Positions 1 to 64,000 of a stretch of DNA of 64,000 nucleotides are shown piece by piece. The position numbers and the translations under genes are program-made. The stretch is from an uncultured Hormoscilla sp. (GTDB lineage: Bacteria; Cyanobacteriota; Cyanobacteriia; Cyanobacteriales; Desertifilaceae): the NCBI GenBank assembly GCA_963921275.4, contig OZ001293.3, positions 5,184,001-5,248,000 on the forward strand, in the 5' to 3' direction. The notes beneath the pieces were generated by a model. That model was not told the origin of the DNA and did no database searches. It worked only from the letters and a program-made list of their open reading frames with translations. How positions within the stretch are numbered: the first letter of the stretch is position 1; the number at the start of each line of letters is the position of its first letter.

Positions 1-6
1 TCACAG

Positions 7-430
7 ATGACCTCCGCCATCCCTGCTGACGAGATGGCGAACTATCTGCTGGTGATGGAGTGGATGGTCAAGCAGCAGCAACTGCTCAAACAACAGCAGG
101 CTAGAATTGAGAAGCAACAGAAAGAACTAGAGGCTCTCGGAAAATTTACAACTCTCCTCCGAGCTGAAGAAACTGAAAAACCGGTCGTCTCAAAACAGTT
201 CTGTCCCCCCCTCACAAGACCTTCTCAAAAAACCTTCAGCCCCTAGCAAGGGTAAAAAAGGTAAAAAAGGCGGTCCTAAAGATAATCACTTTGGTAAGAC
301 AGGCTCCGGGATTTGGAGAACCCGATCGCACAGAACAGCTATTGCCTGTAGCTTGTCCCACTTGTGGAGCCCAGGTAGAGCCGGCGACAGGTGCTCCCAA
401 GAAAGTTCAACAAATCGCAGAACTGCATTT
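7..430 (+). pseudogene. IS66-like transposase N-terminal fragments (frameshifted)
   Basis: Coiled-coil N-terminus, then 'GFGEPDRTEQLLPVACPTCG...QQIAEL' zinc-finger segment typical of cyanobacterial IS66 transposases; broken into short ORFs. Confidence 0.55.
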
Positions 431-1445
431 GAAACAATTTACAATGGAGTTAGTTTGTTCATTTGTTCAGGTGATGGAGATATTCCATTTTCCATTATGG
501 ATGAAAATGGGAGATGGAAATCAATCAGACTAAAAACAGTTTGCGAAAACGATAAAAGAGTTCAAAAATAGTTTTAATTTTTCAGGTCTGATGGTAGCAG
601 ATGCAGCATTATATACACAAGAAAATTTGCAATACTTAGGTAATGTTGAATGGTTGACTCGAGTACCACTAACAATAAAATCAGCTCAAAAGCTAGTCAG
701 GGAGATGGATAAAGATAATTTAACTCCTAGGGAGCAGGCAGAATATAGTTATGCGGAAGTTAAGCAAAATTATGGAGGTATAGAACAAAGATGGTTAGTG
801 TTGAAAGTCAAAAATGTCGAGAAGCGGACTTAAAAAGTTTAGAGGAGAAAATTAAAAAAGATTGTTGCTGAAAAAAAATTAAAAGATTTAAGCGAACAAA
901 AGTTGGCCTGCAAACCGGATGCTATTAAAGCAGCTAATAAGCTATTAAAAAAGTCAAAATTTCATCAATTGACAGAAATCAAGACTCAGTCTATTTTCAT
1001 AAAAGATGATAATGGTTCCTCAGACTGCCACTATCAAATTCAAGCAACTGTTAGCCTTTGTTCAGAAAAAATAGAACAGCTAAAAGACCAGGCCGGTAGG
1101 TTTATTTTAGCAACAAACCGGCTCGATGTTGAGGCGTTAACTCCGTCAAAAATGCTCTCATCATATAAAAATAAACAACAGTCAGTAGAAAGATGCTTTG
1201 CTTTTCTGAAATCCCCGATGTTTTTTGCGGATAGTGTATTTCTCAAATCCCTAAAGCGGATAGAGGTTTTAGGTTTGATTATGGTGTTATCCTTGTTAGT
1301 TTATAAGCTGGTCCAGAGGCAGATAAGGAAGACGCTTAAACAGACAAGACCTCTCCAAAAATTGAAATCCTTACTAGCCTTGAATTTCAAGTATGGATCT
1401 CACTTTCTCACAGATGTGATTCATACGACAAACATCGGTATTTGA
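425..1445 (+). pseudogene. IS1634-family transposase remnant (several frameshifts)
   Basis: Motifs 'GDGDIP...GN.SD', 'VADAALYT', 'WLTRVP', 'GRFILATN', 'QQSVER.F.FLKSP.F..DSVFLKS' spread over ORFs 353-571, 591-833 and 903-1445. Confidence 0.8.
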
Positions 1446-1641
1446 TAGAGCTCCTGTAAATATTGTGCTTCTATTGCATGGTATTGATTAACCTCAAAAT
1501 TGAGGGCGCCATTATCTCGATCTACTACTTCTAAAATCAACGCGCCAATTCGCAATCTAACTAGCCCACAAATAGTGAAAATTACTGAATTATATTTTTC
1601 AGGATTTAAAGGAAATCTTTCACGGGCAACTCAAAAATTTA

Positions 1642-2323
<682 letters not shown>

Positions 2324-2336
2324 TTCACCAATCTAA

Positions 2337-3345
2337 TTATGTGTAAAATGAGTTGGAAAAAGTGCGGCGTAGAAAATCGAAGCCCGTGCGGAAGAGACTC
2401 TTCTCGCGTCGTCCATGAGAGCGCAGACGAATCGGCGAACACTCGTGAGTCCAAAAACCTGCCTTCATTGCCCAGGTAAAAGCCAGGCTCAGCAAGGTCA
2501 GCAAGCGGCTTAAACGCTCCGAGTTGTCAAAGTGAAGACAGAAGCCACGGCTCTTCAAGGCTCCAAACATATTTTCAATGCCCCAAGGCTGGGCATAATC
2601 CCGCAGAGCAGTTTCAGGTCGAGCGTCGGTGATGAGGATAAGCAGCTCCCCCGACTCAGGCAGACGAGAGCCAATTACGTAGACCTTTCGTCCCCAAACC
2701 CAGCGGCGACCGGACAGAACACGAGATCCCCCGGCCGCAGAGAGTGAAACATCCGTTCTCCACGACGACGAGTCTTGCCGGACTTGGGGCTGCTCGCTAT
2801 GGCGGATGCGCAGACGGAAGGGAATCTTCGGGTCGAGCAGAAGATAGGAAAGCCATTCCTGGCCGACGAACTCCCGGTCAGCGGTTAGGCAGGCCACCTT
2901 CACTTCCGGAAACAGGGCCTCGAAGCGGTCGAACAAGTCCATGCGCTCGTTACTATTACTGTTGCCTTTCTTATCGAGCATCGTCCACAGCAAAGGGAAA
3001 GCGATGCCCTCGTGGACGACTCCCAGCATCAAAATGTTGAAGTGCGTTTGACCGAAAGACCAACAGGTGCGATCAAGGCTCAACGTCCAGGGGAATGTTG
3101 ATGAGGCTCACCACGAAACGGGCGATTTCTACCAGGTTGAATTCAAATTCACCGAAAAAACGTTGCCATTGCTTGTAATTCGAGGAGATTTGTACAGAGG
3201 TGGCTCCGACAGTGGCTAGTTCGGCTAGATTTACTGTCTTGGCTTGAAACAGCGCCATCAGGAACAGGCAAACAAAGTTTAATCGCGCTCCGTGCCAGTG
3301 AAGGTTCCGACGCAAGGTGTCCCGTAATCGGTTAAGCTCGTTCAT
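2337..3345 (-). pseudogene. IS4-family transposase, frameshifted
   Basis: 'MNELNRLRDTL..HWHGARL' N-terminus plus 'SLDRT.W.FG', 'LTADREFVG', 'WGIENMFGALKSRGF' in two frames (3073-3399, 2337-3083). Confidence 0.85.
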
Positions 3346-3384
3346 GAGAGGAGAGATGGTGTTGTGGTGATTCCTATCTAACCC

Positions 3385-3607
3385 CTGAGGGGGCGACATG
3401 AGCCCTCAAAAGCTTACTAGATAAGGCTTTGAGGCCAATAGATTCGTCCAAGATACAGTCGCATCAGTACCATCCTTTCATTTTCATGAAGCTCAAACCC
3501 TTATAACTACGTCGTCTGTCTGCCCAAAACAGCATGTATCTTGTTGAAGCTTATGGGCTGAAATTCTTACGCTCGTATGGATTTCAGCAGGCATGTCGCC
3601 CCTCCAG
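3385..3607. mobile_element. MITE (223 bp) inserted upstream of the IS4 transposase
   Basis: 16-bp imperfect terminal inverted repeats CTGAGGGGGCGACATG / CATGTCGCCCCTCCAG flanked by a 9-bp direct repeat ATCTAACCC (3376-3384, 3608-3616). Confidence 0.8.
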
Positions 3608-4073
3608 ATCTAACCCTCTCACCTCCACTTCGCGCTACTCCCACTCTGCTCGGTTTCCACCTCACCTCTGAGCCCTCTCTCCCGCACTCGGCGCTCTATT
3701 CCCGTATCGGTAAGGCTTTCAGCATTTTTGTCCTGTACTTAGAGGTCGTTTGACTGATAGACCAACTTTGCGTTGGATATTTCAATGTTTTCAGTCAATT
3801 CATATCTATATCGATCGCGGCATTAAACAGATTTCAAATATTAATGAAGAGCGTTTACATTAGATATCTCCAAAAATAAAACCATTGCCAGTTCTGGGTT
3901 TCAACCTCCGCTTCGCATTCTCACATATATTACTCAGACGATAGCATCGGGGTTTGATAGAGTTCCTGTCAATAAAGCGCTCCAAATATGGTATTGATTA
4001 ATCTCAATTTTACCAGAGCCATCACCAGATTCTGATACTTCTAAAATCAACGCGCGCAATCTAACCAATCCAC

Positions 4074-4345
4074 ATCACAGCAAATACAACCAGATTGAGC
4101 GGTGTTGGGCGGCACTGGAAAACTATTGGAACGGAGCTATCTTAGATTAAGTTGAAGCTGCTATTCAATGGGCTAGCAATATGACCTGGAAAGGCATTAA
4201 ACCGATTGTTCATTTGGTCACAACTACCTAGGAAACTGGGGTTAAGGTCTTGGCAGATGCATTAGAACCCTACAAAGTCTTTTGGCAATGCTCTGAAAAC
4301 TTGCCCAAATGGGATATCACCATTGTCCCCTCCTGACTGGTATCT
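4074..4345 (+). pseudogene. ISAzo13-family transposase C-terminal remnant
   Basis: Manual translation HSKYNQIERCWAALENYWNGAILD*VEAAIQWASNMTWKGIKPIVHLV, with in-frame stops. Confidence 0.65.
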
Positions 4346-4369
4346 TATTTTCCCGCAAGTCCCTAACCA

Positions 4370-5563
4370 CTAAGAAAGAATTTTTCTCCACAGAGACTGG
4401 TATTGGGCAACGGTAGCTGCTGGCAGAGGCAAGAGAAATTCACTTGCCTCCAGAATGGCGCGATCGGGCAGTAGAATAGGATTATCTCGTAAAGCTTGAG
4501 GCAAATCAGCAGGGTTGAGCTCAGAGAGCAAGGGTGATGATGCCTTAGCGAGCAAGGAAAATTGACCAGCTTTATCTTTTTGCAAACAAAAATCAATCCA
4601 TTGGTTTGCTAGAGTGTTGTCACCGTTGGTAACAGAGGCAGGTCGTACCCACAAATCTGCCCAGAGAGCAGTGCCAGACTGGGGCACCACGCTAGCAAGA
4701 AGCTTGTAGCGCCCCATCGCAGGTCCGACATCCGTTGACCACCCAACTGCCACCCAGGTATCCCCTTCGATCAAGGGTTGCAGGTAAGCCTCATCGCTGT
4801 AAAACCTAGTCTGTTGGTGCAGTTTATGCAATTCCTCTGCCAAAGCAGGAATATCGTCCAGATTCTCACTATTATAAGAGTGGCCCAGCTTTTTCAAGGT
4901 TAAGCCGATCGCTTCTCTAGGCTGGTCGAGAAGAGAGATGCGACCCTTCAATTCCTCGCGCCAGAGGTCACTCCAATCAGTAGGTTGCCATCCCAAAGAC
5001 TTAAACTTGTCTCGGCGGTAGACAATCACAGTACTACCCCAGCGGTAGGGAGCACCCCAAACCTTTCCATCCGGGTCTGCTTCACCTCGGTCATTCCGCT
5101 TGACCAATGCTTGCCAGATTTCTGGCAACTCCTGCCACCTATGCAGTTGTTCTGGGTTCAGAGGTTGAATTAGATTCTTGTCAATAGCTGATTGTAGCCA
5201 GTAATCTCCCAAAGTGACCAAGTCAGGAGTGGGTTCAGGTTTAGAGTTCCAGAAACGAAGTCGTGTCAGTAAACCAGGCTTTTTGGGCGCTTCAGCACCA
5301 GAAAGCTGCAACAGCAATTTAAACAACTCCTCAAGCTGAGCTACAGGAGTAAAATCCATGACTGCGGGTTGTTTCAATTCCTTGCGAAATTGACCTAACA
5401 TCTGGGCAGGAATCGAGTTTTTCAACAGTTTGACTCTCAGGCGGTCCTGCTGTCGGGCCCTGCATCCGGCTACTGTTGCCAATAGTGAGGCTCCCGCCAT
5501 CAGACCCAGAGCATCTGTACAAGTACCTAGGATAAAACTCCGACGATTCATACTCACATTCAA
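4370..5563 (-). CDS. Extracellular solute-binding protein, PotD/PotF polyamine-binding-like, Tat/lipoprotein-type N-terminus
   Basis: 397 aa; 'MNRRSF..' signal, 'WGAPYRWGSTVIVYR', 'PTDWSDLW', 'GTALWADLWV'. Confidence 0.85.
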   Translation of the reverse strand: MNVSMNRRSFILGTCTDALGLMAGASLLATVAGCRARQQDRLRVKLLKNSIPAQMLGQFRKELKQPAVMDFTPVAQLEELFKLLLQLSGAEAPKKPGLLTRLRFWNSKPEPTPDLVTLGDYWLQSAIDKNLIQPLNPEQLHRWQELPEIWQALVKRNDRGEADPDGKVWGAPYRWGSTVIVYRRDKFKSLGWQPTDWSDLWREELKGRISLLDQPREAIGLTLKKLGHSYNSENLDDIPALAEELHKLHQQTRFYSDEAYLQPLIEGDTWVAVGWSTDVGPAMGRYKLLASVVPQSGTALWADLWVRPASVTNGDNTLANQWIDFCLQKDKAGQFSLLAKASSPLLSELNPADLPQALRDNPILLPDRAILEASEFLLPLPAATVAQYQSLWRKILS

Positions 5564-5837
5564 TACTTTTACTTTTCACTTTTACCTTAGCTTGCCAGTT
5601 GCCGGTGTTATCCCCATTTTGCCAGAAACCTGGTTTTTTGGAAAAACCGGGTTTCTCAGCTACCGGTGAATATCCACGCCGCTTTCATCGACCCATCTGT
5701 AGCAACCATTTTCATAAATGTAAGTATTTATTGCTGAATTATTACTAAAAGTTAAATAATTCAAAAAGTTATCAAGTTTATTATCAAAAATTTTTTAGGA
5801 TAATAAACACTCATCAGCAGAACTACTGGAGAACACC

Positions 5838-6209
5838 ATGGAACGAGTTAGACAGCAAATTGCCGCTTTGACGATCAAAGTCGATCTTATGTCTCAAAGT
5901 CTCGAGCAGTTAAAGTATAAAATTGCCCAGCTTTTGTCCGAGCAGAGTTTAAATACCGTTAAACCAGATAGACCCAGTCCAAGTGTAATTCGATACAAGT
6001 ATCAAGACAGTAGCCTAGGTCATGCAATGATGGATCACAAGGATGTGCTTGTGGATGATAATTATCCACAAAATAACGATATCAGCGTCGATATAGAGGT
6101 ATCACCCGAAATCCAGATCCAAAGACTGACAGCTCAACTTACTGCTGCTTACAATCGAATTGCAGCGTTAGAAGAACAACTCCTATCTCAGAGAACCCAC
6201 GTTCAGTAG
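5838..6209 (+). CDS. Conserved cyanobacterial hypothetical coiled-coil protein
   Basis: 123 aa, GGAG RBS, C-terminal 'PEIQIQRLTAQLTAAYNRIAALEEQLL'. Confidence 0.75.
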   Translation: MERVRQQIAALTIKVDLMSQSLEQLKYKIAQLLSEQSLNTVKPDRPSPSVIRYKYQDSSLGHAMMDHKDVLVDDNYPQNNDISVDIEVSPEIQIQRLTAQLTAAYNRIAALEEQLLSQRTHVQ

Positions 6210-6519
6210 GTAACAGGTCAGCAGCGGGTGCGCAATATACCCACGCAACAAATTCAACCTGAAAGGGTTCGCGCTCGCTCGCCGGGTTGGCGATCGCAGC
6301 AAGGAGGAGGCAGGGTAAGCAATCAAGCCCGCTTAATAATCATCCAATGGCAGGGGTAATTTATTCAATGGCAGAAAAAAATCATTCAATGACACAGATT
6401 ATTCATCCAATGGCAATGAAAAATTATCGAATGGCAGATTAAAAAACATTCATAGGAGTTTGTTGTTAGTTTTCATGTCTATTACCGTGGCCTCACTAGG
6501 AAGTCTGTGCTACTGATAA

Positions 6520-7653
6520 CTAACAATTTACATATTTTTCCCTGGCGACGATCTCGATTAAGTCTTCAATTTCTTGGAGGAGTTGCATCTGCTTCCAACC
6601 TTGGTACAGAGAAGCCGCGATCGCACATCCGCCGCATCCCACGCCTTCCTTGACAAAACCCCGCTCATATGCCACAAGCTGCGGAAAGCGAGATCTCGCA
6701 AAACTCAGCAGGGTGGCAATCAGGGGTACAGAACCGATGGAGTTAGCTAGACCGACAGTGTCGCCGGTGGGGTCTTCGGCAACCCAGCGGGTGGTGCCCA
6801 CCACGACCTGTTCCGGTTGCCATGCTAAAGCATACTCGCAGGCGATCGCCTGCATCAGGCCATAGACCGCTAACATTTGGGTCCCGCCTGCTAGCAAAAC
6901 ACCGGCGGTGCGGCTAGCGGCGATCGCCATGGCAGCAGCCACAACTTGCATCGGATCGCCCACTGCGGCTACCAGTTGTAGCGGGTCAAGAGGGTAGGTT
7001 CCTAGAGCTTTCCCACCGGCAGCTTGTAACCCTGCTTGTACCACATCCCACTTCTGGGCATGATTGCAGGCAGGATGGCTGCTATTGACCTTACCGGCGG
7101 CAGGGATACCTAAGCCAGTTAATAGGGACAATGCCGTAGTAGTTCCCCCGACCACGCACTCGCTGATAATCAGATACTCGGCCTCGCGACCCAGTTTCTC
7201 TCCCCAACTGAGTCCCTGATGCCAAAGCTGTTTCACCATTCCTAGTTCTAGGGCTTTGCCGGTAGTCACGCAGCGTGCAGGTGCCCCATTTAAATCAATT
7301 GTCGGTACTGATGGTGTCGCAGGCAAACCCCCATTGAACAGATAAACCGGGATGTCCAGTGTGGCCACCACAGCCCGGGAAATTAACACAGGTGAAACCC
7401 CAGCATCCAACGGCGGCAAAGGATATTGAGGTTGTCTGGTCGGGCCATTGTACAAAAACTCCGCATCGGCCAGGCAAGTATATCGCCGATCGGCTGGGGT
7501 TGCACCAGCCGCTGAAATGCCAGGGATCAGACCCGTGTCAGTAAAACCCAAAATACAAGCAAAAACTGGGCGTCGCCCCCGATAGCTATCTAGCCACTGC
7601 TGACCCAGTTGATGCTGGGTATAAACGCGATACAGGTAGGGTGATTTGGCCAT
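6520..7653 (-). CDS. cobT: Nicotinate-mononucleotide-dependent phosphoribosyltransferase (CobT, cyanobacterial/archaeal type)
   Basis: 'GFTDTGLIPGISAAG', 'ECVVGGTTTA', 'LAGGTQM', 'GFVKEGVG.GG' motifs; exact start uncertain. Confidence 0.85.
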   Translation of the reverse strand: MAKSPYLYRVYTQHQLGQQWLDSYRGRRPVFACILGFTDTGLIPGISAAGATPADRRYTCLADAEFLYNGPTRQPQYPLPPLDAGVSPVLISRAVVATLDIPVYLFNGGLPATPSVPTIDLNGAPARCVTTGKALELGMVKQLWHQGLSWGEKLGREAEYLIISECVVGGTTTALSLLTGLGIPAAGKVNSSHPACNHAQKWDVVQAGLQAAGGKALGTYPLDPLQLVAAVGDPMQVVAAAMAIAASRTAGVLLAGGTQMLAVYGLMQAIACEYALAWQPEQVVVGTTRWVAEDPTGDTVGLANSIGSVPLIATLLSFARSRFPQLVAYERGFVKEGVGCGGCAIAASLYQGWKQMQLLQEIEDLIEIVAREKYVNC

Positions 7654-7669
7654 AGGGAGAGGAAAAAAA

Positions 7670-8350
7670 TCAATCCTCATAGTCGAGAATAACTTGCACC
7701 CATTCTGGGGGCGGGGGAATAGGAGTTCCCAGACGTTCTAGCAGCAGGGATGACACCAGATGGACCACGAACATGTAAATGGCATTGTTCGCCAGTACCA
7801 AAATTACGGCGATCGCCTGAATCAAGGATAGACTAGGCACGACTAGCAACCCCAGCTTCAGGAATGCCCAGTCTATCAAGCCTGTCACTTGCACCGTCAC
7901 GTAAACCCACAAATCATCTCCCAACAGGATTGATACCAGCCAAATCCTAAAGAAAAATCCTAAAGAGCCCAGCAGCGTACCCAAGGCAATCGACATCATC
8001 CAACCAGCCCCCCGTCGCCACAGGGCTCCCAGTTGCACTCCCAAGAGACCAAAAGGAATCACAAACAAAATGCTGCGAGTCGGTCCCATCAGCACCGTCA
8101 GCAGCAAACCAGATACCGTCGCCGTCATCCAGGCCGTGCGATTTTCCCGCCGCAGGTACGCCAGAGCGATCGGCACCGGGAAAAACACTCGCAACACTGG
8201 TCCCATCGGAAAGTAGTAATTCACTAGCCAGATCATGCTGGATGTACTGGCTAAAAATGCCGCCTCCACCAGAGGCAATGGTGCCATTTTATTTGGTTTT
8301 TCCCCTGCTGCCTGACTTTCGGTGTCTGCTGCGGATTTTTCCGGTGCCAT
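7670..8350 (-). CDS. DUF2232-family membrane protein
   Basis: 226 aa hydrophobic protein, 'LVEAAFLAST', 'LMGPTRS'; lies between the crp-like gene and cobT. Confidence 0.75.
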   Translation of the reverse strand: MAPEKSAADTESQAAGEKPNKMAPLPLVEAAFLASTSSMIWLVNYYFPMGPVLRVFFPVPIALAYLRRENRTAWMTATVSGLLLTVLMGPTRSILFVIPFGLLGVQLGALWRRGAGWMMSIALGTLLGSLGFFFRIWLVSILLGDDLWVYVTVQVTGLIDWAFLKLGLLVVPSLSLIQAIAVILVLANNAIYMFVVHLVSSLLLERLGTPIPPPPEWVQVILDYED

Positions 8351-8378
8351 TTTTATCTCATGCCCCTGGGTAATAGGG

Positions 8379-9077
8379 TTATACCATCATCCGCTCCAGA
8401 GCATGAAGATCTGGGATGCAAAGGATATCCCGATCGCGCACTATCAGATTTTTCTTCTCCAGCTTACTCAACACCCTGGTCACCGTTTCCCGTGCCAGTC
8501 CACTCAGACTACTCAGTTCCCGGTGAGGTAAATTAGGAATTTCCACTCCTTCGGTAGTGCGTTTGCCCTGTCCATCGGCCAGAAACAGCAGAATATCTGC
8601 CACCCGCGAGGTACTATCCGACTCCCGCAACCGCAGACGCCGGTTTACCTGACGCAAACGTTGTGCCATCAACTGAGCTAATCTAATTCCCGCCTTCGGT
8701 TCCGTATTAATCAGATGGACAAAATCCGAGGCTGGCATATTACCTATCCTAGTCGGAACCAGGGTGATCACATCTGTCGAGCGAGGCACCTCCTCCAGAG
8801 GGGCCATTTCACCAAACAACTCTCCTTTGCCGATGATATTCAGCGTCACCTCCTTGCCATCCAGATTGTAGGTGCGAATTTTCACCCAACCATCTAGAAT
8901 GAAGTACACCGAACTTCCCCAGTCATTTTCCAGCAAAATCACCTGATTAGATGGATGGGTGCGCACCACAACCTGAGCTGTCGCCCGCTCGATCGAACTT
9001 TCGGGTAATCCTTCAAACAACGGTGCCGAGCGAATTTCTTCTGCACTTGATTCGCGGGTGTTCAGTCTGTCTACCAT
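8379..9077 (-). CDS. Crp/Fnr-family transcriptional regulator
   Basis: cNMP-binding 'GELFGEMA..PRS' and HTH 'HRELSSLSGLARETVTRVL'. Confidence 0.93.
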   Translation of the reverse strand: MVDRLNTRESSAEEIRSAPLFEGLPESSIERATAQVVVRTHPSNQVILLENDWGSSVYFILDGWVKIRTYNLDGKEVTLNIIGKGELFGEMAPLEEVPRSTDVITLVPTRIGNMPASDFVHLINTEPKAGIRLAQLMAQRLRQVNRRLRLRESDSTSRVADILLFLADGQGKRTTEGVEIPNLPHRELSSLSGLARETVTRVLSKLEKKNLIVRDRDILCIPDLHALERMMV

Positions 9078-9397
9078 AGGGCATTATGCCAATGTGAACG
9101 CTGGAGGTATAATTATAGCGGCCCGGTTGGAGCTTTTTAAACTTGCCGGTGACTATTTGGACCTTTCCATCGGTGCAAGCAGGATTTATATCAACTATCA
9201 TTCCACCTCCTAGATAATATAATACATTTCCAGGTCGCGCAAGTATCTCTCCTAATCTTTTACCCTTTGCAAATTGTTAAAATGCTAGATATTGGTAATT
9301 TATAGGTGCGATTCCTTCTGGCGTAACTGGGCACCACGTTCAGGATAGTCAGGTGGGGTAAAACCCACAACTCAGGCGTTATGAGGGTTAGATTCCC

Positions 9398-11331
9398 GTG
9401 CGATGAGTTCCAGCCTAACGTAGTCATATACGGAACGCTGGCCTAGGAAACTAGGAACTCTGGTAATCATGGGGGTTTAATGGTCGGGGTTTAATGGTCG
9501 GGGTCGAGCTGGGAATCACTCCCCAACCCTCCAAGAGCGAAACCTGAAGAGCGACTGGAACCGCACACGGCTACTGGTTGGTAAGCTGTTGTCATCAGTA
9601 GGATTACTGGGGGTTACCCCCGTTGTCCCTTACCCTTTGAAATTTTACCCCTTATGGTCAATCCTATTGGACCGTTTAAGTACTGAGCTGCGGAAGGTTC
9701 GCGGAGGATAGTTCAGCAAACCATACTCGCCGCTCTTTACTAACATCTTCCCCATTCTGCTTTCCGCTTTTCGTAAGGGCTCTGAACTTTACCTGGCTAA
9801 GATTTGAATCCAAAATTCGTACTTTCGGAATTTCTCCCTAGTTCTGTGACATTAAGGTTACTTTTCCCAAGGGTGTCTTACCATATCCGTCCTACGTCTG
9901 CATATCCACAGGCATTACCCTGGGCGTTAGCTTCTTAGGACATCCTTCTTCTTCGTGGCTTGCGCTTTACATCTAACTTGTCCAAATGGGGACAGCTCAC
10001 GAGAGGTTACTTCGTTCCCTAGTATCATTTCACGATGCTTTTAGGTTCCTACTATACCCCGGGAGTTCTTTGAGTACGTTATTAGCCAGAGGCAAGAGCT
10101 AATACTAACTACCATTTCCCTTTTTGGGCAAGCGCATAAGCCTTCTTCCGCTGGTTCTGGTTAACGAGGTTTACATAGGTTCGCTTGTTCTAACCATTAG
10201 CATCTTTCCTAGCGGCGTCACCGGCTTAGGCTGCCAGTTATCCTACATTTAAGTCCTCGGGAGGCACCACGGCGATGTGGCTCCGTAGCACCTCCGACCG
10301 GTAGTACCCTCGACCCCCGTACCTGGGGAAAGGGAATTTAACCCCCATGATAACCAGAGTTATCTGGCTGATAGAGCCAGACCCGACTTTCACCTACTGG
10401 CTTATGCCGGAACGAATCGCACTCCCCCTCCCCAGGTACAGGGGTAACCGCGTGAGGTGCTGCGAAGTAACATCATCGTGGTGCCAAGCGAGGACTCAAA
10501 TGTAGGATAACTGGCAGCCCAAGCCGGTGACTCTGCTAGGAAAGATGTCCATGGCTAGAACAAGCGAACCTATGTAAACCTCGTTAAACCCAACCAGCGA
10601 AATAAGGCTTAATGCGCTGGAACAAAAGTTAATGCAGTTAGTGTTAATTAGGGAATTGGCTAACATTGTACCCAAATAACTGCCGGGGAAAAGTAGGGGC
10701 CTAAAGGCATCGTGAAATGATACCAGGGAACGAAGTAACCTCAGCGAGAGGAACGAAGTAACCCCCGTGGTGCTGTCCTCATTTGGACAAGTCAGATGTG
10801 CGTCCGCGTAGCGTGCGCGCAGCGCATAGCGCATGCCCATGAGGGGAGAGATGGCCCGAGAAGCTAATGCCTAGGCGGTGTCTGGAGCATGCCTTGGTGT
10901 CTGGAGCACACCGAGTCCTTCAGGACAAGAGTGTGCGGAAGACGCCAAAGTCCTTCAGGACAAGAGCATGCGGAAGACGCCGGTAATGCCTATGGATACG
11001 CAGACGCGGGTCGGTGATACTAGTAAACTATTGGTACAAGTAGCTCTAAAATGTCATAAGCCCATTTACAGCGTTAGCGAAAGCGAGTTGAGGATTGAGG
11101 AATGTTTAACTGGTAAAACGGAGTGTTAAATGGTGATACTAAAGGTTATCCGGCAGCTCCACTCACCAACCAGGAAAGGGGCGGACGTGCAAGTAGTAAG
11201 GGACAATGGGAGTAATCCCTAGTAATCCTACCCGTGAAAGGGGCCTAGTACCCAGTAGCCGTGTGCGGTGAAAGTCGCATGCACGGTTCCGAAAGGGAGG
11301 GTTGTCCCGCGAGGGACAGCTCGACCCCGAC
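9398..11331 (+). mobile_element. ORF-less group II intron Y nested in X, same orientation (own sequence 9398-9481 plus 10423-11331)
   Basis: GTGCGATGAGTT start directly after ATTCCC; canonical domain V AGCCGTGTGCGGTGAAAGTCGCATGCACGGTTC; ends CTCGACCCCGAC; EBS1 GGGAAT at 10651-10656. Confidence 0.88.
9497..10422 (-). mobile_element. ORF-less group II intron Z (926 nt) nested antisense inside Y
   Basis: Minus strand GTGCGATTCGTTCCGGCATAAG start at 10422, end CTCGACCCCGAC at 9497; domain V mutated; same 5' end recurs at 63956. Confidence 0.87.
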
Positions 11332-11974
11332 TCATGTACAGGGGTGACACTGGCCCACCGTTCCGGAAAAATCGGTGCTGTGGAGCAACATCATCACGGT
11401 GCTGAGCGAGGGCAAATGTAGGATAGCTTCCAGCCCTGAGGAGGCAACGCCGCTAGGAAAGATGTTCACGGTTAGAACAGGCAAACCCATGTAAGGGTCG
11501 TCATGTCAAATCGGTGAAATAAGGCTGAAACACCGGGCACAAAAGTGCATGCAGTTAGGACTAATGCTCTATAATCATTAGTTTTGTACACAAACAACTG
11601 CCAGCCTATAATGGGAACCTAAAGGCATCGTGAAATGACGTTTGGGAACGAAGTAACCCCTGTGGTTCTGTCTCTAGGGACCAGCCAGATGTGAAGCGCA
11701 TGACCACAGTCTTAAGGATGGCCTAAGAAGCAAATGCCTGGGATAATGCCTAGGATATGCAGACGTAGGTCGGTGATAGTAGGAAGTCTTGGGTGAAAGT
11801 AGTCCTAAAAATGCTATGAACCGGTAGGTGACTGCCAGGTATGTATGAAGACGTAAGTCTTGAAGGGACCAAATCTCATGAGGCAAGGGACAACGGGAGT
11901 AATCCCGAAGTTACCTACTTATGACAAGGGCCTACTACCCAGTAGCCGTATGCGAGGAAAGTCGCTCTTTAGGT

Positions 11975-12666
11975 TCCGAATGGGAGGGTTCCGAAGCGAT
12001 TCCCAGCTCGACCCCTAAAATATTTATTTCAGAAACTATAGTAACTCGGTATTTGATGAGTGGCACTCGCACCAAAAAGTTGCTGGCATCAGGGGTTAGG
12101 GAATAAACTGGAAAATAATACCAGGCGCACGAGGAGTAGCGAAGTGGCGCAAAACGAAGGGCTACGTCATAAACAAGATGCGCTCGCGCACTACTAATAA
12201 TTGCGCATTTTTGCTTGCTATAAAGCAGCGTTATCAGCTAAAATAGAAAAAGCAGACCGATGGCTAGCCCTGGCTGCTAACTTAAGCAAGCCGTTCATGA
12301 GTTGTGTAACTGGATTTTTATCCGAATGGGAGGGTTCCGAAGCGATTCCCAGCTCGACCCCTAACATATTTATTTCAGAAACTATAGTAACTCGGTATTT
12401 GATGAGTGGCACTCGCACCAAAAAGTTGCTGGCATCAGGGGTTAGGGAATAAACTGGAAAATAATACCAGGCGCACGAGGAGTAGCGAAGTGGCGCAAAA
12501 CGAAGGGCTACGTCATAAACAAGATGCGCTCGCGCACTACTAATAATTGCGCATTTTTGCTTGCTATAAAGCAGCGTTATCAGCTAAAATAGAAAAAGCA
12601 GACCGATGGCTAGCCCTGGCTGCTAACTTAAGCAAGCCGTTCATGAGTTGTGCAACTGGATTTTTA
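11975..12666. repeat. 346-bp direct tandem duplication
   Basis: 11975-12320 is repeated almost exactly at 12321-12666 (duplicated ORF-track entries at 12201 and 12547 are 346 bp apart). Confidence 0.93.
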
Positions 12667-12744
12667 GCTGAAAGCCTTACCCTGCAATTGTTTCAGCCAT
12701 TATTTTCACTCCAGAAAATTTGCACAAATGTATAGGACGCACTA
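12631..12744. mobile_element. About 115-bp MITE (related copy at 34160-34275, opposite orientation)
   Basis: End GCAAGCCGTTCATGAGTTGTGCAACTGG shared with the 34.2 kb copy; imperfect inverted other end. Confidence 0.6.
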
Positions 12745-12823
12745 TATACGCGCTCGCGGCGTTACGCCAAGAGCTTTGCTGGCTGTGGCCTGAGCGCATC
12801 GAAAGATGTGCTCTGTTATACTA

Positions 12824-13657
<834 letters not shown>

Positions 13658-13756
13658 TGCACAGATCTACTTGGAACGATTTGTGAGGGTTAAACGCAGC
13701 ACATGGAATAAGTGAGTTATTCTCACGCACTAGCGGTGGTAAGATGCAAGTAGAAA

Positions 13757-16700
13757 GTGATAGGCACCTTTAGAGAAGCTGTGACATCTGGCAATGACCA
13801 ACTCCAAACAATGATTGCGGAAATAGACGCAGTCCTCCACAAAGCAAGCCCTCGCCTACCTTGGGTGATGTCTGGAGATGTTGAAAGACAACGGCGGGTA
13901 CTAGAGCTAGTGCGCAGCTATCTGGTATCCCTGCAATCATCGGGGTCTCCTGGTGCTGCATATCCTGGGAGCGCTAGAAGCACAAAAGAGCAGACACCGC
14001 ACCACCATCGGCAAGCAGATGGCGATTATACTCAGACTCAAATTGGGCAAAGACCAGAAGCATCAGGCCCTCGGAGAAGTATGCTAGGTGCGGAGCTATC
14101 ATTACCAGCGACTGTTAAAAGCGCTACCCCAGAGACATCGCCTTCTCCTTATCGGGGCGGGGTAACACCTGGAGCCCTGAATCAGCAAATCTTGCAAGCC
14201 GTGGTGCAAGACCTGCGCAATAGTCTGATGGAACCAATACAAGGGGATCTCGAAGCGTTGCAACGGCAGCGAAGCGATCTGCTCGGGGAAATCAGGCAGC
14301 TGGAAAATCAGCGACAGCAATATTATATGGATCGGCAGGCAGCTGGACAACAACAGCTGATGCGGGAATTTTTGCAGGTGCTAACGGAACGCTTGCAGGA
14401 AAGCATGACCCAGCAGGTAGCCCAGATCCTGAAGAGTCTGGAAGCTGAGGCAGTTAGCTATATAGGGGAACTGGAGCCATCATCGGACTCTAATTACCCC
14501 TCTCACTCCCTACTCACTCCCTCAGACCGTCTGGCTCAAATGCGCATGCTGCAAGCTGAGTCGGACCAGCTATTGATGAAGTTAGACTCAAGCATCGCTG
14601 TGGTATTCGAGACGATACAGAAAAATATTGACAGCTATCAAGAGTCTCTGTCCCAAGGACTAGACAAAATGTATAATTTGGGACACCAGGGGGAGGTGAT
14701 GTTTAGCGCCTTGATCAATACTCTGGCAGAACAGCTGGGACGGGAGGCTTCGAGTTTTGTGCAATCTCGACCAGAAAGGTCGGGTAAAAAGGTCACTGAA
14801 TCAGGGTTGCAACTGCCAAAGGCTAATGATCCAGAGGAAAAACCGGAAATCGCTCAACCGGAACCAGAACTCAGTTAGTCGGCGACTCAGGAGTTACAAT
14901 CTAAGGAAATAGAGGGCTTCGAGGATTTGGCTCCAGATGCGTCAGAACCTACTATAGCAAGAAAAAGGCCGCCAGGAGCAGGGGCTCGAAATTCGTCAAG
15001 CCAGTCTCAGCAGTTGACAGAAGTGCTAGAGTTGCTGGAGAAGCTGAATATAAACCAGATCGCTCTTCGGCAAGATAGTTCGGGGAAAAAGCCGAGTAAA
15101 GGCGATGTCCCATCAGAGTCGGAACAGACCCCGACAAAAGAGCAAGATGCTGATGATGATGGTTTATTCGATGCGATGTTTGGTCCAGAGTCTTTGGCGA
15201 CGGGTAGCGAATCTCTCACCCAGTCAAATCAAGAAACAGCCAGTGAAAGTAGCAGCTCGAATGACGAAACCTCGATAAATCAAACTGCAACATTGGCGGA
15301 AGATTTGTTTGCGGAAGAGGAAGAACCAGCTCCGGAAGAAAGCCCGGAAACAGCAAGGTCGTTGGAGGACTGGTTGTTTGCTTCCGAGGGGGGGTCTGGC
15401 GCTGAAACGGCGGCGGCAGATAGGCCAACGGCGGCAGCAACAGAGGCGATCGATAATTTGGCGGAGCTATTCCCAGAGGAAGAAGACCTAGAGGAACCGA
15501 CTGAGACTCCAAAGGATTCCGCACAGGCACCATCGAAGTGGGTAGACTCATCGGATGTCTATATTCCAGCATCACCGGAGGAGGATTTGCTGCCCATAGA
15601 CGATCCGGAAGAGGATCCAGACCCCACTTGGATCTCGTTAAATCCTATCGCTATAAAACAGTTGAATGAAGATCTGGGCAATCTGGAAAAAGATCCACGG
15701 TCGGCGGCAAAAACACCAGAAAGCGCAGAGAGGGAAGTCAGGATTACGTTACAATCTCCAGAAGGGAAGCCTCATCAGACGGATGCTGCTGTCGATGACT
15801 ATGAGAGTGATGCGGTAGCAGCAGCCACCACCATTCCAGTTGAGGAGGAGAACCTAAACAGGGGGACTCTGTCGAATGTGACCTATCCTGAGTTGGCCTC
15901 GGAGGTAAGCTCAGCAGGGATAGAGTCGGAGTCAGAGTTTGATTCTAGCGAATCTTATACAGGGATAGAGTCAGAGGCTTTGAGTGCAGATTCACGTGCA
16001 GAGTCTTCGATGTCTCCGGAGAGCGCTAGAAGCACTACTCCGGAGACATCGAAGAATGATTGGGGATTTGAAGAACCAGAAGAGGATCCAGACCCAACTT
16101 GGATATCGCTAGAGCCGATCACCCAACAGCAGTTAAATGAAGCTCTGGGTCGGGACAAATCACAAAAGTCGGCGGCAAAAACCCCGGAAAGCGCGTCCAG
16201 AGAAAAAGAGGATGGCCCGGGTGAGGTGCGATCGCAAGAACAGACTCCGGCATTGGACGATCGGGGTTTGTCAGAAACAGAGGCAACAGAGTCTGGACCA
16301 GAAAATCAAACTTCAGAGATACAAAGTAGTGGAGAGGTCCAAACAGGGAGTGAGTCGGTGGATGCTGCGTTTGATGAGAGTGAATCTTCGGCAGCGATAG
16401 AGTCAGAGGTAGGGAGTACAGATTCGCGTACAGAGTCTTCGATGTCTCTGGAGAGCGCTAGAAGCACTACTCTGGAGACATCGGATTCAGATTGGGGATT
16501 TGACGATTGGGTTTGCCAGACATAGATGATACTTCTGCGCAGTCACGGCGCGATCGGGCCTCTGGCCCAGAGCAGAAAACCCCTAGGACTTATATACTCT
16601 CGGTGGAGACAGATGATGAGATGGGCCGCCTGTGTCCCCCCCCTCGTTCCCACGGCTCTGCCTGGGAACGTGCTCTTAGCGCTCCCGAGGGGCACAGGGA

Positions 16701-17273
16701 AGTAATGAATCACTCCCATCCTTGGGGAATGATTGGGGATTTGACGATTGGGGTTTGCCAGAGGTAGAGTCAGTGAAGACCAGATCGCCTGATTCCCAGG
16801 ACGATAATGAGGCGATTCGGGACTTCGATATCTCTGGGGAGCGATATTCGCACTACCCCAGAGATATCGAAGATTCGTCAGATGTGAGTCTGGATGGGTT
16901 TTTAGATGATATAAGCTCAGCAGCTCCAGGGCCAGAAACGAAAAGGGATGAATCACTCCCCTCCTCTTCGATATCTTCTGGGAGCGCTACCCGCACTACC
17001 CAGAAGATATCGGGGAATGATTGGGGATTTGACGATTGGGGTTTGTCAGATATAGATGAGGGAACCTCGGCACCAGAGCAGAAGCTCTCCGACTCGGTTT
17101 CGGGAACGGGAGAATCCCTTTCAGAGGAAAATCAGGCGCTGGCGGTGGATGAGTTTGATGATTTCTTTGCTGATGTGCCATCAACGGACTCAGAACGGTC
17201 GGCTCCCAGGGATCCTAAGGCTGGGGTGAAGACGGGCAGCCCTTCAACGTGTATTAATACCTACTTTACGTAA
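13757..17273 (+). pseudogene. Large coiled-coil plus acidic low-complexity cyanobacterial protein, split into three ORFs
   Basis: 13757-14878 and 14927-16525 are in the same frame separated by one TAG; 16722-17273 continues the DWGFDDWG repeats in another frame. Confidence 0.65.
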
Positions 17274-17375
17274 TCCGCTTTGTAATAGGTGAGGATTATC
17301 ACTGTACTTGTAGCGGCTGCGAACATTGACATACCCACCAAGGTTTGTGTATTATGTGCATAATGATTTCATATT

Positions 17376-17520
17376 AACTCAAGTTGCTACCTATTAAAAT
17401 TGCTACGTCCCAGACAGCCATTTTTTGCAAATATATCCGAAAAAATGCCATTCTGGGATAAGTCACAAGGCATTTTTTGCTGATTTTGGTGTTGAGGTTC
17501 TATAGGTAGCAACTTAGGTT
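17376..17520. mobile_element. IS982-derived MITE (145 bp)
   Basis: Ends AACTCAAGTTGCTACCTAT / ATAGGTAGCAACTTAGGTT match the ends of the IS982-family element at 60273-61286. Confidence 0.8.
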
Positions 17521-17843
17521 ATTACCAAGTGACGTGCGGAATGTGGATAATAAGCTATCGGATTTGCTCTTATAACTAAAATAGGGAACTCAAGCGTAAA
17601 TAATTGGACAAATTATCCAGTCGTCTGGATTCACCAGTTGGTACAGCCATAGAAATTGGGGAATTGATTTTTACCGAACTCCCATACAGAAAATATTGAG
17701 CGCAAAAACAAAGATTCGCCTTGCCGCAGGTGTATTATACTTATAATGAGAACAGCCATATAGTGTTTTTCAATCTGGTGAGGTATAGCATAATGATGCT
17801 ACCACGCTTTTGTGCCAATAACACTGCCCATGGCTGCGCCACG

Positions 17844-18490
17844 CTACGGGATGGGGGCGCAGCCATAGAATGTCAACACGACTGTACGGGCGCATCTAAA
17901 GGTTGGGGGTTGACATTGGGGCTGAGGAGAAAAGGGTATCTCCCGCGTTTTGACCCAAGCCAAGCGAAGATAGAGGAGATGCTCAAAGCCCGTGGAACTC
18001 CAACCCATACCCACCCCCTTAAAGCGTTGCTGAATTAACCATTTACAAGCACTCTCCACAAGGCCAGAACCCAAAGACAACTGCTCCTGTTCAAAGGCCG
18101 AATAAGCCACATGCTGGAGGTGATTTTAGAAATCTGCTTGGACTTGTGCCAGTACTTTCATGGATTCGGCGTTCAAAGTCACTCGATTCACCAGCCGAGT
18201 CAACTCCATGAGCACTTGGGTATGTTTGCCATGGCGCAGGAGATGTCGCCAGCGCTCAAAACAAATCTCAGCCGCTTCGGGGTCATGACCCAACCAAGCA
18301 GTCACCGCTCGCCATAGATGGCCTGCTGCATGGTCAAAGTCTAGAATACCGACCGCACAGTCGCCAAAAGCCTACTCCACCATCACGCTCGCCATACCAC
18401 CTTCGGTGCTTGATGTAGTCCTTGGTGCAATGATTCCCAAAGCCATCGGGGCTTTAAGATATCAATCTCTCCCAAAACTGCGACCAAGCG
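17844..18490 (-). pseudogene. ISKra4-family transposase C-terminal remnant
   Basis: 'LGSGLVESACKWLIQQRFKGVGM.WS..GF.HLL.LRLAW'; upstream part broken. Confidence 0.75.
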
Positions 18491-18587
18491 CCGTTGACAC
18501 AGACGGGTATAAAGCTTGCCTGTAGCGGTTTTGAGCAATTGTAAACGAGCTATTACCGCGACATGGAATAAAGCTCACCCGCAGAAG

Positions 18588-19259
18588 CTAATCCCGATCT
18601 GCAAAAATATAGCGAGCATAAGCTAAACACAAGCGGGCCTGTTCAATCTCAGATAAATCAGTCCAATTAGCCTTCGCCACCAAGCCCTGAATAGCCTCAA
18701 TGGCAGCATCAGTATCAGTTCCCCGCATAGCGTAAGCAAAAGGACGGGCTAAAACCTGCAAGTCTTCTACTGCCCACTGAGGCATTACCTCATAGGTACA
18801 TTGTACTAATTGCTCTGCCAGAGTAAGAGAGGAATTTTTTAGCTGCTTCACCTGGTGGCCGATCGCCTGTAGTAAAGCTGCGGGTATCTTGTTCGCAAAC
18901 TGGTCTTCCAGAACATTGGCCATTGTCTCGGGTGTCGCAGCATCCCAGAGTCGATCGAGATGGGCGAAAAATATTTGCGCACCCGCCGCCACTTCTGGCT
19001 CTGGTCTGTCTGTCAAGCTTGCGGTAGATGCTTCGAGTTCAGTAAAATAGGTTTGGGACTCTCTGGTCAGCGAACTCCAGGGATAAGTATATTCGGTAAA
19101 GCAAAGGGCTTGGAATAATTCAATCTCAGCTTCAGATCGAGAAGATAAAAAATACTGTGGCTGTATTTCTTGAGAAGGATTATTTAATCTTCTTTCGCCC
19201 CCTTCAAGGGAGTTGGTTGAGGGGAGATATTTGTCGTTCATAACACTATGTGAGGGCAC
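18588..19259 (-). CDS. Conserved cyanobacterial hypothetical protein
   Basis: 223 aa, 'YPW', 'W..EDLQVLARPFAYAMRG', 'LSEIEQARL'. Confidence 0.7.
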   Translation of the reverse strand: MPSHSVMNDKYLPSTNSLEGGERRLNNPSQEIQPQYFLSSRSEAEIELFQALCFTEYTYPWSSLTRESQTYFTELEASTASLTDRPEPEVAAGAQIFFAHLDRLWDAATPETMANVLEDQFANKIPAALLQAIGHQVKQLKNSSLTLAEQLVQCTYEVMPQWAVEDLQVLARPFAYAMRGTDTDAAIEAIQGLVAKANWTDLSEIEQARLCLAYARYIFADRD

Positions 19260-19516
19260 TGCTCTATTAACTGGCTATAGGTAGCTACATCTTAATTGCG
19301 GCTGTTTCCGTAACCGATTCCGAAATATATTTTTAATTAGGAAGATAGATGCAACAGTCAACTCGCGCCGCCACAGCAGCTATCTGCTTCACCTGCGGCG
19401 ATCGCCTGTGGTTTATGAAGATATCAGAACTAATCGCCCCAGCATGGCAGACGCGGGCGGGTGCTTAAGCATGTACCAGGCCAAGTAACCACTAACAACT
19501 GACTCGGACAGGCGAG

Positions 19517-19698
19517 CGATGTCTCCTGGGTAGTGCGTAAGGCGCGAGGTATGTCCCCTTTTGTGCGATTAGCGCTCTGTATCTCCCCTTTTGTGCGATT
19601 ACGATGTCTCCGGAGTAGTGCTTCTAGTGCTCTGATGGAGACATCGAGCTCCCAGGAGATACCTCGCCCCGGGACATACCTCGCCCCAGGAGACATCG
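19517..19698 (-). repeat. Four-level nested hairpin-element cluster
   Basis: Concentric inverted-repeat pairs CGATGTCTCCTGGG/CCCAGGAGACATCG, CGAGGTATGTCCC/GGGACATACCTCG, GTATCTCC/GGAGATAC, CGATGTCTCC/GGAGACATCG, each left arm followed by TAGTGC or TTTTGTGC. Confidence 0.85.
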
Positions 19699-19729
19699 AG
19701 CCGGTCCTACAAACTGACCGTCGAGCTGG

Positions 19730-21496
19730 TTACTGGCCACTGGTCGCTGAAATCGCGAACTCCAACATTTGACCTTGGGAACTGCCAAACTTCAGCTTGA
19801 CTCCAGATTTCAGTTCATATTCTTGATGATGGATTTTTCTCCAGCCATCCGACTCACAAATCAAGGTGCCATAGCGAGAAAAATCTCGCAGCCAGTAAGT
19901 CACCTCCCCGTCACCATTGCCCACAGGTTCGCGGCAGATAATTTCCGCATGCCTTTGAGAAACCCACTTCTCGCCAATGACGATGTCATTCTCTGGTCGC
20001 CTGCCTACTCGCATGAGTCCCCCCGTAACTTGCCATACCTGGGGGGCCGTATCTTCTAAAGACCGGATGCTAGCGTGAGGCTGATTTTTTTGCCGACTCG
20101 ACAAATAATTTTCTGGTAGTTCAGTCACCCCTTCCTCTAGAGGCATAATTAGTTCCCCATCAAACTCTGGATGCATATACAGAACTGGCAAAGTCCAAGC
20201 AGGTTGATTGAACTTATAAAGGGTGACCAACTGCTGCCGCGCTGCTGCCACCGCCCCATCGATCGGCAGGCGATTCGCCAAGGCCCCAGCAAAAGCCTGA
20301 ATAAAACTGAGGGCCTCTCGATCGGCAATTTCCTCACGCATTCCCAAAACTGCTGGCACCCCATGATGTAACAGTAGCTCCGCCAAGCTGCTACGGGGAA
20401 TCACCCGATCTCCGTCAGTATCCGGTTGAGCGCCCCAGCAGGCATTAAACACGGCCAATATCACCCGAGAGCGAGTCAATACTTGAGCCAGTTCCGTGCC
20501 AGACATGGTAACATCCGGTTGTAAAAACAGCAACCCACCATCTGGATCTGGGACACCGTGACCTCCATAGAAAAACACGTTGTAGACTTTTGTTTCCAGA
20601 CGTGCTATTAATTTAGCTGGGGTGGGCTGAATTAGGGTATCCACATTACAGGGCACTGGCATTTCGCCAACTCCCGCCTGTTGATATTGTCCTGGCGGTG
20701 TCTCCTGGGTAGTGCGATTAGTGATCCCAGGAGACGCAGATTTTTGCAGAATTTCAGCCACTACAGCTGCTTCCTGCTCCAGCTGCAAGAGCAGTCGATC
20801 TGATTTTTGCTGCCGAGGCAAGTCTGGTAATATTTTTCTCTGTCCATCCCCCTGCTGCCAGGATTGAGTGCTTGTCGGTGTTGACTGGCCAAAAACCAGT
20901 AGAATATTTAATGCTTGGTCGCTGCGTCTGGGTGGCAGGGGGTCAACATCACTGGTCGTGCGACTAAATAACAATTGCTCAGATAGGGAAATCACCTGTT
21001 TTCCCGCCTGACGTTGCATAATTTCCCAAGGTAGGGTGATTATATTTGGATCTCTGATTTCCAGCCGCAGCCGCAGGGGTTTATTTTGGCCAATGGCAAT
21101 GCCCAGACTTTGAGAGAAACTACTCTGAATCTGGCCATTATTATACACCCACTGCCATAGTCCCATCCCCAGCTTTTGCATCAGCTGGCTACTATAGCTT
21201 GATTTCTCACTCCCAGAGTCCGAAATTGCCTCTAGCATTGATTCCATTTCTGGCACATTCACTGGTGGCAAGTGGAGCTGGCGAGGCAACCCTTGCATCT
21301 GAAACATCTCCTGCCATGCTTGCCAGGTTCTGCTCAGCTGCTCTGGCCATATACAGTCATGGTGAACGTGGCCCCCTGGATAAGGAGCCTTGAGCACCCA
21401 TATGGCAAAATGTGCCGATTTCCTGTGGAAACTCTCCGCCGTCGCCATCATCCGGGCGATCGCAATACTGAGCGTCGGATACTCAAACTGAGACAT
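19730..21496 (-). CDS. CHAT (caspase/HetF-like) domain plus C-terminal FHA domain protein
   Basis: 'LPWE', 'YGGHG', 'VFNAC', 'VPAVLGM' CHAT motifs; FHA 'GRRPENDIVI...VSQRHAEI'. Confidence 0.88.
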   Translation of the reverse strand: MSQFEYPTLSIAIARMMATAESFHRKSAHFAIWVLKAPYPGGHVHHDCIWPEQLSRTWQAWQEMFQMQGLPRQLHLPPVNVPEMESMLEAISDSGSEKSSYSSQLMQKLGMGLWQWVYNNGQIQSSFSQSLGIAIGQNKPLRLRLEIRDPNIITLPWEIMQRQAGKQVISLSEQLLFSRTTSDVDPLPPRRSDQALNILLVFGQSTPTSTQSWQQGDGQRKILPDLPRQQKSDRLLLQLEQEAAVVAEILQKSASPGITNRTTQETPPGQYQQAGVGEMPVPCNVDTLIQPTPAKLIARLETKVYNVFFYGGHGVPDPDGGLLFLQPDVTMSGTELAQVLTRSRVILAVFNACWGAQPDTDGDRVIPRSSLAELLLHHGVPAVLGMREEIADREALSFIQAFAGALANRLPIDGAVAAARQQLVTLYKFNQPAWTLPVLYMHPEFDGELIMPLEEGVTELPENYLSSRQKNQPHASIRSLEDTAPQVWQVTGGLMRVGRRPENDIVIGEKWVSQRHAEIICREPVGNGDGEVTYWLRDFSRYGTLICESDGWRKIHHQEYELKSGVKLKFGSSQGQMLEFAISATSGQ

Positions 21497-21881
21497 TTAA
21501 TACCATTTATCTCAAATTAAAGGTGTAGTAGTTTTTTACCAGTCTACCAAAGAGTTGGATGGTGATCCATCTCTATTTGGGAAAGCTACAGTTTACATAG
21601 AGAGCTACAGTTGTCAGAGATGGTATATAAATATTATCATATCAAGTGACCACGTGGCAGGCCGTGTCACCCCTAGGAGCACTACCCAGGGGACGCCGAT
21701 CGCCACTCGCACTACCCGAGGGACACGGCGCCGAAGCACCAGCCCGACGTACCAGGACGGCTTACCGGACCGATGGTACGATCTAGTTAATCTCCGACAT
21801 TTGTTGCATATATAAAGAGCAAAAATAGAACATAAAATTAGGATCCTTGAGTTGCGCAGCAATATCAAATATAAAATTAGT

Positions 21882-23180
21882 ATGACGAACTATCCAGTTG
21901 ATAAAGGATTTATAAGATTTGTGACTAGCCTTGGCGAGCAGTCACAGACGGTTGAGCTGAACATCCGTCAGGAGGTTGCGATCGGACGAGACCCTAGCTG
22001 CCAGATTATTCTTGATTCACTTATTTATAGTGGTGTTTCTAGGCGTCATGCTGCCGTCTGTCCCCTGGCAGAGGCAGGCAGTTGGGAAATTTGTGACCTG
22101 AAGAGCGCTAATGGTACTTATGTAAATAACCAACGGATCTCAGGATGCCAAATTTTGCAGCCAGGCGATCGGATCGTGCTAGGTCAGAACATCGCAGAGT
22201 TAGTCTTTGAGGTGCAAGGGACATCCCCTCCTACTCAAGCATCAGCCCCGAGAACGACAGGTTCCGTGTCTCTCACCCAGCTTCTGCCCATTCTCTCAAC
22301 TGGAGCTTCCCTGATCGACAAAGCTTATCTAGTACCTGGTATCGTTACAGTTATATTTGTGGTGTCGATGTTTGCCACGATCGGCAACTTCGTCACTTTC
22401 GCCCTACTATTAGCAGCTTACTTATCCGGAGCGGCGTTCTACTTTGTCTACCAACTCTGCGGCAAACCTAAGCCTTGGTGGTTACTACTGGCTTTTGCCC
22501 TGCTCACTATCCTGATGATAGCGAGTCCCGTTCTGCATGGTTTTATAATCGTTTTTCGTGATTTCTTACCTGGCGATGTCGCTAGCTTGCCCTCAAATGC
22601 TAATTTTTTCTCTAACTTAATCGCTCACTTTTTTGGGGCGGGTTTGCTAGAGGAGTTACTCAAGGCATTGCCAGTGTTTGCTGCCTATTTCCTCGGACTG
22701 CTGTTAAGTTCCCCCTGGCGACAACGGATTGGCGTTTGCGAACCCCTGGATGGCATCTTGTTGGGCAGTGCTTCTGCGGTGGGCTTTACCTTGATAGAAA
22801 CTTTAGGGCAGTATGTTCCGGGGATTGTTATTGAGGTGACACGACAGTCAGGGAAAGGATTCGGACAATTAGCAGGTTTGCAACTTCTAATTCCCAGAGT
22901 TTTAGGTTCCGTTGTCGGACATATGGCCTACAGCGGCTATTTCGGGTATTTTATTGGGCTGAGCGTTTTGAGACCTAAGAAGCGTTGGCGCATTCTTTTA
23001 ATTGGCTATCTAAGTGCCTCAATGCTGCATGCTCTCTGGAACTCTTCGAGAGTTTTGGGTTCTTGGGTTTTGGCCTTAGTCGGAGCTTTGTCCTATGCCT
23101 TCTTAGCAGCAGCTATTCTTAAGGCTAGGGAACTTTCTCCTACCCGATCGCAGAATTTTGCCACTCACATTAAACCTTAA
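21882..23180 (+). CDS. FHA domain plus PrsW-family intramembrane glutamic protease
   Basis: FHA 'IGRDPSC...VSRRHA...SANGTYVN'; PrsW motifs 'EELLK', 'GFTLIET', 'HMAYSG', 'HALWN'. Confidence 0.88.
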   Translation: MTNYPVDKGFIRFVTSLGEQSQTVELNIRQEVAIGRDPSCQIILDSLIYSGVSRRHAAVCPLAEAGSWEICDLKSANGTYVNNQRISGCQILQPGDRIVLGQNIAELVFEVQGTSPPTQASAPRTTGSVSLTQLLPILSTGASLIDKAYLVPGIVTVIFVVSMFATIGNFVTFALLLAAYLSGAAFYFVYQLCGKPKPWWLLLAFALLTILMIASPVLHGFIIVFRDFLPGDVASLPSNANFFSNLIAHFFGAGLLEELLKALPVFAAYFLGLLLSSPWRQRIGVCEPLDGILLGSASAVGFTLIETLGQYVPGIVIEVTRQSGKGFGQLAGLQLLIPRVLGSVVGHMAYSGYFGYFIGLSVLRPKKRWRILLIGYLSASMLHALWNSSRVLGSWVLALVGALSYAFLAAAILKARELSPTRSQNFATHIKP

Positions 23181-23454
23181 TCTGGTTAATTACTAATTGA
23201 CTTGCAGTCATAGCTAAATGTAGGGTCAGCAACGAAGCGCCCACCAGACGCTACAACGGGTGCATCTCAGATTTGCTTGCTTGAGCAATTCAAAATTCAA
23301 AATTCTTTCTTCAAAATTCAAAATTCAGAAGTAAAAATTGAGAATTGCTCCATTTTCCATAGCGCTACGCGCACTGTGTATACGCCATTTGCAATTAGCA
23401 CGATTACATTCGCAAATACAAATGCTTGCATTGAGATGCTCCCCGCTACAACTA

Positions 23455-25449
23455 TTAGTTTGATATGGGTGGTGGTAGATTGTCTGGTGGCTCTTCTGGT
23501 GGTGGCTCTTCTGGTGGTGGAGTTTCATCAGGTCGATCCACTGCTGGTAATAATCTATCTTGAAGTTTCTTTTTGAGCCGATCAAACTTTGATATAATTT
23601 CAGCTGACCGCTCGTCAACCAATTTCCTGAATGATGGATACTTTAAGTAAGTCCAGATGCTCCCTCCACTTATTATCGCTATCAAGATTAAAATACCTGC
23701 TAATCTAGCAGCCCATCTACCATATCGGGGCCCATGAATTCTGTCCTTTACTGCTATAGAAGTCGTCGCACCAGTAGTATCCGAGTTTCTATATAGAGAA
23801 GCTTGCCAAATTTCTGCTTTATCCTCGAAGGGAGAGAGTTGATATGGCTCTCCCAGCTTGGTTAAAGGCTGTACTTTTCGATCTGTTTGCTGCACTTGAC
23901 AATGGACTAACCCCACCGTAACATTATCATGACCATTTTCAGTGTTAGCAATATTTACCAGACTCTTGGCTACTCTCGCCAGATCGACATTTTCCTGTAT
24001 AATTCGCAGAATCTCTGACCTCCAATGTTCCTCTACCCGATCGTTATCACTCAACCCATCTGAGCACAGCAGAAAAACACAGTCTGAGTCCAATATCAAC
24101 CGCCCTACCGTCGGGTGCAGCGTCATTGAGGCACTCATACCTAATGCTTGGATCAGGTAACCGGATGTAATCTGTTGCAAGGCATCCCGATAGAAAGCAT
24201 AGCCCAAGCGTACCTCTCTAGATGCTACATCATCATCTAGGGTTACTTGATCGCAACCATCTTCTGTAATCCAATAGACCCGAGAATCTCCCACATGCGC
24301 GATGTAGGTTTCATAATCCTGCACAACTGTCATCACCACAGTTGTGCCCATGCGTTGCCGATACTGCCGGTCTTCATTATCATTGCGATCGCTAATCCGA
24401 TCGTTGGCATCTCGGATTGCCTGGTCTAGTGTTTGATATAGGTTTGACCGGTTCCCACCCGATCTGGCAAGCTGATTGACTCGATCCCCGATGGTGTCGA
24501 TCGCCAGATTTGAGGCCACATTGCCTCCTTTATGTCCGCCAATGCCATCACAGACGATCGTCAAAGCACAGTTCCTGTCTGCTGGCTTTAGTACCTTACC
24601 ACTGGATGGATAACAGGCATCTTCGTTGCGTCCGCGAGTAGGGCCCTTATCGCTGAGGGTAGCAATCTGGCATTGGACAGATTGGGCCGCTGAGCAATGA
24701 GCTAATGCATAATCTAACTGATCTATCAGTTCCTGCCATTCCAGTTGTTCTTTGCTCAGTTGACTAGATAGTTTTTTCAGAAATTCGGCAATTTCTGGTT
24801 GGGCATCGGGGGCCCATTTCGACCATAGCTTACCTAAATTTTTCAGACTGCTAAGAGATTTCTGGTCTGATTTCAACTCCAACAGACACAGTAAGTGACC
24901 TCGGCACCGCAGCAGATTTTCCTCTAGCAATGTCGAAGCTACATTCTGATTGCTGAGGGCCTTCCACAGCTGGGCTATCTGCCACAGCCAATTCAACTGG
25001 CGCATGACACTTGCCTGCTTCCAGACGTTAGTTAATTCTGGCAATAATGGGTTATCAGTTTCGGCCGACTCTAATTTCGAGATGTCGATCGGTCCTTTTT
25101 CCAGCAGCAGGATCGATTTTCCGGAGCCAGAACCTGCTGATACCAGTGCATAGGCTTGGGGGACATGCAGCCGATAGGGGAAAAGTCTCAGATAGGGTAC
25201 TGCCCGTGAGGGAATCTCATCTGGGGGTGCTTCCGGCGGTTCCCCGGGTTTGGCGTCCAGAAAAATCCGATCTGCTTTGCGTATATAACGTCCGTTACCC
25301 AAAGTCGATGGACAGCGTTCTTTGCTGACAGCCCACAGATAGCGTTTTGGTATCCTACTGCTGCATTGGGAGCAGAAATTATTTTTCTCGTCATTTGGAG
25401 TTTGACAATCTGGATTGGGGCAGTTTATGTTTGCCGCAGTTTTTTGCAT
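23455..25449 (-). CDS. PP2C/PPM Ser/Thr protein phosphatase with N-terminal Cys4 zinc ribbon and C-terminal TM segment
   Basis: 'RGRNED', 'VCDGIGGH', 'MGTT', 'HVGDSR', 'LCSDGLSD', 'GHDNVT'; CPNPDC..CSQC at N-terminus. Confidence 0.92.
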   Translation of the reverse strand: MQKTAANINCPNPDCQTPNDEKNNFCSQCSSRIPKRYLWAVSKERCPSTLGNGRYIRKADRIFLDAKPGEPPEAPPDEIPSRAVPYLRLFPYRLHVPQAYALVSAGSGSGKSILLLEKGPIDISKLESAETDNPLLPELTNVWKQASVMRQLNWLWQIAQLWKALSNQNVASTLLEENLLRCRGHLLCLLELKSDQKSLSSLKNLGKLWSKWAPDAQPEIAEFLKKLSSQLSKEQLEWQELIDQLDYALAHCSAAQSVQCQIATLSDKGPTRGRNEDACYPSSGKVLKPADRNCALTIVCDGIGGHKGGNVASNLAIDTIGDRVNQLARSGGNRSNLYQTLDQAIRDANDRISDRNDNEDRQYRQRMGTTVVMTVVQDYETYIAHVGDSRVYWITEDGCDQVTLDDDVASREVRLGYAFYRDALQQITSGYLIQALGMSASMTLHPTVGRLILDSDCVFLLCSDGLSDNDRVEEHWRSEILRIIQENVDLARVAKSLVNIANTENGHDNVTVGLVHCQVQQTDRKVQPLTKLGEPYQLSPFEDKAEIWQASLYRNSDTTGATTSIAVKDRIHGPRYGRWAARLAGILILIAIISGGSIWTYLKYPSFRKLVDERSAEIISKFDRLKKKLQDRLLPAVDRPDETPPPEEPPPEEPPDNLPPPISN

Positions 25450-25659
25450 GGAATTTCCTCGCGCCAATGAGCTAGGGGTTTGTGATTTTTCCGATTTTTC
25501 CGGAACGGTGGGCTAGCGACCAGTTATCAGCAATTTCAGCCCACGAGGTGACTCTTCGTCGGTCTGTACTCCCCGTTTTCTAGGTTATAATCTTTAGCGT
25601 TTGCCGTTTTTAGTAAACGCTTTAGCGTTTGCCTATTCAATCCATTATAGATCGCTATC

Positions 25660-26640
25660 ATGACCACTATATCTGCAGACACTACCAGTACTACTACTCA
25701 TACCTGGAGCTGGCGAGGTTTTCCCATCCGCTATCAAACTCAAGGAACTACCGGTCTGTGTCCCCCCTTTTGTGCGAGTAGCGCATGCGCTGCGCGCACG
25801 CTACGCGATCCCGGGGGATACAGACCTGCTGTGGTGATGGTGCATGGCTTTGGGGCTTCCTGCGCCCACTGGCGTAAAAACTTGCCAGTGCTGGGGACTG
25901 CTTGCCGTTGTTATGCGATCGACTTGATCGGTTTTGGCGGTTCCGCCAAACCTACTCCTGGGGTAGATATCGACTATACCTTTGCCATCTGGGGAGAGCA
26001 AATTGCTGATTTTTGTCAGGAAGTCGTGGGCGATCGGGTTTTTTTGGTAGGCAATTCCATTGGTTGTATTGCCCTGATGCAGGCAGCTGTAGATTATCCA
26101 GATCTGGCTTATGGAGTGGTGCTGATCGACTGTTCCCTGCGGCTATTACACGAGCGCAGACGACACCAGCTATCATGGCATCAACGATTTGGAGCCCCCA
26201 TCCTGCAAAATCTGCTAGCAGTCAAATGGATTGGGCAGCTATTCTTCAATCAAATTGCCCAGCCCCAAGTTGTGCGCAAGATTCTCCTGCAAGCCTACAA
26301 GCGTCCAGAAGCTGTCACCGACGAACTGGTAGACTTGCTGATCGCACCTGCCAGGGATACCGGTGCTGTCGATGTGTTTCTCGCCTTCACCCGCTATTCT
26401 ACTGGGCCACTTCCCGAAGCTCTCTTAGCCGAACTGAAATGTCCCGCTTTGATCCTCTGGGGAACGGAAGATCCGTGGGAACCGGTAGACCTGGGGCGTC
26501 AGTTAGCTGAATTTCCAGCAGTAGAGAAGTTTATTCCCCTGGCAGGTGTGGGACATTGCCCCCAAGATGAGGCACCGGAGCTAGTTAATCCGATTTTACT
26601 CGATTGGATCGAGGAGTTGCAAGGTAAAAATCAAAATTAA
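25660..26640 (+). CDS. Alpha/beta-fold hydrolase carrying a 69-bp in-frame hairpin insertion
   Basis: 'HGFGAS', 'GNSIG' nucleophile elbow, 'GHCPQDE'; extra LCPPFCASSACAARTLRDPGGYR encoded by 25756-25824. Confidence 0.9.
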   Translation: MTTISADTTSTTTHTWSWRGFPIRYQTQGTTGLCPPFCASSACAARTLRDPGGYRPAVVMVHGFGASCAHWRKNLPVLGTACRCYAIDLIGFGGSAKPTPGVDIDYTFAIWGEQIADFCQEVVGDRVFLVGNSIGCIALMQAAVDYPDLAYGVVLIDCSLRLLHERRRHQLSWHQRFGAPILQNLLAVKWIGQLFFNQIAQPQVVRKILLQAYKRPEAVTDELVDLLIAPARDTGAVDVFLAFTRYSTGPLPEALLAELKCPALILWGTEDPWEPVDLGRQLAEFPAVEKFIPLAGVGHCPQDEAPELVNPILLDWIEELQGKNQN

Positions 26641-26777
26641 AATATTTTTTCTTGTTCGCTTGACTTTCAGTGAACTAAAACAGTTGACAGGTGTAGAGGC
26701 CGATCGATGTAAAAAAGCAAGAATTAAACTGCATACCACCGGCTCCATACTGTTTGGGTATGACTTAAGGAGTTGAT

Positions 26778-27290
26778 TTACTCTACTGGGATGTCCTTAC
26801 GCTTCTGTACCAAGAGTAGGAGCGCAAACATTGCTGCCATTAGAATGCCCAATATACCCCAATGTCTAACCACATTCACCTTGAACGCAGAGCCATAATC
26901 TTCATGGAATTTGCGAATTATACCTTCTGCTTCACCGATGGCACTTTCCCGTTTTTCCTTCCACTCGCTATACTGCACTTGCCAGCTATTTACATCTTTT
27001 TTGTACTGACTGAGCTTATTCTTGTATGTCTCAAATTCCCTTGGATCTGACTGAAACTCACCTGGAGCTTCTGGTTTATCCGGTTCCGGCTTGTCTACAG
27101 CCTGGTTGTATTTTGCCTTAAGGCCAGGAAACTCACATTGTTTGAACAGTTGGGATCCTAAGCATGTGCAGCGTTCCTTTTCAGCCTTAGTCAGGTCTTT
27201 AGGTTTATTCTCTGACTGCTCGGAGAAGCACTTATCATCGGCTAGATCAGAACCTATGCCTGTTATTGTCACCAGGGAAAACGCATCTAA
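26778..27290 (-). pseudogene. Orphan C-terminal fragment of a cyanobacterial (FHA-)ABC transporter permease
   Basis: Cys-rich loop and terminal TM 'WGILGILMAAMFALLLLVQKRKD'; no ATPase or N-terminal part upstream. Confidence 0.6.
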
Positions 27291-27863
27291 ATTTTTTTGA
27301 CAAAAAACGGCTCTTATGCTACGAACAATTTTTTCTGACCATATTTGACAAGAAACGATATATATGGTACTATAAGGACTCGATCGGTTAATTGGCCTAA
27401 AAATGTGGTAAACTTTGTATCATGGCTACCAACAGCCGAGACAGCTCTAGATGGCTAGGCTTCCAGCTCACAGATTAAACTAAGCCAACGGGTCACCCCG
27501 CCGACTCGTCTTCAGAACCGGACGTGAGACTTTCACCTCATCCGGCTCCTCAGTTTCGCCATCCTTGTCATGGATACGGCCTTTGTCACCATCTCTGGCA
27601 GACTTTACATCATGGCAATAATCATGCAGCAACTGTAGGTTGGTATACCAGTCTTTACCTCCTTTAGAAACTGGTAGAATATGGTCAACCTCCCATTTGT
27701 CGCCATCTTTGAATTTCAGTCCGCAGTGCACACACTTACCATCCTGCTCTTTTAGCAGTCTGATAACTCTAGCGCTCACATCCGGGCTTTTTCTCAGTCT
27801 TTTGCTCCAATAAACCAGATTACCGTCAAACGGGCTAGCTGTCCCCTTAACCTTTACGTGTCT

Positions 27864-28125
27864 GTGCGATTCGTTCTAGCCTAACGTGGTCAAACACGGA
27901 ACGCTAGCCCGGTTTCATTAGCCGGGAACTCTGACCGCATGGGGGTTAAATTCCCCTCCCCCCAGGTACGGGGGTGACACCGGTCCTCGGTGCTACGAAG
28001 CGACATCATCGTGGTGCTAAGCGAGGACTCAAATGTAGGATAACTGGCAGCCTAAGCCGGTGACGCCGCTAGGAAAGATATCCAAGGTTAGAGCAGGCAA
28101 ACATGTGCAAGCCTCGTTATAAGGA
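27864..28125 (+). mobile_element. 5' part of a group II intron of the ORF-less-family type inserted antisense into the ORF of intron T, truncated by IS5
   Basis: GTGCGATTCGTTCTAGCCTAACGTGG start; domain I motifs shared with families A and Y. Confidence 0.82.
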
Positions 28126-28489
28126 ACCACAGGATTTCATCTTACCCCTGGCCAAGCCCACGACGGGAAAGGCGCTGACGTGCTATTGGATAAAATCGGT
28201 GAGATTGGCGCGCTGCTTGCAGATAAAGCCTATGATGCGGAACAACGTGTGCTCGAGCGCCTGAAAGAGGCGGATTGGATGGCTGTCATTCCTCCAAAAA
28301 GTAACCGCACAGAACACAGAGAATACGATGAAGAAATGTACAAGTGGCGGCATCTAATTGAAAATCTATTCCAAAAACTCAAGCAATACAGGGCTCTGGC
28401 GACACGCTACGATAAAACCGCTCGCAATTTCTTGGGTGCCATCTACCTCGCGGCAGCTGTAATATGGCTTAATTGATGACACGCCCTAG
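28126..28489 (+). pseudogene. IS5-family transposase 3' half
   Basis: 'LLADKAYD', 'VIPPKSNR', 'YKWRHLIENLFQKLKQYRALATRYDK'. Confidence 0.85.
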
Positions 28490-28714
28490 CAAATGAAACC
28501 AGACCAGACTTTCACCGTCACCGGTTTACGCCTGAACGAATCGCACCCGGACAACCTATATCCTTAACCGAGAAGTATTGCCAGCGCTCGTTAATCCGAT
28601 TTTACTCGATTGGATCTAAGCCGCAAATGTCTGACTAATACCATCGTCATGGGTGATCGGAAAGAATGAAACAGCCCTGGTTTCTGGATGCTCAGTTTAT
28701 TTATACCCGGCTAC

Positions 28715-30148
28715 TTACCAAGCATCGGATTGGCGGAGCAACTCGTTTTTGATCGCAAGCCAATCTCGACCCAATTGAATTGTCACATCCGAGTCCAAAT
28801 GACCAATGCTCTCAACTCGCACTTCTCCAAAACCCAGTCGGCGACGAATAGCTTTCGCACTATCGATGTCTCCGTATTGAGCGATAATCCGAGTCACCTC
28901 TAATGGCTCAGTCCAAGAACCACTGACATAGACGTTACTATAGCCCTCATCATACATGGTGTCGATAAAATCATCAACTGCTGCCCAATCTTCCGTGCTG
29001 TCTTGAACCGCCACCCGTAGGTAAGCTGGGTCAATTTCTTCTGATTCAGAAGCGCGATCACCAAAGTCAAAATGCTGGTGCATCATCTGGTCGATGCGGT
29101 GATAATCTGGCAACCAGTAGCTCACTTTGTATTCCTTGGGGTCGCTAAATCTGCCGGGAGTTAGCAACATCTGGATTTTCGATCTGTCTGTATCGCTAGC
29201 AAAATTTCCTAGCGCCAGTAACTCTTCGATGCTCAAGTTAGTATCGATGTCAGACTTGATCACTTCCAGAATTTTGGGTAATCGGGGGATGATTTGAGGG
29301 TTAATAGTTTGATCCATTAACGCCCGCATCAGTATTTGCTGCCGCTGAATGCGACCAATATCCCCTAAATAGTTGTTTCTAAAACGCAAAAATTGCAGCG
29401 TCCGCTCTCCATTTAGGTGTTGATCTCCGACTTTCAGATTAATGTACAAATGCTGGCTATCATCCTGGTACTTCATGTCGTAAGGCACGTAGACCGTCAC
29501 CCCACCTAAGGCATCAATTAGTTTTTCCACTGCCTTGATATTCACGCGGATGTAGCGATCTATCTCTACACCTCCTAGCAGGTCTTTCACAGAGGTTGCT
29601 GACATGGCAGGACCGCCAAATTCATTAGCTACATTGATTTTGCGCATACCATATCCTTCTACCCAGGAACGGGTATCCCGGGGGATTGAAAGCGCTACTA
29701 GCTTCTGACTCCTGGGGTCAAACCTGAGTAATAACATGGTATCGCTCAGACCCTCGAAGCTGTTAACTAGAGCATGGTATCCTAGGTCTACTTCTGATGG
29801 TTCGTCCAGGTCTGAAGTCAGGACTTTGATCCCTAACACCAAAATATTGACAGGACGATTCAGTTTTGGTAGCTGCAAATTATCGCCACTGGCAATGCGC
29901 TCTCCACTGTTAAAGACTTTCGCTTCTTGGGGACTCAGCTTGGCTTGCATCAGAGGCGTACTGACTAGAGACACTGCTAGCAATGCTCCTGCTGTTGCTG
30001 ACAGCATGGCGGTGCCTGCTAAGCCCAAGCCGATCGATATCCACTTGATTGTACTGGCTTGAGCCAATTTTATCCCAGCACGTTCTAAATAGGTAGATAC
30101 CAGATGATTGTGATTGATAATTTTTCTAGCGATCACTTGCTTCCTCAC
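28715..30148 (-). CDS. LCP (LytR-CpsA-Psr) family protein with C-terminal LytR_C-like domain
   Basis: 'SDTMLLLRFDP', 'SIPRDT', 'LRFR..GDIGRIQRQQ'; N-terminal TM. Confidence 0.92.
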   Translation of the reverse strand: MRKQVIARKIINHNHLVSTYLERAGIKLAQASTIKWISIGLGLAGTAMLSATAGALLAVSLVSTPLMQAKLSPQEAKVFNSGERIASGDNLQLPKLNRPVNILVLGIKVLTSDLDEPSEVDLGYHALVNSFEGLSDTMLLLRFDPRSQKLVALSIPRDTRSWVEGYGMRKINVANEFGGPAMSATSVKDLLGGVEIDRYIRVNIKAVEKLIDALGGVTVYVPYDMKYQDDSQHLYINLKVGDQHLNGERTLQFLRFRNNYLGDIGRIQRQQILMRALMDQTINPQIIPRLPKILEVIKSDIDTNLSIEELLALGNFASDTDRSKIQMLLTPGRFSDPKEYKVSYWLPDYHRIDQMMHQHFDFGDRASESEEIDPAYLRVAVQDSTEDWAAVDDFIDTMYDEGYSNVYVSGSWTEPLEVTRIIAQYGDIDSAKAIRRRLGFGEVRVESIGHLDSDVTIQLGRDWLAIKNELLRQSDAW

Positions 30149-30288
30149 AGGCTGTTTTTACTGTAATTAGCACCCTGATTTTCCTACTTTTTAACCCCAT
30201 TATTTTTCCCTTTGATGCCAAGGTAAGCCTTGCCACTTGCCGTATATAATTCGGACTAGGTATTTACATAATGCGGCAAGCTACGACC

Positions 30289-30651
30289 TTATGGAAGACG
30301 ATCGCCTAAGGGACTCACTCCAGGCAAGCGCGGGGACTGGCGTCGCCACAGACGTACCATCAGCCAAAATGATATCATAAAATAGCTCGAAGTCAGCAGG
30401 CTACTGGTTAATAACCAAGGTAGTCTCCATGACTCAAAAGTGCTAGCTCCAGTTTCCACCAACCCATGGCTGACTACCCACAGTAAACCCAGTACCACTG
30501 CTAAGCGACTCACCACTTGCTGCTGGCGATCACCTGTGCGCCGGTACTGGGTCCAGAGGGCGGGGAAGAAACCGATCACTGGAATCAGATAAATAAATAG
30601 TTGTAATCGCTTGAGGTCTTTATTCTCAAACGGGTCCCCATACCTGCTCAT
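30289..30651 (-). CDS. Small conserved cyanobacterial membrane protein
   Basis: 120 aa, three hydrophobic segments, 'YLIPVIGFFPALW'. Confidence 0.65.
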   Translation of the reverse strand: MSRYGDPFENKDLKRLQLFIYLIPVIGFFPALWTQYRRTGDRQQQVVSRLAVVLGLLWVVSHGLVETGASTFESWRLPWLLTSSLLTSSYFMISFWLMVRLWRRQSPRLPGVSPLGDRLP

Positions 30652-30661
30652 AAAATTTAAT

Positions 30662-30766
30662 GTTGTCAGTTGTCAGTTGTCAGTTGTCAGTTGTCAGTTG
30701 TCAGTTGTCAGTTGTCAGTTGTCAGTTGTCAGTTGTCAGTTGTCAGTTGTCAGTTGTCAGTTGTCA
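30662..30766. repeat. STRR-type heptamer tandem repeat (GTTGTCA)x15
   Basis: Perfect 7-bp tandem array read directly. Confidence 0.97.
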
Positions 30767-31027
30767 GCTGGTTGGGGAGACAAAAATATTCTGCCGATCG
30801 CCTTCCGTCTGGATAATTTCCTGAAACAGTTTGAAACCAAATATGGGATTTGCGTCTATCAGCTTCTGTTCTATCATCTCTGCTGCCTGTTTTTGTTTCC
30901 GGATGTTCTCCCAGTCCACTTTAGCATTTGAGCCATCAACACCTCCCATTTTTACACATCCCCATAAACTTAGCACCAATATCACACAGGCTATCGCTCT
31001 TCCTAATTTCACATTTTTTCTGTTCAT
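30764..31027 (-). pseudogene. Serpin N-terminal fragment with lipoprotein-like signal
   Basis: 'KLIDAN..FGFKLFQEI....NIFVSPTS' is the serpin helix A/s6B signature; frame stops at the heptamer array. Confidence 0.75.
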
Positions 31028-31111
31028 CTTCCCACTTGATATGTTATTTTATTCTAAGATAACTTTGATTACATATAGGGTTTCTCAAATTTATGTGGCA
31101 CGGAAAATGTA

Positions 31112-31274
31112 CTAGACAGTGCGAAGTTCTTTGAATAACTCTTGTATGCTAAGGTTTCAGCGATCTAAAGGCGAGAGGACTTTGGTCCTGAATTGAATTT
31201 ACTGTAAGCCAGTACCAGCAATCGTTTCAGCTTTGATAGTCAGTCATTTTTTATGAGAACTTCGCACTCTCCAG
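31112..31274. mobile_element. MITE (163 bp)
   Basis: Terminal inverted repeats CTAGACAGTGCGAAGTTCT / AGAACTTCGCACTCTCCAG; imperfect flanking repeat AAATGTA/AAATATA. Confidence 0.7.
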
Positions 31275-31414
31275 AAATATAGACAGCATAATAATTTCAG
31301 CGTTTTCCATCATAACACACTAGGCAAGATAACTACTATAAGCATCAGATCGATAACTACGAAACTCTTGCTTAGGGATTAGACCGGTTCTGTTTCAGAA
31401 GGGATTGAAGCAAG

Positions 31415-31840
31415 CTAGATGATATCCAAAAATTGGTTTCCTGTAGCCGTGAGTGAGATTAACCCCAGAGTCGCCGACTGCTGCAACACTCCCAGTAAGC
31501 CTGTCACAATTAGCCCCCGTTCTACTGCAAGTCGCCTTGCTTTAATATCGTCGAGTAAAATCAAATCTGCCTCTAGTTCTTCGGCCAGCAAAATCGTCTC
31601 GCGTTCGCCAGCACCCAATCGTTGCAGTGAGACGTCAGGGGGCATAGCTACCGATTGAATCTATAGCCAGTCTGGCGGGCTTGCAATCCAATTTTTCACT
31701 ATTGTTGGGGCTTCTGATGCCTCTAGTTCATCGCGCACTGCTTGGGGAATGAACACACGATAGAATAATTCTGGTAATAGTTCAAAATGATCGATCAGTA
31801 TCAGATAAAGCCAAGGTTACCTATTAGAGATAACAGTCAT
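31415..31840 (-). pseudogene. DUF3368/PIN-domain toxin, inactivated
   Basis: MTVISNR*PWLYL...IPQAVRDEL...DWL*IQ...LGAGERETILLA...LLDD: two in-frame stops; overlaps the antitoxin stop (ATGA). Confidence 0.75.
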
Positions 31841-32100
31841 TTTACCATCATTTTGTGAATATTATGGACATCTTGCTCTAGAGCGGCTAGGGGGTAGTTT
31901 AGATAAGCACCTTCTTTATTGAGAAACTCATCAACTTCATAGCGGCCTAAGCCAAGTATTTGTCCCACCTCAGCATGAGTAATTGCCTCATTGCGATAGG
32001 CTTCTGCGGCGGTAATTTCCAGTACCCGTTGTTCCAGATTGCCCCATTTCTTTTCCATATACTTGGCTATTTTGTCTGGGATTTCAATTGCAATTTTCAT
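31837..32100 (-). CDS. UPF0175-family putative antitoxin
   Basis: 87 aa, GGAGG RBS, 'EAYR..IT.AEVGQILGL.RYEVDEFL'. Confidence 0.78.
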   Translation of the reverse strand: MKIAIEIPDKIAKYMEKKWGNLEQRVLEITAAEAYRNEAITHAEVGQILGLGRYEVDEFLNKEGAYLNYPLAALEQDVHNIHKMMVK

Positions 32101-32276
32101 TGTCTAACCTCCTATGAAGCTTTGCGGTAGTCTAGCAAATATATTTGGGAAACGCTATCTAATCACGAACTTGTTACTTTTTTAGCAACAAATTTCTTCT
32201 GACGATTGCCATCTTCACCTGCATCCTACAGAAACCAGGTTTTCGCAAACAACCTGGTTTCTTACTGGTTTCTTCA

Positions 32277-33914
32277 TTAAGGTGATGGGACTGTCCACCA
32301 GGCTAAGGCATAGGGTTGTTCTGGTTCGTTAAGCTGTTGGCGATACTGGACGCGGATTTTATAACGGCCTGCGATCCGAATGCGGTGGAAAATATGTTCT
32401 ACGCTGTCTACTGGGCTAACTGAGGACCAAATGCTTTTTCTGATGTCATTTTCTGCTGCTGGCATCAGGTATAGTTCCAGGTTGTTTAAGCCCCTATCCT
32501 GAAATGTTTCCCCAACGTCATACTCGCTGTTATTGTTGGCATCTTCTAGTTCTACCCGTCGATTCCATGCTAAGATGATACTCACTATACTCCCAGACAC
32601 CAAGGGTCGATCTAATACATAGTCCTTAAAGGTACTGTCATTCCCCTCTACTGTATTGTAATCCCAGCCTACTGGGGGCGCTGGCGCTTCTGGACCCCAC
32701 TGACCGGGACTAAATTGCTGGTAGGCACGATAGGCATTTAGATGACCGGCTCCTACTTGAATATCCAGGGGAATTTTTTGATTGTAAAAGGCTTCGGAGG
32801 CTAACCAGGAATGGTGATTTTGATCGAGAAGGGTGCGACTCATACCCAGGTTGAACCCGTCACCCCGGTCTTCTATTTTATTAGCAGAATTTAGCATTAC
32901 TGCTTTCATGACTTCGTGACGGCGGGCATCCAGAGTCCATTGAACTGAGGTTTGGCCTGAATTGGCTATTTGCCTGTCTCCATATTCCTGTAGTAGGGCC
33001 AAGGTAGCAGTTGCGTGGGGGGCGGCAAAACTGGTGCCGCTGGCGCGGCTAATGCTACCGTCTAGGTTCACTAAGGGGATTTGATTGCCCGGTGCTACTA
33101 AACCGATCGATCGCCGATTGTCTATGTTAGTCTCCTGACCGATAATCCGCTTGGCAATCCCCACTTTCGGGTCGCCGATATTGGCAAAGTCGATTTTGCT
33201 GAATACTTCCTGTTCGCGCCTGCTAAAAGCCACATTGATGCCATTGTAGTTATCGGTAGGGATGGAAATGCCGCCTCGGCCCTGATTGCCCGCAATCACA
33301 TACAGGACATTGTGAACCCTAGCTGACCAGTCAATACATTGGGTCAGCAGGGCGTTGCCATCCAGAACGGCATTTGGCCGAGGGTCTTGACGCAAAGATT
33401 CGCCAAAACTAAAGTTGATCGCTCTGAGGTCGCCGCTATTTTGCATCGCTAGATGTTGAGTTGACAAGCATTCCTGTGGCTGTCCGCTGCGTCTGATCGG
33501 ACCCACTGCCGCTGAGTATAGCCTCGCTGCTGGGGCCACGCCGGGAAAGGCTTTATCTGAACTGATCATGATGCTGGCTACGTTTTGGGCGTGGCGATCG
33601 ACATGCTTATTAGTTTGGGCCTCATCATCCTGAAAGAACACCCGCGCTGGCCAAACCGCACGATTTTGGGCTACAGCTTTGTCGAGGCCAAACTTGCCTG
33701 GTCTGCCAATCTCTACTTGACCGATCGCTATCTTACGACCTCGCAAGTTATAGGGCGCTGCGTGCAGGCGCAGGGCATCGATCCCGGCGGATCCTACTGA
33801 TAAATCTTTTGATGCCAGCACTGGCCCAGGTACAGGGCACGCTGTACTCAGTCCCAAAATCAGGGATGCTAGTTTTTTCCATAGCTTCTGGCCGTTCAAG
33901 TCAGATCCTCCCAC
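32277..33914 (-). CDS. S8 (subtilisin-like) serine peptidase, secreted
   Basis: 'IGQVE', 'HAQNVA', 'IAGN', 'SGTSFAAPH'. Confidence 0.88.
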   Translation of the reverse strand: MGGSDLNGQKLWKKLASLILGLSTACPVPGPVLASKDLSVGSAGIDALRLHAAPYNLRGRKIAIGQVEIGRPGKFGLDKAVAQNRAVWPARVFFQDDEAQTNKHVDRHAQNVASIMISSDKAFPGVAPAARLYSAAVGPIRRSGQPQECLSTQHLAMQNSGDLRAINFSFGESLRQDPRPNAVLDGNALLTQCIDWSARVHNVLYVIAGNQGRGGISIPTDNYNGINVAFSRREQEVFSKIDFANIGDPKVGIAKRIIGQETNIDNRRSIGLVAPGNQIPLVNLDGSISRASGTSFAAPHATATLALLQEYGDRQIANSGQTSVQWTLDARRHEVMKAVMLNSANKIEDRGDGFNLGMSRTLLDQNHHSWLASEAFYNQKIPLDIQVGAGHLNAYRAYQQFSPGQWGPEAPAPPVGWDYNTVEGNDSTFKDYVLDRPLVSGSIVSIILAWNRRVELEDANNNSEYDVGETFQDRGLNNLELYLMPAAENDIRKSIWSSVSPVDSVEHIFHRIRIAGRYKIRVQYRQQLNEPEQPYALAWWTVPSP

Positions 33915-34159
33915 ATGTTAAGTAAGTAGTATGACAAAATTAATTACACATAATTGATGGGCTCAAACCAGATCCTGCAAGAAAGTAATGTGTAAATATT
34001 TCTGTCCATGTACTTAGTTCGTAGTTCGAGATTGCTTCGTACCTCGCAACGCTACGCGGTTCGTAGTTTGAAGAAGAGAGCTTCAAATTGCCACAGAGCA
34101 GGGTTACAGCCTTGTTGAATTTACTTGACAATATGAAAACAATTATACCTTACTACTTA

Positions 34160-34275
34160 TAGCGAACCTAAATCATTGTGTAAATTTTGGCCTGGCAGCG
34201 AACGCAGATAAAACCCTTATCTGGCAAGGCTTTCATTGAAATATCCCAGTTGCACAACTCATGAACGGCTTGCTA
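34160..34275. mobile_element. About 115-bp MITE related to 12631-12744
   Basis: TA-bounded imperfect inverted ends TAGCGAACCTAAATCATTGTG...CACAACTCATGAACGGCTTGCTA. Confidence 0.6.
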
Positions 34276-34374
34276 TATAAGGTAGATGCATAGGGAGAAT
34301 TTACATTTTTTTTTCGGGTAATCCTAAAGATTTTGTTAAACTTACATCTGGAAAGCAGGAGAACATCTATTGCC

Positions 34375-35070
34375 ATGTCCAAGCCCATTGTTATTGCCCC
34401 ATCTATTTTATCAGCCGACTTTAGCCGTCTGGGAGCGGAAGTGCAAGCTGTCGATGCAGCTGGTGCTGACTGGATTCATGTGGATGTCATGGATGGTCGG
34501 TTTGTCCCTAATATAACCATAGGTCCCCTGATTGTGGATGCTCTGCGTCCTGTGACCAAGAAGCCTTTGGATGTCCACTTGATGATTGTGGAGCCGGAGA
34601 AATATGTGGCAGATTTTGCCAAAGCCGGTGCGGATATTATTTCTGTCCATGCCGAGCATAACGCTTCTCCGCACTTGCATCGCACTCTCGGTCAGATTAA
34701 GGAACTGGGTAAGCAGGCGGGTGTGGTCCTCAATCCCTCGACACCCCTAGAATTAATTGAGTATGTCCTGGAGATCTGCGATTTGGTGCTGATCATGAGT
34801 GTTAACCCCGGTTTTGGGGGCCAGAGTTTTATCCCGGCGGTGGTGGATAAAATCCGCAAGCTGCGCCGGATGTGCGACGATCGAGGACTGGATCCCTGGA
34901 TTGAAGTGGATGGCGGTCTGAAGGTAAATAATACTTGGCAGGTGTTGGAAGTTGGTGCCAATGCGATTGTTGCCGGTTCTGCGGTGTTCAAAGCCCCTGA
35001 TTATGCCGAGGCGATCGAGGGAATTCGCCATAGTCAGCGTCCCGTAGTACGAGAATTGGTCACGGCCTAG
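34375..35070 (+). CDS. rpe: Ribulose-phosphate 3-epimerase
   Basis: '[10 protein letters not shown]', '[14 protein letters not shown]', '[10 protein letters not shown]', 'EVDGG'. Confidence 0.98.
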
Positions 35071-35144
35071 ACGTTCGTACTAAGGACTAAAGTATTACCG
35101 CGAGTCGTTCGTAGTAAGGACTTTAGTCCTTGCCGTGGGTCGTG

Positions 35145-36964
35145 CTATGCACTTGTGCTGTTCGCCATGGGAGAGGGTAGAAATCCGGGGTAGCATTCCC
35201 CTCGGCGTTGATTGTGTCGTCCGATTACCTCTTCTATCTTTTCCAGACGATGTTGAAACATTTTCAGAACCCGAATTGCTCGCGGGTCTTGAAAACTGCG
35301 ATCGCCAAAATTTGTAAATGCATTTGGATCGAGCTTGACGCCGACTGCTGTCAGGAATTGGAGCTGAACAAGAGTTAATTCTGTATCAGGGAGAAACCCA
35401 CTGATATCTGCTTCACTAACTGTTCCTTTGACGTTAGGGAGCGGCTGATAGATGGATCCAGGCATGTTGGGGACAAAGGTCGAGTAATCGTCTTGCAGCC
35501 AGGCTATGGCTAAGTGTTGAGGACCAGCAGTAAAAATGATTTGTGCGAGCAGGTCAACTAACTGGTTGCGATTAGTCAGACGCTCTGGTAGAAAAACTAC
35601 TCCCAAACCGCCATCGCTAATGGGGGTTCGTAAAGCTTGGAGCCAATTTTGCAGCTCAACATCCTGATGGACATCTATCGAGGTTTTATAGTAAATCCTG
35701 ACATATTGAGTAACATAGTCCCGCAGAGCCTCCCAGATCGGCAACCAGTCGTCACGATAGGGGAAGTTAGGCAACTGTTCGCGATCGTTGACGCCGCGCA
35801 AGTGCAAATTGTTGGGGAAGGCAAAGTCGCTGAAGTTACTAAATAGTTCCGAAGTGCCTTGATTGACAAGGTTGAGGGAATTTTCTAAAATACCTGGTAA
35901 AGTTAAGTCGGCAAATTCCTCTGGATTGATGAGTACCCGATCGCCAAGGGCATTGATCGCCATTGTAAACTCAAAATGGGGCTGCAAAAGCACATACAAG
36001 GGATGGTTCTGGGCAAGTTCCCGTGCAGTTGCCAGTGCGATGGGTTCCAAAGCAAGATGAGTTTGACCCAGGTGGCGTATGAGTTCAAAGATGCTGAGTT
36101 CAGCCATCTGGGCGACGATCTTAGCTAGAGTCCAGTCTACCCCATCCAGAGGCGTGCAGAGCAAACTCCCCCCTGGCACCTGTCCCAACTGGATCGCAAT
36201 CGGAATCAAGGGCGATCGGGGGTTGCGGCGATCTGCAAAATAGAGGGAAATGGGGCTAGTAAGAAATCGGCCTGCTTGCGGGGTAAGATTATCAAGTGCC
36301 GCATAATCAGTAACAAACATAGATCCCGATCGAATAGCGCTGTTCAGGGTTTCTCCTACATCACCAACCACGGCCCGAAAAATTTCATTTGTTATGGCAA
36401 TTTTGTCGCGAATGCGGTAATTGGGTGCCAAAACATTGGTCAGTTCCATGGGATTGGTGCCAGAAAGCCGCTGCTGGGCAAATGTAGCATTCTGGCGTCC
36501 ACTGGTGGCAACATCTGGCAGGGGCAGGATGGGAAAGACAGCCCCGTAGTCCTCCAGACTGCGAAAAGGCACGGGATTTTCTAGAAATGCCTCTTGATTG
36601 GCTGCAAGTTGGGATCCCAAGATTTCCCTGTTAGCTTGATACTTTTCAGAAAAGGCTTCCTGAGGAGGTAAATTAGCGACGCGGACAACATTTGGCAGCC
36701 TCGTCACTAACTGATATTCTTGGCGTGCCTGTTGCAGCTGCTGTTGACGTCTTAGTCTGGCTATAGGTCGATCATCTTGGGGCAAGGATGGGATCTGCCG
36801 ATTTCTGGGTACAGTAAGTCTTGAGGTTTCATTGCTATAGGTCAGCAAAGCTTCCAGACCCGGGGGGCGCAGGCAAAACCCATCAGCGCTAGCATGGTGC
36901 GGCGCGATAGGACGTATTGATGCCTTAATTGTTCATGACGTTGGCGTCTAGTTGGAAATCCCAT
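35145..36964 (-). pseudogene. Lipoxygenase with Tat-like leader, frameshifted in a C6 run
   Basis: LOX motifs 'QQRLSGTNP', 'PIAIQL', 'HLGQTH', 'HPL', 'PYRDD', 'GPQH'; upstream ATG at 36964 gives MGFP...SRRTMLALMGFACAP out of frame with the 567-aa ORF. Confidence 0.8.
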
Positions 36965-37068
36965 TATCCCATTCCCTGTTCTCTCTTAACAGTTAAATTT
37001 TGCTCATTCAAATTAGCTAAAAACGAGGAAAATGACTCATTCGGCGATTCCTTATTCCCCCTAGGGGT

Positions 37069-37383
37069 TTAATCTAGATAACCCATCATGTCATCCTCAT
37101 CAATGTTGTTAGAAGCGATCGGGCGGTTTCCTACGAGGGTCAATGTGTTGTCAACATCAATATTACTGTGAGCAACGGGGCGGTTACCCGAGACCATATA
37201 TGTCTGAGATACCTCCATTTTGCTGGAGACGATCGGGCGTTTCTCCCTCGGATCCAGAGTATTGCGCACCTCCAGACTGCTTGATTCAATGGGGCGGTTC
37301 CCTGGGAGAGGGGGTAAAGGTACTGACTTTTCGGTTTCCTTGGACATAGTATTGAGTTGAACTCCATTCTCTGTTGTCTTCAT
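37069..37383 (-). CDS. Small cyanobacterial hypothetical protein with (G)NRPI repeats
   Basis: Four NRPI/KRPI/NRPV repeats, ends 'MMGYLD'; start uncertain. Confidence 0.6.
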   Translation of the reverse strand: MKTTENGVQLNTMSKETEKSVPLPPLPGNRPIESSSLEVRNTLDPREKRPIVSSKMEVSQTYMVSGNRPVAHSNIDVDNTLTLVGNRPIASNNIDEDDMMGYLD

Positions 37384-37624
37384 ATCACCTTTGGCATTAA
37401 TTTCAAGGTTATCTACTGTTGCTGTTTTTCTGACTTGTCCTGGAAGGATCGCTTGGTGGTAGTGGCTTTGCCCTGCATGTCCGTTTCCACCGATGGCTAA
37501 TCGTAACAAGTCTGTTTTAACTCATATCTTACACCAGTCGCAATAACCTGCATCCGGTTAAAACAGAGTCTAAGAGCCAAAGTCCACAAAGCGTGGGCTA
37601 AATCCGCATCCTCCGAATGCTGGA

Positions 37625-37740
37625 GAGTGGGTTAAAACCCACTTGAGCTATTAGCCGTGGGTTACAACCCACGGCGGGCCTGTGTCACTTGACATACCTG
37701 AGAAAATACTCTATCATGTCTGTCAAGTGGCACAGGCCAG
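37625..37740. repeat. Cluster of REP-like palindromes
   Basis: AGTGGGTTAAAACCCACT, GCCGTGGGTTACAACCCACGGC and a long GGCCTGTGTCACTTGACA...TGTCAAGTGGCACAGGCC hairpin. Confidence 0.7.
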
Positions 37741-38007
37741 GGGTTTGCACGGCGGCGTAACCCTAAAGGTGCATGCCTGTGAGTTTTAATTTGTAGCTTC
37801 CCCAAGCAGGCGATCGCCACTGGGAAGGTGGTACAAGATTTATCCTCTCTACAATACTTAAGAAAATCTAACTACACTATTAGTGTAAGTTACAATTTCT
37901 AATAAAAACCCAAATTTATGTAAACTTTTGTAAAGAAACCTAGTCATGAGCGGTGAATGGAGACTGGTGCCTGGGGACCGGTAAGGGCTCGCGGTTTAAT
38001 AATCTAC

Positions 38008-38277
38008 TCAGAACTCCTCGTACAAGTCTTTCTATTCCGAGTTAATACTGTTGACTAAATCAATCTTTTTCTTCTGTTTCTCTCTCACGATCGCCTCCGT
38101 GATATCTTCTTAAATCTCGTAGTATACCAATTTATTAATATTGTACCTCTTGGTAAATCCTGCTATCAACTTTGATTTGTGTTCGTAAACTCTTCTATGT
38201 AAATCGTTCCTTACCCCCGTGTAAAGCACGGTGTTATACTTGTTGGTCATTATGTACAAATAACATTGTTTACTCAT
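38008..38277 (-). pseudogene. GIY-YIG nuclease (UPF0213/YazA-like), inactivated; missed by the ORF track
   Basis: Manual translation MSKQCYLYIMTNKYNTVLYTGVRNDLHRRVYEHK...GFTKRYNINKLVYYEI*...REKQ...KDLYEEF, with two in-frame stops. Confidence 0.8.
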
Positions 38278-38462
38278 GGCTGTTCAGTTTGTCATTTCTT
38301 CGCTAAACATATTTCTCACTTAACCCCCCCGCTAGTGTAGCGGCACGACGCAGGAGCGCTAGCAATCTCCTCAATTACCGGTCGGAGCTAAACATATTTC
38401 TCACTTATATCAAATCCAGTTAATTAACCTAAAAGCGCTCAGTAATCCATAGGATAAACCTC

Positions 38463-38775
38463 ATGCCGCGACGTATCAAGCTCGAACCCCACCTAAGTCC
38501 TGAAGAACTCGTTGCCCGCTATGGAAGTGCCAAAAACGGCGTCGAACGCAGTCACTATCAAATTATTTGGCTGTTAACAACAGATAAAACAACGCGGGAA
38601 GTCGCCGAAATCACTGGCTACAGTCGAGCCTGGTTGTATGATTTAGTCAAGAGCTACAACCTCCAAGGAGCCAAAGCCCTCGGAGATATCCGACAACACA
38701 ATCGCGGGACGCAAGCCCTTACTTGATGAAGTACAACTTGCACAACTGTGGCAGGCTCTGCAAGAGCAGCCTTCG
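38463..38775 (+). pseudogene. IS630-like transposase N-terminal HTH fragment
   Basis: 'ERSHYQIIWLL...EVAEITGYSRAW..LVKSYN..G..ALGD.R..N.G'. Confidence 0.7.
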
Positions 38776-38916
38776 TATACGCAGTTAGGGGGCTGGGGGG
38801 GATCGCCCGCTATCGACCAGAGGAAAAAATTGCTCTACTCTATCAACTACTTTTGACCGCACCCGATGTCACCTTATTGCTCGCAAGCTGTCACCTTTGA
38901 CAAACAGTGACATTGA

Positions 38917-38951
38917 AAAACCGGTTTCTGTGGAGTTACAGAAACCGGTTT
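38917..38951. terminator. Likely intrinsic terminator downstream of the Ig-repeat gene array
   Basis: AAAAACCGGTTTCTGT...ACAGAAACCGGTTTT hairpin about 50 bp past the stop at 39004. Confidence 0.55.
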
Positions 38952-39003
38952 TGCTTAGCGCCTAAGCACAATTAAGCGTTGTTGACTTTTGGTCCGTGGA
39001 CTG

Positions 39004-42000
39004 TCAAATTTCTCCAATGAAGATCCTGCTTTCGATTGTGTTTGTTGTATCGCTAGAGATGTTGACACTGAAATTGTCACCTGCAGTGAGGGTAAAAATA
39101 GGCTGACTAGGAATGGGTTGTGTAACCCTTACGTTGCCAAATCCGGAGGTAAGCTGGATGAAATCTTCTGTGGTATTAAAGTCCTGGATAGTATCAGAAG
39201 TTGCTCTTAAGCTATCAGACTCATCCTGGAAGTAGAAGATATCAGCGCCTGCACCTCCTTCCAATCGATCGCTTCCTAGACCGCCAATCAGAATATCAGC
39301 ATTACCCGAACCTGTCAACTCGTCAATACCGCTTGTATTGCTAGTGCCAACCAGGAGGAGTTGAGAGTCGGCGACGATAGGTTCTGCTGTCAAGTCTAAT
39401 GGGCGAGAATTAGTTGTGCTAGCCAACACATCGACAGTCACTGTTGCTGTTGCAGTATTAGCACCATTGCTGATGGTGTAGGTGAACTCATCATCAGCAG
39501 TTCCGGTGAATGTTATGTTATTTCCGCGGACGCCGACGGTATTGACAGGATCTACATCATCACCTAAAGTGATGGTCATAGAACTGTTATTGGTGTCATT
39601 GTCATTCAGCAATACTGGAATGGTCGTTGTTTCACCGGAGATGACGATCGCGAAATCATTATTGGCAGTAATTTGCTGGTTCCCGCCTAGCCTGACAGTA
39701 ACAGTAGCTGTATCCGTCTCGCCACCGCCATCCACGATCGTGTAGGTGAAGGTGTCCGTGCCCTCAAATGCTGTATTGATGCCAGCAGAAACTGTGTAGA
39801 TTAAGCCACTGCGATCGCTATTGACTGTTACAGTTCCAAGAGAGGAAGTATTGATCGTGGTGTTTGCGTTCTGAGAGATCCGAAGCCTCTCACCATTGGG
39901 ATCGGAGTCGTTATTCAGAACCGCCAGGGTTGCAGAACCCCTTGCTGGAATGATGAACCTATCATTAATCGCGGATGGCCGCTGGTTGCTGCCCACTGTT
40001 ATCGTTACTCGGGCCGTATCTGTCAAGGCTGTACCGTCACTTAGAGTTTCGTTGCCAGCTATAGTGTAGGTGAAGGTATCTGTGCCAATAAAACCATCCC
40101 TGGGATCGTAGACTAGCAAGTCATCAGTTCGGTCATTAGGGGTACCACCATTATTACGGGTAACAGTACCGTTAGATCCTTGACCGAAGCCCCTCAGTGA
40201 TGGATCCCCTGTTTGGTCCCTGTCATTGGCTAAGACATCGATCGTGGTGGCAGTGCCCTCGGAAGTGCTAGTTGTGTCCCGTAAAGCATTGGGAGGCACA
40301 ATATCCCCAAAAACCACGCGGATAGTTGCAGTTGAGGTTAACCCCCCTGCATCGCTGATGGTGTAGACAACCGTATCATTGCCCTCGAAAGTCTCTAAAC
40401 CACTGGCTGCAGTATAGGTGACCTGATTATCTGAAATAGCGACCCTGCCCAAAGAAGAAGAATTGTCCGCGCCAATAACTCTAAGAATGTCACCTATATC
40501 AGGGTCAGAATCATTTTCCAGCACATCAATAGTGTTAGTGATATTCGACGATCCTGAGATGGTTACCATGTCATTAACGGCTGTCGGCCCCGTGTTTTCA
40601 TCAATTGTCACCGTGACTGTCCCTGAGTCCGTACCTCCTTGGCCATCGGTGATGGTGTAGGTAAAGCTGTCCGTACCCACAAACTCTGTCTCTGTATTTT
40701 GAGGCGCGGTGTAGACTACCCCGTTATTGGAGATGGCAACGGTACCGCCATTTGCCGTTGAGGTTTGCACGCTGTCAACGGTGAGAGGATCGCGATCGGG
40801 GTCCGAGTCATTGGCTAGCAAATCGAGCGACTGAGCGCCACCCCCAGCAGTCACAGTTACCGTATCATTCACCGCCACTGGAGGCTGATTGCCCCCTACC
40901 TGGACTCTAATCGTCGCTGACTGCGTGCCTCCGCTGCCATCGCTGATACTGTAAGTGAAGCTTTCTGTACCAGAGAATGGCTGCCCATTCGGCATAGTCC
41001 GAGGGATATAGATTACCTGGTTATTCTCATCCAGGGTAGCGGTGCCATTATCTGGTGGGCTGATGCCCAGAATTTGCAACGAGTTTCCATCTGGATCGCT
41101 GTCGTTGTCCAGAACTGCGATCGTGGCCGTTGCTAGGGTTTGGATGGTACTACGGTCATCGATGGCTACTGGCGGTTGGTTTGTCAGCACTGTGACTGTT
41201 GCTGTATCTGTACGGCCATCGTTGTTGGTAATGGTGTAAGTGAAGGTATCCGTTCCCCCAGTAGCCCTGAAGCTACTATTGGGTTCGTAGATCACCACGT
41301 CATCGGCAGGGTTCTCTAGCGTGCCACTATCAAAGATGCGAGCGCTACCTCGTCCTGGAACACTCACTCCTGTGATAGTAAAGCTGCCATCTGGATCTGA
41401 GTCGTTAGCGCGTACATCGATCTCGATTGCTGCTTGGCCAGCAACTACTGTTGCCGTGTCATTATTTGCTACCAGTGACAGAGATCCTACTGCCACCGTC
41501 ACTGTGGCCGTATCTACCCCACCGTTGCCGTCACTGACTGTGTAGACGAAGCTGTCTATGCCACCGAAAGTTGCCGCTGGTGTGTATACTACCTCGTTGC
41601 CACTGAGGCTGAGGGTACCTCCATTTGGGGTGCCGCTGCCGATGCCCGATATGAAAAGGCTATCTTCATCTGCGTCAGTATCGTTAGCCAGCACATCGAT
41701 AGTTACAGCAGTCGCCAAGGCTGTGACTGCACTATCATCCACTGCTACTGGAGGTTGGGGACCGCCAATTGTGACTATCACTGTGGACGATGCTGTCCCC
41801 CCGCTCCCGTCACTGATGGTATAGAAGAATGCGTCTGTTACACGCACCAATGCGCTTGCTGCTGAATTCGTGGCTGGGGTGTATATCACCTGGTCTCCAC
41901 GAATCGCTGTGCTGCCATTGAGAGGGTCGCTGATGCCTACGATACTCAATTGCTGGCCATTCGGGTCGCTGTCGTTCTCTAGCACTGAGATGGAGGCCGT

Positions 42001-42897
42001 TCCTCCTGCTGGGATGGTGGTCCTGTCTCGGGCCGCGATCGGGTCTTGGTTTTCCACTACTGTCACATTCACCGTCGCCTGGTCCGTACCTCCGTTCCCG
42101 TCAGTTATGGTGTAGTTGAAGGTATCGGTACCGGTGAATGTCGTTTCGTTGGGGGTATATACTACCTGGGAGTCAACAATGCTCACCGTGCCGTTAGTAC
42201 CATTGCTGACGCTAGCGATCGACAGCACGTCTCTATCAAAATCGCTGTCATTTGCTAGCACATCTATCCTGTTGGCAATACCCGCGATCGCCTCTACCGT
42301 ATCCGCCACTGCATCGGGAGGCTGGTTGCCACCGACCGTCACCGTTACCGAGGCTGTTCCTGTCTCACCACGACTGTCAGTTATTGTGTAGATAAAGCTG
42401 TCTACCCCTGAGAATGTTGACTCTGCGGGGTTGTAGACCAACTGGTCGGAGCTAATGATCACAGCCCCGTTTGTTGGAGTTCCTACACCAGTTATCGAGA
42501 AGGAGTCTCCATCCGCGTCCGAGTCATTGGCCAGAACTGGTATTGTTGCTGTTCCACCCTCTGGGATCGTCGTCGAGTCTGGTGCTGCCGTCGGGGGACT
42601 GTTAAAGATAAAGTTTTCTGCACTCAGCTGTCCGAGAGTGATCCCGGCCAGAGTGAGAGTGAAGAATGGAGTATCAAACCTCACCCCGCCAATTATTGAG
42701 CTTGCTACTGCTAGCATGACCTCAGCGGTCAGTTCTGGAAATTCTCTAAGATTCAGAATGTCTCCAGTTTCAAACCCGATCGCCTGGTATATAGGTAATG
42801 CGTCGCCGCTTCGACCTACCACCACTACATCGTCTTCACCGATAGTCTCTAACAGATTTGCAGAGGTTGTCTCTGGTGTGAGATTAAAGGTTGCCAT
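39004..42897 (-). CDS. Acidic tandem Ig-like (cadherin-like/Big_9-type) repeat protein with RTX-like C-terminus, 1297 aa
   Basis: About 10-11 repeats 'N.PP.A..D...I.VL.NDSDPDG...DTFTYTI.DG.G..ATVTV'; C-terminal GGLGSD/GGAGAD motifs. Confidence 0.9.
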   Translation of the reverse strand: MATFNLTPETTSANLLETIGEDDVVVVGRSGDALPIYQAIGFETGDILNLREFPELTAEVMLAVASSIIGGVRFDTPFFTLTLAGITLGQLSAENFIFNSPPTAAPDSTTIPEGGTATIPVLANDSDADGDSFSITGVGTPTNGAVIISSDQLVYNPAESTFSGVDSFIYTITDSRGETGTASVTVTVGGNQPPDAVADTVEAIAGIANRIDVLANDSDFDRDVLSIASVSNGTNGTVSIVDSQVVYTPNETTFTGTDTFNYTITDGNGGTDQATVNVTVVENQDPIAARDRTTIPAGGTASISVLENDSDPNGQQLSIVGISDPLNGSTAIRGDQVIYTPATNSAASALVRVTDAFFYTISDGSGGTASSTVIVTIGGPQPPVAVDDSAVTALATAVTIDVLANDTDADEDSLFISGIGSGTPNGGTLSLSGNEVVYTPAATFGGIDSFVYTVSDGNGGVDTATVTVAVGSLSLVANNDTATVVAGQAAIEIDVRANDSDPDGSFTITGVSVPGRGSARIFDSGTLENPADDVVIYEPNSSFRATGGTDTFTYTITNNDGRTDTATVTVLTNQPPVAIDDRSTIQTLATATIAVLDNDSDPDGNSLQILGISPPDNGTATLDENNQVIYIPRTMPNGQPFSGTESFTYSISDGSGGTQSATIRVQVGGNQPPVAVNDTVTVTAGGGAQSLDLLANDSDPDRDPLTVDSVQTSTANGGTVAISNNGVVYTAPQNTETEFVGTDSFTYTITDGQGGTDSGTVTVTIDENTGPTAVNDMVTISGSSNITNTIDVLENDSDPDIGDILRVIGADNSSSLGRVAISDNQVTYTAASGLETFEGNDTVVYTISDAGGLTSTATIRVVFGDIVPPNALRDTTSTSEGTATTIDVLANDRDQTGDPSLRGFGQGSNGTVTRNNGGTPNDRTDDLLVYDPRDGFIGTDTFTYTIAGNETLSDGTALTDTARVTITVGSNQRPSAINDRFIIPARGSATLAVLNNDSDPNGERLRISQNANTTINTSSLGTVTVNSDRSGLIYTVSAGINTAFEGTDTFTYTIVDGGGETDTATVTVRLGGNQQITANNDFAIVISGETTTIPVLLNDNDTNNSSMTITLGDDVDPVNTVGVRGNNITFTGTADDEFTYTISNGANTATATVTVDVLASTTNSRPLDLTAEPIVADSQLLLVGTSNTSGIDELTGSGNADILIGGLGSDRLEGGAGADIFYFQDESDSLRATSDTIQDFNTTEDFIQLTSGFGNVRVTQPIPSQPIFTLTAGDNFSVNISSDTTNTIESRIFIGEI

Positions 42898-43005
42898 GTT
42901 TTTTGTTGCCTCACTAAGTACAATAACTACTGAACCAATTTATTTTTATGCTTTTTTTACCTTCCTTTTTTGACTTGCTGCTGGACTGCCAATTCAACCA
43001 GCTTT

Positions 43006-44370
43006 CTAAGTTTCTAATTGGATACTACCTCTGATTTCTTCCTCACTTGTTGTGTTAGCCAAACCGCTCAAGCTAATAATAAATTGCTCGGGCAGGAAAT
43101 CTGGTTCTGTATTAGGAGTGTTTAGGCCAATTGTAGCAAATCCCAAATCAATATTTTGAGTATTAATCTCTACATCATCACTACTAACCTTGATTCCTGG
43201 AGCAACGTTAAAATCAAGCACAATTGTATCTACTGTCTGGTCAAAACCAACAATATTATCTCCCCCTTCTGTGGGTGCATCTGGGTTCGCACCGCTGTCA
43301 GCCAAGCTACGATATATGAATTGATCTGCACCTGCACCTCCGGACAGAATATCCGCACCAATGCCACCAATAATTATATCATCGCCATCCTCACCTTGAA
43401 TTCTTTCGCGAGTTCCAGTAATTGAATCTAACCGATCGTCACCAATTAGCACATCGGCGCCGCTTGTACCAGTCAATGTATCATCATCTAGATCCACCAC
43501 AATATTGACTGTTGCTACGTCTGTTGCACCCTCACTATCAGCGATGGTATAAGTGAAGCTGTCAACACCTGTGAAGTCAGCATTTGGCGTGTATGACACC
43601 TGGTTACCCACGACGCTAACCGTTCCATTGTTCGCGGTGCTAACCCCACTAACCGAGAGCGTGTCATCAGCGTTTAAGTCAGAATCATTGATCGAAACTG
43701 GAATTAAAGCCTCTTCATTGGCAATAACTCTGACGCTATCATCTACAGCTACTGGTGAAGAGTTGGTTTCTACTGTCAGCGTCACTGTTGCTATGTCAGT
43801 AAACTCGCCATCGGTAATGGTGTAGCTGAAGCTATCATTTTCCGTGAAGTCTGCTGCCAGTGAGTAACTCAGAAAGTCATCGCTGCCATCGTCTGAGGTG
43901 CCGTTATCATTGAGGGTGATAGTACCTCCTGAAACTGAGGTGGTCGAAAAACTGTCGATCGATATCGATAACAGGTCATCATCCGAGTCGTTTGCCAGAA
44001 CCTGAATGTCGAGCGCGCTTCCGGCGATCGCCCTTGCCGTATCATCCGCTGCGAGGGGGGGGCCGTTCTGGCCCACTTCAATAAAATTTGCTACCGTCAG
44101 CTGTCCCAGGGTGATACCTGGAAGCGTCAGCGTTCCGAAGGGAGTCTCGATCCTCACACCTCCGACGATCTCCCTTGCACTATTAACTAGCATCTGCGCT
44201 GTCAGGGCGGGGAAAGCCGAAATATCAATCAAGTCAAAGGTTTCAAAGCCATTGACTATGTCCGTCTCGTTTGCTGATTCTGCTGGACTCACTACTACAT
44301 CAACCACCCCGAGGTTTGGAAACAAGTTCAGAGTATCTGCCACCTCGGCTGTCAGAATATAAGTTGCCAT
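43006..44370 (-). CDS. Ig-like repeat/RTX-like protein, 454 aa (2 repeats)
   Basis: Same N-terminal module, two Ig-like repeats, GGIGADILSGGAGAD tail. Confidence 0.88.
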   Translation of the reverse strand: MATYILTAEVADTLNLFPNLGVVDVVVSPAESANETDIVNGFETFDLIDISAFPALTAQMLVNSAREIVGGVRIETPFGTLTLPGITLGQLTVANFIEVGQNGPPLAADDTARAIAGSALDIQVLANDSDDDLLSISIDSFSTTSVSGGTITLNDNGTSDDGSDDFLSYSLAADFTENDSFSYTITDGEFTDIATVTLTVETNSSPVAVDDSVRVIANEEALIPVSINDSDLNADDTLSVSGVSTANNGTVSVVGNQVSYTPNADFTGVDSFTYTIADSEGATDVATVNIVVDLDDDTLTGTSGADVLIGDDRLDSITGTRERIQGEDGDDIIIGGIGADILSGGAGADQFIYRSLADSGANPDAPTEGGDNIVGFDQTVDTIVLDFNVAPGIKVSSDDVEINTQNIDLGFATIGLNTPNTEPDFLPEQFIISLSGLANTTSEEEIRGSIQLET

Positions 44371-44568
44371 GATTTATTACCTCAGTGAATTATGGGGACT
44401 GTTTTGTGGGTAGCGTTATTTCCTTTTCTTTTTCCTTTGTTCATTAGCCGCCTGCCCACCCCTTCTAGCAATGAGCATTCGGTTGGGTAGTTCAGGCGCT
44501 CCGCGCTCACCCTACTTTTTACAGGCACTATCGCTCAACTACAAGAGCGATAGGTTCCGCTATCAAGC

Positions 44569-46502
44569 CTAGAAGATCAGGGCATTTTGAATTTGAGCCG
44601 CCGTTGTTGCCGCATCTAAACCGCTCAACCGAATCGCAAATTGCTCTGGGAGGAAATCTGGCTCTGTGTTAGGAGTGAAAAGGCCAATCAAAGCTGTACC
44701 ATCCTCAATGAAGTCAAGATTAATTTGTACATCATCAAGAGTAACTGGTGTTCCGGGAGCCACATCAAAATTCAGTCCGATAGTATCCTCGGCTGGGTTG
44801 AAGCCCAGAATATCATCAACCCCTTCATTAGTTGCCGCTGGATTGGCACCGCTGTCAGCTAAGTCCAGATATACGATGCCTTCGGTCGTGACAATTACAT
44901 CATCTACTGAGATCGGGGGTTCATTCTCTGCTTGGGCTGTCACCGTTACAGTTGCCGTGTCCGTCAAATCCCCATCTGAGATCGTGTCAGTCAATGACAC
45001 ATCACCATTCCTATCACCAATAGTGTATGTAAAGCTGTCAGTTCCCGTGAACTCTGCGGCTGCCGAATACACTAGTAGTGTGTCATCTGTCGGGTTAAAT
45101 CGCGTACCGCCATTGTCGATAGTGACCGTTCCGCCCTCTATTGTTGTCGCGGAGAAACCGACTATATAGATATCGTCGCCATCTGGGTCTGAGTCATTGT
45201 CCAGCACTGCGATCGTCTCTGGAGTTCCTTCTGTAGCTGTCACTGTGTCATCAAGCGCGAGCGGGGGCTGGTTTGCTGAGATCGGGGGTTCATTCTCTGC
45301 TTGGACTGTCACCGTTACAGTTGCCGTGTCCGTCAAATCCCCATCTGAGATCGTATAGGTGAAGCTGTCTGCGAGCGTTCCCCCTGTCTCTACTGCCGGT
45401 GGACTATAGATCAACCTTCGTCCGAAGATCAAAAGTTCCCCGCCTGCTGCCGTCGCCCGGGGGATTCCCGAGATCCTCAGCCGGTCGCCATCTGGGTCAA
45501 AGTCATTGTCCAAAACTGAGATTCGAGTGAAGTCAGTAACTGTCACCGCGTCATCGGTTGCCACCGGGGCTACATTTCCGCTTTCTACCTCACCGTTACA
45601 GTTGCCGTGTCAGTCAATGACACATCACCATTCCTATCACCAATAGTGTATGTAAAGCTGTCAGTTCCCGTGAACTCTGCGGCTGCCGAATACACTAGTA
45701 GTGTGTCATCTGTCGGGTTAAATCGCGTACCGCCATTGTCGATAGTGACCGTTCCGCCCTCTGTTGTTGTCGCGGAGAAACCGACTATATAGATATCGTC
45801 GCCATCTGGGTCTGAGTCATTGTCCAGCACTGCGATCGTCTCTGGAGTTCCTTCTGTAGCTGTCACTGTGTCATCAAGCGCGAGCGGGGGCTGGTTTGCT
45901 GAGATCGGGGGTTCATTCTCTGCTTGGACTGTCACCGTTACAGTTGCCGTGTCCGTCAAATCCCCATCTGAGATCGTATAGGTGAAGCTGTCTGCGAGCG
46001 TTCCCCCTGTCTCTACTGCCGGTGGACTATAGATCAACCTTCCTCGGAAGATCAAAAGTTCCCCGCCTGCTGCCGTCGCCCGGGGGATTCCCGAGATCCT
46101 CAGCCGGTCGCCATCTGGGTCAAAGTCATTGTCCAAAACTGAGATTAGAGTTTCTTCAGTAACTGTCGCCGCGTCATCGGTTACCACCGGGGCTACATTA
46201 CTGTTAAAGATAAAGTCTTCTGCCCAACTCAGCTGTCCGAGAGTGATCCCGGCCAGAGTGAGAGTCAAGAATGGAGTATCAAACCTCACCCCGCCAATTA
46301 TTGAGCTTGCTAATGCTAGCATGACCTCAGCGGTCAGTTCTGGAAATTCTCTAAGATTCAGAATGTCTCCAGTTTCAAACCCGATCGCCTGGTATATAGG
46401 TAATGCGTCGCCGCTTCGACCTACCACCACTACATCGTCTTCACCGATAGTCTCTAACAGATTTGCAGAGGTTGTCTCTGGTATGAGATTAAAGGTTGCC
46501 AT
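44569..46502 (-). pseudogene. Chimeric Ig-like repeat gene, frameshifted at about 45588
   Basis: 5' end copies the 42897 gene, body and 3' end copy the 50249 gene; 1-bp loss (TTCTACCTC versus TTCTACCCTC at about 48712) splits it into 305 and 331 aa ORFs. Confidence 0.85.
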
Positions 46503-46760
46503 GTTTTTTGTTGCCTCACTAAGTACAATAACTACTGAACCAATTTATTTTTATGCTTTTTTTACCTTCCTTTTTTGACTTGCTGCTGGACTGCCAATTC
46601 AACCAGCTTTCTAAGTTTCTAATTGGATACTACCTCTGATTTCTTCCTCACTTGTTGTGTTAGCCAAACGCATCTAAAGTGCTTCAGGCGCTCCGCGCTC
46701 ACCCTACTTTTTACAGGCACTATCGCTCAACTACAAGAGCGATAGGTTCCGCTATCAAGC

Positions 46761-49700
46761 CTAGAAGATCAGGGCATTTTGAATTTGAGCCGCCGTTGTT
46801 GCCGCATCTAAACCGCTCAACCGAATCGCAAATTGCTCTGGGAGTAAATCTGGCTCTGTGTTAGGAGTGGAAAGGCCAATCAAAGCTGTACCATCCTCAA
46901 TGAAGTCAAGATTAATTTGTACATCATCAAGAGTAACTGGTGTTCCGGGAGCCACATCAAAATTCAGTCCGATGGTATCCTCGGCTGGGTTGAAGTCCAG
47001 AATATCATCAACCCCTTCATTAGTTGCCGCTGGATTGGCACCGCTGTCAGCTAAGTCCAGATATACAAATCGATCTGCGTCTTCGCCTCCCGACAAGATG
47101 TCTGCACCCAAGGCACCAGTGATCGTATCATTGCCAGCTGCACCATCTATACGTTCTCGTATTCCCCTTCCCCCAAGAGCTATGCTGAGCATATTGTTAC
47201 CAACAATCCAGTCATCACCGTCAGTACCGATTAATTGACCAGCGGGCTGCACGTTGATGCTGACTACTGCTGTCCCTGTCGCACCTGCTGGGTCGCTAAT
47301 GGTGTAGGTGAAGCTGTCGTCACCGGTGAATCCTGCATCCGGTGTGTAGGATACCAGGGCCCCATCTACGCTAGCGGTCCCATTAGCTGGATCTGTGACG
47401 CCATTTATTGTCAGCGCATCATCTGGATCTGAGTCATTATCTAGAACCGTGATGTTGATGGGAGTATCGGCAGCAATAATACGAGCATCAGCCACCGCGA
47501 TCGGGGCCTCGTTGGCCTCTACTATCACTGTCACTGTCGCCGAGGCCGTACCGCCTCGACCATCAGTAATGCTGTAGGTGACGTCGTGCGTGCCATTAAA
47601 CCCAGCATCTGGGGTGTATAGGATCCGATCGTCAGTGGGATCGTCTGGAGTGCCATTCTCATCAATGATGGTCGTACCGTTAGCTGGGTCTGTGACTGAG
47701 GTGATTTCTAAAGGATCGTTATCTGGGTCTGAATCATTATCCAGCACAGCGATTGTAACTGCAATTCCCTCGGTGGTTGTGGCCGCCTCATCTTGAGCGA
47801 TCGGGGGTTGATTATCCGGTTCTACTGTCACAGTTACTGTCGCCGTGTCCGTCAACTCACCGTCAGAGATCCTGTAGGTGAAGTTATCCGTTACTAGCGC
47901 ATCTACTGCGGGTGGCGTATATATCACTGTCTCTCCATCCAGGCTAACTGTTCCGCCTATTGCTGTGCCTGATAGTCCCTCGATCCTCAGCGGCGCGTTC
48001 TCCGGATCTGAGTCATTATCCAGAACAGAGATCGTTGCTGCGATGCCTTCGGTCGTGACAATTACATCATCTACTGAGATCGGGGGTTCATTCTCCGCTT
48101 GGACTGTCACAGTTACAGTCGCCGTGTCCGTCAAATCCCCATCTGAGATCGTATAGGTGAAGCTGTCTGCGAGCGTTCCCCCTGTCTCTACTGCCGGTGG
48201 CGTATAGATCAACGTTACTCCGAAGATGCTAACTGCCCCGCCTGCTGCCGTCGCCTGGGAGACTCCCTCGATCGTCAGCTGGTCGCCATCCATGTCAAAG
48301 TCATTGTCCAAAACTGCGATCGCCTCTGGAGTTCCTTCTGTAGTTGTCGCTGCGTCATCTGCTGCGATCGGGGCTTCGTTAGGTTCTGGTACTGGCTCAA
48401 CCGTGACAATCCCGACAATAACTGTAGCAGTGTCTGTCAACTCGCCATCACTGATGGTGTATGTGAAGCTGTCATTACCTGTGAAACCCGAAGCGGGAGT
48501 ATAGACCAGAGAGTCATCTGCTGTTAGCAAGAAGGTGCCGTTGCGATCGAGAGTTATAGTACCACCCTCTCTTGTCCTTGTCGGGAAGCCTGCCAGAGAT
48601 ATCTCGTCACCATTCGGATCAGAGTCATTGTCCAGCACTGCGATCGTCTCTGGAGTTCCTTCTGTAGCTGTCGCCGTGTCATCGGTTGCCACCGGGGCTA
48701 CATTTCCCCTTTCTACCCTCACCGTTACAGTTGCCGTGTCAGTCAATGACACATCACCATTCCTATCACTAATGGTGTATGTAAAGCTGTCAGTTCCCGT
48801 GAAATCTGCGGCTGCCGAATACACTAGTGTGTCATCTGTCGGGTTAAATGGCGTACCGCCATTGTCGATAGTGACCGTTCCGCCCTCTGTTGTTGTCGCG
48901 GAGAAACCGACTATAGAGATCTCGTCGCCATCTGGGTCTGAGTCATTGTCCAGCACAGCGATCGTCTCTGGAGTTCCTTCTGTAGCTGTCACCGTGTCAT
49001 CAAGCGCGAGCGGGGGCTGGTTTGCTGGCGGCACCACTGTCACGTTTACCGTGCCTGCAGCGGTTAACTCCCCGTCCGATATTGTATAGGTGAAGTTGTC
49101 TGTTCCCGTGAACCCAGATCGCGGTGTATAGACCAGGTAGTCGTCAGTGCTATCAGATTCAGTATCATTATCAGCAAGGCTTACCGTTCCTCCCGCTCCT
49201 GTTAAAGTATCAAAGCTTAACAGTGAAACACTTGTTCCGTTTGGATCGAAGTCATTATCCAGCACAAAGATGTTGACTTGACTATCTCTGCTTGTGCTCG
49301 CCACGTCGCTTCTGGCGATCGGGGGCTGGTTTTCCGGCTCTATTACCTCCACCGTCACCGTTGCCGTGTCAGTAAACTCGCCATCCGATATACTGTATCC
49401 GAAGCTGTCTGTGCCTAGAAACCCTGCTGCTGGAGTATAGATCAGGGTGTCATCCCCCCCGTCTTGGGGCGTGCCGTTATCATTGAGGGTGATAGTTCCG
49501 CCATTGTCAGTCTCCTGATCAAACGCAGTCAGGACGATATCATCTCCATTCAAGTCAAAGTCGTTCGACAGTACATCAATATCTACAGGAGGATCGCCTT
49601 GCCTTGTTGTCACGCTATCCTCTATTGCATCGGGTTCATTATTGGGATTCACTGCCACCGTTACTGTAGCGCTTTCTATCTCTTCGCCTACTGAAATGCT

Positions 49701-50249
49701 GTACTCGAAACTATCTGTGCCTGTAAAACCTGCTGCTGGCGTGTATAACAGCGAGTCATCTGTCCTGTCCTCTGGCGTTCCATTTTCATTGCGGGTTACG
49801 GTCCCCCCTTCATCCGTTAACTCTGCAAAGCTAATCAGTTCGATCGCCCTTCCCTCTGGATCCACGTCGTTTGCCAGGACATCGATGGTTACTTGTCCGC
49901 CTTCAGAAGTTGAAACGTTTGGATCGTTTGCTGTTGTCCTGTTTAAGACAATCAATCTGTCACTCAGTTCTCGCAGACGAGGCAGAGATACTCCCACGAG
50001 GGTCATACTACCAAACCGACCCGACAATCTAGTGAACGTTCCATCTGGATCTCCAAATGCATTTGCTAATACCTCCTCTCGAGTTATACCTGGGTAGTCT
50101 GAAAAGTCGATCCTGTCTGTTAAGACGTTAAAGGAGTTAATGATGTGGCTGTTTGCTTCATTACCCTCCGGGACGTATACGTAATCAATTTCGTTGTTTA
50201 CCTCCATGTTTACCAGTAACTGGTCTGGAGTTAAATTGTATGTTACCAT
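46761..50249 (-). CDS. Ig-like repeat/RTX-like protein, 1162 aa (about 9 repeats)
   Basis: Tandem NDSDPDGD/FTYTISDG repeats, GAAGND/GALGAD tail. Confidence 0.9.
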   Translation of the reverse strand: MVTYNLTPDQLLVNMEVNNEIDYVYVPEGNEANSHIINSFNVLTDRIDFSDYPGITREEVLANAFGDPDGTFTRLSGRFGSMTLVGVSLPRLRELSDRLIVLNRTTANDPNVSTSEGGQVTIDVLANDVDPEGRAIELISFAELTDEGGTVTRNENGTPEDRTDDSLLYTPAAGFTGTDSFEYSISVGEEIESATVTVAVNPNNEPDAIEDSVTTRQGDPPVDIDVLSNDFDLNGDDIVLTAFDQETDNGGTITLNDNGTPQDGGDDTLIYTPAAGFLGTDSFGYSISDGEFTDTATVTVEVIEPENQPPIARSDVASTSRDSQVNIFVLDNDFDPNGTSVSLLSFDTLTGAGGTVSLADNDTESDSTDDYLVYTPRSGFTGTDNFTYTISDGELTAAGTVNVTVVPPANQPPLALDDTVTATEGTPETIAVLDNDSDPDGDEISIVGFSATTTEGGTVTIDNGGTPFNPTDDTLVYSAAADFTGTDSFTYTISDRNGDVSLTDTATVTVRVERGNVAPVATDDTATATEGTPETIAVLDNDSDPNGDEISLAGFPTRTREGGTITLDRNGTFLLTADDSLVYTPASGFTGNDSFTYTISDGELTDTATVIVGIVTVEPVPEPNEAPIAADDAATTTEGTPEAIAVLDNDFDMDGDQLTIEGVSQATAAGGAVSIFGVTLIYTPPAVETGGTLADSFTYTISDGDLTDTATVTVTVQAENEPPISVDDVIVTTEGIAATISVLDNDSDPENAPLRIEGLSGTAIGGTVSLDGETVIYTPPAVDALVTDNFTYRISDGELTDTATVTVTVEPDNQPPIAQDEAATTTEGIAVTIAVLDNDSDPDNDPLEITSVTDPANGTTIIDENGTPDDPTDDRILYTPDAGFNGTHDVTYSITDGRGGTASATVTVIVEANEAPIAVADARIIAADTPINITVLDNDSDPDDALTINGVTDPANGTASVDGALVSYTPDAGFTGDDSFTYTISDPAGATGTAVVSINVQPAGQLIGTDGDDWIVGNNMLSIALGGRGIRERIDGAAGNDTITGALGADILSGGEDADRFVYLDLADSGANPAATNEGVDDILDFNPAEDTIGLNFDVAPGTPVTLDDVQINLDFIEDGTALIGLSTPNTEPDLLPEQFAIRLSGLDAATTAAQIQNALIF

Positions 50250-50357
50250 GATTTCTCGTTTGCCTCGATTAAGTTTATTTTTCCTTTCTACTGCAGTTTT
50301 TTGACTGACTGCTACCTTTACTCTCCCGTTTCCCGCCCGCCCCCTTCAAGATTATAC

Positions 50358-52265
50358 TTATAGTTCAAAGAACACTGTTTCTCTGATTTGGGCTTCTGTT
50401 GTATTTGTCGGTAAGCCAGTCAGCGATATTTGAAATCCGGTTGCGTCTTCATTCGAGTCTACAACTGTCAGTATTGCCACACCGCCGCCTATGCCTACCA
50501 GGCCTACCCTTACTTCGTCTTTACTTACTTGTGCGCCATCAACTTCAAACAACAGCCCAATTCTATCTCCATCTGCCAGGCTGTAATCGATTATTATATC
50601 TGCTGGCTCGATTGTTGCATCTGGGTTCGCACCACTCTCTGCCAGATCGAAATACAGGAACGTATCTGCGCCAGCTTCACCTTCTAACCTGTCGGCCCCC
50701 AAGAGTCCATACAGGGTATCGTTTCCTGCGCCTCCTATGAGGTTATCTTGGGGGTTTGACGCTGACACCAATTGGTTTGTTCCGATAATCAGGTTGCTAT
50801 TTGCGTCACCTGTTATTTCTGCGGGCTGACTATCATCGGTGAGATTGACCTCTTGTACGGTGAGATTGACCTCTGCTGTGACTGTCTCTCCCGGTTCGTC
50901 TTGGATGGTGTAGGTGAAGCTGTCGGTACCGCTGAAGTCGTTATTCGGTTGGTATGATACCCGCTGACCGTCCTCTGTTATGCTGGTCGTTCCGTTGCTC
51001 GCTTCTTCGACGGTGGTAATTCGCAATGAGTCTCCTTCGTCTTCGTCTACGTCATTGATCAGAACTGGGATTGGGGTGGTTGTATTCGCTGGGATGATTA
51101 CGCTTGCTAGGTCGTTGGCCACTGGGGCTGTATTCGATCGTGGCAACACCTCTACCGTCACCGTGGCCACACTTGTCAATCCCTCACTATCGGCGATCGT
51201 GTAGGTGAATGTGTCCGTGCCGGAAAATGCGGCGTCTGGGGTATATACCAGCATGGCGCCGTTTAGGGCGATCGTCCCCCCGTTGCTTGTTTGCTGGTCA
51301 AAGCTGGCTATTGATATTTGCTCACCATCTGGGTCAGAGTCATTGGCCAGTACGGCTATGGTGACTGCTGTATTGAAGGCTGTTTCTGTGGTGTCGTTTA
51401 CTGCGTTCGGGGGTTGGTTTGTTGGCACTGTCGGCAATTCTGGGCGATCAGGCGTTTCTGGTAATACTGGTATCAGCGAAGGTGTTGGCGAAGGTGTTGG
51501 CAGCTGTCCCACTGGCAGAGTCGGCGCAATAACGAAATTCGCTGCATTGTCTAGTTCCTCCAGGGTTACTCCTTGCACCACCGCCAAAAACGCTCCCGTC
51601 TCTGAGTTCAAGATCGCTATTCCTGCTGTGACTTCCTCGAACTCCAGATCCGCAAAAGTTAAGCCGCCATCTAGACCGATGAAGTCCACGTCTAACATAA
51701 AATCCACGAATAAGTCTGCATCCGTGACATCATTCCCACCGCTGGTGCCATTACCTATAACCGCCACCACAAATATATCCGAGTCGTCCCCACCAGTTAC
51801 GGTATCTGCACCTATGTCGCCAAACAGGGTGTCATTGCCTCGGTCTCCAAATAGGCTGTCATTTCCCCTGCCTCCAAACAGCCAGTCATTCCCTTGGCCA
51901 CCGTAGAGGATGTCGCTGCCTACGTTGCCCGAGAGAACGTCATCGTTCTGGTTACCCATTAGGTTGTCATTGCCTTGACCACCAAACAGGCTGTCGTTGC
52001 CTTGACCACCAAAGAGGCTATCGTTACCCTGGTCTCCAAATAGGCTGTCCTCACCTTGGTTGCCAAACAGGCTGTCGTTGTCCATCCCGCCGGATAGGGT
52101 GTCGTTCCCTTCGTCTCCTGCCAGCTGGTCATTACCTTGGTTCCCTTGTATATCGTCATCACCCTCCATACCACCTAAGGTGTCATTCCCTTCCAAGCCA
52201 ATGATTATGTCTGGGCCTGGGGTGCCCAGGAGAAATTCCAAGCTAGCTGTATCTATTAATGCCAT
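50358..52265 (-). CDS. RTX calcium-binding repeat protein with two Ig-like repeats, 635 aa
   Basis: Long run of [13 protein letters not shown] nonapeptides, Pro/Thr linker, two Ig-like repeats, same C-terminal module. Confidence 0.9.
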
Positions 52266-52671
52266 TCCTTCACTACCTCACTAAACCTCGTTCATTTTTC
52301 ACTACAGGCTACTCCAAAAAATAGCAATTTTGCTCACCACCTAATTTTTCTGCTTATTTGGCGGTTTTTGCCGCCACTAGCAGCTTCTAGTCATCATATT
52401 TGCATATTTGTTCTCGATCGTCAAGAACATGGGGCCTGAGTCTAGATTAAAACGCGAATTAATTTGTACATACAGTTTTGTTTTTCCCATTCCGCACGAG
52501 TTCAATTCAATTTTTTTTTCCTCCTCTAGATAATTTAGCTCTTGTTCTATATCAACATATAGTGATTATATGCTTGCAATATTGATGAAAAATGGGACTA
52601 CAGAGTCAGGCGGGTTTTATTCTGCATGATCTAGATGACTATATCTTCTAGTAATTATCAAGTTATTCAGG

Positions 52672-53249
52672 TTAAGTTAAAGAGCACCGGTGCAATAAGG
52701 CTTGTGTCAGCAAAAGATGATATTGTTGCTGGTTGACGGTGTAGGCGCCAAAGCGGGCCAGATGAGAGTTCATGATTTGGGCATCGAACATGAGAAACTG
52801 GCGAGCGCGCAGCCTTTGCACCAGTTTCACCATTGCTACTTTGGATCCTTCCGGGATGTGAAAGAACATGGATTCGCCGATGAAGGCCCCGCAGATGGCA
52901 ATGCCCAGGATGCCGCCAGCAAGGCGCGATCGCCTTGCCAAGTTTCAAAGCTATAGGCCCATCCAGCCTGATGGAGGGCTTTGTAGATTTCTTGGAGTTG
53001 GGGGGAGATCCAGGTGGATTCTCTGTCGGCACAACTGGCAACTACTGCATCAAAGTCTCGGTTAATGGCGACGCTGAAGCGTTCTTGGTTGAGCACTCGC
53101 TGGAGGGATTTGGGATAGCGAAAGCTTTCGTCTAGGGGAATGATAGTTCGAGAACGACTATGCCAATCTAAACTATCTCCATCCTCATTGGCCATGAGGA
53201 ACCAGCCTTCGGCATACCTTTGAATAATCAAGGGAATGTCAATTTGCAT
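52672..53249 (-). pseudogene. aat: Leucyl/phenylalanyl-tRNA--protein transferase, frameshifted
   Basis: 'YAEGWFLM', 'STWIS', '[10 protein letters not shown]' then 'LAGGILG...FIGESMF...SKVA' in another frame; 2-bp excess at about 52925. Confidence 0.88.
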
Positions 53250-53417
53250 TGTATGGTAAGTTTGTAGTAAGCACGCTTCGTGCTTGCCTGGGCTAGCGCA
53301 ACGACATATCTGTTGGATATATGTAAAATACATTTGCTACAGATTGAGTGCCTGAAAGTGCTTCCTACAGATAGTTATTCCCATTATTTAATATAACATA
53401 TCCAATTAACATATCTT

Positions 53418-53747
53418 ATGTCTAAACCGATTCTGCCGATCGCCCTGCCTCCTACGACAGATGCCCAGCAGGAGGGGGAATGGTTACAACAGACCTTGCA
53501 CCAGTGGCTAGATGCCGAGTTCCTTCCAGAACCTATTAATCGGCAAATTGCTCGCCGGGCCGCAATGGTGTTTGTCCGCCAGCGTCTGGAAGGGGAAAAC
53601 GATCTTGGATCTCTGGTGATTGCTATTGTGACTGAAATGCAGGCTTTCGATTTTTCCCAGAGTTTCTATAGTGAGTTCGCGATCGCCAATGCTGTGAGCG
53701 ATCTACTATTACAGAGTCTGGGCATCAATACCTGCTGTAGTCAATAA
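53418..53747 (+). CDS. Conserved cyanobacterial hypothetical protein
   Basis: 109 aa, 'WLDAEFLPE', 'FAIANAVSDLL'. Confidence 0.7.
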   Translation: MSKPILPIALPPTTDAQQEGEWLQQTLHQWLDAEFLPEPINRQIARRAAMVFVRQRLEGENDLGSLVIAIVTEMQAFDFSQSFYSEFAIANAVSDLLLQSLGINTCCSQ

Positions 53748-53832
53748 TGTTTTTTGATAGTCACATACGGTCACATTGATAGGGCTGGTTGGGTTTCGTG
53801 CCTCAACCCAACCTACGGTATGCTACATTTAG

Positions 53833-54135
53833 TTACCAGCTGGACTTGACTACTCCTGGTAGCAGCCCTTGGTGAGCCATTTCTCGAATCACGTGGCGGG
53901 ATAGCCCAAAGTCTCGGTAATACCCCCTAGGACGCCCTGTTACCCAACAGCGATTCCGCAACCGGCTGGGGGCACTGTTACGCGGCAGTCTTTGGATTTG
54001 CTGGCGAATATCCATTTTTTCTTGCTGGTGGGTAGTTTGCCGCAACTGTTCTTTTAATTCTTGTCGCTTGTTTGCGTACTTGTCTACCAGACGCTGACGC
54101 TTTTTCTCTCGCTCTATTATGCTTTTTTTGGCCAT
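53833..54135 (-). CDS. rpsN: 30S ribosomal protein S14
   Basis: '[10 protein letters not shown]...LPRNS...RNRC..TGRPRG..RDFGLSR...LPGVVKSSW'. Confidence 0.99.
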
Positions 54136-54514
54136 GTCTTGCCTGAATACCTCTGTTTTTTGACGCTATCCTCCATCTTATACTATTAATGAGGCGATCA
54201 CATGACTTGGAATAATGCCTGTTTGAATGCTGCGGCTGCCTGAAAGTGGATCTGAGGCTTGCCAATTGGGGCCAGATCGATCACCTGTGCTAGAGCATCG
54301 GTCCATTAATAATACTTGACAAATTTAAACATCTGTGCATTAAAATCAAATTGACATATTCTCGTCGAGTGCTCCCCCGATCGGGATGGTGAGGTCGAGC
54401 CCAGCTCAGAGCTGTTCTACTGGACCGACGCTCTAGTAGGGCATAATTGCTAAAACCAGGAAAGAGTGCTACCATTGATCTGTGAACTTCAACATGCTCT
54501 AAAAGGGTGGGTCA

Positions 54515-55296
54515 ATGGAACGACAACGATATATAGTGCGACTCAGCTCCCAGGAGCGGCAGGAACTGGAAAACATTGTTAAGAAAGGCAAGGGCGGTGC
54601 CTTCTTGATACGACATGCGCAAATATGGCTCCACAGCGACGCCAACCGAGAATGCAAGTCTGTAGAGACGATTGCTCAGATGCTGCATTGTCATAAGAAT
54701 ACAGTGTCTGAACTGCGCAAACGGTTGGTGTCTAAGGGCTTGGCAGCAGCGCGGCAAAGGAAGAAACTCCAGACACCACCCAGACCACGGCTTTTTGATG
54801 GCGTGATGAATCGCACTGGCCTGTAGCACACCGCCGGAAGGTCGCGTCCGTTGGACATTGCAATTATTAGCAGACCGCGTTGTCGAGATCGACATTGTAC
54901 CACACTGCACCGCCAATACAATTCATGAGGTGTTAAAAAAAACTTGCCTCTTGCCCCCATTTACGCGAATGCTGGGTTATCCCGCCGGAAGAGGACGCTG
55001 ATGAAAGTAGCGGCGATGGAAGATGTGCTCGATATTTATCAACGTCCTGATGATGCCAAGGTGCCTGTTGTCTGCATGGATGAACAGCCAGTGCAACTGA
55101 CCAAAGAAACCCGCATCCCACTGCCGCTGGAGCCAGGAAAACCCACAAGGTATGACTATGAATAGGAACGCAACGGCACCGCTAGCATCTTCATGTTCTG
55201 TGAACCTCTGTCGGGAAAACGTACTGTCGAAGCTCATGAACACCGTACTATGACTGATTGGGCGCCGCAAATCAAACATCTACTTGATGTAGACTT
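54515..55296 (+). pseudogene. IS630-family transposase remnant
   Basis: 'YIVRLS..ER..LE', 'PVVCMDEQPVQL', 'RYDYE*ERNGT', 'MFCEPLSG'. Confidence 0.8.
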
Positions 55297-55860
55297 TGCT
55301 CCTTGCGGTTCTGAGGGAATAACTGCTTCCATACCTCGCGATTTCATCAATCAACTCATTACAGTCATAACCTCTATCTCCAATTACTCTTTCTCCTTGT
55401 TGCTCCTGTAATAATGGCAAAATTAACATCGTGAATTTCTCCTGATGTCAGAGTAAAATCTAAAGGGTTCCCTAACCCATCGCTAACAGCATGAATTTTA
55501 TTAGTAAATCCTCCTACAGATCTTCCCTTAGCTTGATTTGCTCCCCCCTTTGCTGGCACAAGGATGACTTCTAATTACAGTGCGCTCTATTAATAGATTT
55601 TCTAAATTTATATCCTCAATACAATTTTGATAGAGACTGTTCCAGATTCCTTTGGCACTCCAACGGTTAAATATGCATAAAAACACTATTCCCTTTGCCA
55701 TATTGTTCGGGTAATTCTCTGTGCGCCAGTTCTCATTATCCATAAGACTCCATTGATAAATTTTCTGATCTTCTGTTCCCAGGTATATTGAACTCTGTCC
55801 TCTCAAAAATACTAATATTTTTTCCCAAGTTTTTCCTTGTATTTCTTGCATATTTAATTT
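55297..55860 (-). pseudogene. IS5-family transposase remnant
   Basis: 'FNRWSAKGIW', 'GRSVGGFTNKIHAVSDGLGNPL.F.LT.G..HD'. Confidence 0.75.
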
Positions 55861-55938
55861 GGCGATATTTTTTATCCATTAAACAGAATATATTATAACA
55901 GCAATCGCTCTTTTTGTCAAGCCAAATGTCTACAGAAC

Positions 55939-56431
55939 CTATACCACCCCGTTCGACCAATAGCTTATCCCTTGATCCTCCCACTTCTGTCTCCCACTAG
56001 GAAGATTCTCGATGCTGATCTCGGCGTGTAATTGCTTGTTTATGTCGGCTGACGCTGCTTTTGGATAGACCGGTTGCCGATGATATTGCTCTGATAGTTT
56101 TGACACCCTCTTTCTGGAGACATTTGGCAACTTTTTGACACCGTTCACGCAAGCGTAAGACTCATCGTTCCCGAGAAGAAGATTTACAAGGGATACGATA
56201 CCAATCCCTGTGACCTGTCGCAGGGATTGGTTCAAAAGTGCTTTTTTATACACATCTTACCGAGATTTTTTGTCCCGCTTTATGTTGGTAGCCAATAGGA
56301 CATTGTATTTTTTCATTGAGCCAGGGAATTTTAAAATAGCTTACCTGATCAATTAGAGAGCAACTTTCAACAGTTGCGTTGGGAAAATTTAATAATTTAT
56401 CGAGATGAAAATCCATTTCGTAACTCCTCAA
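55939..56431 (-). pseudogene. ISL3-like transposase N-terminal remnant
   Basis: 'MDFHLDKLLNFPNATVESC' N-terminus; rest degraded. Confidence 0.5.
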
Positions 56432-56456
56432 ACTGTAATACTGTATACATTTTACA

Positions 56457-56720
56457 CTAAAACCCCAGGAGAGCCATACTTTTCACAATTCGGGTCCGTC
56501 CAGCAGTTGTTCCTGTTTTGGTTTCAATAAAAAAATTCCCAATTTCGGGACTGACGCGCTCAATAACTTGTTGGCGCACCGTCTCCTCTATGTCTTCAAG
56601 ACTTTGGAGTTGCTCAGGGGGCGTCTCTTTATACAACAATGCTGCTATAGCGAGAGATATGAGGCTGCTATAGCGAGATATGAGCAAGGAGTTGTTCATC
56701 TACTGATTGGTTCATTGTTA
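56457..56720 (-). pseudogene. ISKra4-family transposase N-terminal remnant
   Basis: 'AIAALLYKETPPEQLQSLEDIEETVRQQV...PEIG.FF...TGT.AGR.R'. Confidence 0.7.
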
Positions 56721-57172
56721 TACCTGATAATGAACTTTTACTATACTATGTGGCTCTTCGTGAAATGGTATGCGTTCATTGCCATCGGAATAGCCTAAAA
56801 CACTTGCTTCGTCTAGGGTTGAGGTTGTCGCCGCGCGGGAGCGACTGATCTGCAAGGCACAGGCGTTGGAACCATTATTGGTAAAGGGTTTCAGGCGCAT
56901 TAGCTATGATTTTAGCATACTAGATTGGGAAGAGCCTACTATGTATTAGGGGTCGAGCTGGGAATCGCTTCGGAACCCTCCCATTCGGAACCGGACTTGC
57001 GACTTTCACCGCATCCGGCTACTGGGTAGTAGGTTCTTTGTCAATGGTAGGTAACTTTTGGATTACTCCCGTTGTCCCTTGTCCCATGCGATTTGGCTCC
57101 TTTCCTGGTTGGTGAGTGGCGCTGCCGGATAACCTTTAGTGTCACCATTGTCATGTCCGTTTTACCAGTAAT

Positions 57173-58693
57173 ATTAAACTAAGTAAGGGTGTCACCACTC
57201 CTACTCGTCTTCAGAACCGGACTTGAGACTTTCACCTCATCCGGCTCCTCAGTAACGTCATCCTTGTCATGGATACGGCTATTACTACCATCACTGGCAG
57301 TTTTAGTATCGTGGCAATGTTTGTGCAGCAACTGTAGATTGGGATACCAGTCCTTGCCCCCTTTGGATAGGGGTAGGATGTGGTCTACTTCCCATTTGTC
57401 GCCGTCCCTAAACGTTAGTCCGCATTGTTCACATTTGCCCTTTTGTCTTTTGAGCAGGTTCACGACCCTTGTGCTCAACTCTGGGCTCTTACCTAATCTT
57501 ATGCTCCAATATGGTAGGTTACCGTCGTATGGGCTAGCTGTCCCTTTTACCTTTATTTGTCTGATTATCTCAGTTTCGGCGTGTTTGGTTAGCGTCACCT
57601 CTGTGCTTTTGTCTGTCTTACCTCTGAAACACCATTTAACTTCCTGGTTTACAGACCAGTATTTACTAGCTATCCAGTGGCTTGACTTGTTGGGATGCCT
57701 TCTCTTTGCCCATTGCCATAGTATCTCCCATAAGTATTTATCCATGTTGGCGTAAGTTTCCTTACTTACCACCGTTCTGAAGTAGTTGGCCCATCCCCGT
57801 ATTACCGGGTTTAGCCTGCTAATCAGGGCTGCTTGTGGTGCCGTTTTATGGCTGGTTACGATTTGCGCTAATCGTTCTTTATGCTTCCCTATAGATTTCT
57901 TGCTGGGCTTGACTATGGTTTTGAAGCCTAGGGGGGATTTTACCAGTAACCTTTGGAGTCTGCGAACCATCCGCTCGTTGCCTTCCAGTGCCGCTCTGTA
58001 AATTCGTTTTTGCAACTTAAAGACTACCCGCTCCAGCCGAGGCCAAGGAATATCCTTCCATTCATTCATCGATTCTGAAACCGTGCTCATGACGTATGCA
58101 TTGCTACTTACAACTTCACAATTGACGTTACCGTGAGGGCGTCAGCGTATCCTATCCATTACAGACAGGCGTTTGCTTCTCCACGAAATCTCTCCCAAGT
58201 ATGACCTGCCTGATGAAAGCAGATGTTGCGCCTGTGGTGGCTACTCTACCTATCGACCAGTGGTAGAGAGTGCATACCTGGGTTACTTCGTTCCTCTAGA
58301 TGATTGGTTGTAGTTTTAGGTGGACTCTATATGCCGGGTTTATTGTCAGTGCTTATTGGTCGGTTAGGGAACCGCCAATGACCATTATCCTTTCCCTTTT
58401 GGGTCAGCGTGTAAGCCTTTCCGCTGGTTGATGTGACGACACTTATGAGTTTTCGCTTTCGCTCACCATGACCACTTGCTTGGCGATCACCGATTTAGGC
58501 TACCAGTCAGTGCGCCTTTTAACCCCGCTTTACGGATTGATGCCATCGCTACCGTAGGGGTTACGCTTTCACTCCTGCACCTGGAGGGGTGGGCTTTCAC
58601 CACCATCATCTAAAAGTTGTCAGGGCTAATGGAACCCTGAGTGGTCCAAATTTTTGACTTGTGTCAAGTTATTTTACACTAAACGAATCGCAC
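57173..58693 (-). mobile_element. Group II intron U (1521 nt) nested in domain IV of the outer intron
   Basis: GTGCGATTCGTT at 58693, domain V GAGCCGGATGAGGTGAAAGTCTCAAGTCCGGTTC, end GTTTAAT at 57173. Confidence 0.9.
57179..58090 (-). CDS. Group II intron-encoded protein with in-frame deletion of the RT core (N-terminal RT0 part + maturase X + HNH)
   Basis: 'W..LERVVFKLQKRIYRA..LQRLLVKS' joined directly to 'KPSKKSI..LNPVIRGWANYF..WAKRRHP' and HNH; no YADD. Confidence 0.88.
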   Translation of the reverse strand: MSTVSESMNEWKDIPWPRLERVVFKLQKRIYRAALEGNERMVRRLQRLLVKSPLGFKTIVKPSKKSIGKHKERLAQIVTSHKTAPQAALISRLNPVIRGWANYFRTVVSKETYANMDKYLWEILWQWAKRRHPNKSSHWIASKYWSVNQEVKWCFRGKTDKSTEVTLTKHAETEIIRQIKVKGTASPYDGNLPYWSIRLGKSPELSTRVVNLLKRQKGKCEQCGLTFRDGDKWEVDHILPLSKGGKDWYPNLQLLHKHCHDTKTASDGSNSRIHDKDDVTEEPDEVKVSSPVLKTSRSGDTLT

Positions 58694-58915
58694 CTATACC
58701 TCATCACGGACTAGCTTTTGCTATGGTGCCAGTGAAGGGTTCATAACATGTTTAGAGTTACAGTTTCAACCTGAGACTTCCTACTATCACCGACCCACGT
58801 CGGCGTATCCTGGGCATTACCCCAGGCATTTGCTTCTTGGGGGCAGGCTTGGGCTCCCACTCGTGGCTTGCGCTTCACATCTCACTGGTCCTGACGGACA
58901 GCTCACGAGGGGTTC

Positions 58916-59199
58916 CAGCGCATTAAGCCTTATTTCGCTGGTTGGGTTTAACGAGGTTTACATAGGTTCGCCTGTTCTAGCCATGGACATCATCGAGCGC
59001 GTCCTCACCGGTAAGGGCTACCAGTTATCCTACATTTGAGTTCTCGCTTAGCACCACGACGATGTTATTTCGCAGCACCTCCAACCGGTGTTACCCCCGT
59101 ACCTGGGGAGGGGGAATTAAACCCCCATGATTACCAGAGTTCCTAGTTTCCTAGGCCAGCGTTCCGTATATGACTACGTTAGGCTGGAACTCATCGCAC
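58916..59199 (-). mobile_element. 5' part of a second copy of intron family Y nested in W
   Basis: Start GTGCGATGAGTTCCAGCCTAACGTAG identical to 9398; again directly after ATTCCC in host domain I. Confidence 0.85.
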
Positions 59200-59283
59200 G
59201 GGAATTTAACCCCCATGAATACCAGAGTTCCTAATTTCCTAGGCTAGCGTTCCGTGTTTGACCAGGTTAGGCTAGAACGAATA

Positions 59284-60117
<834 letters not shown>

Positions 60118-60272
60118 TGCACTAACCTAGTTCTGTCAAGAAGACGGACAACTATCCGAAAACCGTTCGAGAATTCGCAAATCTTCGCCCAGGTTCTAGC
60201 ATAAGCCAAAATACTCATTACAAAAATGGGATGCACCCATGTGCAACTCCTTCAGTTCCATTCACATATATT

Positions 60273-61286
60273 AACTCAAGTTGCGACCTATAAAAATTGG
60301 ATACAAAAAGCTATGATAAAGAGAATTATTTTCAACTCTAATCCCTTAGATGTAACAGCATGAATTGACTTGGGAAACAAATTGGTGATTCGACTAAAAC
60401 AGGTTTCAACTTGTTTTCTTGTTACTTTTTGTATATATTCAAAACAAGAAGATTCTTTTCTTTTTGAGTTCTTTTTTCGCAAAGCTTTTAACATTATACT
60501 TGACGACTCTTTTAGTAAATCCTCTAATTGATAATCATTATAAGCTTTATCTCCATAAACTATTGAATTTGATGGTAAGTCAAAGCCAAAAGATTGCAAA
60601 ACTTTAACATCATTATAACTACCAGGATCTAGATAAAATTCTATTGGCTTTCCATTTTTGTTTACCAACATATGAACTCTTAATCCATAAAAATAACGTT
60701 TTTTACTGGCAATATACCCTCGATATTCTTCCTTGTTATAAATTTAGCATCTATCAATCCTAATATTATCACATACTGGCACCGGGAAACTATCAAGAAT
60801 ATATTCTTGACCCGGATTGAGCTCTTTAAATGTTTGAGCTATAACTTGGAAGAAAAACATCCAAATTGCTTCGTCAATATTGTGTAATCGACGATTGAAC
60901 CTACTTTTACTTAACAGATTTTTTATATACTTGTGTTCGACCATAAATTGACAAGAGCGATCGTGGTGTCCTCCGAAAAAATATGCAGCAACTAATCCGA
61001 CTGTCATCACTTCGGCATTGTTCATTTTTACTTGTGGATCTTCTTTTATATTTAACGCTTTTAGTAGCTCGTCACAAAGAACAAAAATTGTTGTAATCAT
61101 ATCTTCCATCATCTACATCCCCCAGCAATTAACTATTATTTTAGTACATTATAACCTATAAACAGCCAACCCGCCGTCTAGCACAAAAAAAATATAATTT
61201 TGTATCAAAAGCTACGAAATATCCCAAATATCTGTAAAGTCTAAGTGGGTAATTCATATTTTTTTTAATAGGTCGCAACTTAGGTT
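60273..61286 (-). mobile_element. IS982-family element; transposase (61112-60288) interrupted by one nonsense codon
   Basis: 'ILDSFPVPVCDNIRI', 'YGDKAY', 'RKQVETCFS', 'IHAVT..G'; TAA at 60744-60746 in frame; terminal inverted repeats. Confidence 0.9.
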
Positions 61287-61455
61287 ATATTATAACTTAG
61301 CCCTACCCCTCCCACCGTAACTTGCGTCACCGGTCCAACTCACGGTTTGTCCCAGAGGGCATTCCTGTCTGCCCTAGCCACAGAACGCAAAGAAATATTA
61401 AGATGGAAGTGAGCAGAACTGTTCGAAATTGGCCCCACTACTGAGTGAAAAATTC

Positions 61456-62019
61456 ATGACTACTGAAGTACTGGTAGAAAAGAAAAAGCTGGAAAAGCCC
61501 CCCTTACAGATCCATAACTTGGGCGATCGGGTGTTGCGCCAGCCAGCGAAGCGGGTATCACGGGTAGACAACGAGATCCGACAACTAGCCAAAGAAATGC
61601 TGCAAACCATGTATAGCGCTGATGGCATTGGTTTAGCAGCGCCCCAAGTAGGAGTGCTCAAGCAGCTGCTGGTGGTAGACTGTAAACCAGACGAAGCCGA
61701 TAATCAGCCAGTAATTTTGCTCAACCCCAGCATCAAGAAATTTAGCCGCGAACTGTGCCTCTTCCAGGAGGGGTGCCTCAGCATTCCCGGAGTCTTCCTA
61801 GATGTGAAACGTCCAGAAGCAATAGAAGTAGCCTACAAAGATGTGAACGGATGTCCGCAGGCCTTAACCACAACAGGACTGCTAGCTAGAGTAATTCAGC
61901 ATGAACTGGATCACCTCAACGGCATCATGTTCGTGGACAGGGTGGAGAATGTGCTGGCCTTGAACCAAGAACTGGCCAAAAACGGCTTTTCTGCCCAAGC
62001 AGTCAAGCCAGTAGCTTAA
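61456..62019 (+). CDS. def: Peptide deformylase
   Basis: 'GIGLAAPQ', 'EGCLS', 'QHELDHLNG'. Confidence 0.98.
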   Translation: MTTEVLVEKKKLEKPPLQIHNLGDRVLRQPAKRVSRVDNEIRQLAKEMLQTMYSADGIGLAAPQVGVLKQLLVVDCKPDEADNQPVILLNPSIKKFSRELCLFQEGCLSIPGVFLDVKRPEAIEVAYKDVNGCPQALTTTGLLARVIQHELDHLNGIMFVDRVENVLALNQELAKNGFSAQAVKPVA

Positions 62020-62150
62020 TTTTCACTTCTCTTGGGAAGCATCTCAAGCATGAATTAAGAAACCCGGTTTTTACTGAAAACGGGTTAGAGGGCTACCACT
62101 TCTGTGTAAGTGTACGTACCAATACAGTTCGTTGAATAATAATGATGTTT

Positions 62151-62215
62151 GTGCGATTCGTTCCGGTATAAACCATAAGGTGAAATCCGGGCTGTGTCAT
62201 TGACAATACTCCGGA
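62151..62215 (+). mobile_element. Group II intron 5'-end fragment
   Basis: GTGCGATTCGTTCCGGTATAAACCATAAGGTGAAATCCGGG resembles the family Z 5' end; no downstream domains recognisable. Confidence 0.6.
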
Positions 62216-62399
62216 CAAAATTAGGAGGCTATGGCCCCGTAGGCAAGCAGGTTCTGGTAGTTCCTTCGATGTCTCCTGGTGCTGCCGAAACGTAGGAGCG
62301 CGGTTGAGCACTACCCACGTTTCGGCAGCGCGCTAAAAGCACAGCTGGTGGGGAGACATCTTTGTGAGATTTAATCTTTCCTTGGCTCATACAAAGAAA

Positions 62400-63582
62400 T
62401 AAGTAGTCAGACAAAATTAATTACATAGTTTTCCCCAAATTCTTTGAGAATTTTTTCAACAGATGTAACTAAGGTTTTCCAGCAAGAATAAGCATCGATT
62501 TCAAGCCACGAGTATTTAATAAACTGCCATAAGATTTCAATTAAATTCAAATGAGGGGAATAAGTGGGTAGTCTAAAGAGTGTAATATTGCGTTCCTTCC
62601 ATTCTTCAATCTTATCTTGAATAGCATCACTGGTATGGAAAGAGGCTTGGTCTGCTACAATTACTGTTGGCTTTTCCATTTTGGCGGGGAAAAACGCATC
62701 AATACAAGCGATAACTACATCTGAATTAATACTTTGAGTAGATACATAAGCTTCTAAATGATTGTGTCTATTCATAATTCCTAATACATTTAATCGGCGA
62801 CTACGACGACTAGTAACTTCTATATATTCTCCAATGTTTTGCCATCCATAAGGCACACAAGGAATTAAAGAAAACCCACTTTCATCTAAATAATACAAGT
62901 TGATTTCCCCCAAATCGTCTAACCGTTTCAGTTCAACAAGAGTTGCTTTTTTTTCCTCATACTCTTGAGCTGGCGGGCTGACAGCTACCCCTTTACGCAT
63001 CCGATGCCAACTCATATTCATTGTTTTCAAGATTCTCTGAACAGTTTTAACACTTGTTTCAATTCCCCATTCTTCTTTGATTTTAGCCACCACTTTTTTT
63101 AATTGCCTCGGTTCTTCTTCAGTCCAGGCTTTAATTTTTTCTTTTTGTTCGATACTAAAGGTTTGCTTACGACCTCTTCCCGACTTATTATCTAGTCCTA
63201 CCATTCCCTCTGAATCCCAATTTTCAATCCAATTGTAGATAGTTCTGTAACTAACATCAAAGATTTTCATAAGTTCTTTAACTTTTTTATGTTCTTGATT
63301 GAGCAAAAGTAAACAATGTGCTCTTTGACGAACTTGATGATGGCGACTTTGACGATAAATTCGTAAGAGCAATTTTGCAGAAAGCTCATTTATTTCGCGC
63401 ATTAAAATCATTCTTAATTCCGACTAAATCCCAGTTAGATTATGTCAAATATTACCAGCAGGGGATGAGCGTGAAAACCGACTCCCCGTTAGTTTGACAA
63501 AAATATGCTACATGTACGAGTACCTATATCTAGTATAACAAGTTTTGCCGACTTGGTGCAATTAATTTTGTCCAACTACTTA
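62400..63582 (-). mobile_element. IS630-family element with apparently intact 334-aa transposase (63411-62407)
   Basis: 'YLDESGF', 'ADQASFH', 'LPTYSPHLNLIE.LW'; TA-bounded inverted ends TAAGTAGTCAGACAAAATTA / TAATTTTGTCCAACTACTTA. Confidence 0.9.
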
Positions 63583-63697
63583 AATAAGTTCATGCATCAT
63601 GCAGGGTACATCTCAGTTAGGCGACGAGTAATTATACTTAGTGCAAGTATCCCTCAAAACGGTACATAATTTAGGCACTGTTGACCACCCTTGACCC

Positions 63698-63955
63698 ATG
63701 AACTCCCAAAAGCAGGCTGAACTCCAGCAACATCTTGACGCGATTGCCGCGATTCTCTACCAGGAAGCCGACCCCACTGAACTCACCACCCTTGAAGGCA
63801 TTGAGAAAAACGTTCGTGCGCTTGCCCAAGAACACGTCTGGCCTCAACTAGGAATTTTTTTATCAACCGTACAAGATCTCGCGATGCTGACTGGGGTGAG
63901 CATCTCCCACAGTACGCTCCAACGCTTTGTTCAACGAGAGGACTGGTCTGAGGTA
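63698..63955 (+). pseudogene. ISKra4-family transposase remnant interrupted by a group II intron
   Basis: 'LQQHLDAIAAILYQEADP..LTTLEGIE...PQLGIFLS' then 'TGVSISHSTLQR'. Confidence 0.72.
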
Positions 63956-64000
63956 GTGCGATTCGTTCCGGCATAAGCCAGTAGGTGAAAGTCGGGTCTG
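63956..64000 (+). mobile_element. 5' end of another family Z group II intron (runs off the window)
   Basis: 45 nt identical to the reverse complement of 10378-10422; 5' flank GAGGTA pairs with Z EBS1 TGCCTC (one G-U). Confidence 0.88.

Follow-up and report, generated by a model that had tools for sequence, protein, structure and literature searches.

Two copies of a small group II intron, here designated Y, were found in the 64-kb stretch of Hormoscilla DNA analysed in this study (hereafter, the window), each lying within another group II intron and directly after the same conserved sequence of domain I. This arrangement raises the question of whether this sequence is the homing site of Y, and further, whether Y arrived there on separate occasions and whether it is specialised for residing in other introns, as had been proposed in a first-pass annotation of this DNA. 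No paper joining "group II intron" and "Hormoscilla" was found in our literature search.

Group II introns of the window and a conserved domain I hairpin

Small ORF-less group II introns were abundant in the 64-kb window, in which seven matches to the Rfam model of domains V and VI (D5/D6, RF00029) were obtained, and self-comparison revealed several related intron lineages. Family A was represented by three minus-strand copies, A1 (positions 1642–2323, having a 152-nt internal deletion), A2 (12824–13657) and A3 (59284–60117, 834 nt), which were 99–100% identical to one another and hence recent; the D5/D6 scores of these near-identical copies were 46.6–46.9 bits. A 5′ intron fragment on the plus strand (27864–28129, referred to as the 27864 intron) was found to be truncated by insertion-sequence DNA. 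The 27864 intron was noticed to be an antisense insertion within an intron ORF, and, like A1 and A3, it is adjoined by insertion-sequence fragments. Matches to the Rfam plastid D5 model (RF04357) were given by the D5 of intron Z, which is described below, and by that of the 27474 intron. In the alignment, most family members had the 5′ start GUGCGAUUCG, as compared with GUGCGAUGAG in Y. These two features are the leads bearing on a possible chloroplast-like (IIB) class. The Pfam domains of the ORFs revealed no intact reverse transcriptase in the 64-kb window, and the sole Pfam-supported intron protein of the window had no RVT_1 domain.

When up to 2 mismatches were allowed, a search of the window for the 17-nt motif ATGRGGGTTARATTCCC revealed eight copies, seven exact and one with a single mismatch, as compared with 0.03 expected from shuffles, and all eight window copies of the exact 13-nt target, GGGTTNNATTCCC, were located in intron domain I. 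Direct reading of the motif revealed a hairpin situated approximately 75–92 nt into domain I, with a GGGGG/CCCYY stem and a 7-nt loop of UU(A/U)(A/G)AUU, tentatively placed in subdomain Ic; at the same place, Z had a GGTGG/CCACC stem. Local minimum-free-energy folds recovered the hairpin in six of the nine segments, and RNAalifold gave no clear domain I structure for the first 150 nt. Regarding occupancy, two of the eight motif copies in the window carried Y and six were free, namely those of A1 (2233–2249), A2 (13567–13583), A3 (60027–60043), the 27864 intron (27939–27955), intron V (10332–10348, minus strand) and the second Y copy itself (59112–59128, minus strand). The first-pass annotation had listed the family A copies, the 27864 intron and an intron called Z as unoccupied, in agreement with these results, provided that its Z is, as is probable, the intron that we call V.

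A three-level nest at the first locus

The plus-strand locus was found to be a three-level nest, in which V, in antisense orientation, lies in the first Y copy (Y1) and Y1 lies in intron X. The 5′ segment of X (9306–9397, plus strand) extends from GTGCG through the target motif; by sequence reading, X starts at 9306 and not at 9308. The 5′ exon of X ends in TTATAG, all six positions of which pair with the X EBS1, CTATAA. The occupied motif of X, ATGAGGGTTAGATTCCC (9381–9397, plus strand), includes IBS2 GGGTTA (−13 to −8) and IBS1 ATTCCC (−6 to −1), and is followed by Y1 at the junction ATTCCC|GTGCG (9397|9398, plus strand).

Y1 begins with GTGCGATGAG, and its first 84 nt (9398–9481, plus strand), identical at 84/84 positions to 59199–59116 of the second locus, break off within the motif copy that Y1 itself carries, at GGGTTTAAT|TCCC. 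Next to it are 1) a 14-nt tandem duplicate (9482–9495) of the sequence where Y1 meets the 3′ end of V, with GGGGTTTAATGGTC as the unit, the whole repeat spanning 9472–9504 with a period of 14, 2.4 copies and 100% matches, and 2) V itself (9496–10422, minus strand), the 5′ end of which, GTGCGATTCG, is at 10422. V was about 83% identical to family A, no D5/D6 match to Rfam was obtained for it even at E ≤ 1, and its EBS paired with its own 5′ flank, CTGGGG-A-GGGGGA, at 9/12 positions. The rest of Y1, from domain I onward, was located by sequence reading and alignment at 10423–11331 (plus strand), where it ends with ...GACCCCGAC. Hence a Y copy is present here as had been annotated, but in two segments, 9398–9481 and 10423–11331, interrupted at 9482–10422.

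The second of these segments contains, on the plus strand, EBS2 AAACCC (10586–10591), flanked by CTCGTT and AACCAGCG, which are conserved in the family, EBS1 GGGAAT (10651–10656) in the hairpin-loop columns that carry EBS1 in the relatives, and domains V and VI (11254–11331), which matched RF00029 with 47.9 bits (gathering score 40). No other D5/D6 match reached E ≤ 1 in the region 9200–12700. The bulged A of domain VI was read by eye from the D6 of family A. Y1 starts with GTGCG at 9398 and ends with ...CTCGACCCCGAC at 11331, which is also the end of the Rfam match, and thus has the 5′ and 3′ ends of a group II intron. Without V, it is 993 nt long, and the list of open reading frames showed no intron ORF in it; therefore, Y1 is an ORF-less group II derivative, a form that is recognised in the T. 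elongatus study (PMC2882425).

The rest of X (11332–12019, plus strand), for which no D5/D6 match was obtained from Rfam even at E ≤ 1, begins with TC. Cutting out 9398–11331 (Y1 plus V) left X colinear with the family alignment, and with Y1 removed this TC completed a 5-bp hairpin, GAGGG/CCCTC, in which the A of X pairs with T. X::Y1 is therefore a twintron in the sense that removal of the inner intron restores the host.

A decayed nest at the second locus

On the minus strand, a host fragment of 84 nt (W, 59200–59283), which ends with ATGGGGGTTAAATTCCC and has no GTGCG of its own, lies directly after the 3′ end of A3. The GTGCA just upstream of A3 suggested that A3 might have homed into the 5′ end of W, but such homing was rejected as a habit of the family, given that A1 and A2 occupy non-intron sites with the same kind of IBS. 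The second Y copy begins with GTGCG at 59199, its sequence, GTGCGATGAG, following directly after the ATTCCC of W (59200|59199, minus strand). Reading of the two junctions thus bore out the earlier statement that both Y copies lie immediately after the motif in two different hosts, X and W. The second copy proved to be Y-like over its first 288 nt only (58912–59199, minus strand) and to have no EBS1 hairpin. In comparison with Y1, it was identical at 101/101 of positions 1–101 and at 161/187 (86%) of positions 102–288. EBS2 AAACCC is present in this segment, which ends at a deletion junction, GCGCTGGAAC|CCCTCGTG, where approximately 130 nt, including the EBS1 hairpin, are absent that the alignment showed to be present in all other copies.

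The remainder of the second nest (56945–58911, minus strand) consists of one intron body with Z inserted. Z (57173–58693, minus strand) is a sense insertion in domain IV of this body, and its ORF (58090–57179, 303 aa) contains RVT_N, GIIM and HNH domains without RVT_1. The nest has its D5/D6 at 56945–57023 (minus strand; RF00029, 42.9 bits). Its last 134 nt were 87% identical to X and 75% to Y1, and the last 45 nt were identical to X at 44/45 positions; the 3′ part resembled Y1 no more than it did the other lineages, being nearer to X or A. The segment identities of this 3′ half were mosaic and favoured neither Y nor W as its source.

Between them, W and the second Y copy have two 5′ ends, one D5/D6 and one 3′ end, and of the W::Y nest the 5′ junction alone survives, so that the host is not restored here as it is in X. 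This state would have arisen either by collapse of a twintron through recombination between nested introns of the same orientation, a process described for Methanosarcina in PMC4424553, or by separate loss of the remainder of W.

Complementarity between Y and its target

Conserved TCGTT and AACCAGCG delimit the EBS2 columns, and EBS1 was taken from constant alignment columns in the loop of the hairpin that follows. As a calibration set, we used 11 loci among the genome-scan matches listed (Hormoscilla and Oscillatoriales) together with A1–A3, V, X and Y1. Pairing with the own 5′ exon (−6 to −1 and −13 to −8) amounted to at least 9/12 in 14 of the 15 distinct intron-site combinations, all but that of locus L006, the 5′ end of which is mutated, and to at least 10/12 in 13 of them. 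Against the X site, GGGTTA-G-ATTCCC, the Y1 EBS1 paired at 6/6 positions and EBS2 at 5/6, all of the pairs being Watson-Crick and in the register of the family, and 11/12 was likewise obtained with the W site. The pairing was 12/12 with the TTT variant of the target, GGGTTTAATTCCC, which was found in Y itself and in seven of the 15 related introns among the matches listed. The chance of 11 or more Watson-Crick pairs in 12 is 2e-6. GGGAAT at 10651–10656, proposed earlier to be the EBS1 that pairs with ATTCCC, is thus placed in the same columns as the EBS1 of the relatives, and the pairing extends to EBS2 and the host IBS2.

The evidence on EBS1 comes from one Y copy, because the second has lost the EBS1 hairpin. 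The non-cognate control (190 pairs, mean 6.1, of which 40 scored at least 9 and one at least 11) was weak and noisy, because sibling families share near-identical EBS. In regard to EBS3-IBS3, no column covarying with the first base of the 3′ exon was found among the candidate columns compared. In both nests, the insertion point of Y follows the third C in the 3′ arm of the hairpin, whereby the stem is split. These sequence comparisons support the motif as the cognate homing site of Y, and suggest that the complementarity of its target-recognition loops to this conserved hairpin is the reason why Y is found there twice.

Distribution of Y and of its target

Both Y copies of the window (2/2) are at the intron target. 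In the collection of genome contigs, no match was found to the 5′ 20-mer of Y, and a scan of these contigs for the motif, using a 19-mer with two degenerate positions, gave at least 21 loci. Among the matches listed, 15 of 21 were located in intron domain I, in Hormoscilla sp. MAGs and Oscillatoriales cyanobacterium USR001; the six loci L002, L003, L010, L011, L012 and L020 were dropped as unrelated chance matches. None of the 15 related introns among the matches listed had its motif occupied, and EBS2 AAACCC was found in none of the 11 among the matches listed that had a readable EBS2. Since the loci had been chosen by the motif, conservation of the motif in them is circular and was excluded as evidence. 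In the plasmid collection, the 3′ part of Y1 matched nothing beyond short D5-like stretches and, weakly, 142 nt of a Nostoc plasmid (71% identity), and no match was found for the X/Y junction.

A tentative proposal is that Y may be an obligate intron-dwelling lineage, homing into a ribozyme-core hairpin of every family member, Y included, although we regard this as doubtful. With a homing site in every member, nesting could be recursive and the target supply would grow with the family, and folding of the hosts would depend on the splicing of Y. It is unlikely, on the other hand, that Y is an ordinary intron that has its main homing site elsewhere and no specialisation, with two copies that happened to be tolerated in junk DNA. 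The window is indeed a graveyard of nested mobile elements, containing other nestings that involve no cognate conserved motif, such as V in Y1 (9/12 pairs), Z in domain IV, the 27864 intron and the insertion-sequence fragments, and group II introns often reside in other mobile elements, as stated in PMC8919778. However, the pairing of Y1 with its site (11/12, in register) is at the cognate level of the family (10–12), as opposed to the imperfect pairing of V (9), and both Y copies are at exactly the same position. Moreover, by arithmetic a target in which 11 bases are specified would occur by chance only about once per 4 Mb per strand, as compared with the eight sites that introns supply in 64 kb.

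One insertion or two

The host 5′ segments of X and W were identical at 59/93 aligned positions, as compared with 101/101 at the starts of the two Y copies (p = 3e-13, Fisher); over Y positions 1–288, the corresponding figure was 262/288 (p = 4e-9). In addition, W was similar to the 5′ segments of A, Y and the 27864 intron (72/84, 86%) but far from that of X (59/84, 70%). A duplicated nest predicts equal decay of the host and of the inner intron, and equal decay was rejected at p = 3e-13; the two nests are accordingly not copies of one nest, descent from a single insertion event being the outcome that the first-pass annotation had named as speaking against its proposal. These comparisons would favour two separate insertions.

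It is accordingly very unlikely that both nests go back to one ancestral insertion, whether through duplication of the nest or through gene conversion of the Y 5′ end. Several observations are in line with such an origin: 1) the patchwork of 101/101 followed by 86% over 187 nt shows exchange among copies, 2) the 30 columns proximal to the junction (29 nt in X and 30 in W) match at 24/30 between the hosts, and 3) in BLAST, a single match (114 nt, 94.7%) covered both the flank and the beginning of Y. From the drop in identity after nt 101 it follows that the copies recombined, and hence we infer, rather than prove, that the insertions were independent. What argues against a single insertion, besides the low identity of the host 5′ segments and the affinity of W to types other than X, is a difference located 7 nt from the junction, where W has A and X has G; therefore, a conversion tract would be limited to 6 nt of host sequence and would have to start within ATTCCC.

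It is highly improbable that the junctions go back not to reverse splicing but to similar introns that recombined or underwent a partial tandem duplication. The 84 nt of W are 88.6% identical to the Y start after them, as in a partial duplication, the second locus has only one 3′ end, and small and large tandem duplications are present nearby, but homologous recombination would not put nucleotide 1 of an intron (GTGCG) after position 92 of another one twice in different hosts, and X::Y1 has both junctions precise, with a complete inner intron including D5/D6 and EBS complementary to the flank.

Proposed history of the two nests

The two nests are probably the result of at least two retrohoming events of the ORF-less Y into the domain I hairpin of sibling introns. 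A Y RNP, containing a reverse transcriptase made elsewhere and supplied in trans, would have reverse-spliced into the hairpin DNA after ATTCCC, with one insertion into X and one into a different intron, W, both giving sense-oriented nests. Since the insertion splits the hairpin stem, the host ribozyme could be expected to fold only after excision of Y, which would make splicing sequential. Y1 may later have decayed by gaining the antisense V and internal duplications. In W::Y, recombination or deletion may have removed a stretch of one intron length, which would have left two 5′ ends and one 3′ end. As judged from their sequences, both Y copies look inactive at present, domain I of Y1 carrying V in antisense orientation and the second copy having its EBS1 region deleted.

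Comparison with known twintrons

Homing of group II introns into other introns is already known from publications on Thermosynechococcus, Methanosarcina and Trichodesmium. In T. elongatus, Mohr, Ghanem and Lambowitz (2010) described ORF-less F3 introns (TeI3a-e) within F1 introns (TeI4a-e), the inner introns being identical and the outer ones diverged, with independent insertions (PMC2882425). Y is similar in being a cyanobacterial ORF-less intron, with EBS-IBS homing to a conserved site of its relatives, and in that its copies resemble each other more than their hosts do (compare PMC2882425). Mobilisation by a protein acting in trans, which we infer for Y, was demonstrated in T. elongatus, and the mobility of the introns was shown experimentally there (PMC2882425), whereas both Y copies are relics. 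The sites are also different. That of T. elongatus, flanked by the first and the second ATG of the intron ORF in domain IV, leaves the ribozyme core untouched (PMC2882425), whereas the Y site is a domain I hairpin, and ORF-less relatives as well as Y itself carry it.

In M. acetivorans, repeated site-specific homing into other introns was reported (Dai and Zimmerly 2003, via Zimmerly and Semper 2015), with insertions offset by deletion of copies through homologous recombination, and the term "perpetual homing site" was used (PMC4424553). The collapsed W::Y nest fits this picture of insertion and deletion as given in PMC4424553. Unlike Y, however, the M. acetivorans introns are archaeal and reach up to five levels of nesting (PMC4424553), and their targets, going by the title of the study as cited in PMC2882425 and PMC4424553, are related intron ORFs and not a domain I hairpin. 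The idea that relatives offer a safe and expanding target, put forward in the first-pass annotation, is consequently not new: the authors of the T. elongatus study spoke of an expanding supply of non-essential targets (PMC2882425), and the same idea was stated for M. acetivorans (PMC4424553).

A likeness in position is shown by the Tery_4732 twintron of Trichodesmium erythraeum (Pfreundt and Hess 2015), in which the host intron starts with GUGCGAUUC and the inner intron lies within domain I beside the theta element, sequential splicing having been shown (PMC4649490). Like X::Y1, it is a cyanobacterial twintron with the inner intron in domain I, and its authors refer to the view that an inner intron secures its maintenance by occupying a site that the host needs for splicing (PMC4649490). 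Unlike Y, it is a single conserved protein-gene locus in which both introns have ORFs, and where PMC4649490 deals with it, it is not presented as a family-level homing site; the likeness to Y thus concerns the domain I position. The twintrons of Euglena chloroplasts are comparable in that the inner intron must often be spliced before the outer one folds, but they are organellar and highly degenerate, and the account in PMC4424553 gives no evidence of a shared cognate motif. We also looked for domain I nesting in PMC5088586, where none was reported.

Implications

What differs from the published cases is the site, a core hairpin common to ORF-less relatives and to Y itself. At present, the two loci constitute a well-documented pair of decayed nests, an example of a published principle. 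If confirmed genome-wide, they would represent the third bacterial or archaeal case of introns homing into their relatives, and the first in which a structural hairpin of domain I, not domain IV or the ORF, is the cognate site. Relatives without an ORF retain such a hairpin site, and an insertion into it would keep the host ribozyme inactive for as long as the inner intron stays in place. Should Y prove to be an obligate dweller in introns, this would be a hyperparasitism aimed at the catalytic RNA, the published cases being located at domain IV or the ORF. If confirmed genome-wide, homing into the hairpin of relatives would bear on the proliferation of introns in intron-rich cyanobacteria and on the origin and collapse of twintrons.

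Introns nested within the Y copies

Intron V (9482-10422, minus strand) lies antisense within Y1, the first copy of the ORF-less group II intron Y, which is itself nested in host intron X (9306 to 12019, plus strand). Y inserts directly after the ATTCCC of the conserved domain I hairpin motif, and V splits Y1's own copy of this motif between GGGTTTAAT and TCCC, 4 nt off the position targeted by Y itself. The exon-binding sites of V (EBS1, TGCCTC; EBS2, AACCAG) pair with the flank CTGGGG-A-GGGGGA at no more than 9 of 12 positions, so that V looks like an off-target insertion. The 3′ junction is marked by a 14-nt tandem duplication (9472-9499), and V carries one additional C relative to the family 3′ end. 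It was also noticed that Y1 contains additional material at 10727-10985 (plus strand) with no counterpart in its relatives; 10727-10762 (plus strand) is occupied by a repeated GGAACGAAGTAACC block, and an insertion of about 150 nt holds an 11-nt repeat (10800-10824) followed by a 35-nt tandem repeat (10914-10981).

In the second nest (56945-59283, minus strand), formed by an 84-nt host fragment, W, and the second Y copy, intron Z (57173-58693, minus strand) was located in domain IV in the sense orientation. Its ORF of 303 aa retains the RVT_N, maturase (GIIM) and HNH domains and has lost RVT_1. Direct reading of the sequence gave a match between EBS2 of Z and the flank of Z at 5 of 6 positions, but no EBS1 could be matched for Z.

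Family A copies and the A3/W boundary

Three minus-strand copies of family A introns, A1 (1642-2323), A2 (12824-13657) and A3 (59284-60117), are mutually 99-100% identical, which points to a recent spread of this family. A1 has an internal deletion of 152 nt, and DDE transposase ORFs adjoin A1 (2337-3083) and A3 (60288-60671). The sites of A1 and A2 are outside introns. The 5′ flank of A3 (region 59284-60140, minus strand) closes with ...TTAGTGCA, and on the 3′ side the flanking sequence runs on as TATTCGTTCTAGCC, corresponding to W from about nucleotide 6, so that A3 may sit a few nucleotides inside the 5′ end of W. AGTGCG, an A followed by the universal intron start, would also pair with the family A EBS1, TGCACT.

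Other rearrangements and repeats in the window

A tandem duplication of 346 bp in perfect register (11975-12666, 99% identity) combines the final 45 nt of X (domain VI) with the adjoining 301 nt on the 3′ side of this intron; the copies differ at the last base of the intron (A versus C). Another intron pile-up was found at 27474-28546. Here, D5/D6 (27474-27550) and a piece of the endonuclease region of the ORF belong to the 3′ portion of a minus-strand intron. This portion is broken up by a plus-strand intron 5′ fragment starting at 27864, which is cut at 28129 by other DNA whose reading frame, by eye, looks like a putative transposase C-terminal end; position 28546 marks the 5′ end (GTGCGATTCGTTCAGG) of a further minus-strand intron. 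Unrelated to the introns are a perfect tandem array of 7-nt period (30662-30767) and, in the window self-comparison, extensive internal repeats (42598-49500) within very long minus-strand ORFs (39004 to 50249).

Related introns in Hormoscilla sp. MAGs

Among the related loci from the motif scan of other genomes, L014 and L016 had identical flanks, with the intron interrupted about 215 nt in. Five Hormoscilla sp. MAG loci (L008, L013, L015, L017 and L019) carry ORF-less introns of about 785 nt with the EBS1 CACYCC. Judging from the similar 5′ flanks common to them, ...CTGG(C/T)ATGG(G/A)GTG, these five introns seem to have their own repeated sequence as a homing target.

Follow-up and report, generated by a model that had tools for sequence, protein, structure and literature searches.

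The block considered here spans positions 11108-11260 of the window (the whole 64,000-nucleotide stretch of cyanobacterial DNA under analysis) and lies in intron Y, one of the window's several ORF-less group II introns. A blastn search of the window with this segment recovers full-length copies in intron V and in the three members of the A family (A, B and C), two of which (B and C) extend the list given in the first-pass annotation, together with copies of the 3' half alone in introns X (83% identity) and Z (77%; Table 1). The repetition is real: the 3' motif AGGGACAAYGGGAGTAATCC, with up to three mismatches allowed, has seven matches in the window against 0.00 expected (0/100 shuffles), and the 5' motif CTAAAGGTTATCYGGCAGC has five against 0.05 expected, with every occurrence of both lying directly upstream of a group II domain V. 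All five full copies are placed between the conserved domain III region and the Rfam-detected domains V/VI. Two of them sit in defective introns, i.e., B, in which an internal deletion has removed domains II/III and the 5' strand of domain IV, and V, into whose domain IV intron U is inserted at a distance of 3 nt on the 5' side of the block; both have kept the hairpin of the 5' half despite large deletions elsewhere.

Among the introns of the window, ORFs are carried only by U (58693-57173) and by the truncated T (27474-28546, read from 28546), and neither motif occurs inside either of these two. The 303-aa protein of U combines RVT_N, maturase (X) and HNH domains and has had its RT domain deleted; at least 120 full-length relatives are found in public data, the best among those listed being 76% identical to U. 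As RNAs, U and T represent a lineage distinct from the ORF-less family, whose domains V/VI resemble those of an intron of Leptolyngbya, L007.

Table 1. Positions in the window of the block, its parts and its copies in the ORF-less introns (identities are those of blastn with 11108-11260)
Feature	Position	Strand	Basis and remarks
Y, whole domain IV	11018..11250	+	basal helix at homologous place, compensatory changes
Y, basal helix	11018-11023 (UACUAG) with 11245-11250 (CUAGUA)	+	5' and 3' strands
Y, 5' half, three-helix hairpin	11108..11173	+	pairing test, identity between families
Y, helix Sa	11110-11114 with 11169-11173	+	
Y, helix Sb	11131-11136 with 11163-11168	+	
Y, helix Sc	11151-11154 with 11158-11161	+	
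Y, 3' half	11174..11244	+	common to all 5 families
Y, AAGGGACAA	11198-11206	+	invariant in 5 families
Y, GNRA hairpin GGGA-GUAA-UCCC	11208-11219	+	covariation
Y, J4/5 (CCCAG), then domains V-VI	11251..11331	+	Rfam RF00029 at 11254-11331, 47.9 bits
V, block	57017..57169	-	blastn (79%), alignment; intron 59199-56946
A, block	12895..13046	-	77%; intron 13657-12824; domain IV 13107-12905
C, block	59355..59506	-	77%; intron 60117-59284; domain IV 59567-59365; near-identical to A
B, block	1713..1861	-	77%; intron 2323-1642; A family
X, domain IV	11777..11937	+	3' half only (11885-11947)
Z, domain IV	9579..9883	-	3' half only (9569-9633)

The block belongs to domain IV, of which it forms the distal and 3' part, and is not a separate insert. 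Domain IV is delimited by a basal helix of 7 bp that is present at the homologous place in every ORF-less family, with compensatory double changes in four of its seven pairs across four distinct families, 96.4% of cells paired, and a level of covariation reached by none of 500 shuffles. The homologous helix in the ORF-bearing introns U and L008 is 11 bp long (1 and 2 of 1000 shuffles, respectively), and the helix with its adjoining UGACAA motif is also found in T, L007 and L010. The interval between its two strands is filled by the ORF in U, L007, L008 and L010, and measures 160–310 nt in the ORF-less copies. Hence, the interval shows the features of a group II domain IV: a place between domains III and V, a basal helix of its own and the site of the ORF or of its loss, just where the block had originally been assigned. 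The covarying 7-bp helix shows CCTACTACCCAGT to be its 3' strand together with J4/5; this sequence had been taken as specific to ORF-less introns, a view that does not hold given the presence of the helix and of UGACAA in U, T, L007, L008 and L010. The complementary ends of the block (ACUGG...CCAGU) were considered as the closing stem of domain IV and dropped, as the covarying helix lies further out and CCAG belongs to J4/5. The supposed absence of the block from T and U is accordingly true of both motifs and not of its last ~34 nt, the basal helix and UGACAA.

In group II introns following the Ll.LtrB paradigm, subdomain DIVa is the high-affinity binding site of the IEP and contains the ribosome-binding site and the start codon. 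The block resembles it as a structured sub-domain beside the ORF position, of the kind expected to be kept in ORF-less introns that use an IEP in trans. It differs in position: a start-codon remnant, RAGUAG...AAUG, lies 20–70 nt 5' of the block, and the block itself shows no conserved SD/AUG aligning with the ORF starts. Because the remnant sits 5' of it, the block is not the equivalent of DIVa. The counterpart of this canonical anchor is the region 5' of the block, a point that was counted against the explanation favored below.

Rfam release 15 (at gathering score or E ≤ 1) yields domain V/VI models only and nothing over 11108-11253, so that the block matches no Rfam family. As a whole, it folds no better than its shuffles (z between -0.52 and +0.82 in Y, V and C), and RNAalifold arrives at only -12.27 kcal/mol, the covariation term being -0.16. 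Its 5' part, a 65-nt hairpin of three helices with an invariant 12-nt single strand, ACUAAAGGUUAU, between Sb and Sc, occurs in three of the five ORF-less families (Y, V and A/B/C); neither X nor Z has it. On the three distinct sequences available, 94.8% of the cells in the hairpin are paired, as against 15–47% with the partner strand slid; there is one compensatory pair only (A-U to G-C, in Sb), and the shuffle control is uninformative (367/500). Identity of the hairpin between Y, V and C is 84–87%, close to the level of domain V, while the same pairs of introns are 70–84% identical in domain I blocks and 40–57% in the stretch just 5' of the block. Judging from this identity, Y, V and A/B/C clearly share one domain IV by descent, as the proposal of a single lineage had implied. 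Such identity could also stem from a recent common ancestor or from gene conversion instead of selection, and this was weighed against a functional reading of the hairpin.

All five hairpin-bearing copies have domains V/VI detected by Rfam at 42.9–47.9 bits. For the two hairpin-less introns, X and Z, Rfam detects no domain V/VI even at E ≤ 1, and their domain V is decayed; this tracking of the hairpin with a detectable domain V/VI (five with, two without) was counted in favor of a role for it. Beyond the window, an exact 19-mer of the hairpin was found in six stretches among 185,579 species genomes; at the blastn setting used, the alignment of these stretches with intron Y never goes past the motif. 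Because the 19-mer was not found in related sequence in these genomes, the hairpin is not widespread. When intron Y was compared with plasmids by distant blastn, the matches were limited to domain V (six records) and domain I (one record). Two further candidates were rejected: a tertiary contact of the hairpin loop (GUUAUCC) with GGAUAAC of domain I is no better than chance (179 and 141 of 300 shuffles), and a diverged version of the hairpin in Z, hinted at by MAFFT, scores as shuffled sequence does.

The 3' half of the block, in turn, is common to all five families and starts at an identical boundary (AAGGRR..AAAU) in each of them, whereas the content on its 5' side is common only to Y, V and A/B/C and is different in X and Z. 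In addition to the invariant AAGGGACAA, it holds CCUAC, UGA(C)AA and the GNRA-capped hairpin pointed out in the first-pass annotation, the loop of which is GUAA or GCAA and three of whose five pairs have changed on both sides. Its identity between families, 66–72%, equals the intron average. Where the 5' hairpin would stand, X (folding z = -2.4) has ACUG followed directly by CCAGG and then a different small hairpin, GAAGAC-GUAA-GUCUUG, and the distal 5' part of domain IV in Z (~135 nt) has no similarity to the hairpin detectable above shuffles. The original description of a module occupying domain IV in all ORF-less families therefore holds for the 3' half (5/5) and fails for the 5' half (3/5). 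Covariation, which had been named as a check, is seen in the basal helix (four of seven pairs) and the GNRA hairpin (three of five) and amounts to a single pair in the 5' hairpin. With the 3' half at the intron average, folding z-scores of -0.5 to +0.8 and that single compensatory pair, the designation of the block as a dedicated RNA element is not upheld.

The explanation that is somewhat favored is that the block represents the distal and 3' domain IV of a single ORF-less lineage, probably serving an IEP that acts in trans. Under this scenario, a group IIB-like intron would have lost its ORF once, and the block would mark the DIVb position, which is the usual seat of the ORF. The lineage would then have diversified into families that differ in target site and have multiplied in the genome, in part by insertion of one intron into another. 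The small hairpins may have closed the gap left by the ORF to give a compact domain IV and, with the retained start-codon region (RAGUAG...AAUG), may form a putative platform for an IEP (reverse transcriptase/maturase) made elsewhere in the genome; an IEP bound there is predicted to splice and mobilise the ORF-less introns in trans. In the overall weighing, the shuffle-level folding, the single compensatory pair of the hairpin and the different RNA lineage of U and T were entered on the opposite side.

One rather unlikely, if respectable, alternative is that the block is a neutral relic: what was left of domain IV after loss of the ORF, functionless in itself except for the basal helix, and with a conservation that is only apparent and stems from recent divergence of the families or from sequence exchange. 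The 3' half at the intron average, the shuffle-level folding energies and the little covariation in the 5' hairpin all fit such a relic, as do the replacement or loss of the 5' part in X and Z and its persistence in the defective copies B and V. However, the hairpin forms a conserved island (84–87%) between stretches of 40–57% and 66–72% identity, AAGGGACAA is invariant in five families, the pairing of the GNRA hairpin has survived changes on both sides in three of its five pairs, and the two copies without the 5' hairpin are the very two with a decayed domain V.

A second reading, likewise doubtful, sees in the block decayed coding sequence, i.e., remnants of the N- and C-termini of an ancestral IEP flanking one big deletion, as in the TeI3 introns of Thermosynechococcus elongatus. 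It draws on the last ~34 nt before domain V, which align with the corresponding stretch of the ORF-bearing U, T, L007 and L008 (-1 in summed score versus -133.5 ± 18.7 in shuffles; 0/1000); in U, T and L007 this stretch is coding. Several resemblances noted by eye would point the same way: Z and L007 share CTGATGACAACAGC; a frame of X reading KSHEARDNGSNP recalls the IEP tails KSARDGS and TASDGSNS, as a motif-level hint; and AACTGG at the start of the block agrees with the codons for (L/I)NW at the N-terminus of the IEP, again as a hint. The best local match of C with L007 also falls at the start of the ORF (35 versus 28.8 ± 3.5; 31/500, not significant). Against this, HMMs of the N-terminus, the C-terminus and the full length of 120 IEPs, run on all three forward frames of domain IV of C, Y, V, X and Z, found nothing above shuffles (best -0.0, 0.2 and -2.6 bits; 423.7 bits for U as positive control), and the IEP C-terminus that a translated search might have revealed, as envisaged in the first-pass annotation, did not appear. 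At the DNA level, profiles of the block halves have no match in U, T, L007, L008 or L009, and a profile of the 5' region of domain IV from L007 and L010 has none in the ORF-less domains IV; pairwise Smith-Waterman comparisons with U and T for IEP remnants are negative or marginal, and a colinear alignment with free deletions is marginal (between 6 and 123 of 200 shuffles attain its score). No similarity is seen over the 45 nt that precede UGACAA (51 versus 63.7; 492/500). Further, in L010 of Acaryochloris the stop codon comes 16 nt before the shared UGAUGACAACAGCC, and this motif has therefore been kept as RNA and not as protein. Thus, by translated HMMs and DNA profiles, ORF termini of the kind discernible in TeI3 are not found in this lineage.

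It is unlikely that the 65-nt hairpin is an acquired module, inserted later into domain IV and bounded exactly by its CUGG/CCAG stem, which would have given the ORF-less lineage a new ability, e.g., to recruit a heterologous (U-type) IEP or a maturase-only protein, or to stand in for the maturase during folding. Where X joins ACUG directly to CCAGG, Y has 57 nt between the two, and the hairpin has therefore been cleanly inserted or deleted at its stem base; X, though, may simply have deleted it. An origin by acquisition would be in keeping with the finding of no similarity to IEP sequences or to domain IV of ORF-bearing relatives, with conservation at the level of domain V, and with the location of U (RVT_N, maturase and HNH, without an RT domain) 3 nt from the hairpin in V. 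Three distinct sequences, however, give no statistical support for selection, the 19-mer was not found in related sequence in the 185,579 species genomes, and the complementarity of the hairpin loop to domain I is at chance level. A particular version, that the hairpin with ACUAAAGGUUAU is an acquired module hijacking a heterologous IEP or a maturase-only protein, e.g., that of U, and that copies without it decay, is assigned a low probability. Finally, that the block encodes a peptide of ~30 aa, MV(I/T)LKVI...RD.GSNP, is highly improbable: in Y, V and A/C an ATG-initiated frame stays open for 30–38 codons, and C has a frame of 57 codons free of stops, but a hand count over aligned codons gives ~16 non-synonymous versus 7 synonymous changes between families (close to neutral), the start of the frame is missing in X and Z, there is no conserved ribosome-binding site, no predicted protein sharing words with the peptide was found, and the changes that were kept are RNA-compensatory.

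If the ORF-less lineage does depend on an IEP supplied in trans, its introns would illustrate the route by which selfish ribozymes come to rely on a common trans-acting protein machinery, a step commonly called upon to explain how spliceosomal introns arose. Should the hairpin indeed prove to be a protein anchor, it would constitute an IEP-recognition element outside the classical DIVa. The nesting seen in the window also has precedents, in that Dai and Zimmerly reportedly described nested group II introns of Methanosarcina acetivorans in 2003. A literature search for Hormoscilla and group II introns found no paper. In the accessible text of one review, bacterial examples of such ORF-less introns are described as rare (PMC4424553), and in that of another report, ORF-less introns are presumed to depend on maturases that are encoded in trans (PMC4649490). 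The nests of Methanosarcina and the Trichodesmium twintron parallel the present arrays in that homing into related introns produced nested arrays, and the text available for these reports describes no domain IV block common to ORF-less families (PMC4649490). A further ORF-less intron, L009 (2253-3079), on a plasmid of Chondrocystis sp. NIES-4102, has a similar 5' end (GTGCGA) and domains V/VI (52.5 bits); its domain IV shows no similarity to the block, which is therefore not a general feature of the ORF-less introns of this class.

The closest likeness is with the TeI3 introns of T. elongatus, for which, in the accessible portion of the report by Mohr, Ghanem and Lambowitz (2010, PMC2882425), 17 ORF-less introns in four families with one common domain IV deletion are described, including twintrons in domain IV, with mobilisation by IEPs in trans; the same portion names DIVa at the start codon as the site where the IEP is canonically anchored in other group II introns. 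Both systems are cyanobacterial and have many ORF-less copies, families with different target sites, one domain IV architecture, in the window probably ancestral, with the ORF missing from DIVb, insertion into related introns to give twintrons (also within domain IV) and a proposed dependence on IEPs in trans (PMC2882425). They differ in four respects. For TeI3, remnants of both ends of the ORF, N- and C-terminal, are stated to be "clearly discernible" (PMC2882425), while profile searches reveal none here; the TeI3 genome holds the ORF-bearing parent family (PMC2882425), while U and T in the window belong to another RNA lineage and have broken IEPs; the mobility of TeI3 is reported from experiment (PMC2882425), while that of the introns in the window is predicted; and, unlike in TeI3, the distal 5' domain IV differs among families, with the hairpin in Y, V and A and other sequence in X and Z. 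As far as that text goes, the idea of one ORF-less lineage with a common domain IV and an IEP in trans had already been described for T. elongatus (PMC2882425). The finding may therefore be seen as mostly re-discovering a known pattern, that of TeI3, to which the window adds a second cyanobacterial system, with nested copies and a distal domain IV devoid of a detectable ORF remnant.

The repeated block upstream of domain V, whose reference copy lies at 11108-11260 in intron Y, is a real feature that the first-pass annotation rightly placed in domain IV (DIV), and the best reading takes it as the DIV common to a single ORF-less lineage of group II introns. The window itself is bacterial, with a G+C content of 47.8%, and encodes Crp-like, LytR-like and transposase genes alongside seven group II domain V/VI units detected by Rfam; the intron limits in the table were derived from self-comparison of the window and reading of the junctions. 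The Y block recurs at 77-79% identity in V and in the near-identical introns A, C and B, and its 3' 65 nt recur also in X and Z. The two motifs described earlier are found 7 and 5 times in the window against 0.00 and 0.05 expected, and, as had been claimed, neither is found within the ORF-bearing introns T and U. The further claim that the block occupies all ORF-less families (Y, V, A/B/C, X and Z) is true for the 3' half only, because the 5' half, a 65-nt three-helix hairpin (Y 11108-11173), was not found in X or Z. No Rfam family covers the block, and a scan of public genomes with the 5' motif returned no relative.

Group II introns of the window and plasmid relatives, with the strands of the DIV basal helix
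Intron	Coordinates	Strand	Type	Basal helix, 5' strand	Basal helix, 3' strand
A	13657-12824	minus	ORF-less	AAGUAGG	CCUACUU
B	2323-1642	minus	ORF-less, with internal deletion		
C	60117-59284	minus	ORF-less	AAGUAGG	CCUACUU
Y	9398-9481 and 10423-11331		ORF-less	UACUAG	CUAGUA
X	9306-9397 and 11332-12018		ORF-less	UAGUAGG	CCUACUA
Z	10422-9497	minus	ORF-less	UGGUAAG	CUUACCA
V	59199-56946	minus	ORF-less	UAGUAGG	CCUACUA
U	58693-57173		ORF-bearing, other RNA type, within V	CGGUAACGUCA	UGACGUUACUG
T	28546-27474	minus	ORF-bearing, other RNA type		
L008				CGAUGAAUUGG	CCGAUUCAUUG
L007 / L010				CGAUAGUACGG	CCG(G/U)A(C/U)UGUUG

Comparison with ORF-bearing relatives taken from plasmids of Leptolyngbya boryana (L007), Nostoc (L008) and Acaryochloris (L010-L012) revealed the DIV basal helix, which spans 11 bp in U and L008 (matched by 1/1000 and 2/1000 shuffles) and was identified by reading in the others. 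Its placement sets the DIV of Y at 11018-11250; the "module" makes up the distal and 3' two-thirds of DIV, and the terminal CCTACTACCCAGT that had been counted in it is the 3' strand of the basal helix followed by J4/5 and the first base of domain V. In alignment A2, both bases have changed in a compensatory way in 4/7 basal pairs, and 96.4% of cells are paired; over the whole 15-pair structure the observed covariation is reached by 0/500 shuffles, and sliding the partner lowers pairing from 95.0% to 30-53%, covariation statistics being weak except for the basal helix because only 3-5 distinct sequences were available. The GNRA-capped hairpin GGGA-GUAA-UCCC proposed in the first-pass annotation is likewise supported: both sides have changed in 3/5 pairs, including A-U to G-C in Z, under a GUAA loop in four families and GCAA in one. 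Some covariation, as sought in the module, is present in these two elements, with the 5' half adding one compensatory pair only (A-U to G-C, helix Sb) among its three distinct versions.

That 5' half is able to adopt a fold of three helices (Sa, Sb, Sc), with 94.8% of cells paired (alignment A3) versus 15-47% when the partner is slid; its shuffle control (367/500) was uninformative. The folding energy of the block is unremarkable (z -0.52 to +0.82), and that of the X DIV gives z = -2.4. Identity between families is 84-87% in the 5' hairpin, 85-97% in domain V, 70-84% in the domain I blocks, 66-72% in the 3' half and 40-57% in the stretch directly 5' of the module, and AAGGGACAA is invariant across all five families. 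Precisely at the hairpin position X reads ACUG|CCAGG, and a small GNRA hairpin of another kind is present in X. Z has about 135 nt with no detectable similarity to the 5' hairpin. All hairpin-bearing copies (5/5) have a domain V/VI detected by Rfam; X and Z have no such match even at E<=1.

The distal DIV may have derived from an ORF. By eye, one frame reads KSHEARDNGS against KSARDGS in the tail of the intron-encoded protein (IEP), and AACUGG at the module start matches (L/I)NW codons, neither being significant; the best local match between C and L007 falls at the ORF start and is reached by 31/500 shuffles, again non-significant. N-terminal, C-terminal and full-length HMMs made from 120 U-related IEPs were searched against the DIVs of C, Y, V, X and Z in all three forward frames, with stops read as X, and gave best scores of -0.0, 0.2 and -2.6 bits, all inside shuffled controls, the positive control U scoring 423.7 bits; these searches found no decayed IEP C-terminus. 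The 34 nt before domain V do align between the five ORF-less families and U, T, L007 and L008 (summed score -1 vs -133.5 +/- 18.7 in shuffles, reached by 0/1000), around a common core (A/U/G)UGACAA lying 13-14 nt ahead of AG and domain V. In L010 this core lies 16 nt past the stop codon, so what is preserved there is RNA belonging to the DIV stem region rather than protein. The next 45 nt upstream have no similarity (51 vs 63.7 in shuffles), nhmmer profiles of either module half have no match in U, T, L007, L008 or L009, and a profile of the L007/L010 DIV 5' region has none in the ORF-less DIVs. Adjoining the basal helix on its inner side, CUGAUGACAACAGC (L010 2771-2790; L007 2985-3000; window 9588-9601, minus) is common to Z, to L007, in which it belongs to coding sequence, and to the Acaryochloris introns, in which it follows the stop codon; this class of introns seems to have it as a DIV element at the RNA level.

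The introns are arranged in two nested clusters. At 9306-12018 three are nested like Russian dolls, Y in X after GGGTTAGATTCCC and Z in Y on the opposite strand after GGGGGTTTAAT, the two insertions sharing one structural position close to the domain I 5' end; the Z 3' junction bears a tandem duplication of 14 nt (9482-9495). The domain II/III region of Y (10790-10985) has lineage-specific insertions, among them a direct repeat some 35 nt long (GTCCTTCAGGACAAGAG..GCGGAAGACGCC, twice), and a tandem duplication of period 346 nt (about 11979-12670) repeats the end of X domain VI (CTCGACCCCTAA, 12007-12018 and 12353-12364) plus the X 3' flank. At 56946-60117, C is succeeded by a fragment of 84 nt (59283-59200) from the 5' part of a different intron, in which V is inserted after AAATTCCC; the DIV of V in turn carries U between GATGAGGTATAG and ATTACTGG, 3 nt 5' of the module. 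Introns A, B and C follow GTGCA, GTGAA and GTGCA, with TA directly after each, and end in CCCTAC (A) or CCCGAC (B and C); these flanks suggest retrohoming into a short common target. A further intron 5' end (GTGCGAT...) lies at 63956-64000 (+), just before the window end.

No intact IEP lies within the window. The U ORF (303 aa; 57179-58090, minus) has RVT_N (profile positions 1-44), maturase (GIIM) and HNH parts; an in-frame deletion inside it, following LLVKS, has taken away all of the RT domain. Its product might still work as a maturase-only protein. T is broken: it retains the intron 5' end plus the final ~125 codons of its IEP, which are separated by an inverted piece of an ORF-less intron's 5' part (about 27864-28119, + strand) and by a stretch at about 28150-28500. 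Bacterial introns without an ORF are known to depend on the IEPs of related introns (PMC4424553; PMC2882425; PMC4649490). Given this reliance and the lack of an intact IEP, the ORF-less introns of the window likely depend on an IEP in trans. We infer that the 5' hairpin may be part of a protein platform, and it is the sole part that might merit experiment. The classical IEP anchor is DIVa, at the start codon, and its equivalent here is the RAGUAG...AAUG region, 5' of the module.

The introns are most simply explained by one ORF-less lineage: its members would share DIV by descent and would later have diversified in their targets and in DIV's distal 5' part. Domains V/VI of the ORF-less family are closer to L007 than to U or T, and L009, a related ORF-less intron of Chondrocystis, is without the block. 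The nearest known parallel is TeI3 of T. elongatus, a family for which one study describes 17 ORF-less introns in four families with one DIV deletion, served by IEPs in trans (PMC2882425). Unlike TeI3, whose ORF remnants are reported there as clear, the window introns have no detectable ORF remnant, the distal 5' part of DIV is not alike in all their families, and the nearby ORF-bearing introns U and T belong to another RNA lineage. TeI3 twintrons, according to the same study, arise through insertion in DIV (PMC2882425); the ORF-bearing U inside the DIV of the ORF-less V is the reverse of that arrangement.

Follow-up and report, generated by a model that had tools for sequence, protein, structure and literature searches.

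Do the short stem-loops scattered over both strands of a Hormoscilla genome form one mobile family, and how would units of this size spread? The movement of the smallest mobile DNAs (REPs, SDRs, RPEs), and their tolerance by proteins, are still largely open questions. The window analysed here is a 64,000-nt stretch of that genome, in which an earlier note had described a mobile family of tiny hairpins with a conserved loop and variable stems, inserting in frame into genes.

The hairpin family and its copies in the window

Allowing up to 2 mismatches, the window contains 16 matches to the loop motif AGCGCTANNNGCACTA, whereas shuffled sequence gives a mean of 1.04 and a maximum of 4 (0 of 100 shuffles reached 16). 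Together with about 700 loops genome-wide, these matches bear out the dispersed family. The genome holds 702 half-loops, 342 of them intact, which with 77 loops of a second type make 779 loops in 569 clusters. A scan blind to the loop, for perfect inverted repeats of at least 10 bp, peaks at a spacer of 16 with 203 repeats, 139 of which carry the loop of this family. Five congeners contain 237, 93, 64, 61 and 28 copies, and other cyanobacterial genomes (36 + 400 genomes) contain 0-2 each. The family is confined to one genus of sponge symbionts, Hormoscilla, which we take to lie outside the Nostocaceae. Its repeats break short-read assemblies of sponge-symbiont genomes, because contigs end at them.

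The unit is a palindrome of 44-47 nt, (T)TCGRTGTCYCCNGGG-A-GCGCTANNNGCAC-TA-CCCNGGRGACAYCGA, with a stem of 14-16 bp and a loop of 16 nt. The loop reads AGCGCTA-NNN-GCACTA, and its conservation is partly built in since copies were located via the loop sequence; orthologous copies do vary in the loop triplet and in the right junction. The variant GCACAAAA is an alternative right junction, with AAAAG instead of TACCC, and the second loop type, of 15 nt, sits on the same stems. Rfam families at gathering threshold gave group II intron matches only across the whole window, and a scan of positions 13000-27000 gave one chance-level miRNA match alone (E 0.69). Nine of the places listed below were folded as single-stranded DNA, with energies in kcal/mol and z-scores.

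13952..14003, + strand: decayed copy with the AAAAG right junction, in ORF 13757-14878; no longer folds (-5.1 kcal/mol, z +0.18); the site has AAAA here and a 24-nt hairpin plus GAGG in genomes G002 and G004
16006..16053, + strand: intact 48-nt copy, loop triplet GAA, in ORF 14927-16525, translated as ..SSMSPESARSTTPETSK..; common to G002; 16004-16055 folds at -23.1 kcal/mol (z -8.75)
16438..16484, + strand: copy with CTGG in both arms and two G.T pairs, within a stretch of ~480 nt missing from G002; 16440-16483 folds at -12.5 kcal/mol (z -5.1)
16629..16698, - strand: copy with a second, 24-nt hairpin, GTTCCCAGGCAGAGCCGTGGGAAC, directly 3' of loop GCAC; -19.6 kcal/mol (z -4.3)
16823..16872, + strand: intact copy with loop AGCGATATTCGCACTA, in open frame 16722-17273; also in G002 and G004; -20.0 kcal/mol (z -9.5)
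16969..17012, + strand: intact copy, triplet CCC; -15.0 kcal/mol (z -7.7); orthologues read TACCCA here, 24-nt hairpin plus GAGGGA in G002, AAAAGA in G004
19517..19698, - strand: four copies, one nested within another; -50.3 kcal/mol (z -8.5); stack common to G002 and G003, with block differences
20694..20738, - strand: 45-nt insert, 15 codons, in the CHAT-FHA gene 19730-21496(-); 20693-20740 (-) folds at -10.6 kcal/mol (z -4.7)
21661..21729, + strand: two degenerate, truncated copies upstream of ORF 21852-23180
25756..25824, - strand: 69-nt insert, 23 codons (45-nt copy plus nested 24-nt repeat), in ORF 25660-26640 ahead of its alpha/beta-hydrolase domain; site empty in G001; the span 25748-25818, which cuts through the element, has z -1.23
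62268..62359, + strand: two nested copies, one with GCTGC..GCAGC ends sitting between the host copy's left arm and loop; -26.1 kcal/mol (z -5.0)

The stem-loops originally listed are real: eight folded places have z-scores of -4.3 to -9.5, 13952-14003 is a decayed copy and 21661-21729 a degenerate pair. The copy given as 25753-25826 is a real insert with better bounds at 25756-25824. Further loop matches with 1-2 mismatches lie at 22104, 23361, 24639 and 63639.

Base pairing is kept through changes in both arms. Within a copy the arms mismatch at 5.1% of positions, against 30.4% when arms are paired across different copies of this genome, and 85 of the 194 intact loops here are flanked by 14/14 pairs. 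Among 72 copies from other genomes, 161 cells show changes on both sides, compared with 62.8 +/- 9.8 after shuffling (0 of 500 shuffles reached 161) and with 47-83 when the pairing partner is slid from its true position. The self-complementarity of the stems therefore stands, as covariation, while their variability had been overstated: over 170 copies the stems follow a strong common consensus with a few co-varying positions, the ends reading (T)TCGRTG...CAYCGA. Hundreds of copies carry 122 different left stems.

Insertion sites, nesting and copies inside genes

Mobility was borne out by 14 clean pairs of filled and empty sites, with inserts of 44 nt (4), 45 nt (8), 46 nt (1) and 47 nt (1), and by two further pairs that are nested. 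The comparison of filled with empty sites that the earlier note had called for defines the ends at these 44-47 nt and reveals no common target: none of the 14 clean inserts has a target duplication longer than 2 nt, their left flanks share no target word, and stand-alone inserts remove 0 target bases and do not lie in HIP1. At 9 of the 14 clean junctions, read by eye, 1-2 nt are common to the element start and the right flank. Of 36 orthologous sites filled in congeners, about 20 hold the same copy in this genome, a pattern that the earlier note had counted against mobility; it does not refute it, because 10 of the 36 are empty here. The copy at 20694-20738 is present in this genome (G000), decayed in G001 and missing from that position in G002 and G003, a distribution that, set on the locus tree, implies either that the copy was lost seamlessly, with no direct repeats flanking it, or that the site was hit twice.

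Copies also insert into one another. The end of an inserted copy precedes 176 of the 702 half-loops, and nested copies are in the host's orientation in 41 cases and opposite in 2, at two fixed places in the 5' half of the host loop. Filled and empty states both occur at orthologous copies of two nested sites (L019 and L062). Nested insertions remove 2-6 bases of the host loop and stand-alone ones none, so that one simple cut-and-join scheme does not explain both. Single orthologous copies further show interchangeable states (TACCC, AAAAG, or a 24-nt hairpin plus GAGGG).

Inside genes, the claim of in-frame insertion was confirmed, for example at 20694-20738 and 25756-25824; of the added peptides quoted earlier, SPGITNRTTQET was confirmed by translation and the frame of SPESARSTTPETS by eye. 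Copies fall within open frames of at least 200 codons in 66 of 223 cases (~30%), compared with 52% of 3000 random spans; 47 of the 66 are sense, 34 of these in a single phase, and 19 are antisense. In-gene copies span whole codons, and S-A-x-x-T-T is their usual reading. Those that persist would be the ones made of whole codons in a frame giving a hydrophilic Ser/Pro/Gly/Thr peptide, which the protein would therefore tolerate. Such inserts add 15-23 residues to proteins, for example the CHAT-FHA protein and the alpha/beta hydrolase, and annotation will not flag them.

Fixed hairpins serving the host (protein-binding sites, RNA stabilisers, or terminators like some REP/BIME), selected locus by locus, would fit the near-perfect pairing of most copies and their relative scarcity in long open frames. 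We consider such a role very improbable, given that 10 of 36 sites differ in presence between close relatives, that copies sit within genes and within one another, that no T-run was seen 3' of the stem in the sequences inspected, and that the family, whose copy number varies eightfold, is restricted to one genus.

Search for a mover and possible routes of spread

No mover of the hairpins was found in the genome. Only 2 Y1_Tnp matches are present (69 bits and 23 bits). The 69-bit match, the one clear Y1/RAYT-like gene (G000:C1:241795-242139), is flanked by its own, different REP, a GTAG-type palindrome (..AAAGCCCGCCTGCGCGGGCTAC..), and the 23-bit match has no hairpin copies within 1.5 kb. The ends of TnpB elements are unrelated to the hairpin ends. 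Beside the copies, no gene families recur except group II intron reverse transcriptases (RTs) and ordinary large families; intron RT genes were met in 3 intervals in one neighbour survey and as 7 ORFs in another. Three introns lie within hairpin loops, because the loop resembles the intron homing site, and homing of introns to loops explains the nearby RT genes without a role of RT in hairpin spread. Looking for co-occurring HUH/Y1 or RT genes, as the earlier note had proposed, did not lead to an enzyme.

We think it probable that the hairpins are a non-coding, selfish micro-element of ~45 nt, confined to the genus and spreading as a hairpin read through its loop; its existence, movement, ends and nesting follow from the observations above, and the single-stranded intermediate, loop recognition and enzyme are what we infer. 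The whole stem-loop would be the unit copied or moved, as a folded single strand, most likely of DNA, and a factor supplied in trans would read the loop AGCGCTA-NNN-GCACTA and the presence of a stem. Landing is seamless, duplicating and deleting no target bases and sharing no target sequence, and also occurs at the two fixed loop places of another copy, in one orientation, building Russian-doll stacks. If only copies with pairing arms left offspring, or if arms were re-templated on each other, this would explain why almost every copy has its own stem yet pairs near-perfectly. Counting against this reading are the failed search for a mover or a recurrent neighbour gene, the lack of a conserved target word, the lack of any sign that one strand is the active one, and the loss of host bases at nested but not at stand-alone insertions.

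A route through RNA, in which the transcribed hairpin is reverse-transcribed by one of the genome's many RTs and the cDNA inserted elsewhere, was reportedly proposed for Nostoc SDRs by Elhai et al. 2008. Here group II introns are very numerous, the window alone having 7 matches to domain V/VI and the genome 289 copies of the 5' end of a single intron family; among mobile-element genes, those for intron RTs alone recur near copies, and sense copies outnumber antisense ones in open frames. That bias equally fits selection on the encoded peptide, however, the RT neighbours are explained by the three introns homing to loops, and the 14 clean inserts show no A-tails and no graded 5' truncation. Stem mismatches are slightly more often G.T than A.C (50 vs 39), a weak excess; with no strand switch of the hairpins along the chromosome and no replication-strand bias, neither strand is marked as active. 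We regard spread through RNA as quite unlikely.

Another explanation dispenses with a dedicated enzyme: microhomology insertions, template switching between arms and gene conversion would produce the hairpins as a by-product of replication errors in hairpin-prone DNA. Template switching between short inverted repeats can homogenise arms and invert spacers, as outlined in PMC8604942 and PMC8794818. The short overlaps at 9 of the 14 junctions, the variable ends and lengths, a loop inverted between the same stems at one orthologous copy (L048), and block swaps between orthologous copies (TACCCA/AAAAGG and GCTC/GGGA) are all in its favour. It leaves unexplained how two loops, one of 16 nt and another of 15 nt on the same stems, dominate hundreds of copies whose left stems take 122 forms, and why nesting is one-way at two fixed positions. 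In about 20 orthologous pairs, moreover, only single-arm changes are found, so that no re-matching of arms in place is visible over the time covered. On balance we judge replication errors an unlikely source.

A bolder extension of the selfish-element reading can be offered only tentatively: Hormoscilla might host an undescribed hairpin-handling activity that brings stem-loops of 24-47 nt seamlessly in and out, reads the 16-nt loop, drops new copies one way into old loops and matches their arms afresh, the three junction states being marks of entry and exit. If true, the smallest class of mobile DNA would have a transposition chemistry of a new kind. The family provides an unusually clean data set, with exact ends, one-way nesting and copies that have their own stems and still pair, and the eightfold copy-number range across five congeners lends itself to a comparative search for the mover.

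Comparison with known small repeats

The family is best read as akin to REPINs, Nostoc SDRs and Rickettsia RPEs and a member of none, being set apart from the SDRs by description. We found no account of it in print, the SDR1-8 sequences of Elhai 2008 lying outside the comparison. A search of copy neighbourhoods and TnpB element ends, which was not exhaustive, found no parent IS with the ends of this family. IS200/IS605-type enzymes need a conserved target of 4-5 nt on the 5' side, and no such target is conserved among the 14 inserts. Those elements also have two different end hairpins, whereas the unit here is one symmetric hairpin, and this genome has no matching Y1 transposase. Seamless insertion, possible seamless loss and dependence on a hairpin are shared with IS200/IS605 and its palindrome-associated miniature derivatives (PMC6006769). 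With MITEs the hairpins share their non-coding nature, terminal inverted repeats and many copies, but they lack a target-site duplication longer than 2 nt and fall far below the size of the Correia element, at 204 bp, and of the ~150-bp RPEs (PMC10969869).

REPs and REPINs go with RAYT (TnpA-REP) transposases (Bertels & Rainey 2011, PMC3116915; Di Nocera et al. 2013, PMC3733652). Like the family here, they are short dispersed palindromes in hundreds of copies, occasionally inside genes, with sub-families that carry alternative complementary stem bases, and with a supposed movement as single-stranded hairpins; compensating changes keep the hairpin here as well. The hairpin ends lack the REP hallmark, a GTAG or CGTC tag that stays unpaired beside the stem-loop at one end (PMC3733652); the sole GTAG here is within the loop, read on the opposite strand. 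The stem of 14-16 bp with its 16-nt loop also differs from REP stems, given there as 5-13 bp; unlike those of a REPIN, the arms are not REPs in their own right; copies nest one-way within each other's loops; and the RAYT-like gene of this genome is flanked by another repeat.

Rickettsia RPEs (Ogata et al. 2000, as summarised in PMC10969869) are palindromic selfish DNA of ~150 bp in an alphaproteobacterium; they sit in frame in protein genes that have no relation to each other, and their translation adds a peptide. Both families insert in frame and have a recurrent peptide frame, size and sequence differ, nesting goes unmentioned for RPEs in that summary, and here only ~30% of copies fall within long open frames. 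According to PMC5861425, SDR-like repeats were not found outside Nostocaceae.

Like the hairpins, Nostoc SDR1-8 are tiny repeats of a HIP1-rich cyanobacterium that nest in their own copies and share a secondary structure with compensating changes; neither family has a known mover. Stand-alone hairpin copies, unlike SDRs, are not in HIP1. Elhai et al. 2008, Genome Res 18:1484, is said to give the SDR1-8 of Nostoc punctiforme and its relatives as 21-27 nt, against the 44-47 nt of the 14 inserts here. Two 24-nt repeats, of the SDR size class, are also present in this genome.

Anatomy and abundance of the hairpin family

Sixteen matches to the loop motif AGCGCTANNNGCACTA (both strands, at most 2 mismatches) were found in the 64-kb window, against a mean of 1.04 and a maximum of 4 in dinucleotide-preserving shuffles of the window. 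We inspected all places listed in the earlier note and folded 9 of them as single-stranded DNA; 7 form stable hairpins, with z-scores of -4.3 to -9.5, and Rfam gave no match for the window hairpins. Three of the places read as follows:

19517-19698: block of four hairpins, one inside the other, folding at -50.3 kcal/mol (z -8.5)
13952-14003: decayed copy whose fold is lost (z +0.18)
21661-21729: two truncated copies, read by sequence inspection

A dispersed family had been proposed from the window, and a genome-wide pattern count bears this out. In the genome that holds the window (G000; 7.03 Mb, 47.4% G+C, 4738 of the cyanobacterial CGATCG-core octamers called HIP1), the half-loop TANNNGCAC(TAC/AAA) occurs 702 times, 342 of these being counted as intact because GCGC precedes them. 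Adding 77 loops of a second type brings the total to 779, grouped in 569 clusters of which 426 are single. The main contig carries all 323 catalogued matches. Counts of the pattern GAGCGCTANNNGCACWA are 237, 93, 64, 61 and 28 for the five genomes of the genus. Outside the genus they are 0-1 per genome in 36 members of its family and order and 0-2 in another 400 genomes of the phylum; a control with the pattern reversed gave 0-3. Among the matches listed from a public species collection, 73 of 75 bear titles of Hormoscilla metagenome-assembled genomes, viral contigs held no match, and contigs from public runs (all four compared) end at hairpin repeats, the coverage of the RNA run being limited to fragments. 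Contig C3 of the G000 assembly (31,420 bases) has 17.6% G+C as against 47.4% in the main contig, and lacks HIP1; its source may be another organism or an organelle.

Anchored on the loop, 170 canonical G000 copies gave the element consensus (T)TCGRTGTCYCCNGGG - A - GCGCTA NNN GCAC - TA - CCCNGGRGACAYCGA. The stems had been described as variable but self-complementary. Their pairing is confirmed by covariation; they are not arbitrary, however, because the consensus is common to the 170 copies and a few positions vary with their partners.

Covarying stem pairs (position, base and count)
-13/+14: -13 A 76, G 88; +14 T 81, C 81
-8/+9: -8 T 129, C 40; +9 A 129, G 41
-3/+4: -3 G 134, A 36; +4 C 134, T 36
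-5/+6: -5 T 87, G 49, C 33; +6 A 88, C 47, G 33

Among the matches listed, 72 aligned Hormoscilla copies contain 161 cells with both-sided stem changes. Shuffles gave 62.8 +/- 9.8, with none of 500 reaching 161, and sliding the partner gave 47-83. The set comprises 72 of the 73 listed Hormoscilla rows, one cut at a contig end and two non-Hormoscilla rows being omitted, and its three innermost stem pairs are set by the exact search pattern. Among the 194 intact TA-type loops of G000, pairing is complete (14 of 14) in 85, and 159 carry no more than 3 mismatches. In these 159 copies the mismatch with a copy's own arm is 5.1%, compared with 30.4% for arms paired across copies, and left arms differ between copies at 30.6% of positions. 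New copies bear matched arms despite the high diversity of stems in the family: among the 223 well-formed copies there are 199 distinct 44-mers and 122 distinct left stems, and one and the same stem is found with many different loop triplets. No strand signal was seen in G.T versus A.C mismatches (50 G.T, 39 A.C and 43 other) or in copy orientation along the chromosome.

Conservation of the loop is partly built in, because the copies were collected by loop. A loop-blind scan for perfect inverted repeats of at least 10 bp peaked at a spacer of 16, with 203 repeats, 139 of them with the known loop, and revealed a second loop, ACGCACGGCGAAAAC, carried on like stems.

Mobility, nesting and copies inside genes

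Two places in the window differ between G000 and its congeners (G001-G004):

20694-20738: 45-nt copy, missing from G002 and G003 (TTTTCCT/GATTTTT), with a decayed copy in G001
25756-25824: 69-nt block in G000, G002, G003 and G004; G001 is uninterrupted (ACCGGT/CCTGCTG)

Genome-wide, copies of 72 congener loci were placed at 36 G000 sites, and within G000 copies that had landed in repeated DNA were compared with empty paralogues. Orthologues in relatives do contain the same segments at about 20 of the 36 sites, which are filled in both, yet 10 are empty in G000. That the hairpins serve the host is a rival explanation. The mobility suggested by the earlier note is documented by 14 clean pairs of filled and empty sites, in which a whole stem-loop of 44 nt (4 cases), 45 nt (8), 46 nt (1) or 47 nt (1) has been copied or moved. 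The stems travel with the loop, and the whole hairpin is therefore the unit of movement.

The hairpin lands seamlessly at unrelated sites: target bases are neither duplicated nor lost in the 14 clean pairs, and no word is common to the flanks of the inserts. In our reading of the alignments, an unmatched T starts 5 of the 14 inserts, and 1-2 nt are common to insert start and right flank in 9 of the pairs. HIP1 (CGATCG), suspected as the insertion target from the CGAT..ATCG ends, was rejected, as empty sites show other targets. Twelve within-genome comparisons (#1, #13, #14, #40, #48, #50, #59, #78, #84, #95, #135, #141) and the congener loci L052 and L066 were omitted from the 14 because their flanks are too diverged, and L026 because it is composite; the nested cases #74, #99, #106, L019 and L062 were counted apart.

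Landing also occurs in one orientation at two positions in the loops of the family's own copies, the 199 well-formed copies including 41 nested in host orientation and 2 opposite. At the first landing place the insert separates GAGC from TA in the host loop; this place is taken by copies ending CGATG..CATCG and, with the second loop type, TGATG..CATCA. ATCG or ATCA stands before 176 of the 702 half-loops, and the resolved left junctions include GAGCT (44 of 112) and TCGCT (33 of 112). The second is the boundary between host left arm and GCGCTA, taken by copies ending GAGG..CCTC or GCTGC..GCAGC. At L019 a nested copy in G000 corresponds to an intact loop in a relative, and at L062 the reverse holds. 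At both loci TCGCT or TCGGGA plus the hairpin replaces GAGCGC of the host loop; nested landings therefore cost 2-6 host bases and stand-alone ones 0, the junction readings of nested copies being ambiguous by 1-3 nt.

As the sequence is without annotation, gene context rests on open frames. Those of at least 200 codons hold 66 of 223 copies (30%), compared with 52% of 3000 random spans. Of these 66, 47 are in sense orientation, and 34 of the 47 share the phase AGC GCT ANN NGC ACT ACC (S A x x T T). Two frames in the window match known domains:

19730-21496 (-): CHAT-FHA protein (P0001), with a 15-codon insert within the stretch matched by the CHAT domain
25660-26640: alpha/beta-hydrolase protein (P0002), with a 23-codon insert just before the domain

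The in-frame insertion into genes read earlier from the window thus holds. Two window ORFs that have no Pfam match contain further copies. Clean inserts in non-coding repeats measure 44-47 nt and those in genes multiples of three; the codon-multiple length looks like a selection filter rather than a property of the mechanism.

The window also contains a gene for an acidic repeat protein of DWGFDDWG modules (14927-17273), without Pfam match and with five hairpin copies. In G000 it is broken by a stop at 16523-16525, within a stretch of ~480 nt missing from G002, and G004 lacks ~1.3 kb of the gene region.

Change at fixed copies and neighbouring repeats

Orthologous stems differ by single-arm changes, and no compensating stem pair was found among ~20 orthologous pairs. 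Block differences between orthologous copies affect the loop triplet, a nested junction (GCTC versus GGGA) and, most prominently, the right junction (the bases after GCAC of the loop). The copy at 16969-17012 exists in three states, TACCCA in G000, a 24-nt hairpin plus GAGGGA in G002 and AAAAGA in G004; three further copies have AAAA in G000 and the 24-nt hairpin in relatives.

Sequences directly following CTANNNGCAC, per genome
24-nt hairpin: G000 11, G001 0, G002 25, G003 22, G004 21
AAAAG: G000 78, G001 4, G002 13, G003 15, G004 20
TACYC: G000 288, G001 33, G002 102, G003 104, G004 147

The idea that the 24-nt hairpin leaves AAAAG behind as its footprint was set aside, since the locus tree (4.6 kb, one region), (G001,(G000,(G003,(G002,G004)))), gives no direction to these changes. 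At congener locus L048, two congeners carry the 16-nt loop in inverted orientation relative to G000, with identical stems on either side. PMC8604942 gives such an inversion as a result of template switching, or of recombination, at short inverted repeats. Templated insertion with template switching, without an enzyme, is a second rival explanation for the hairpin family.

Two shorter repeats occur in the window:

16657-16680 (-): separate 24-nt hairpin repeat GTTCCCAGGCAGAGCCGTGGGAAC, with 142 both-strand matches in G000, often with GAGG after it; it follows GCAC of the 45-nt element at 11 places in G000 and at 21-25 in three congeners
25785-25808: another repeat of 22-24 nt, GCGCTGCGCGCACGCTACGCGA, with 219 matches in G000 (at most 2 mismatches); its end and flank often form the HIP1 octamer GCGATCGC

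A third hairpin family combines conserved stems of 17-19 bp, CCCCCCGAAGCAATCTCC, with loops that vary from 10 to 36 nt (for example at G000:C1:917647, 2233026 and 3992910).

Candidate movers, mechanism and known systems

Two Y1/HUH transposase matches were found in G000, at 69 and 23 bits. Neither was retained as mover, as the 69-bit gene lies between copies of a different, GTAG-type palindrome and the 23-bit match has no copies nearby. The former, at G000:C1:241795-242139, is a Y1/RAYT-like gene in a frame of 206 codons; copies of the palindrome, which is built on AAAGCCCGCCTGCGCGGGCTAC, lie on both sides of it (region G000:C1:241400-242700, outside the window). The arrangement resembles an ordinary REP-RAYT pair that exists alongside the hairpin family. 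Y1/HUH counts in the five genomes of the genus (2, 4, 6, 4, 4) do not correspond to hairpin numbers. TnpB has 8 matches in G000, with common ends in 5 aligned copies; these ends are unlike the hairpin, and TnpB/IS605-type ends were rejected as relatives. The ORFs between and beside copies revealed no recurrent family beyond group II intron reverse transcriptases and large ordinary families, which from their sequences we take to be histidine kinases, ABC transporters, IS fragments and Uma2-like proteins.

A group II intron link was also rejected. Read on its reverse strand, GGGTAGTGCGATT, the loop is like an exon end plus intron start, but no more than ~6 nt are kept across loop variants, the 3' end of the intron has no match to the loop, and of the 70 5' ends listed among 289, 3 lie in loops. 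We treated the resemblance as a putative homing-site likeness. Group II intron domain V/VI has seven matches in the 64 kb (1642-1719, 11254-11331, 12824-12901, 27474-27551, 56945-57023, 57173-57250, 59284-59361). On the minus strand, ~12820-13657 is occupied by an intron that apparently lacks an ORF; 289 copies of its 5' end occur in G000, its family has a homing site like CTAGA-N3-GYGYA, and its copies within hairpin loops (3 of the 70 listed) stand after GTAGTGCG.

An RNA route via the abundant reverse transcriptases is a further rival. The seamless entry, a possibly seamless exit at 20694-20738, the preference for the hairpin loop as target and the strict nesting orientation point to a single strand and to loop recognition. 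We tentatively propose, as possible rather than probable, that the hairpin would spread in folded, single-stranded form, most likely as DNA, and that a trans-acting, structure-specific enzyme would recognise it through its loop.

According to PMC5861425, SDR-like repeats were not found outside Nostocaceae. We found no description of the hairpin family in the literature on cyanobacterial small repeats, REPIN/RAYT, nested insertion and Hormoscilla, a coverage outside which Elhai 2008 and supplements lie; the available portions of two Hormoscilla genome papers do not mention it. Unlike REP/RAYT systems, the hairpin has no end tag, and the RAYT of G000 is bordered by another repeat; unlike MITEs, it makes no target duplication and no parent IS was found; unlike IS200/IS605 derivatives, it has no fixed target. 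In the way it works the family resembles REPINs, Nostoc SDRs and Rickettsia RPEs, the SDR unit being half the size of the hairpin element.
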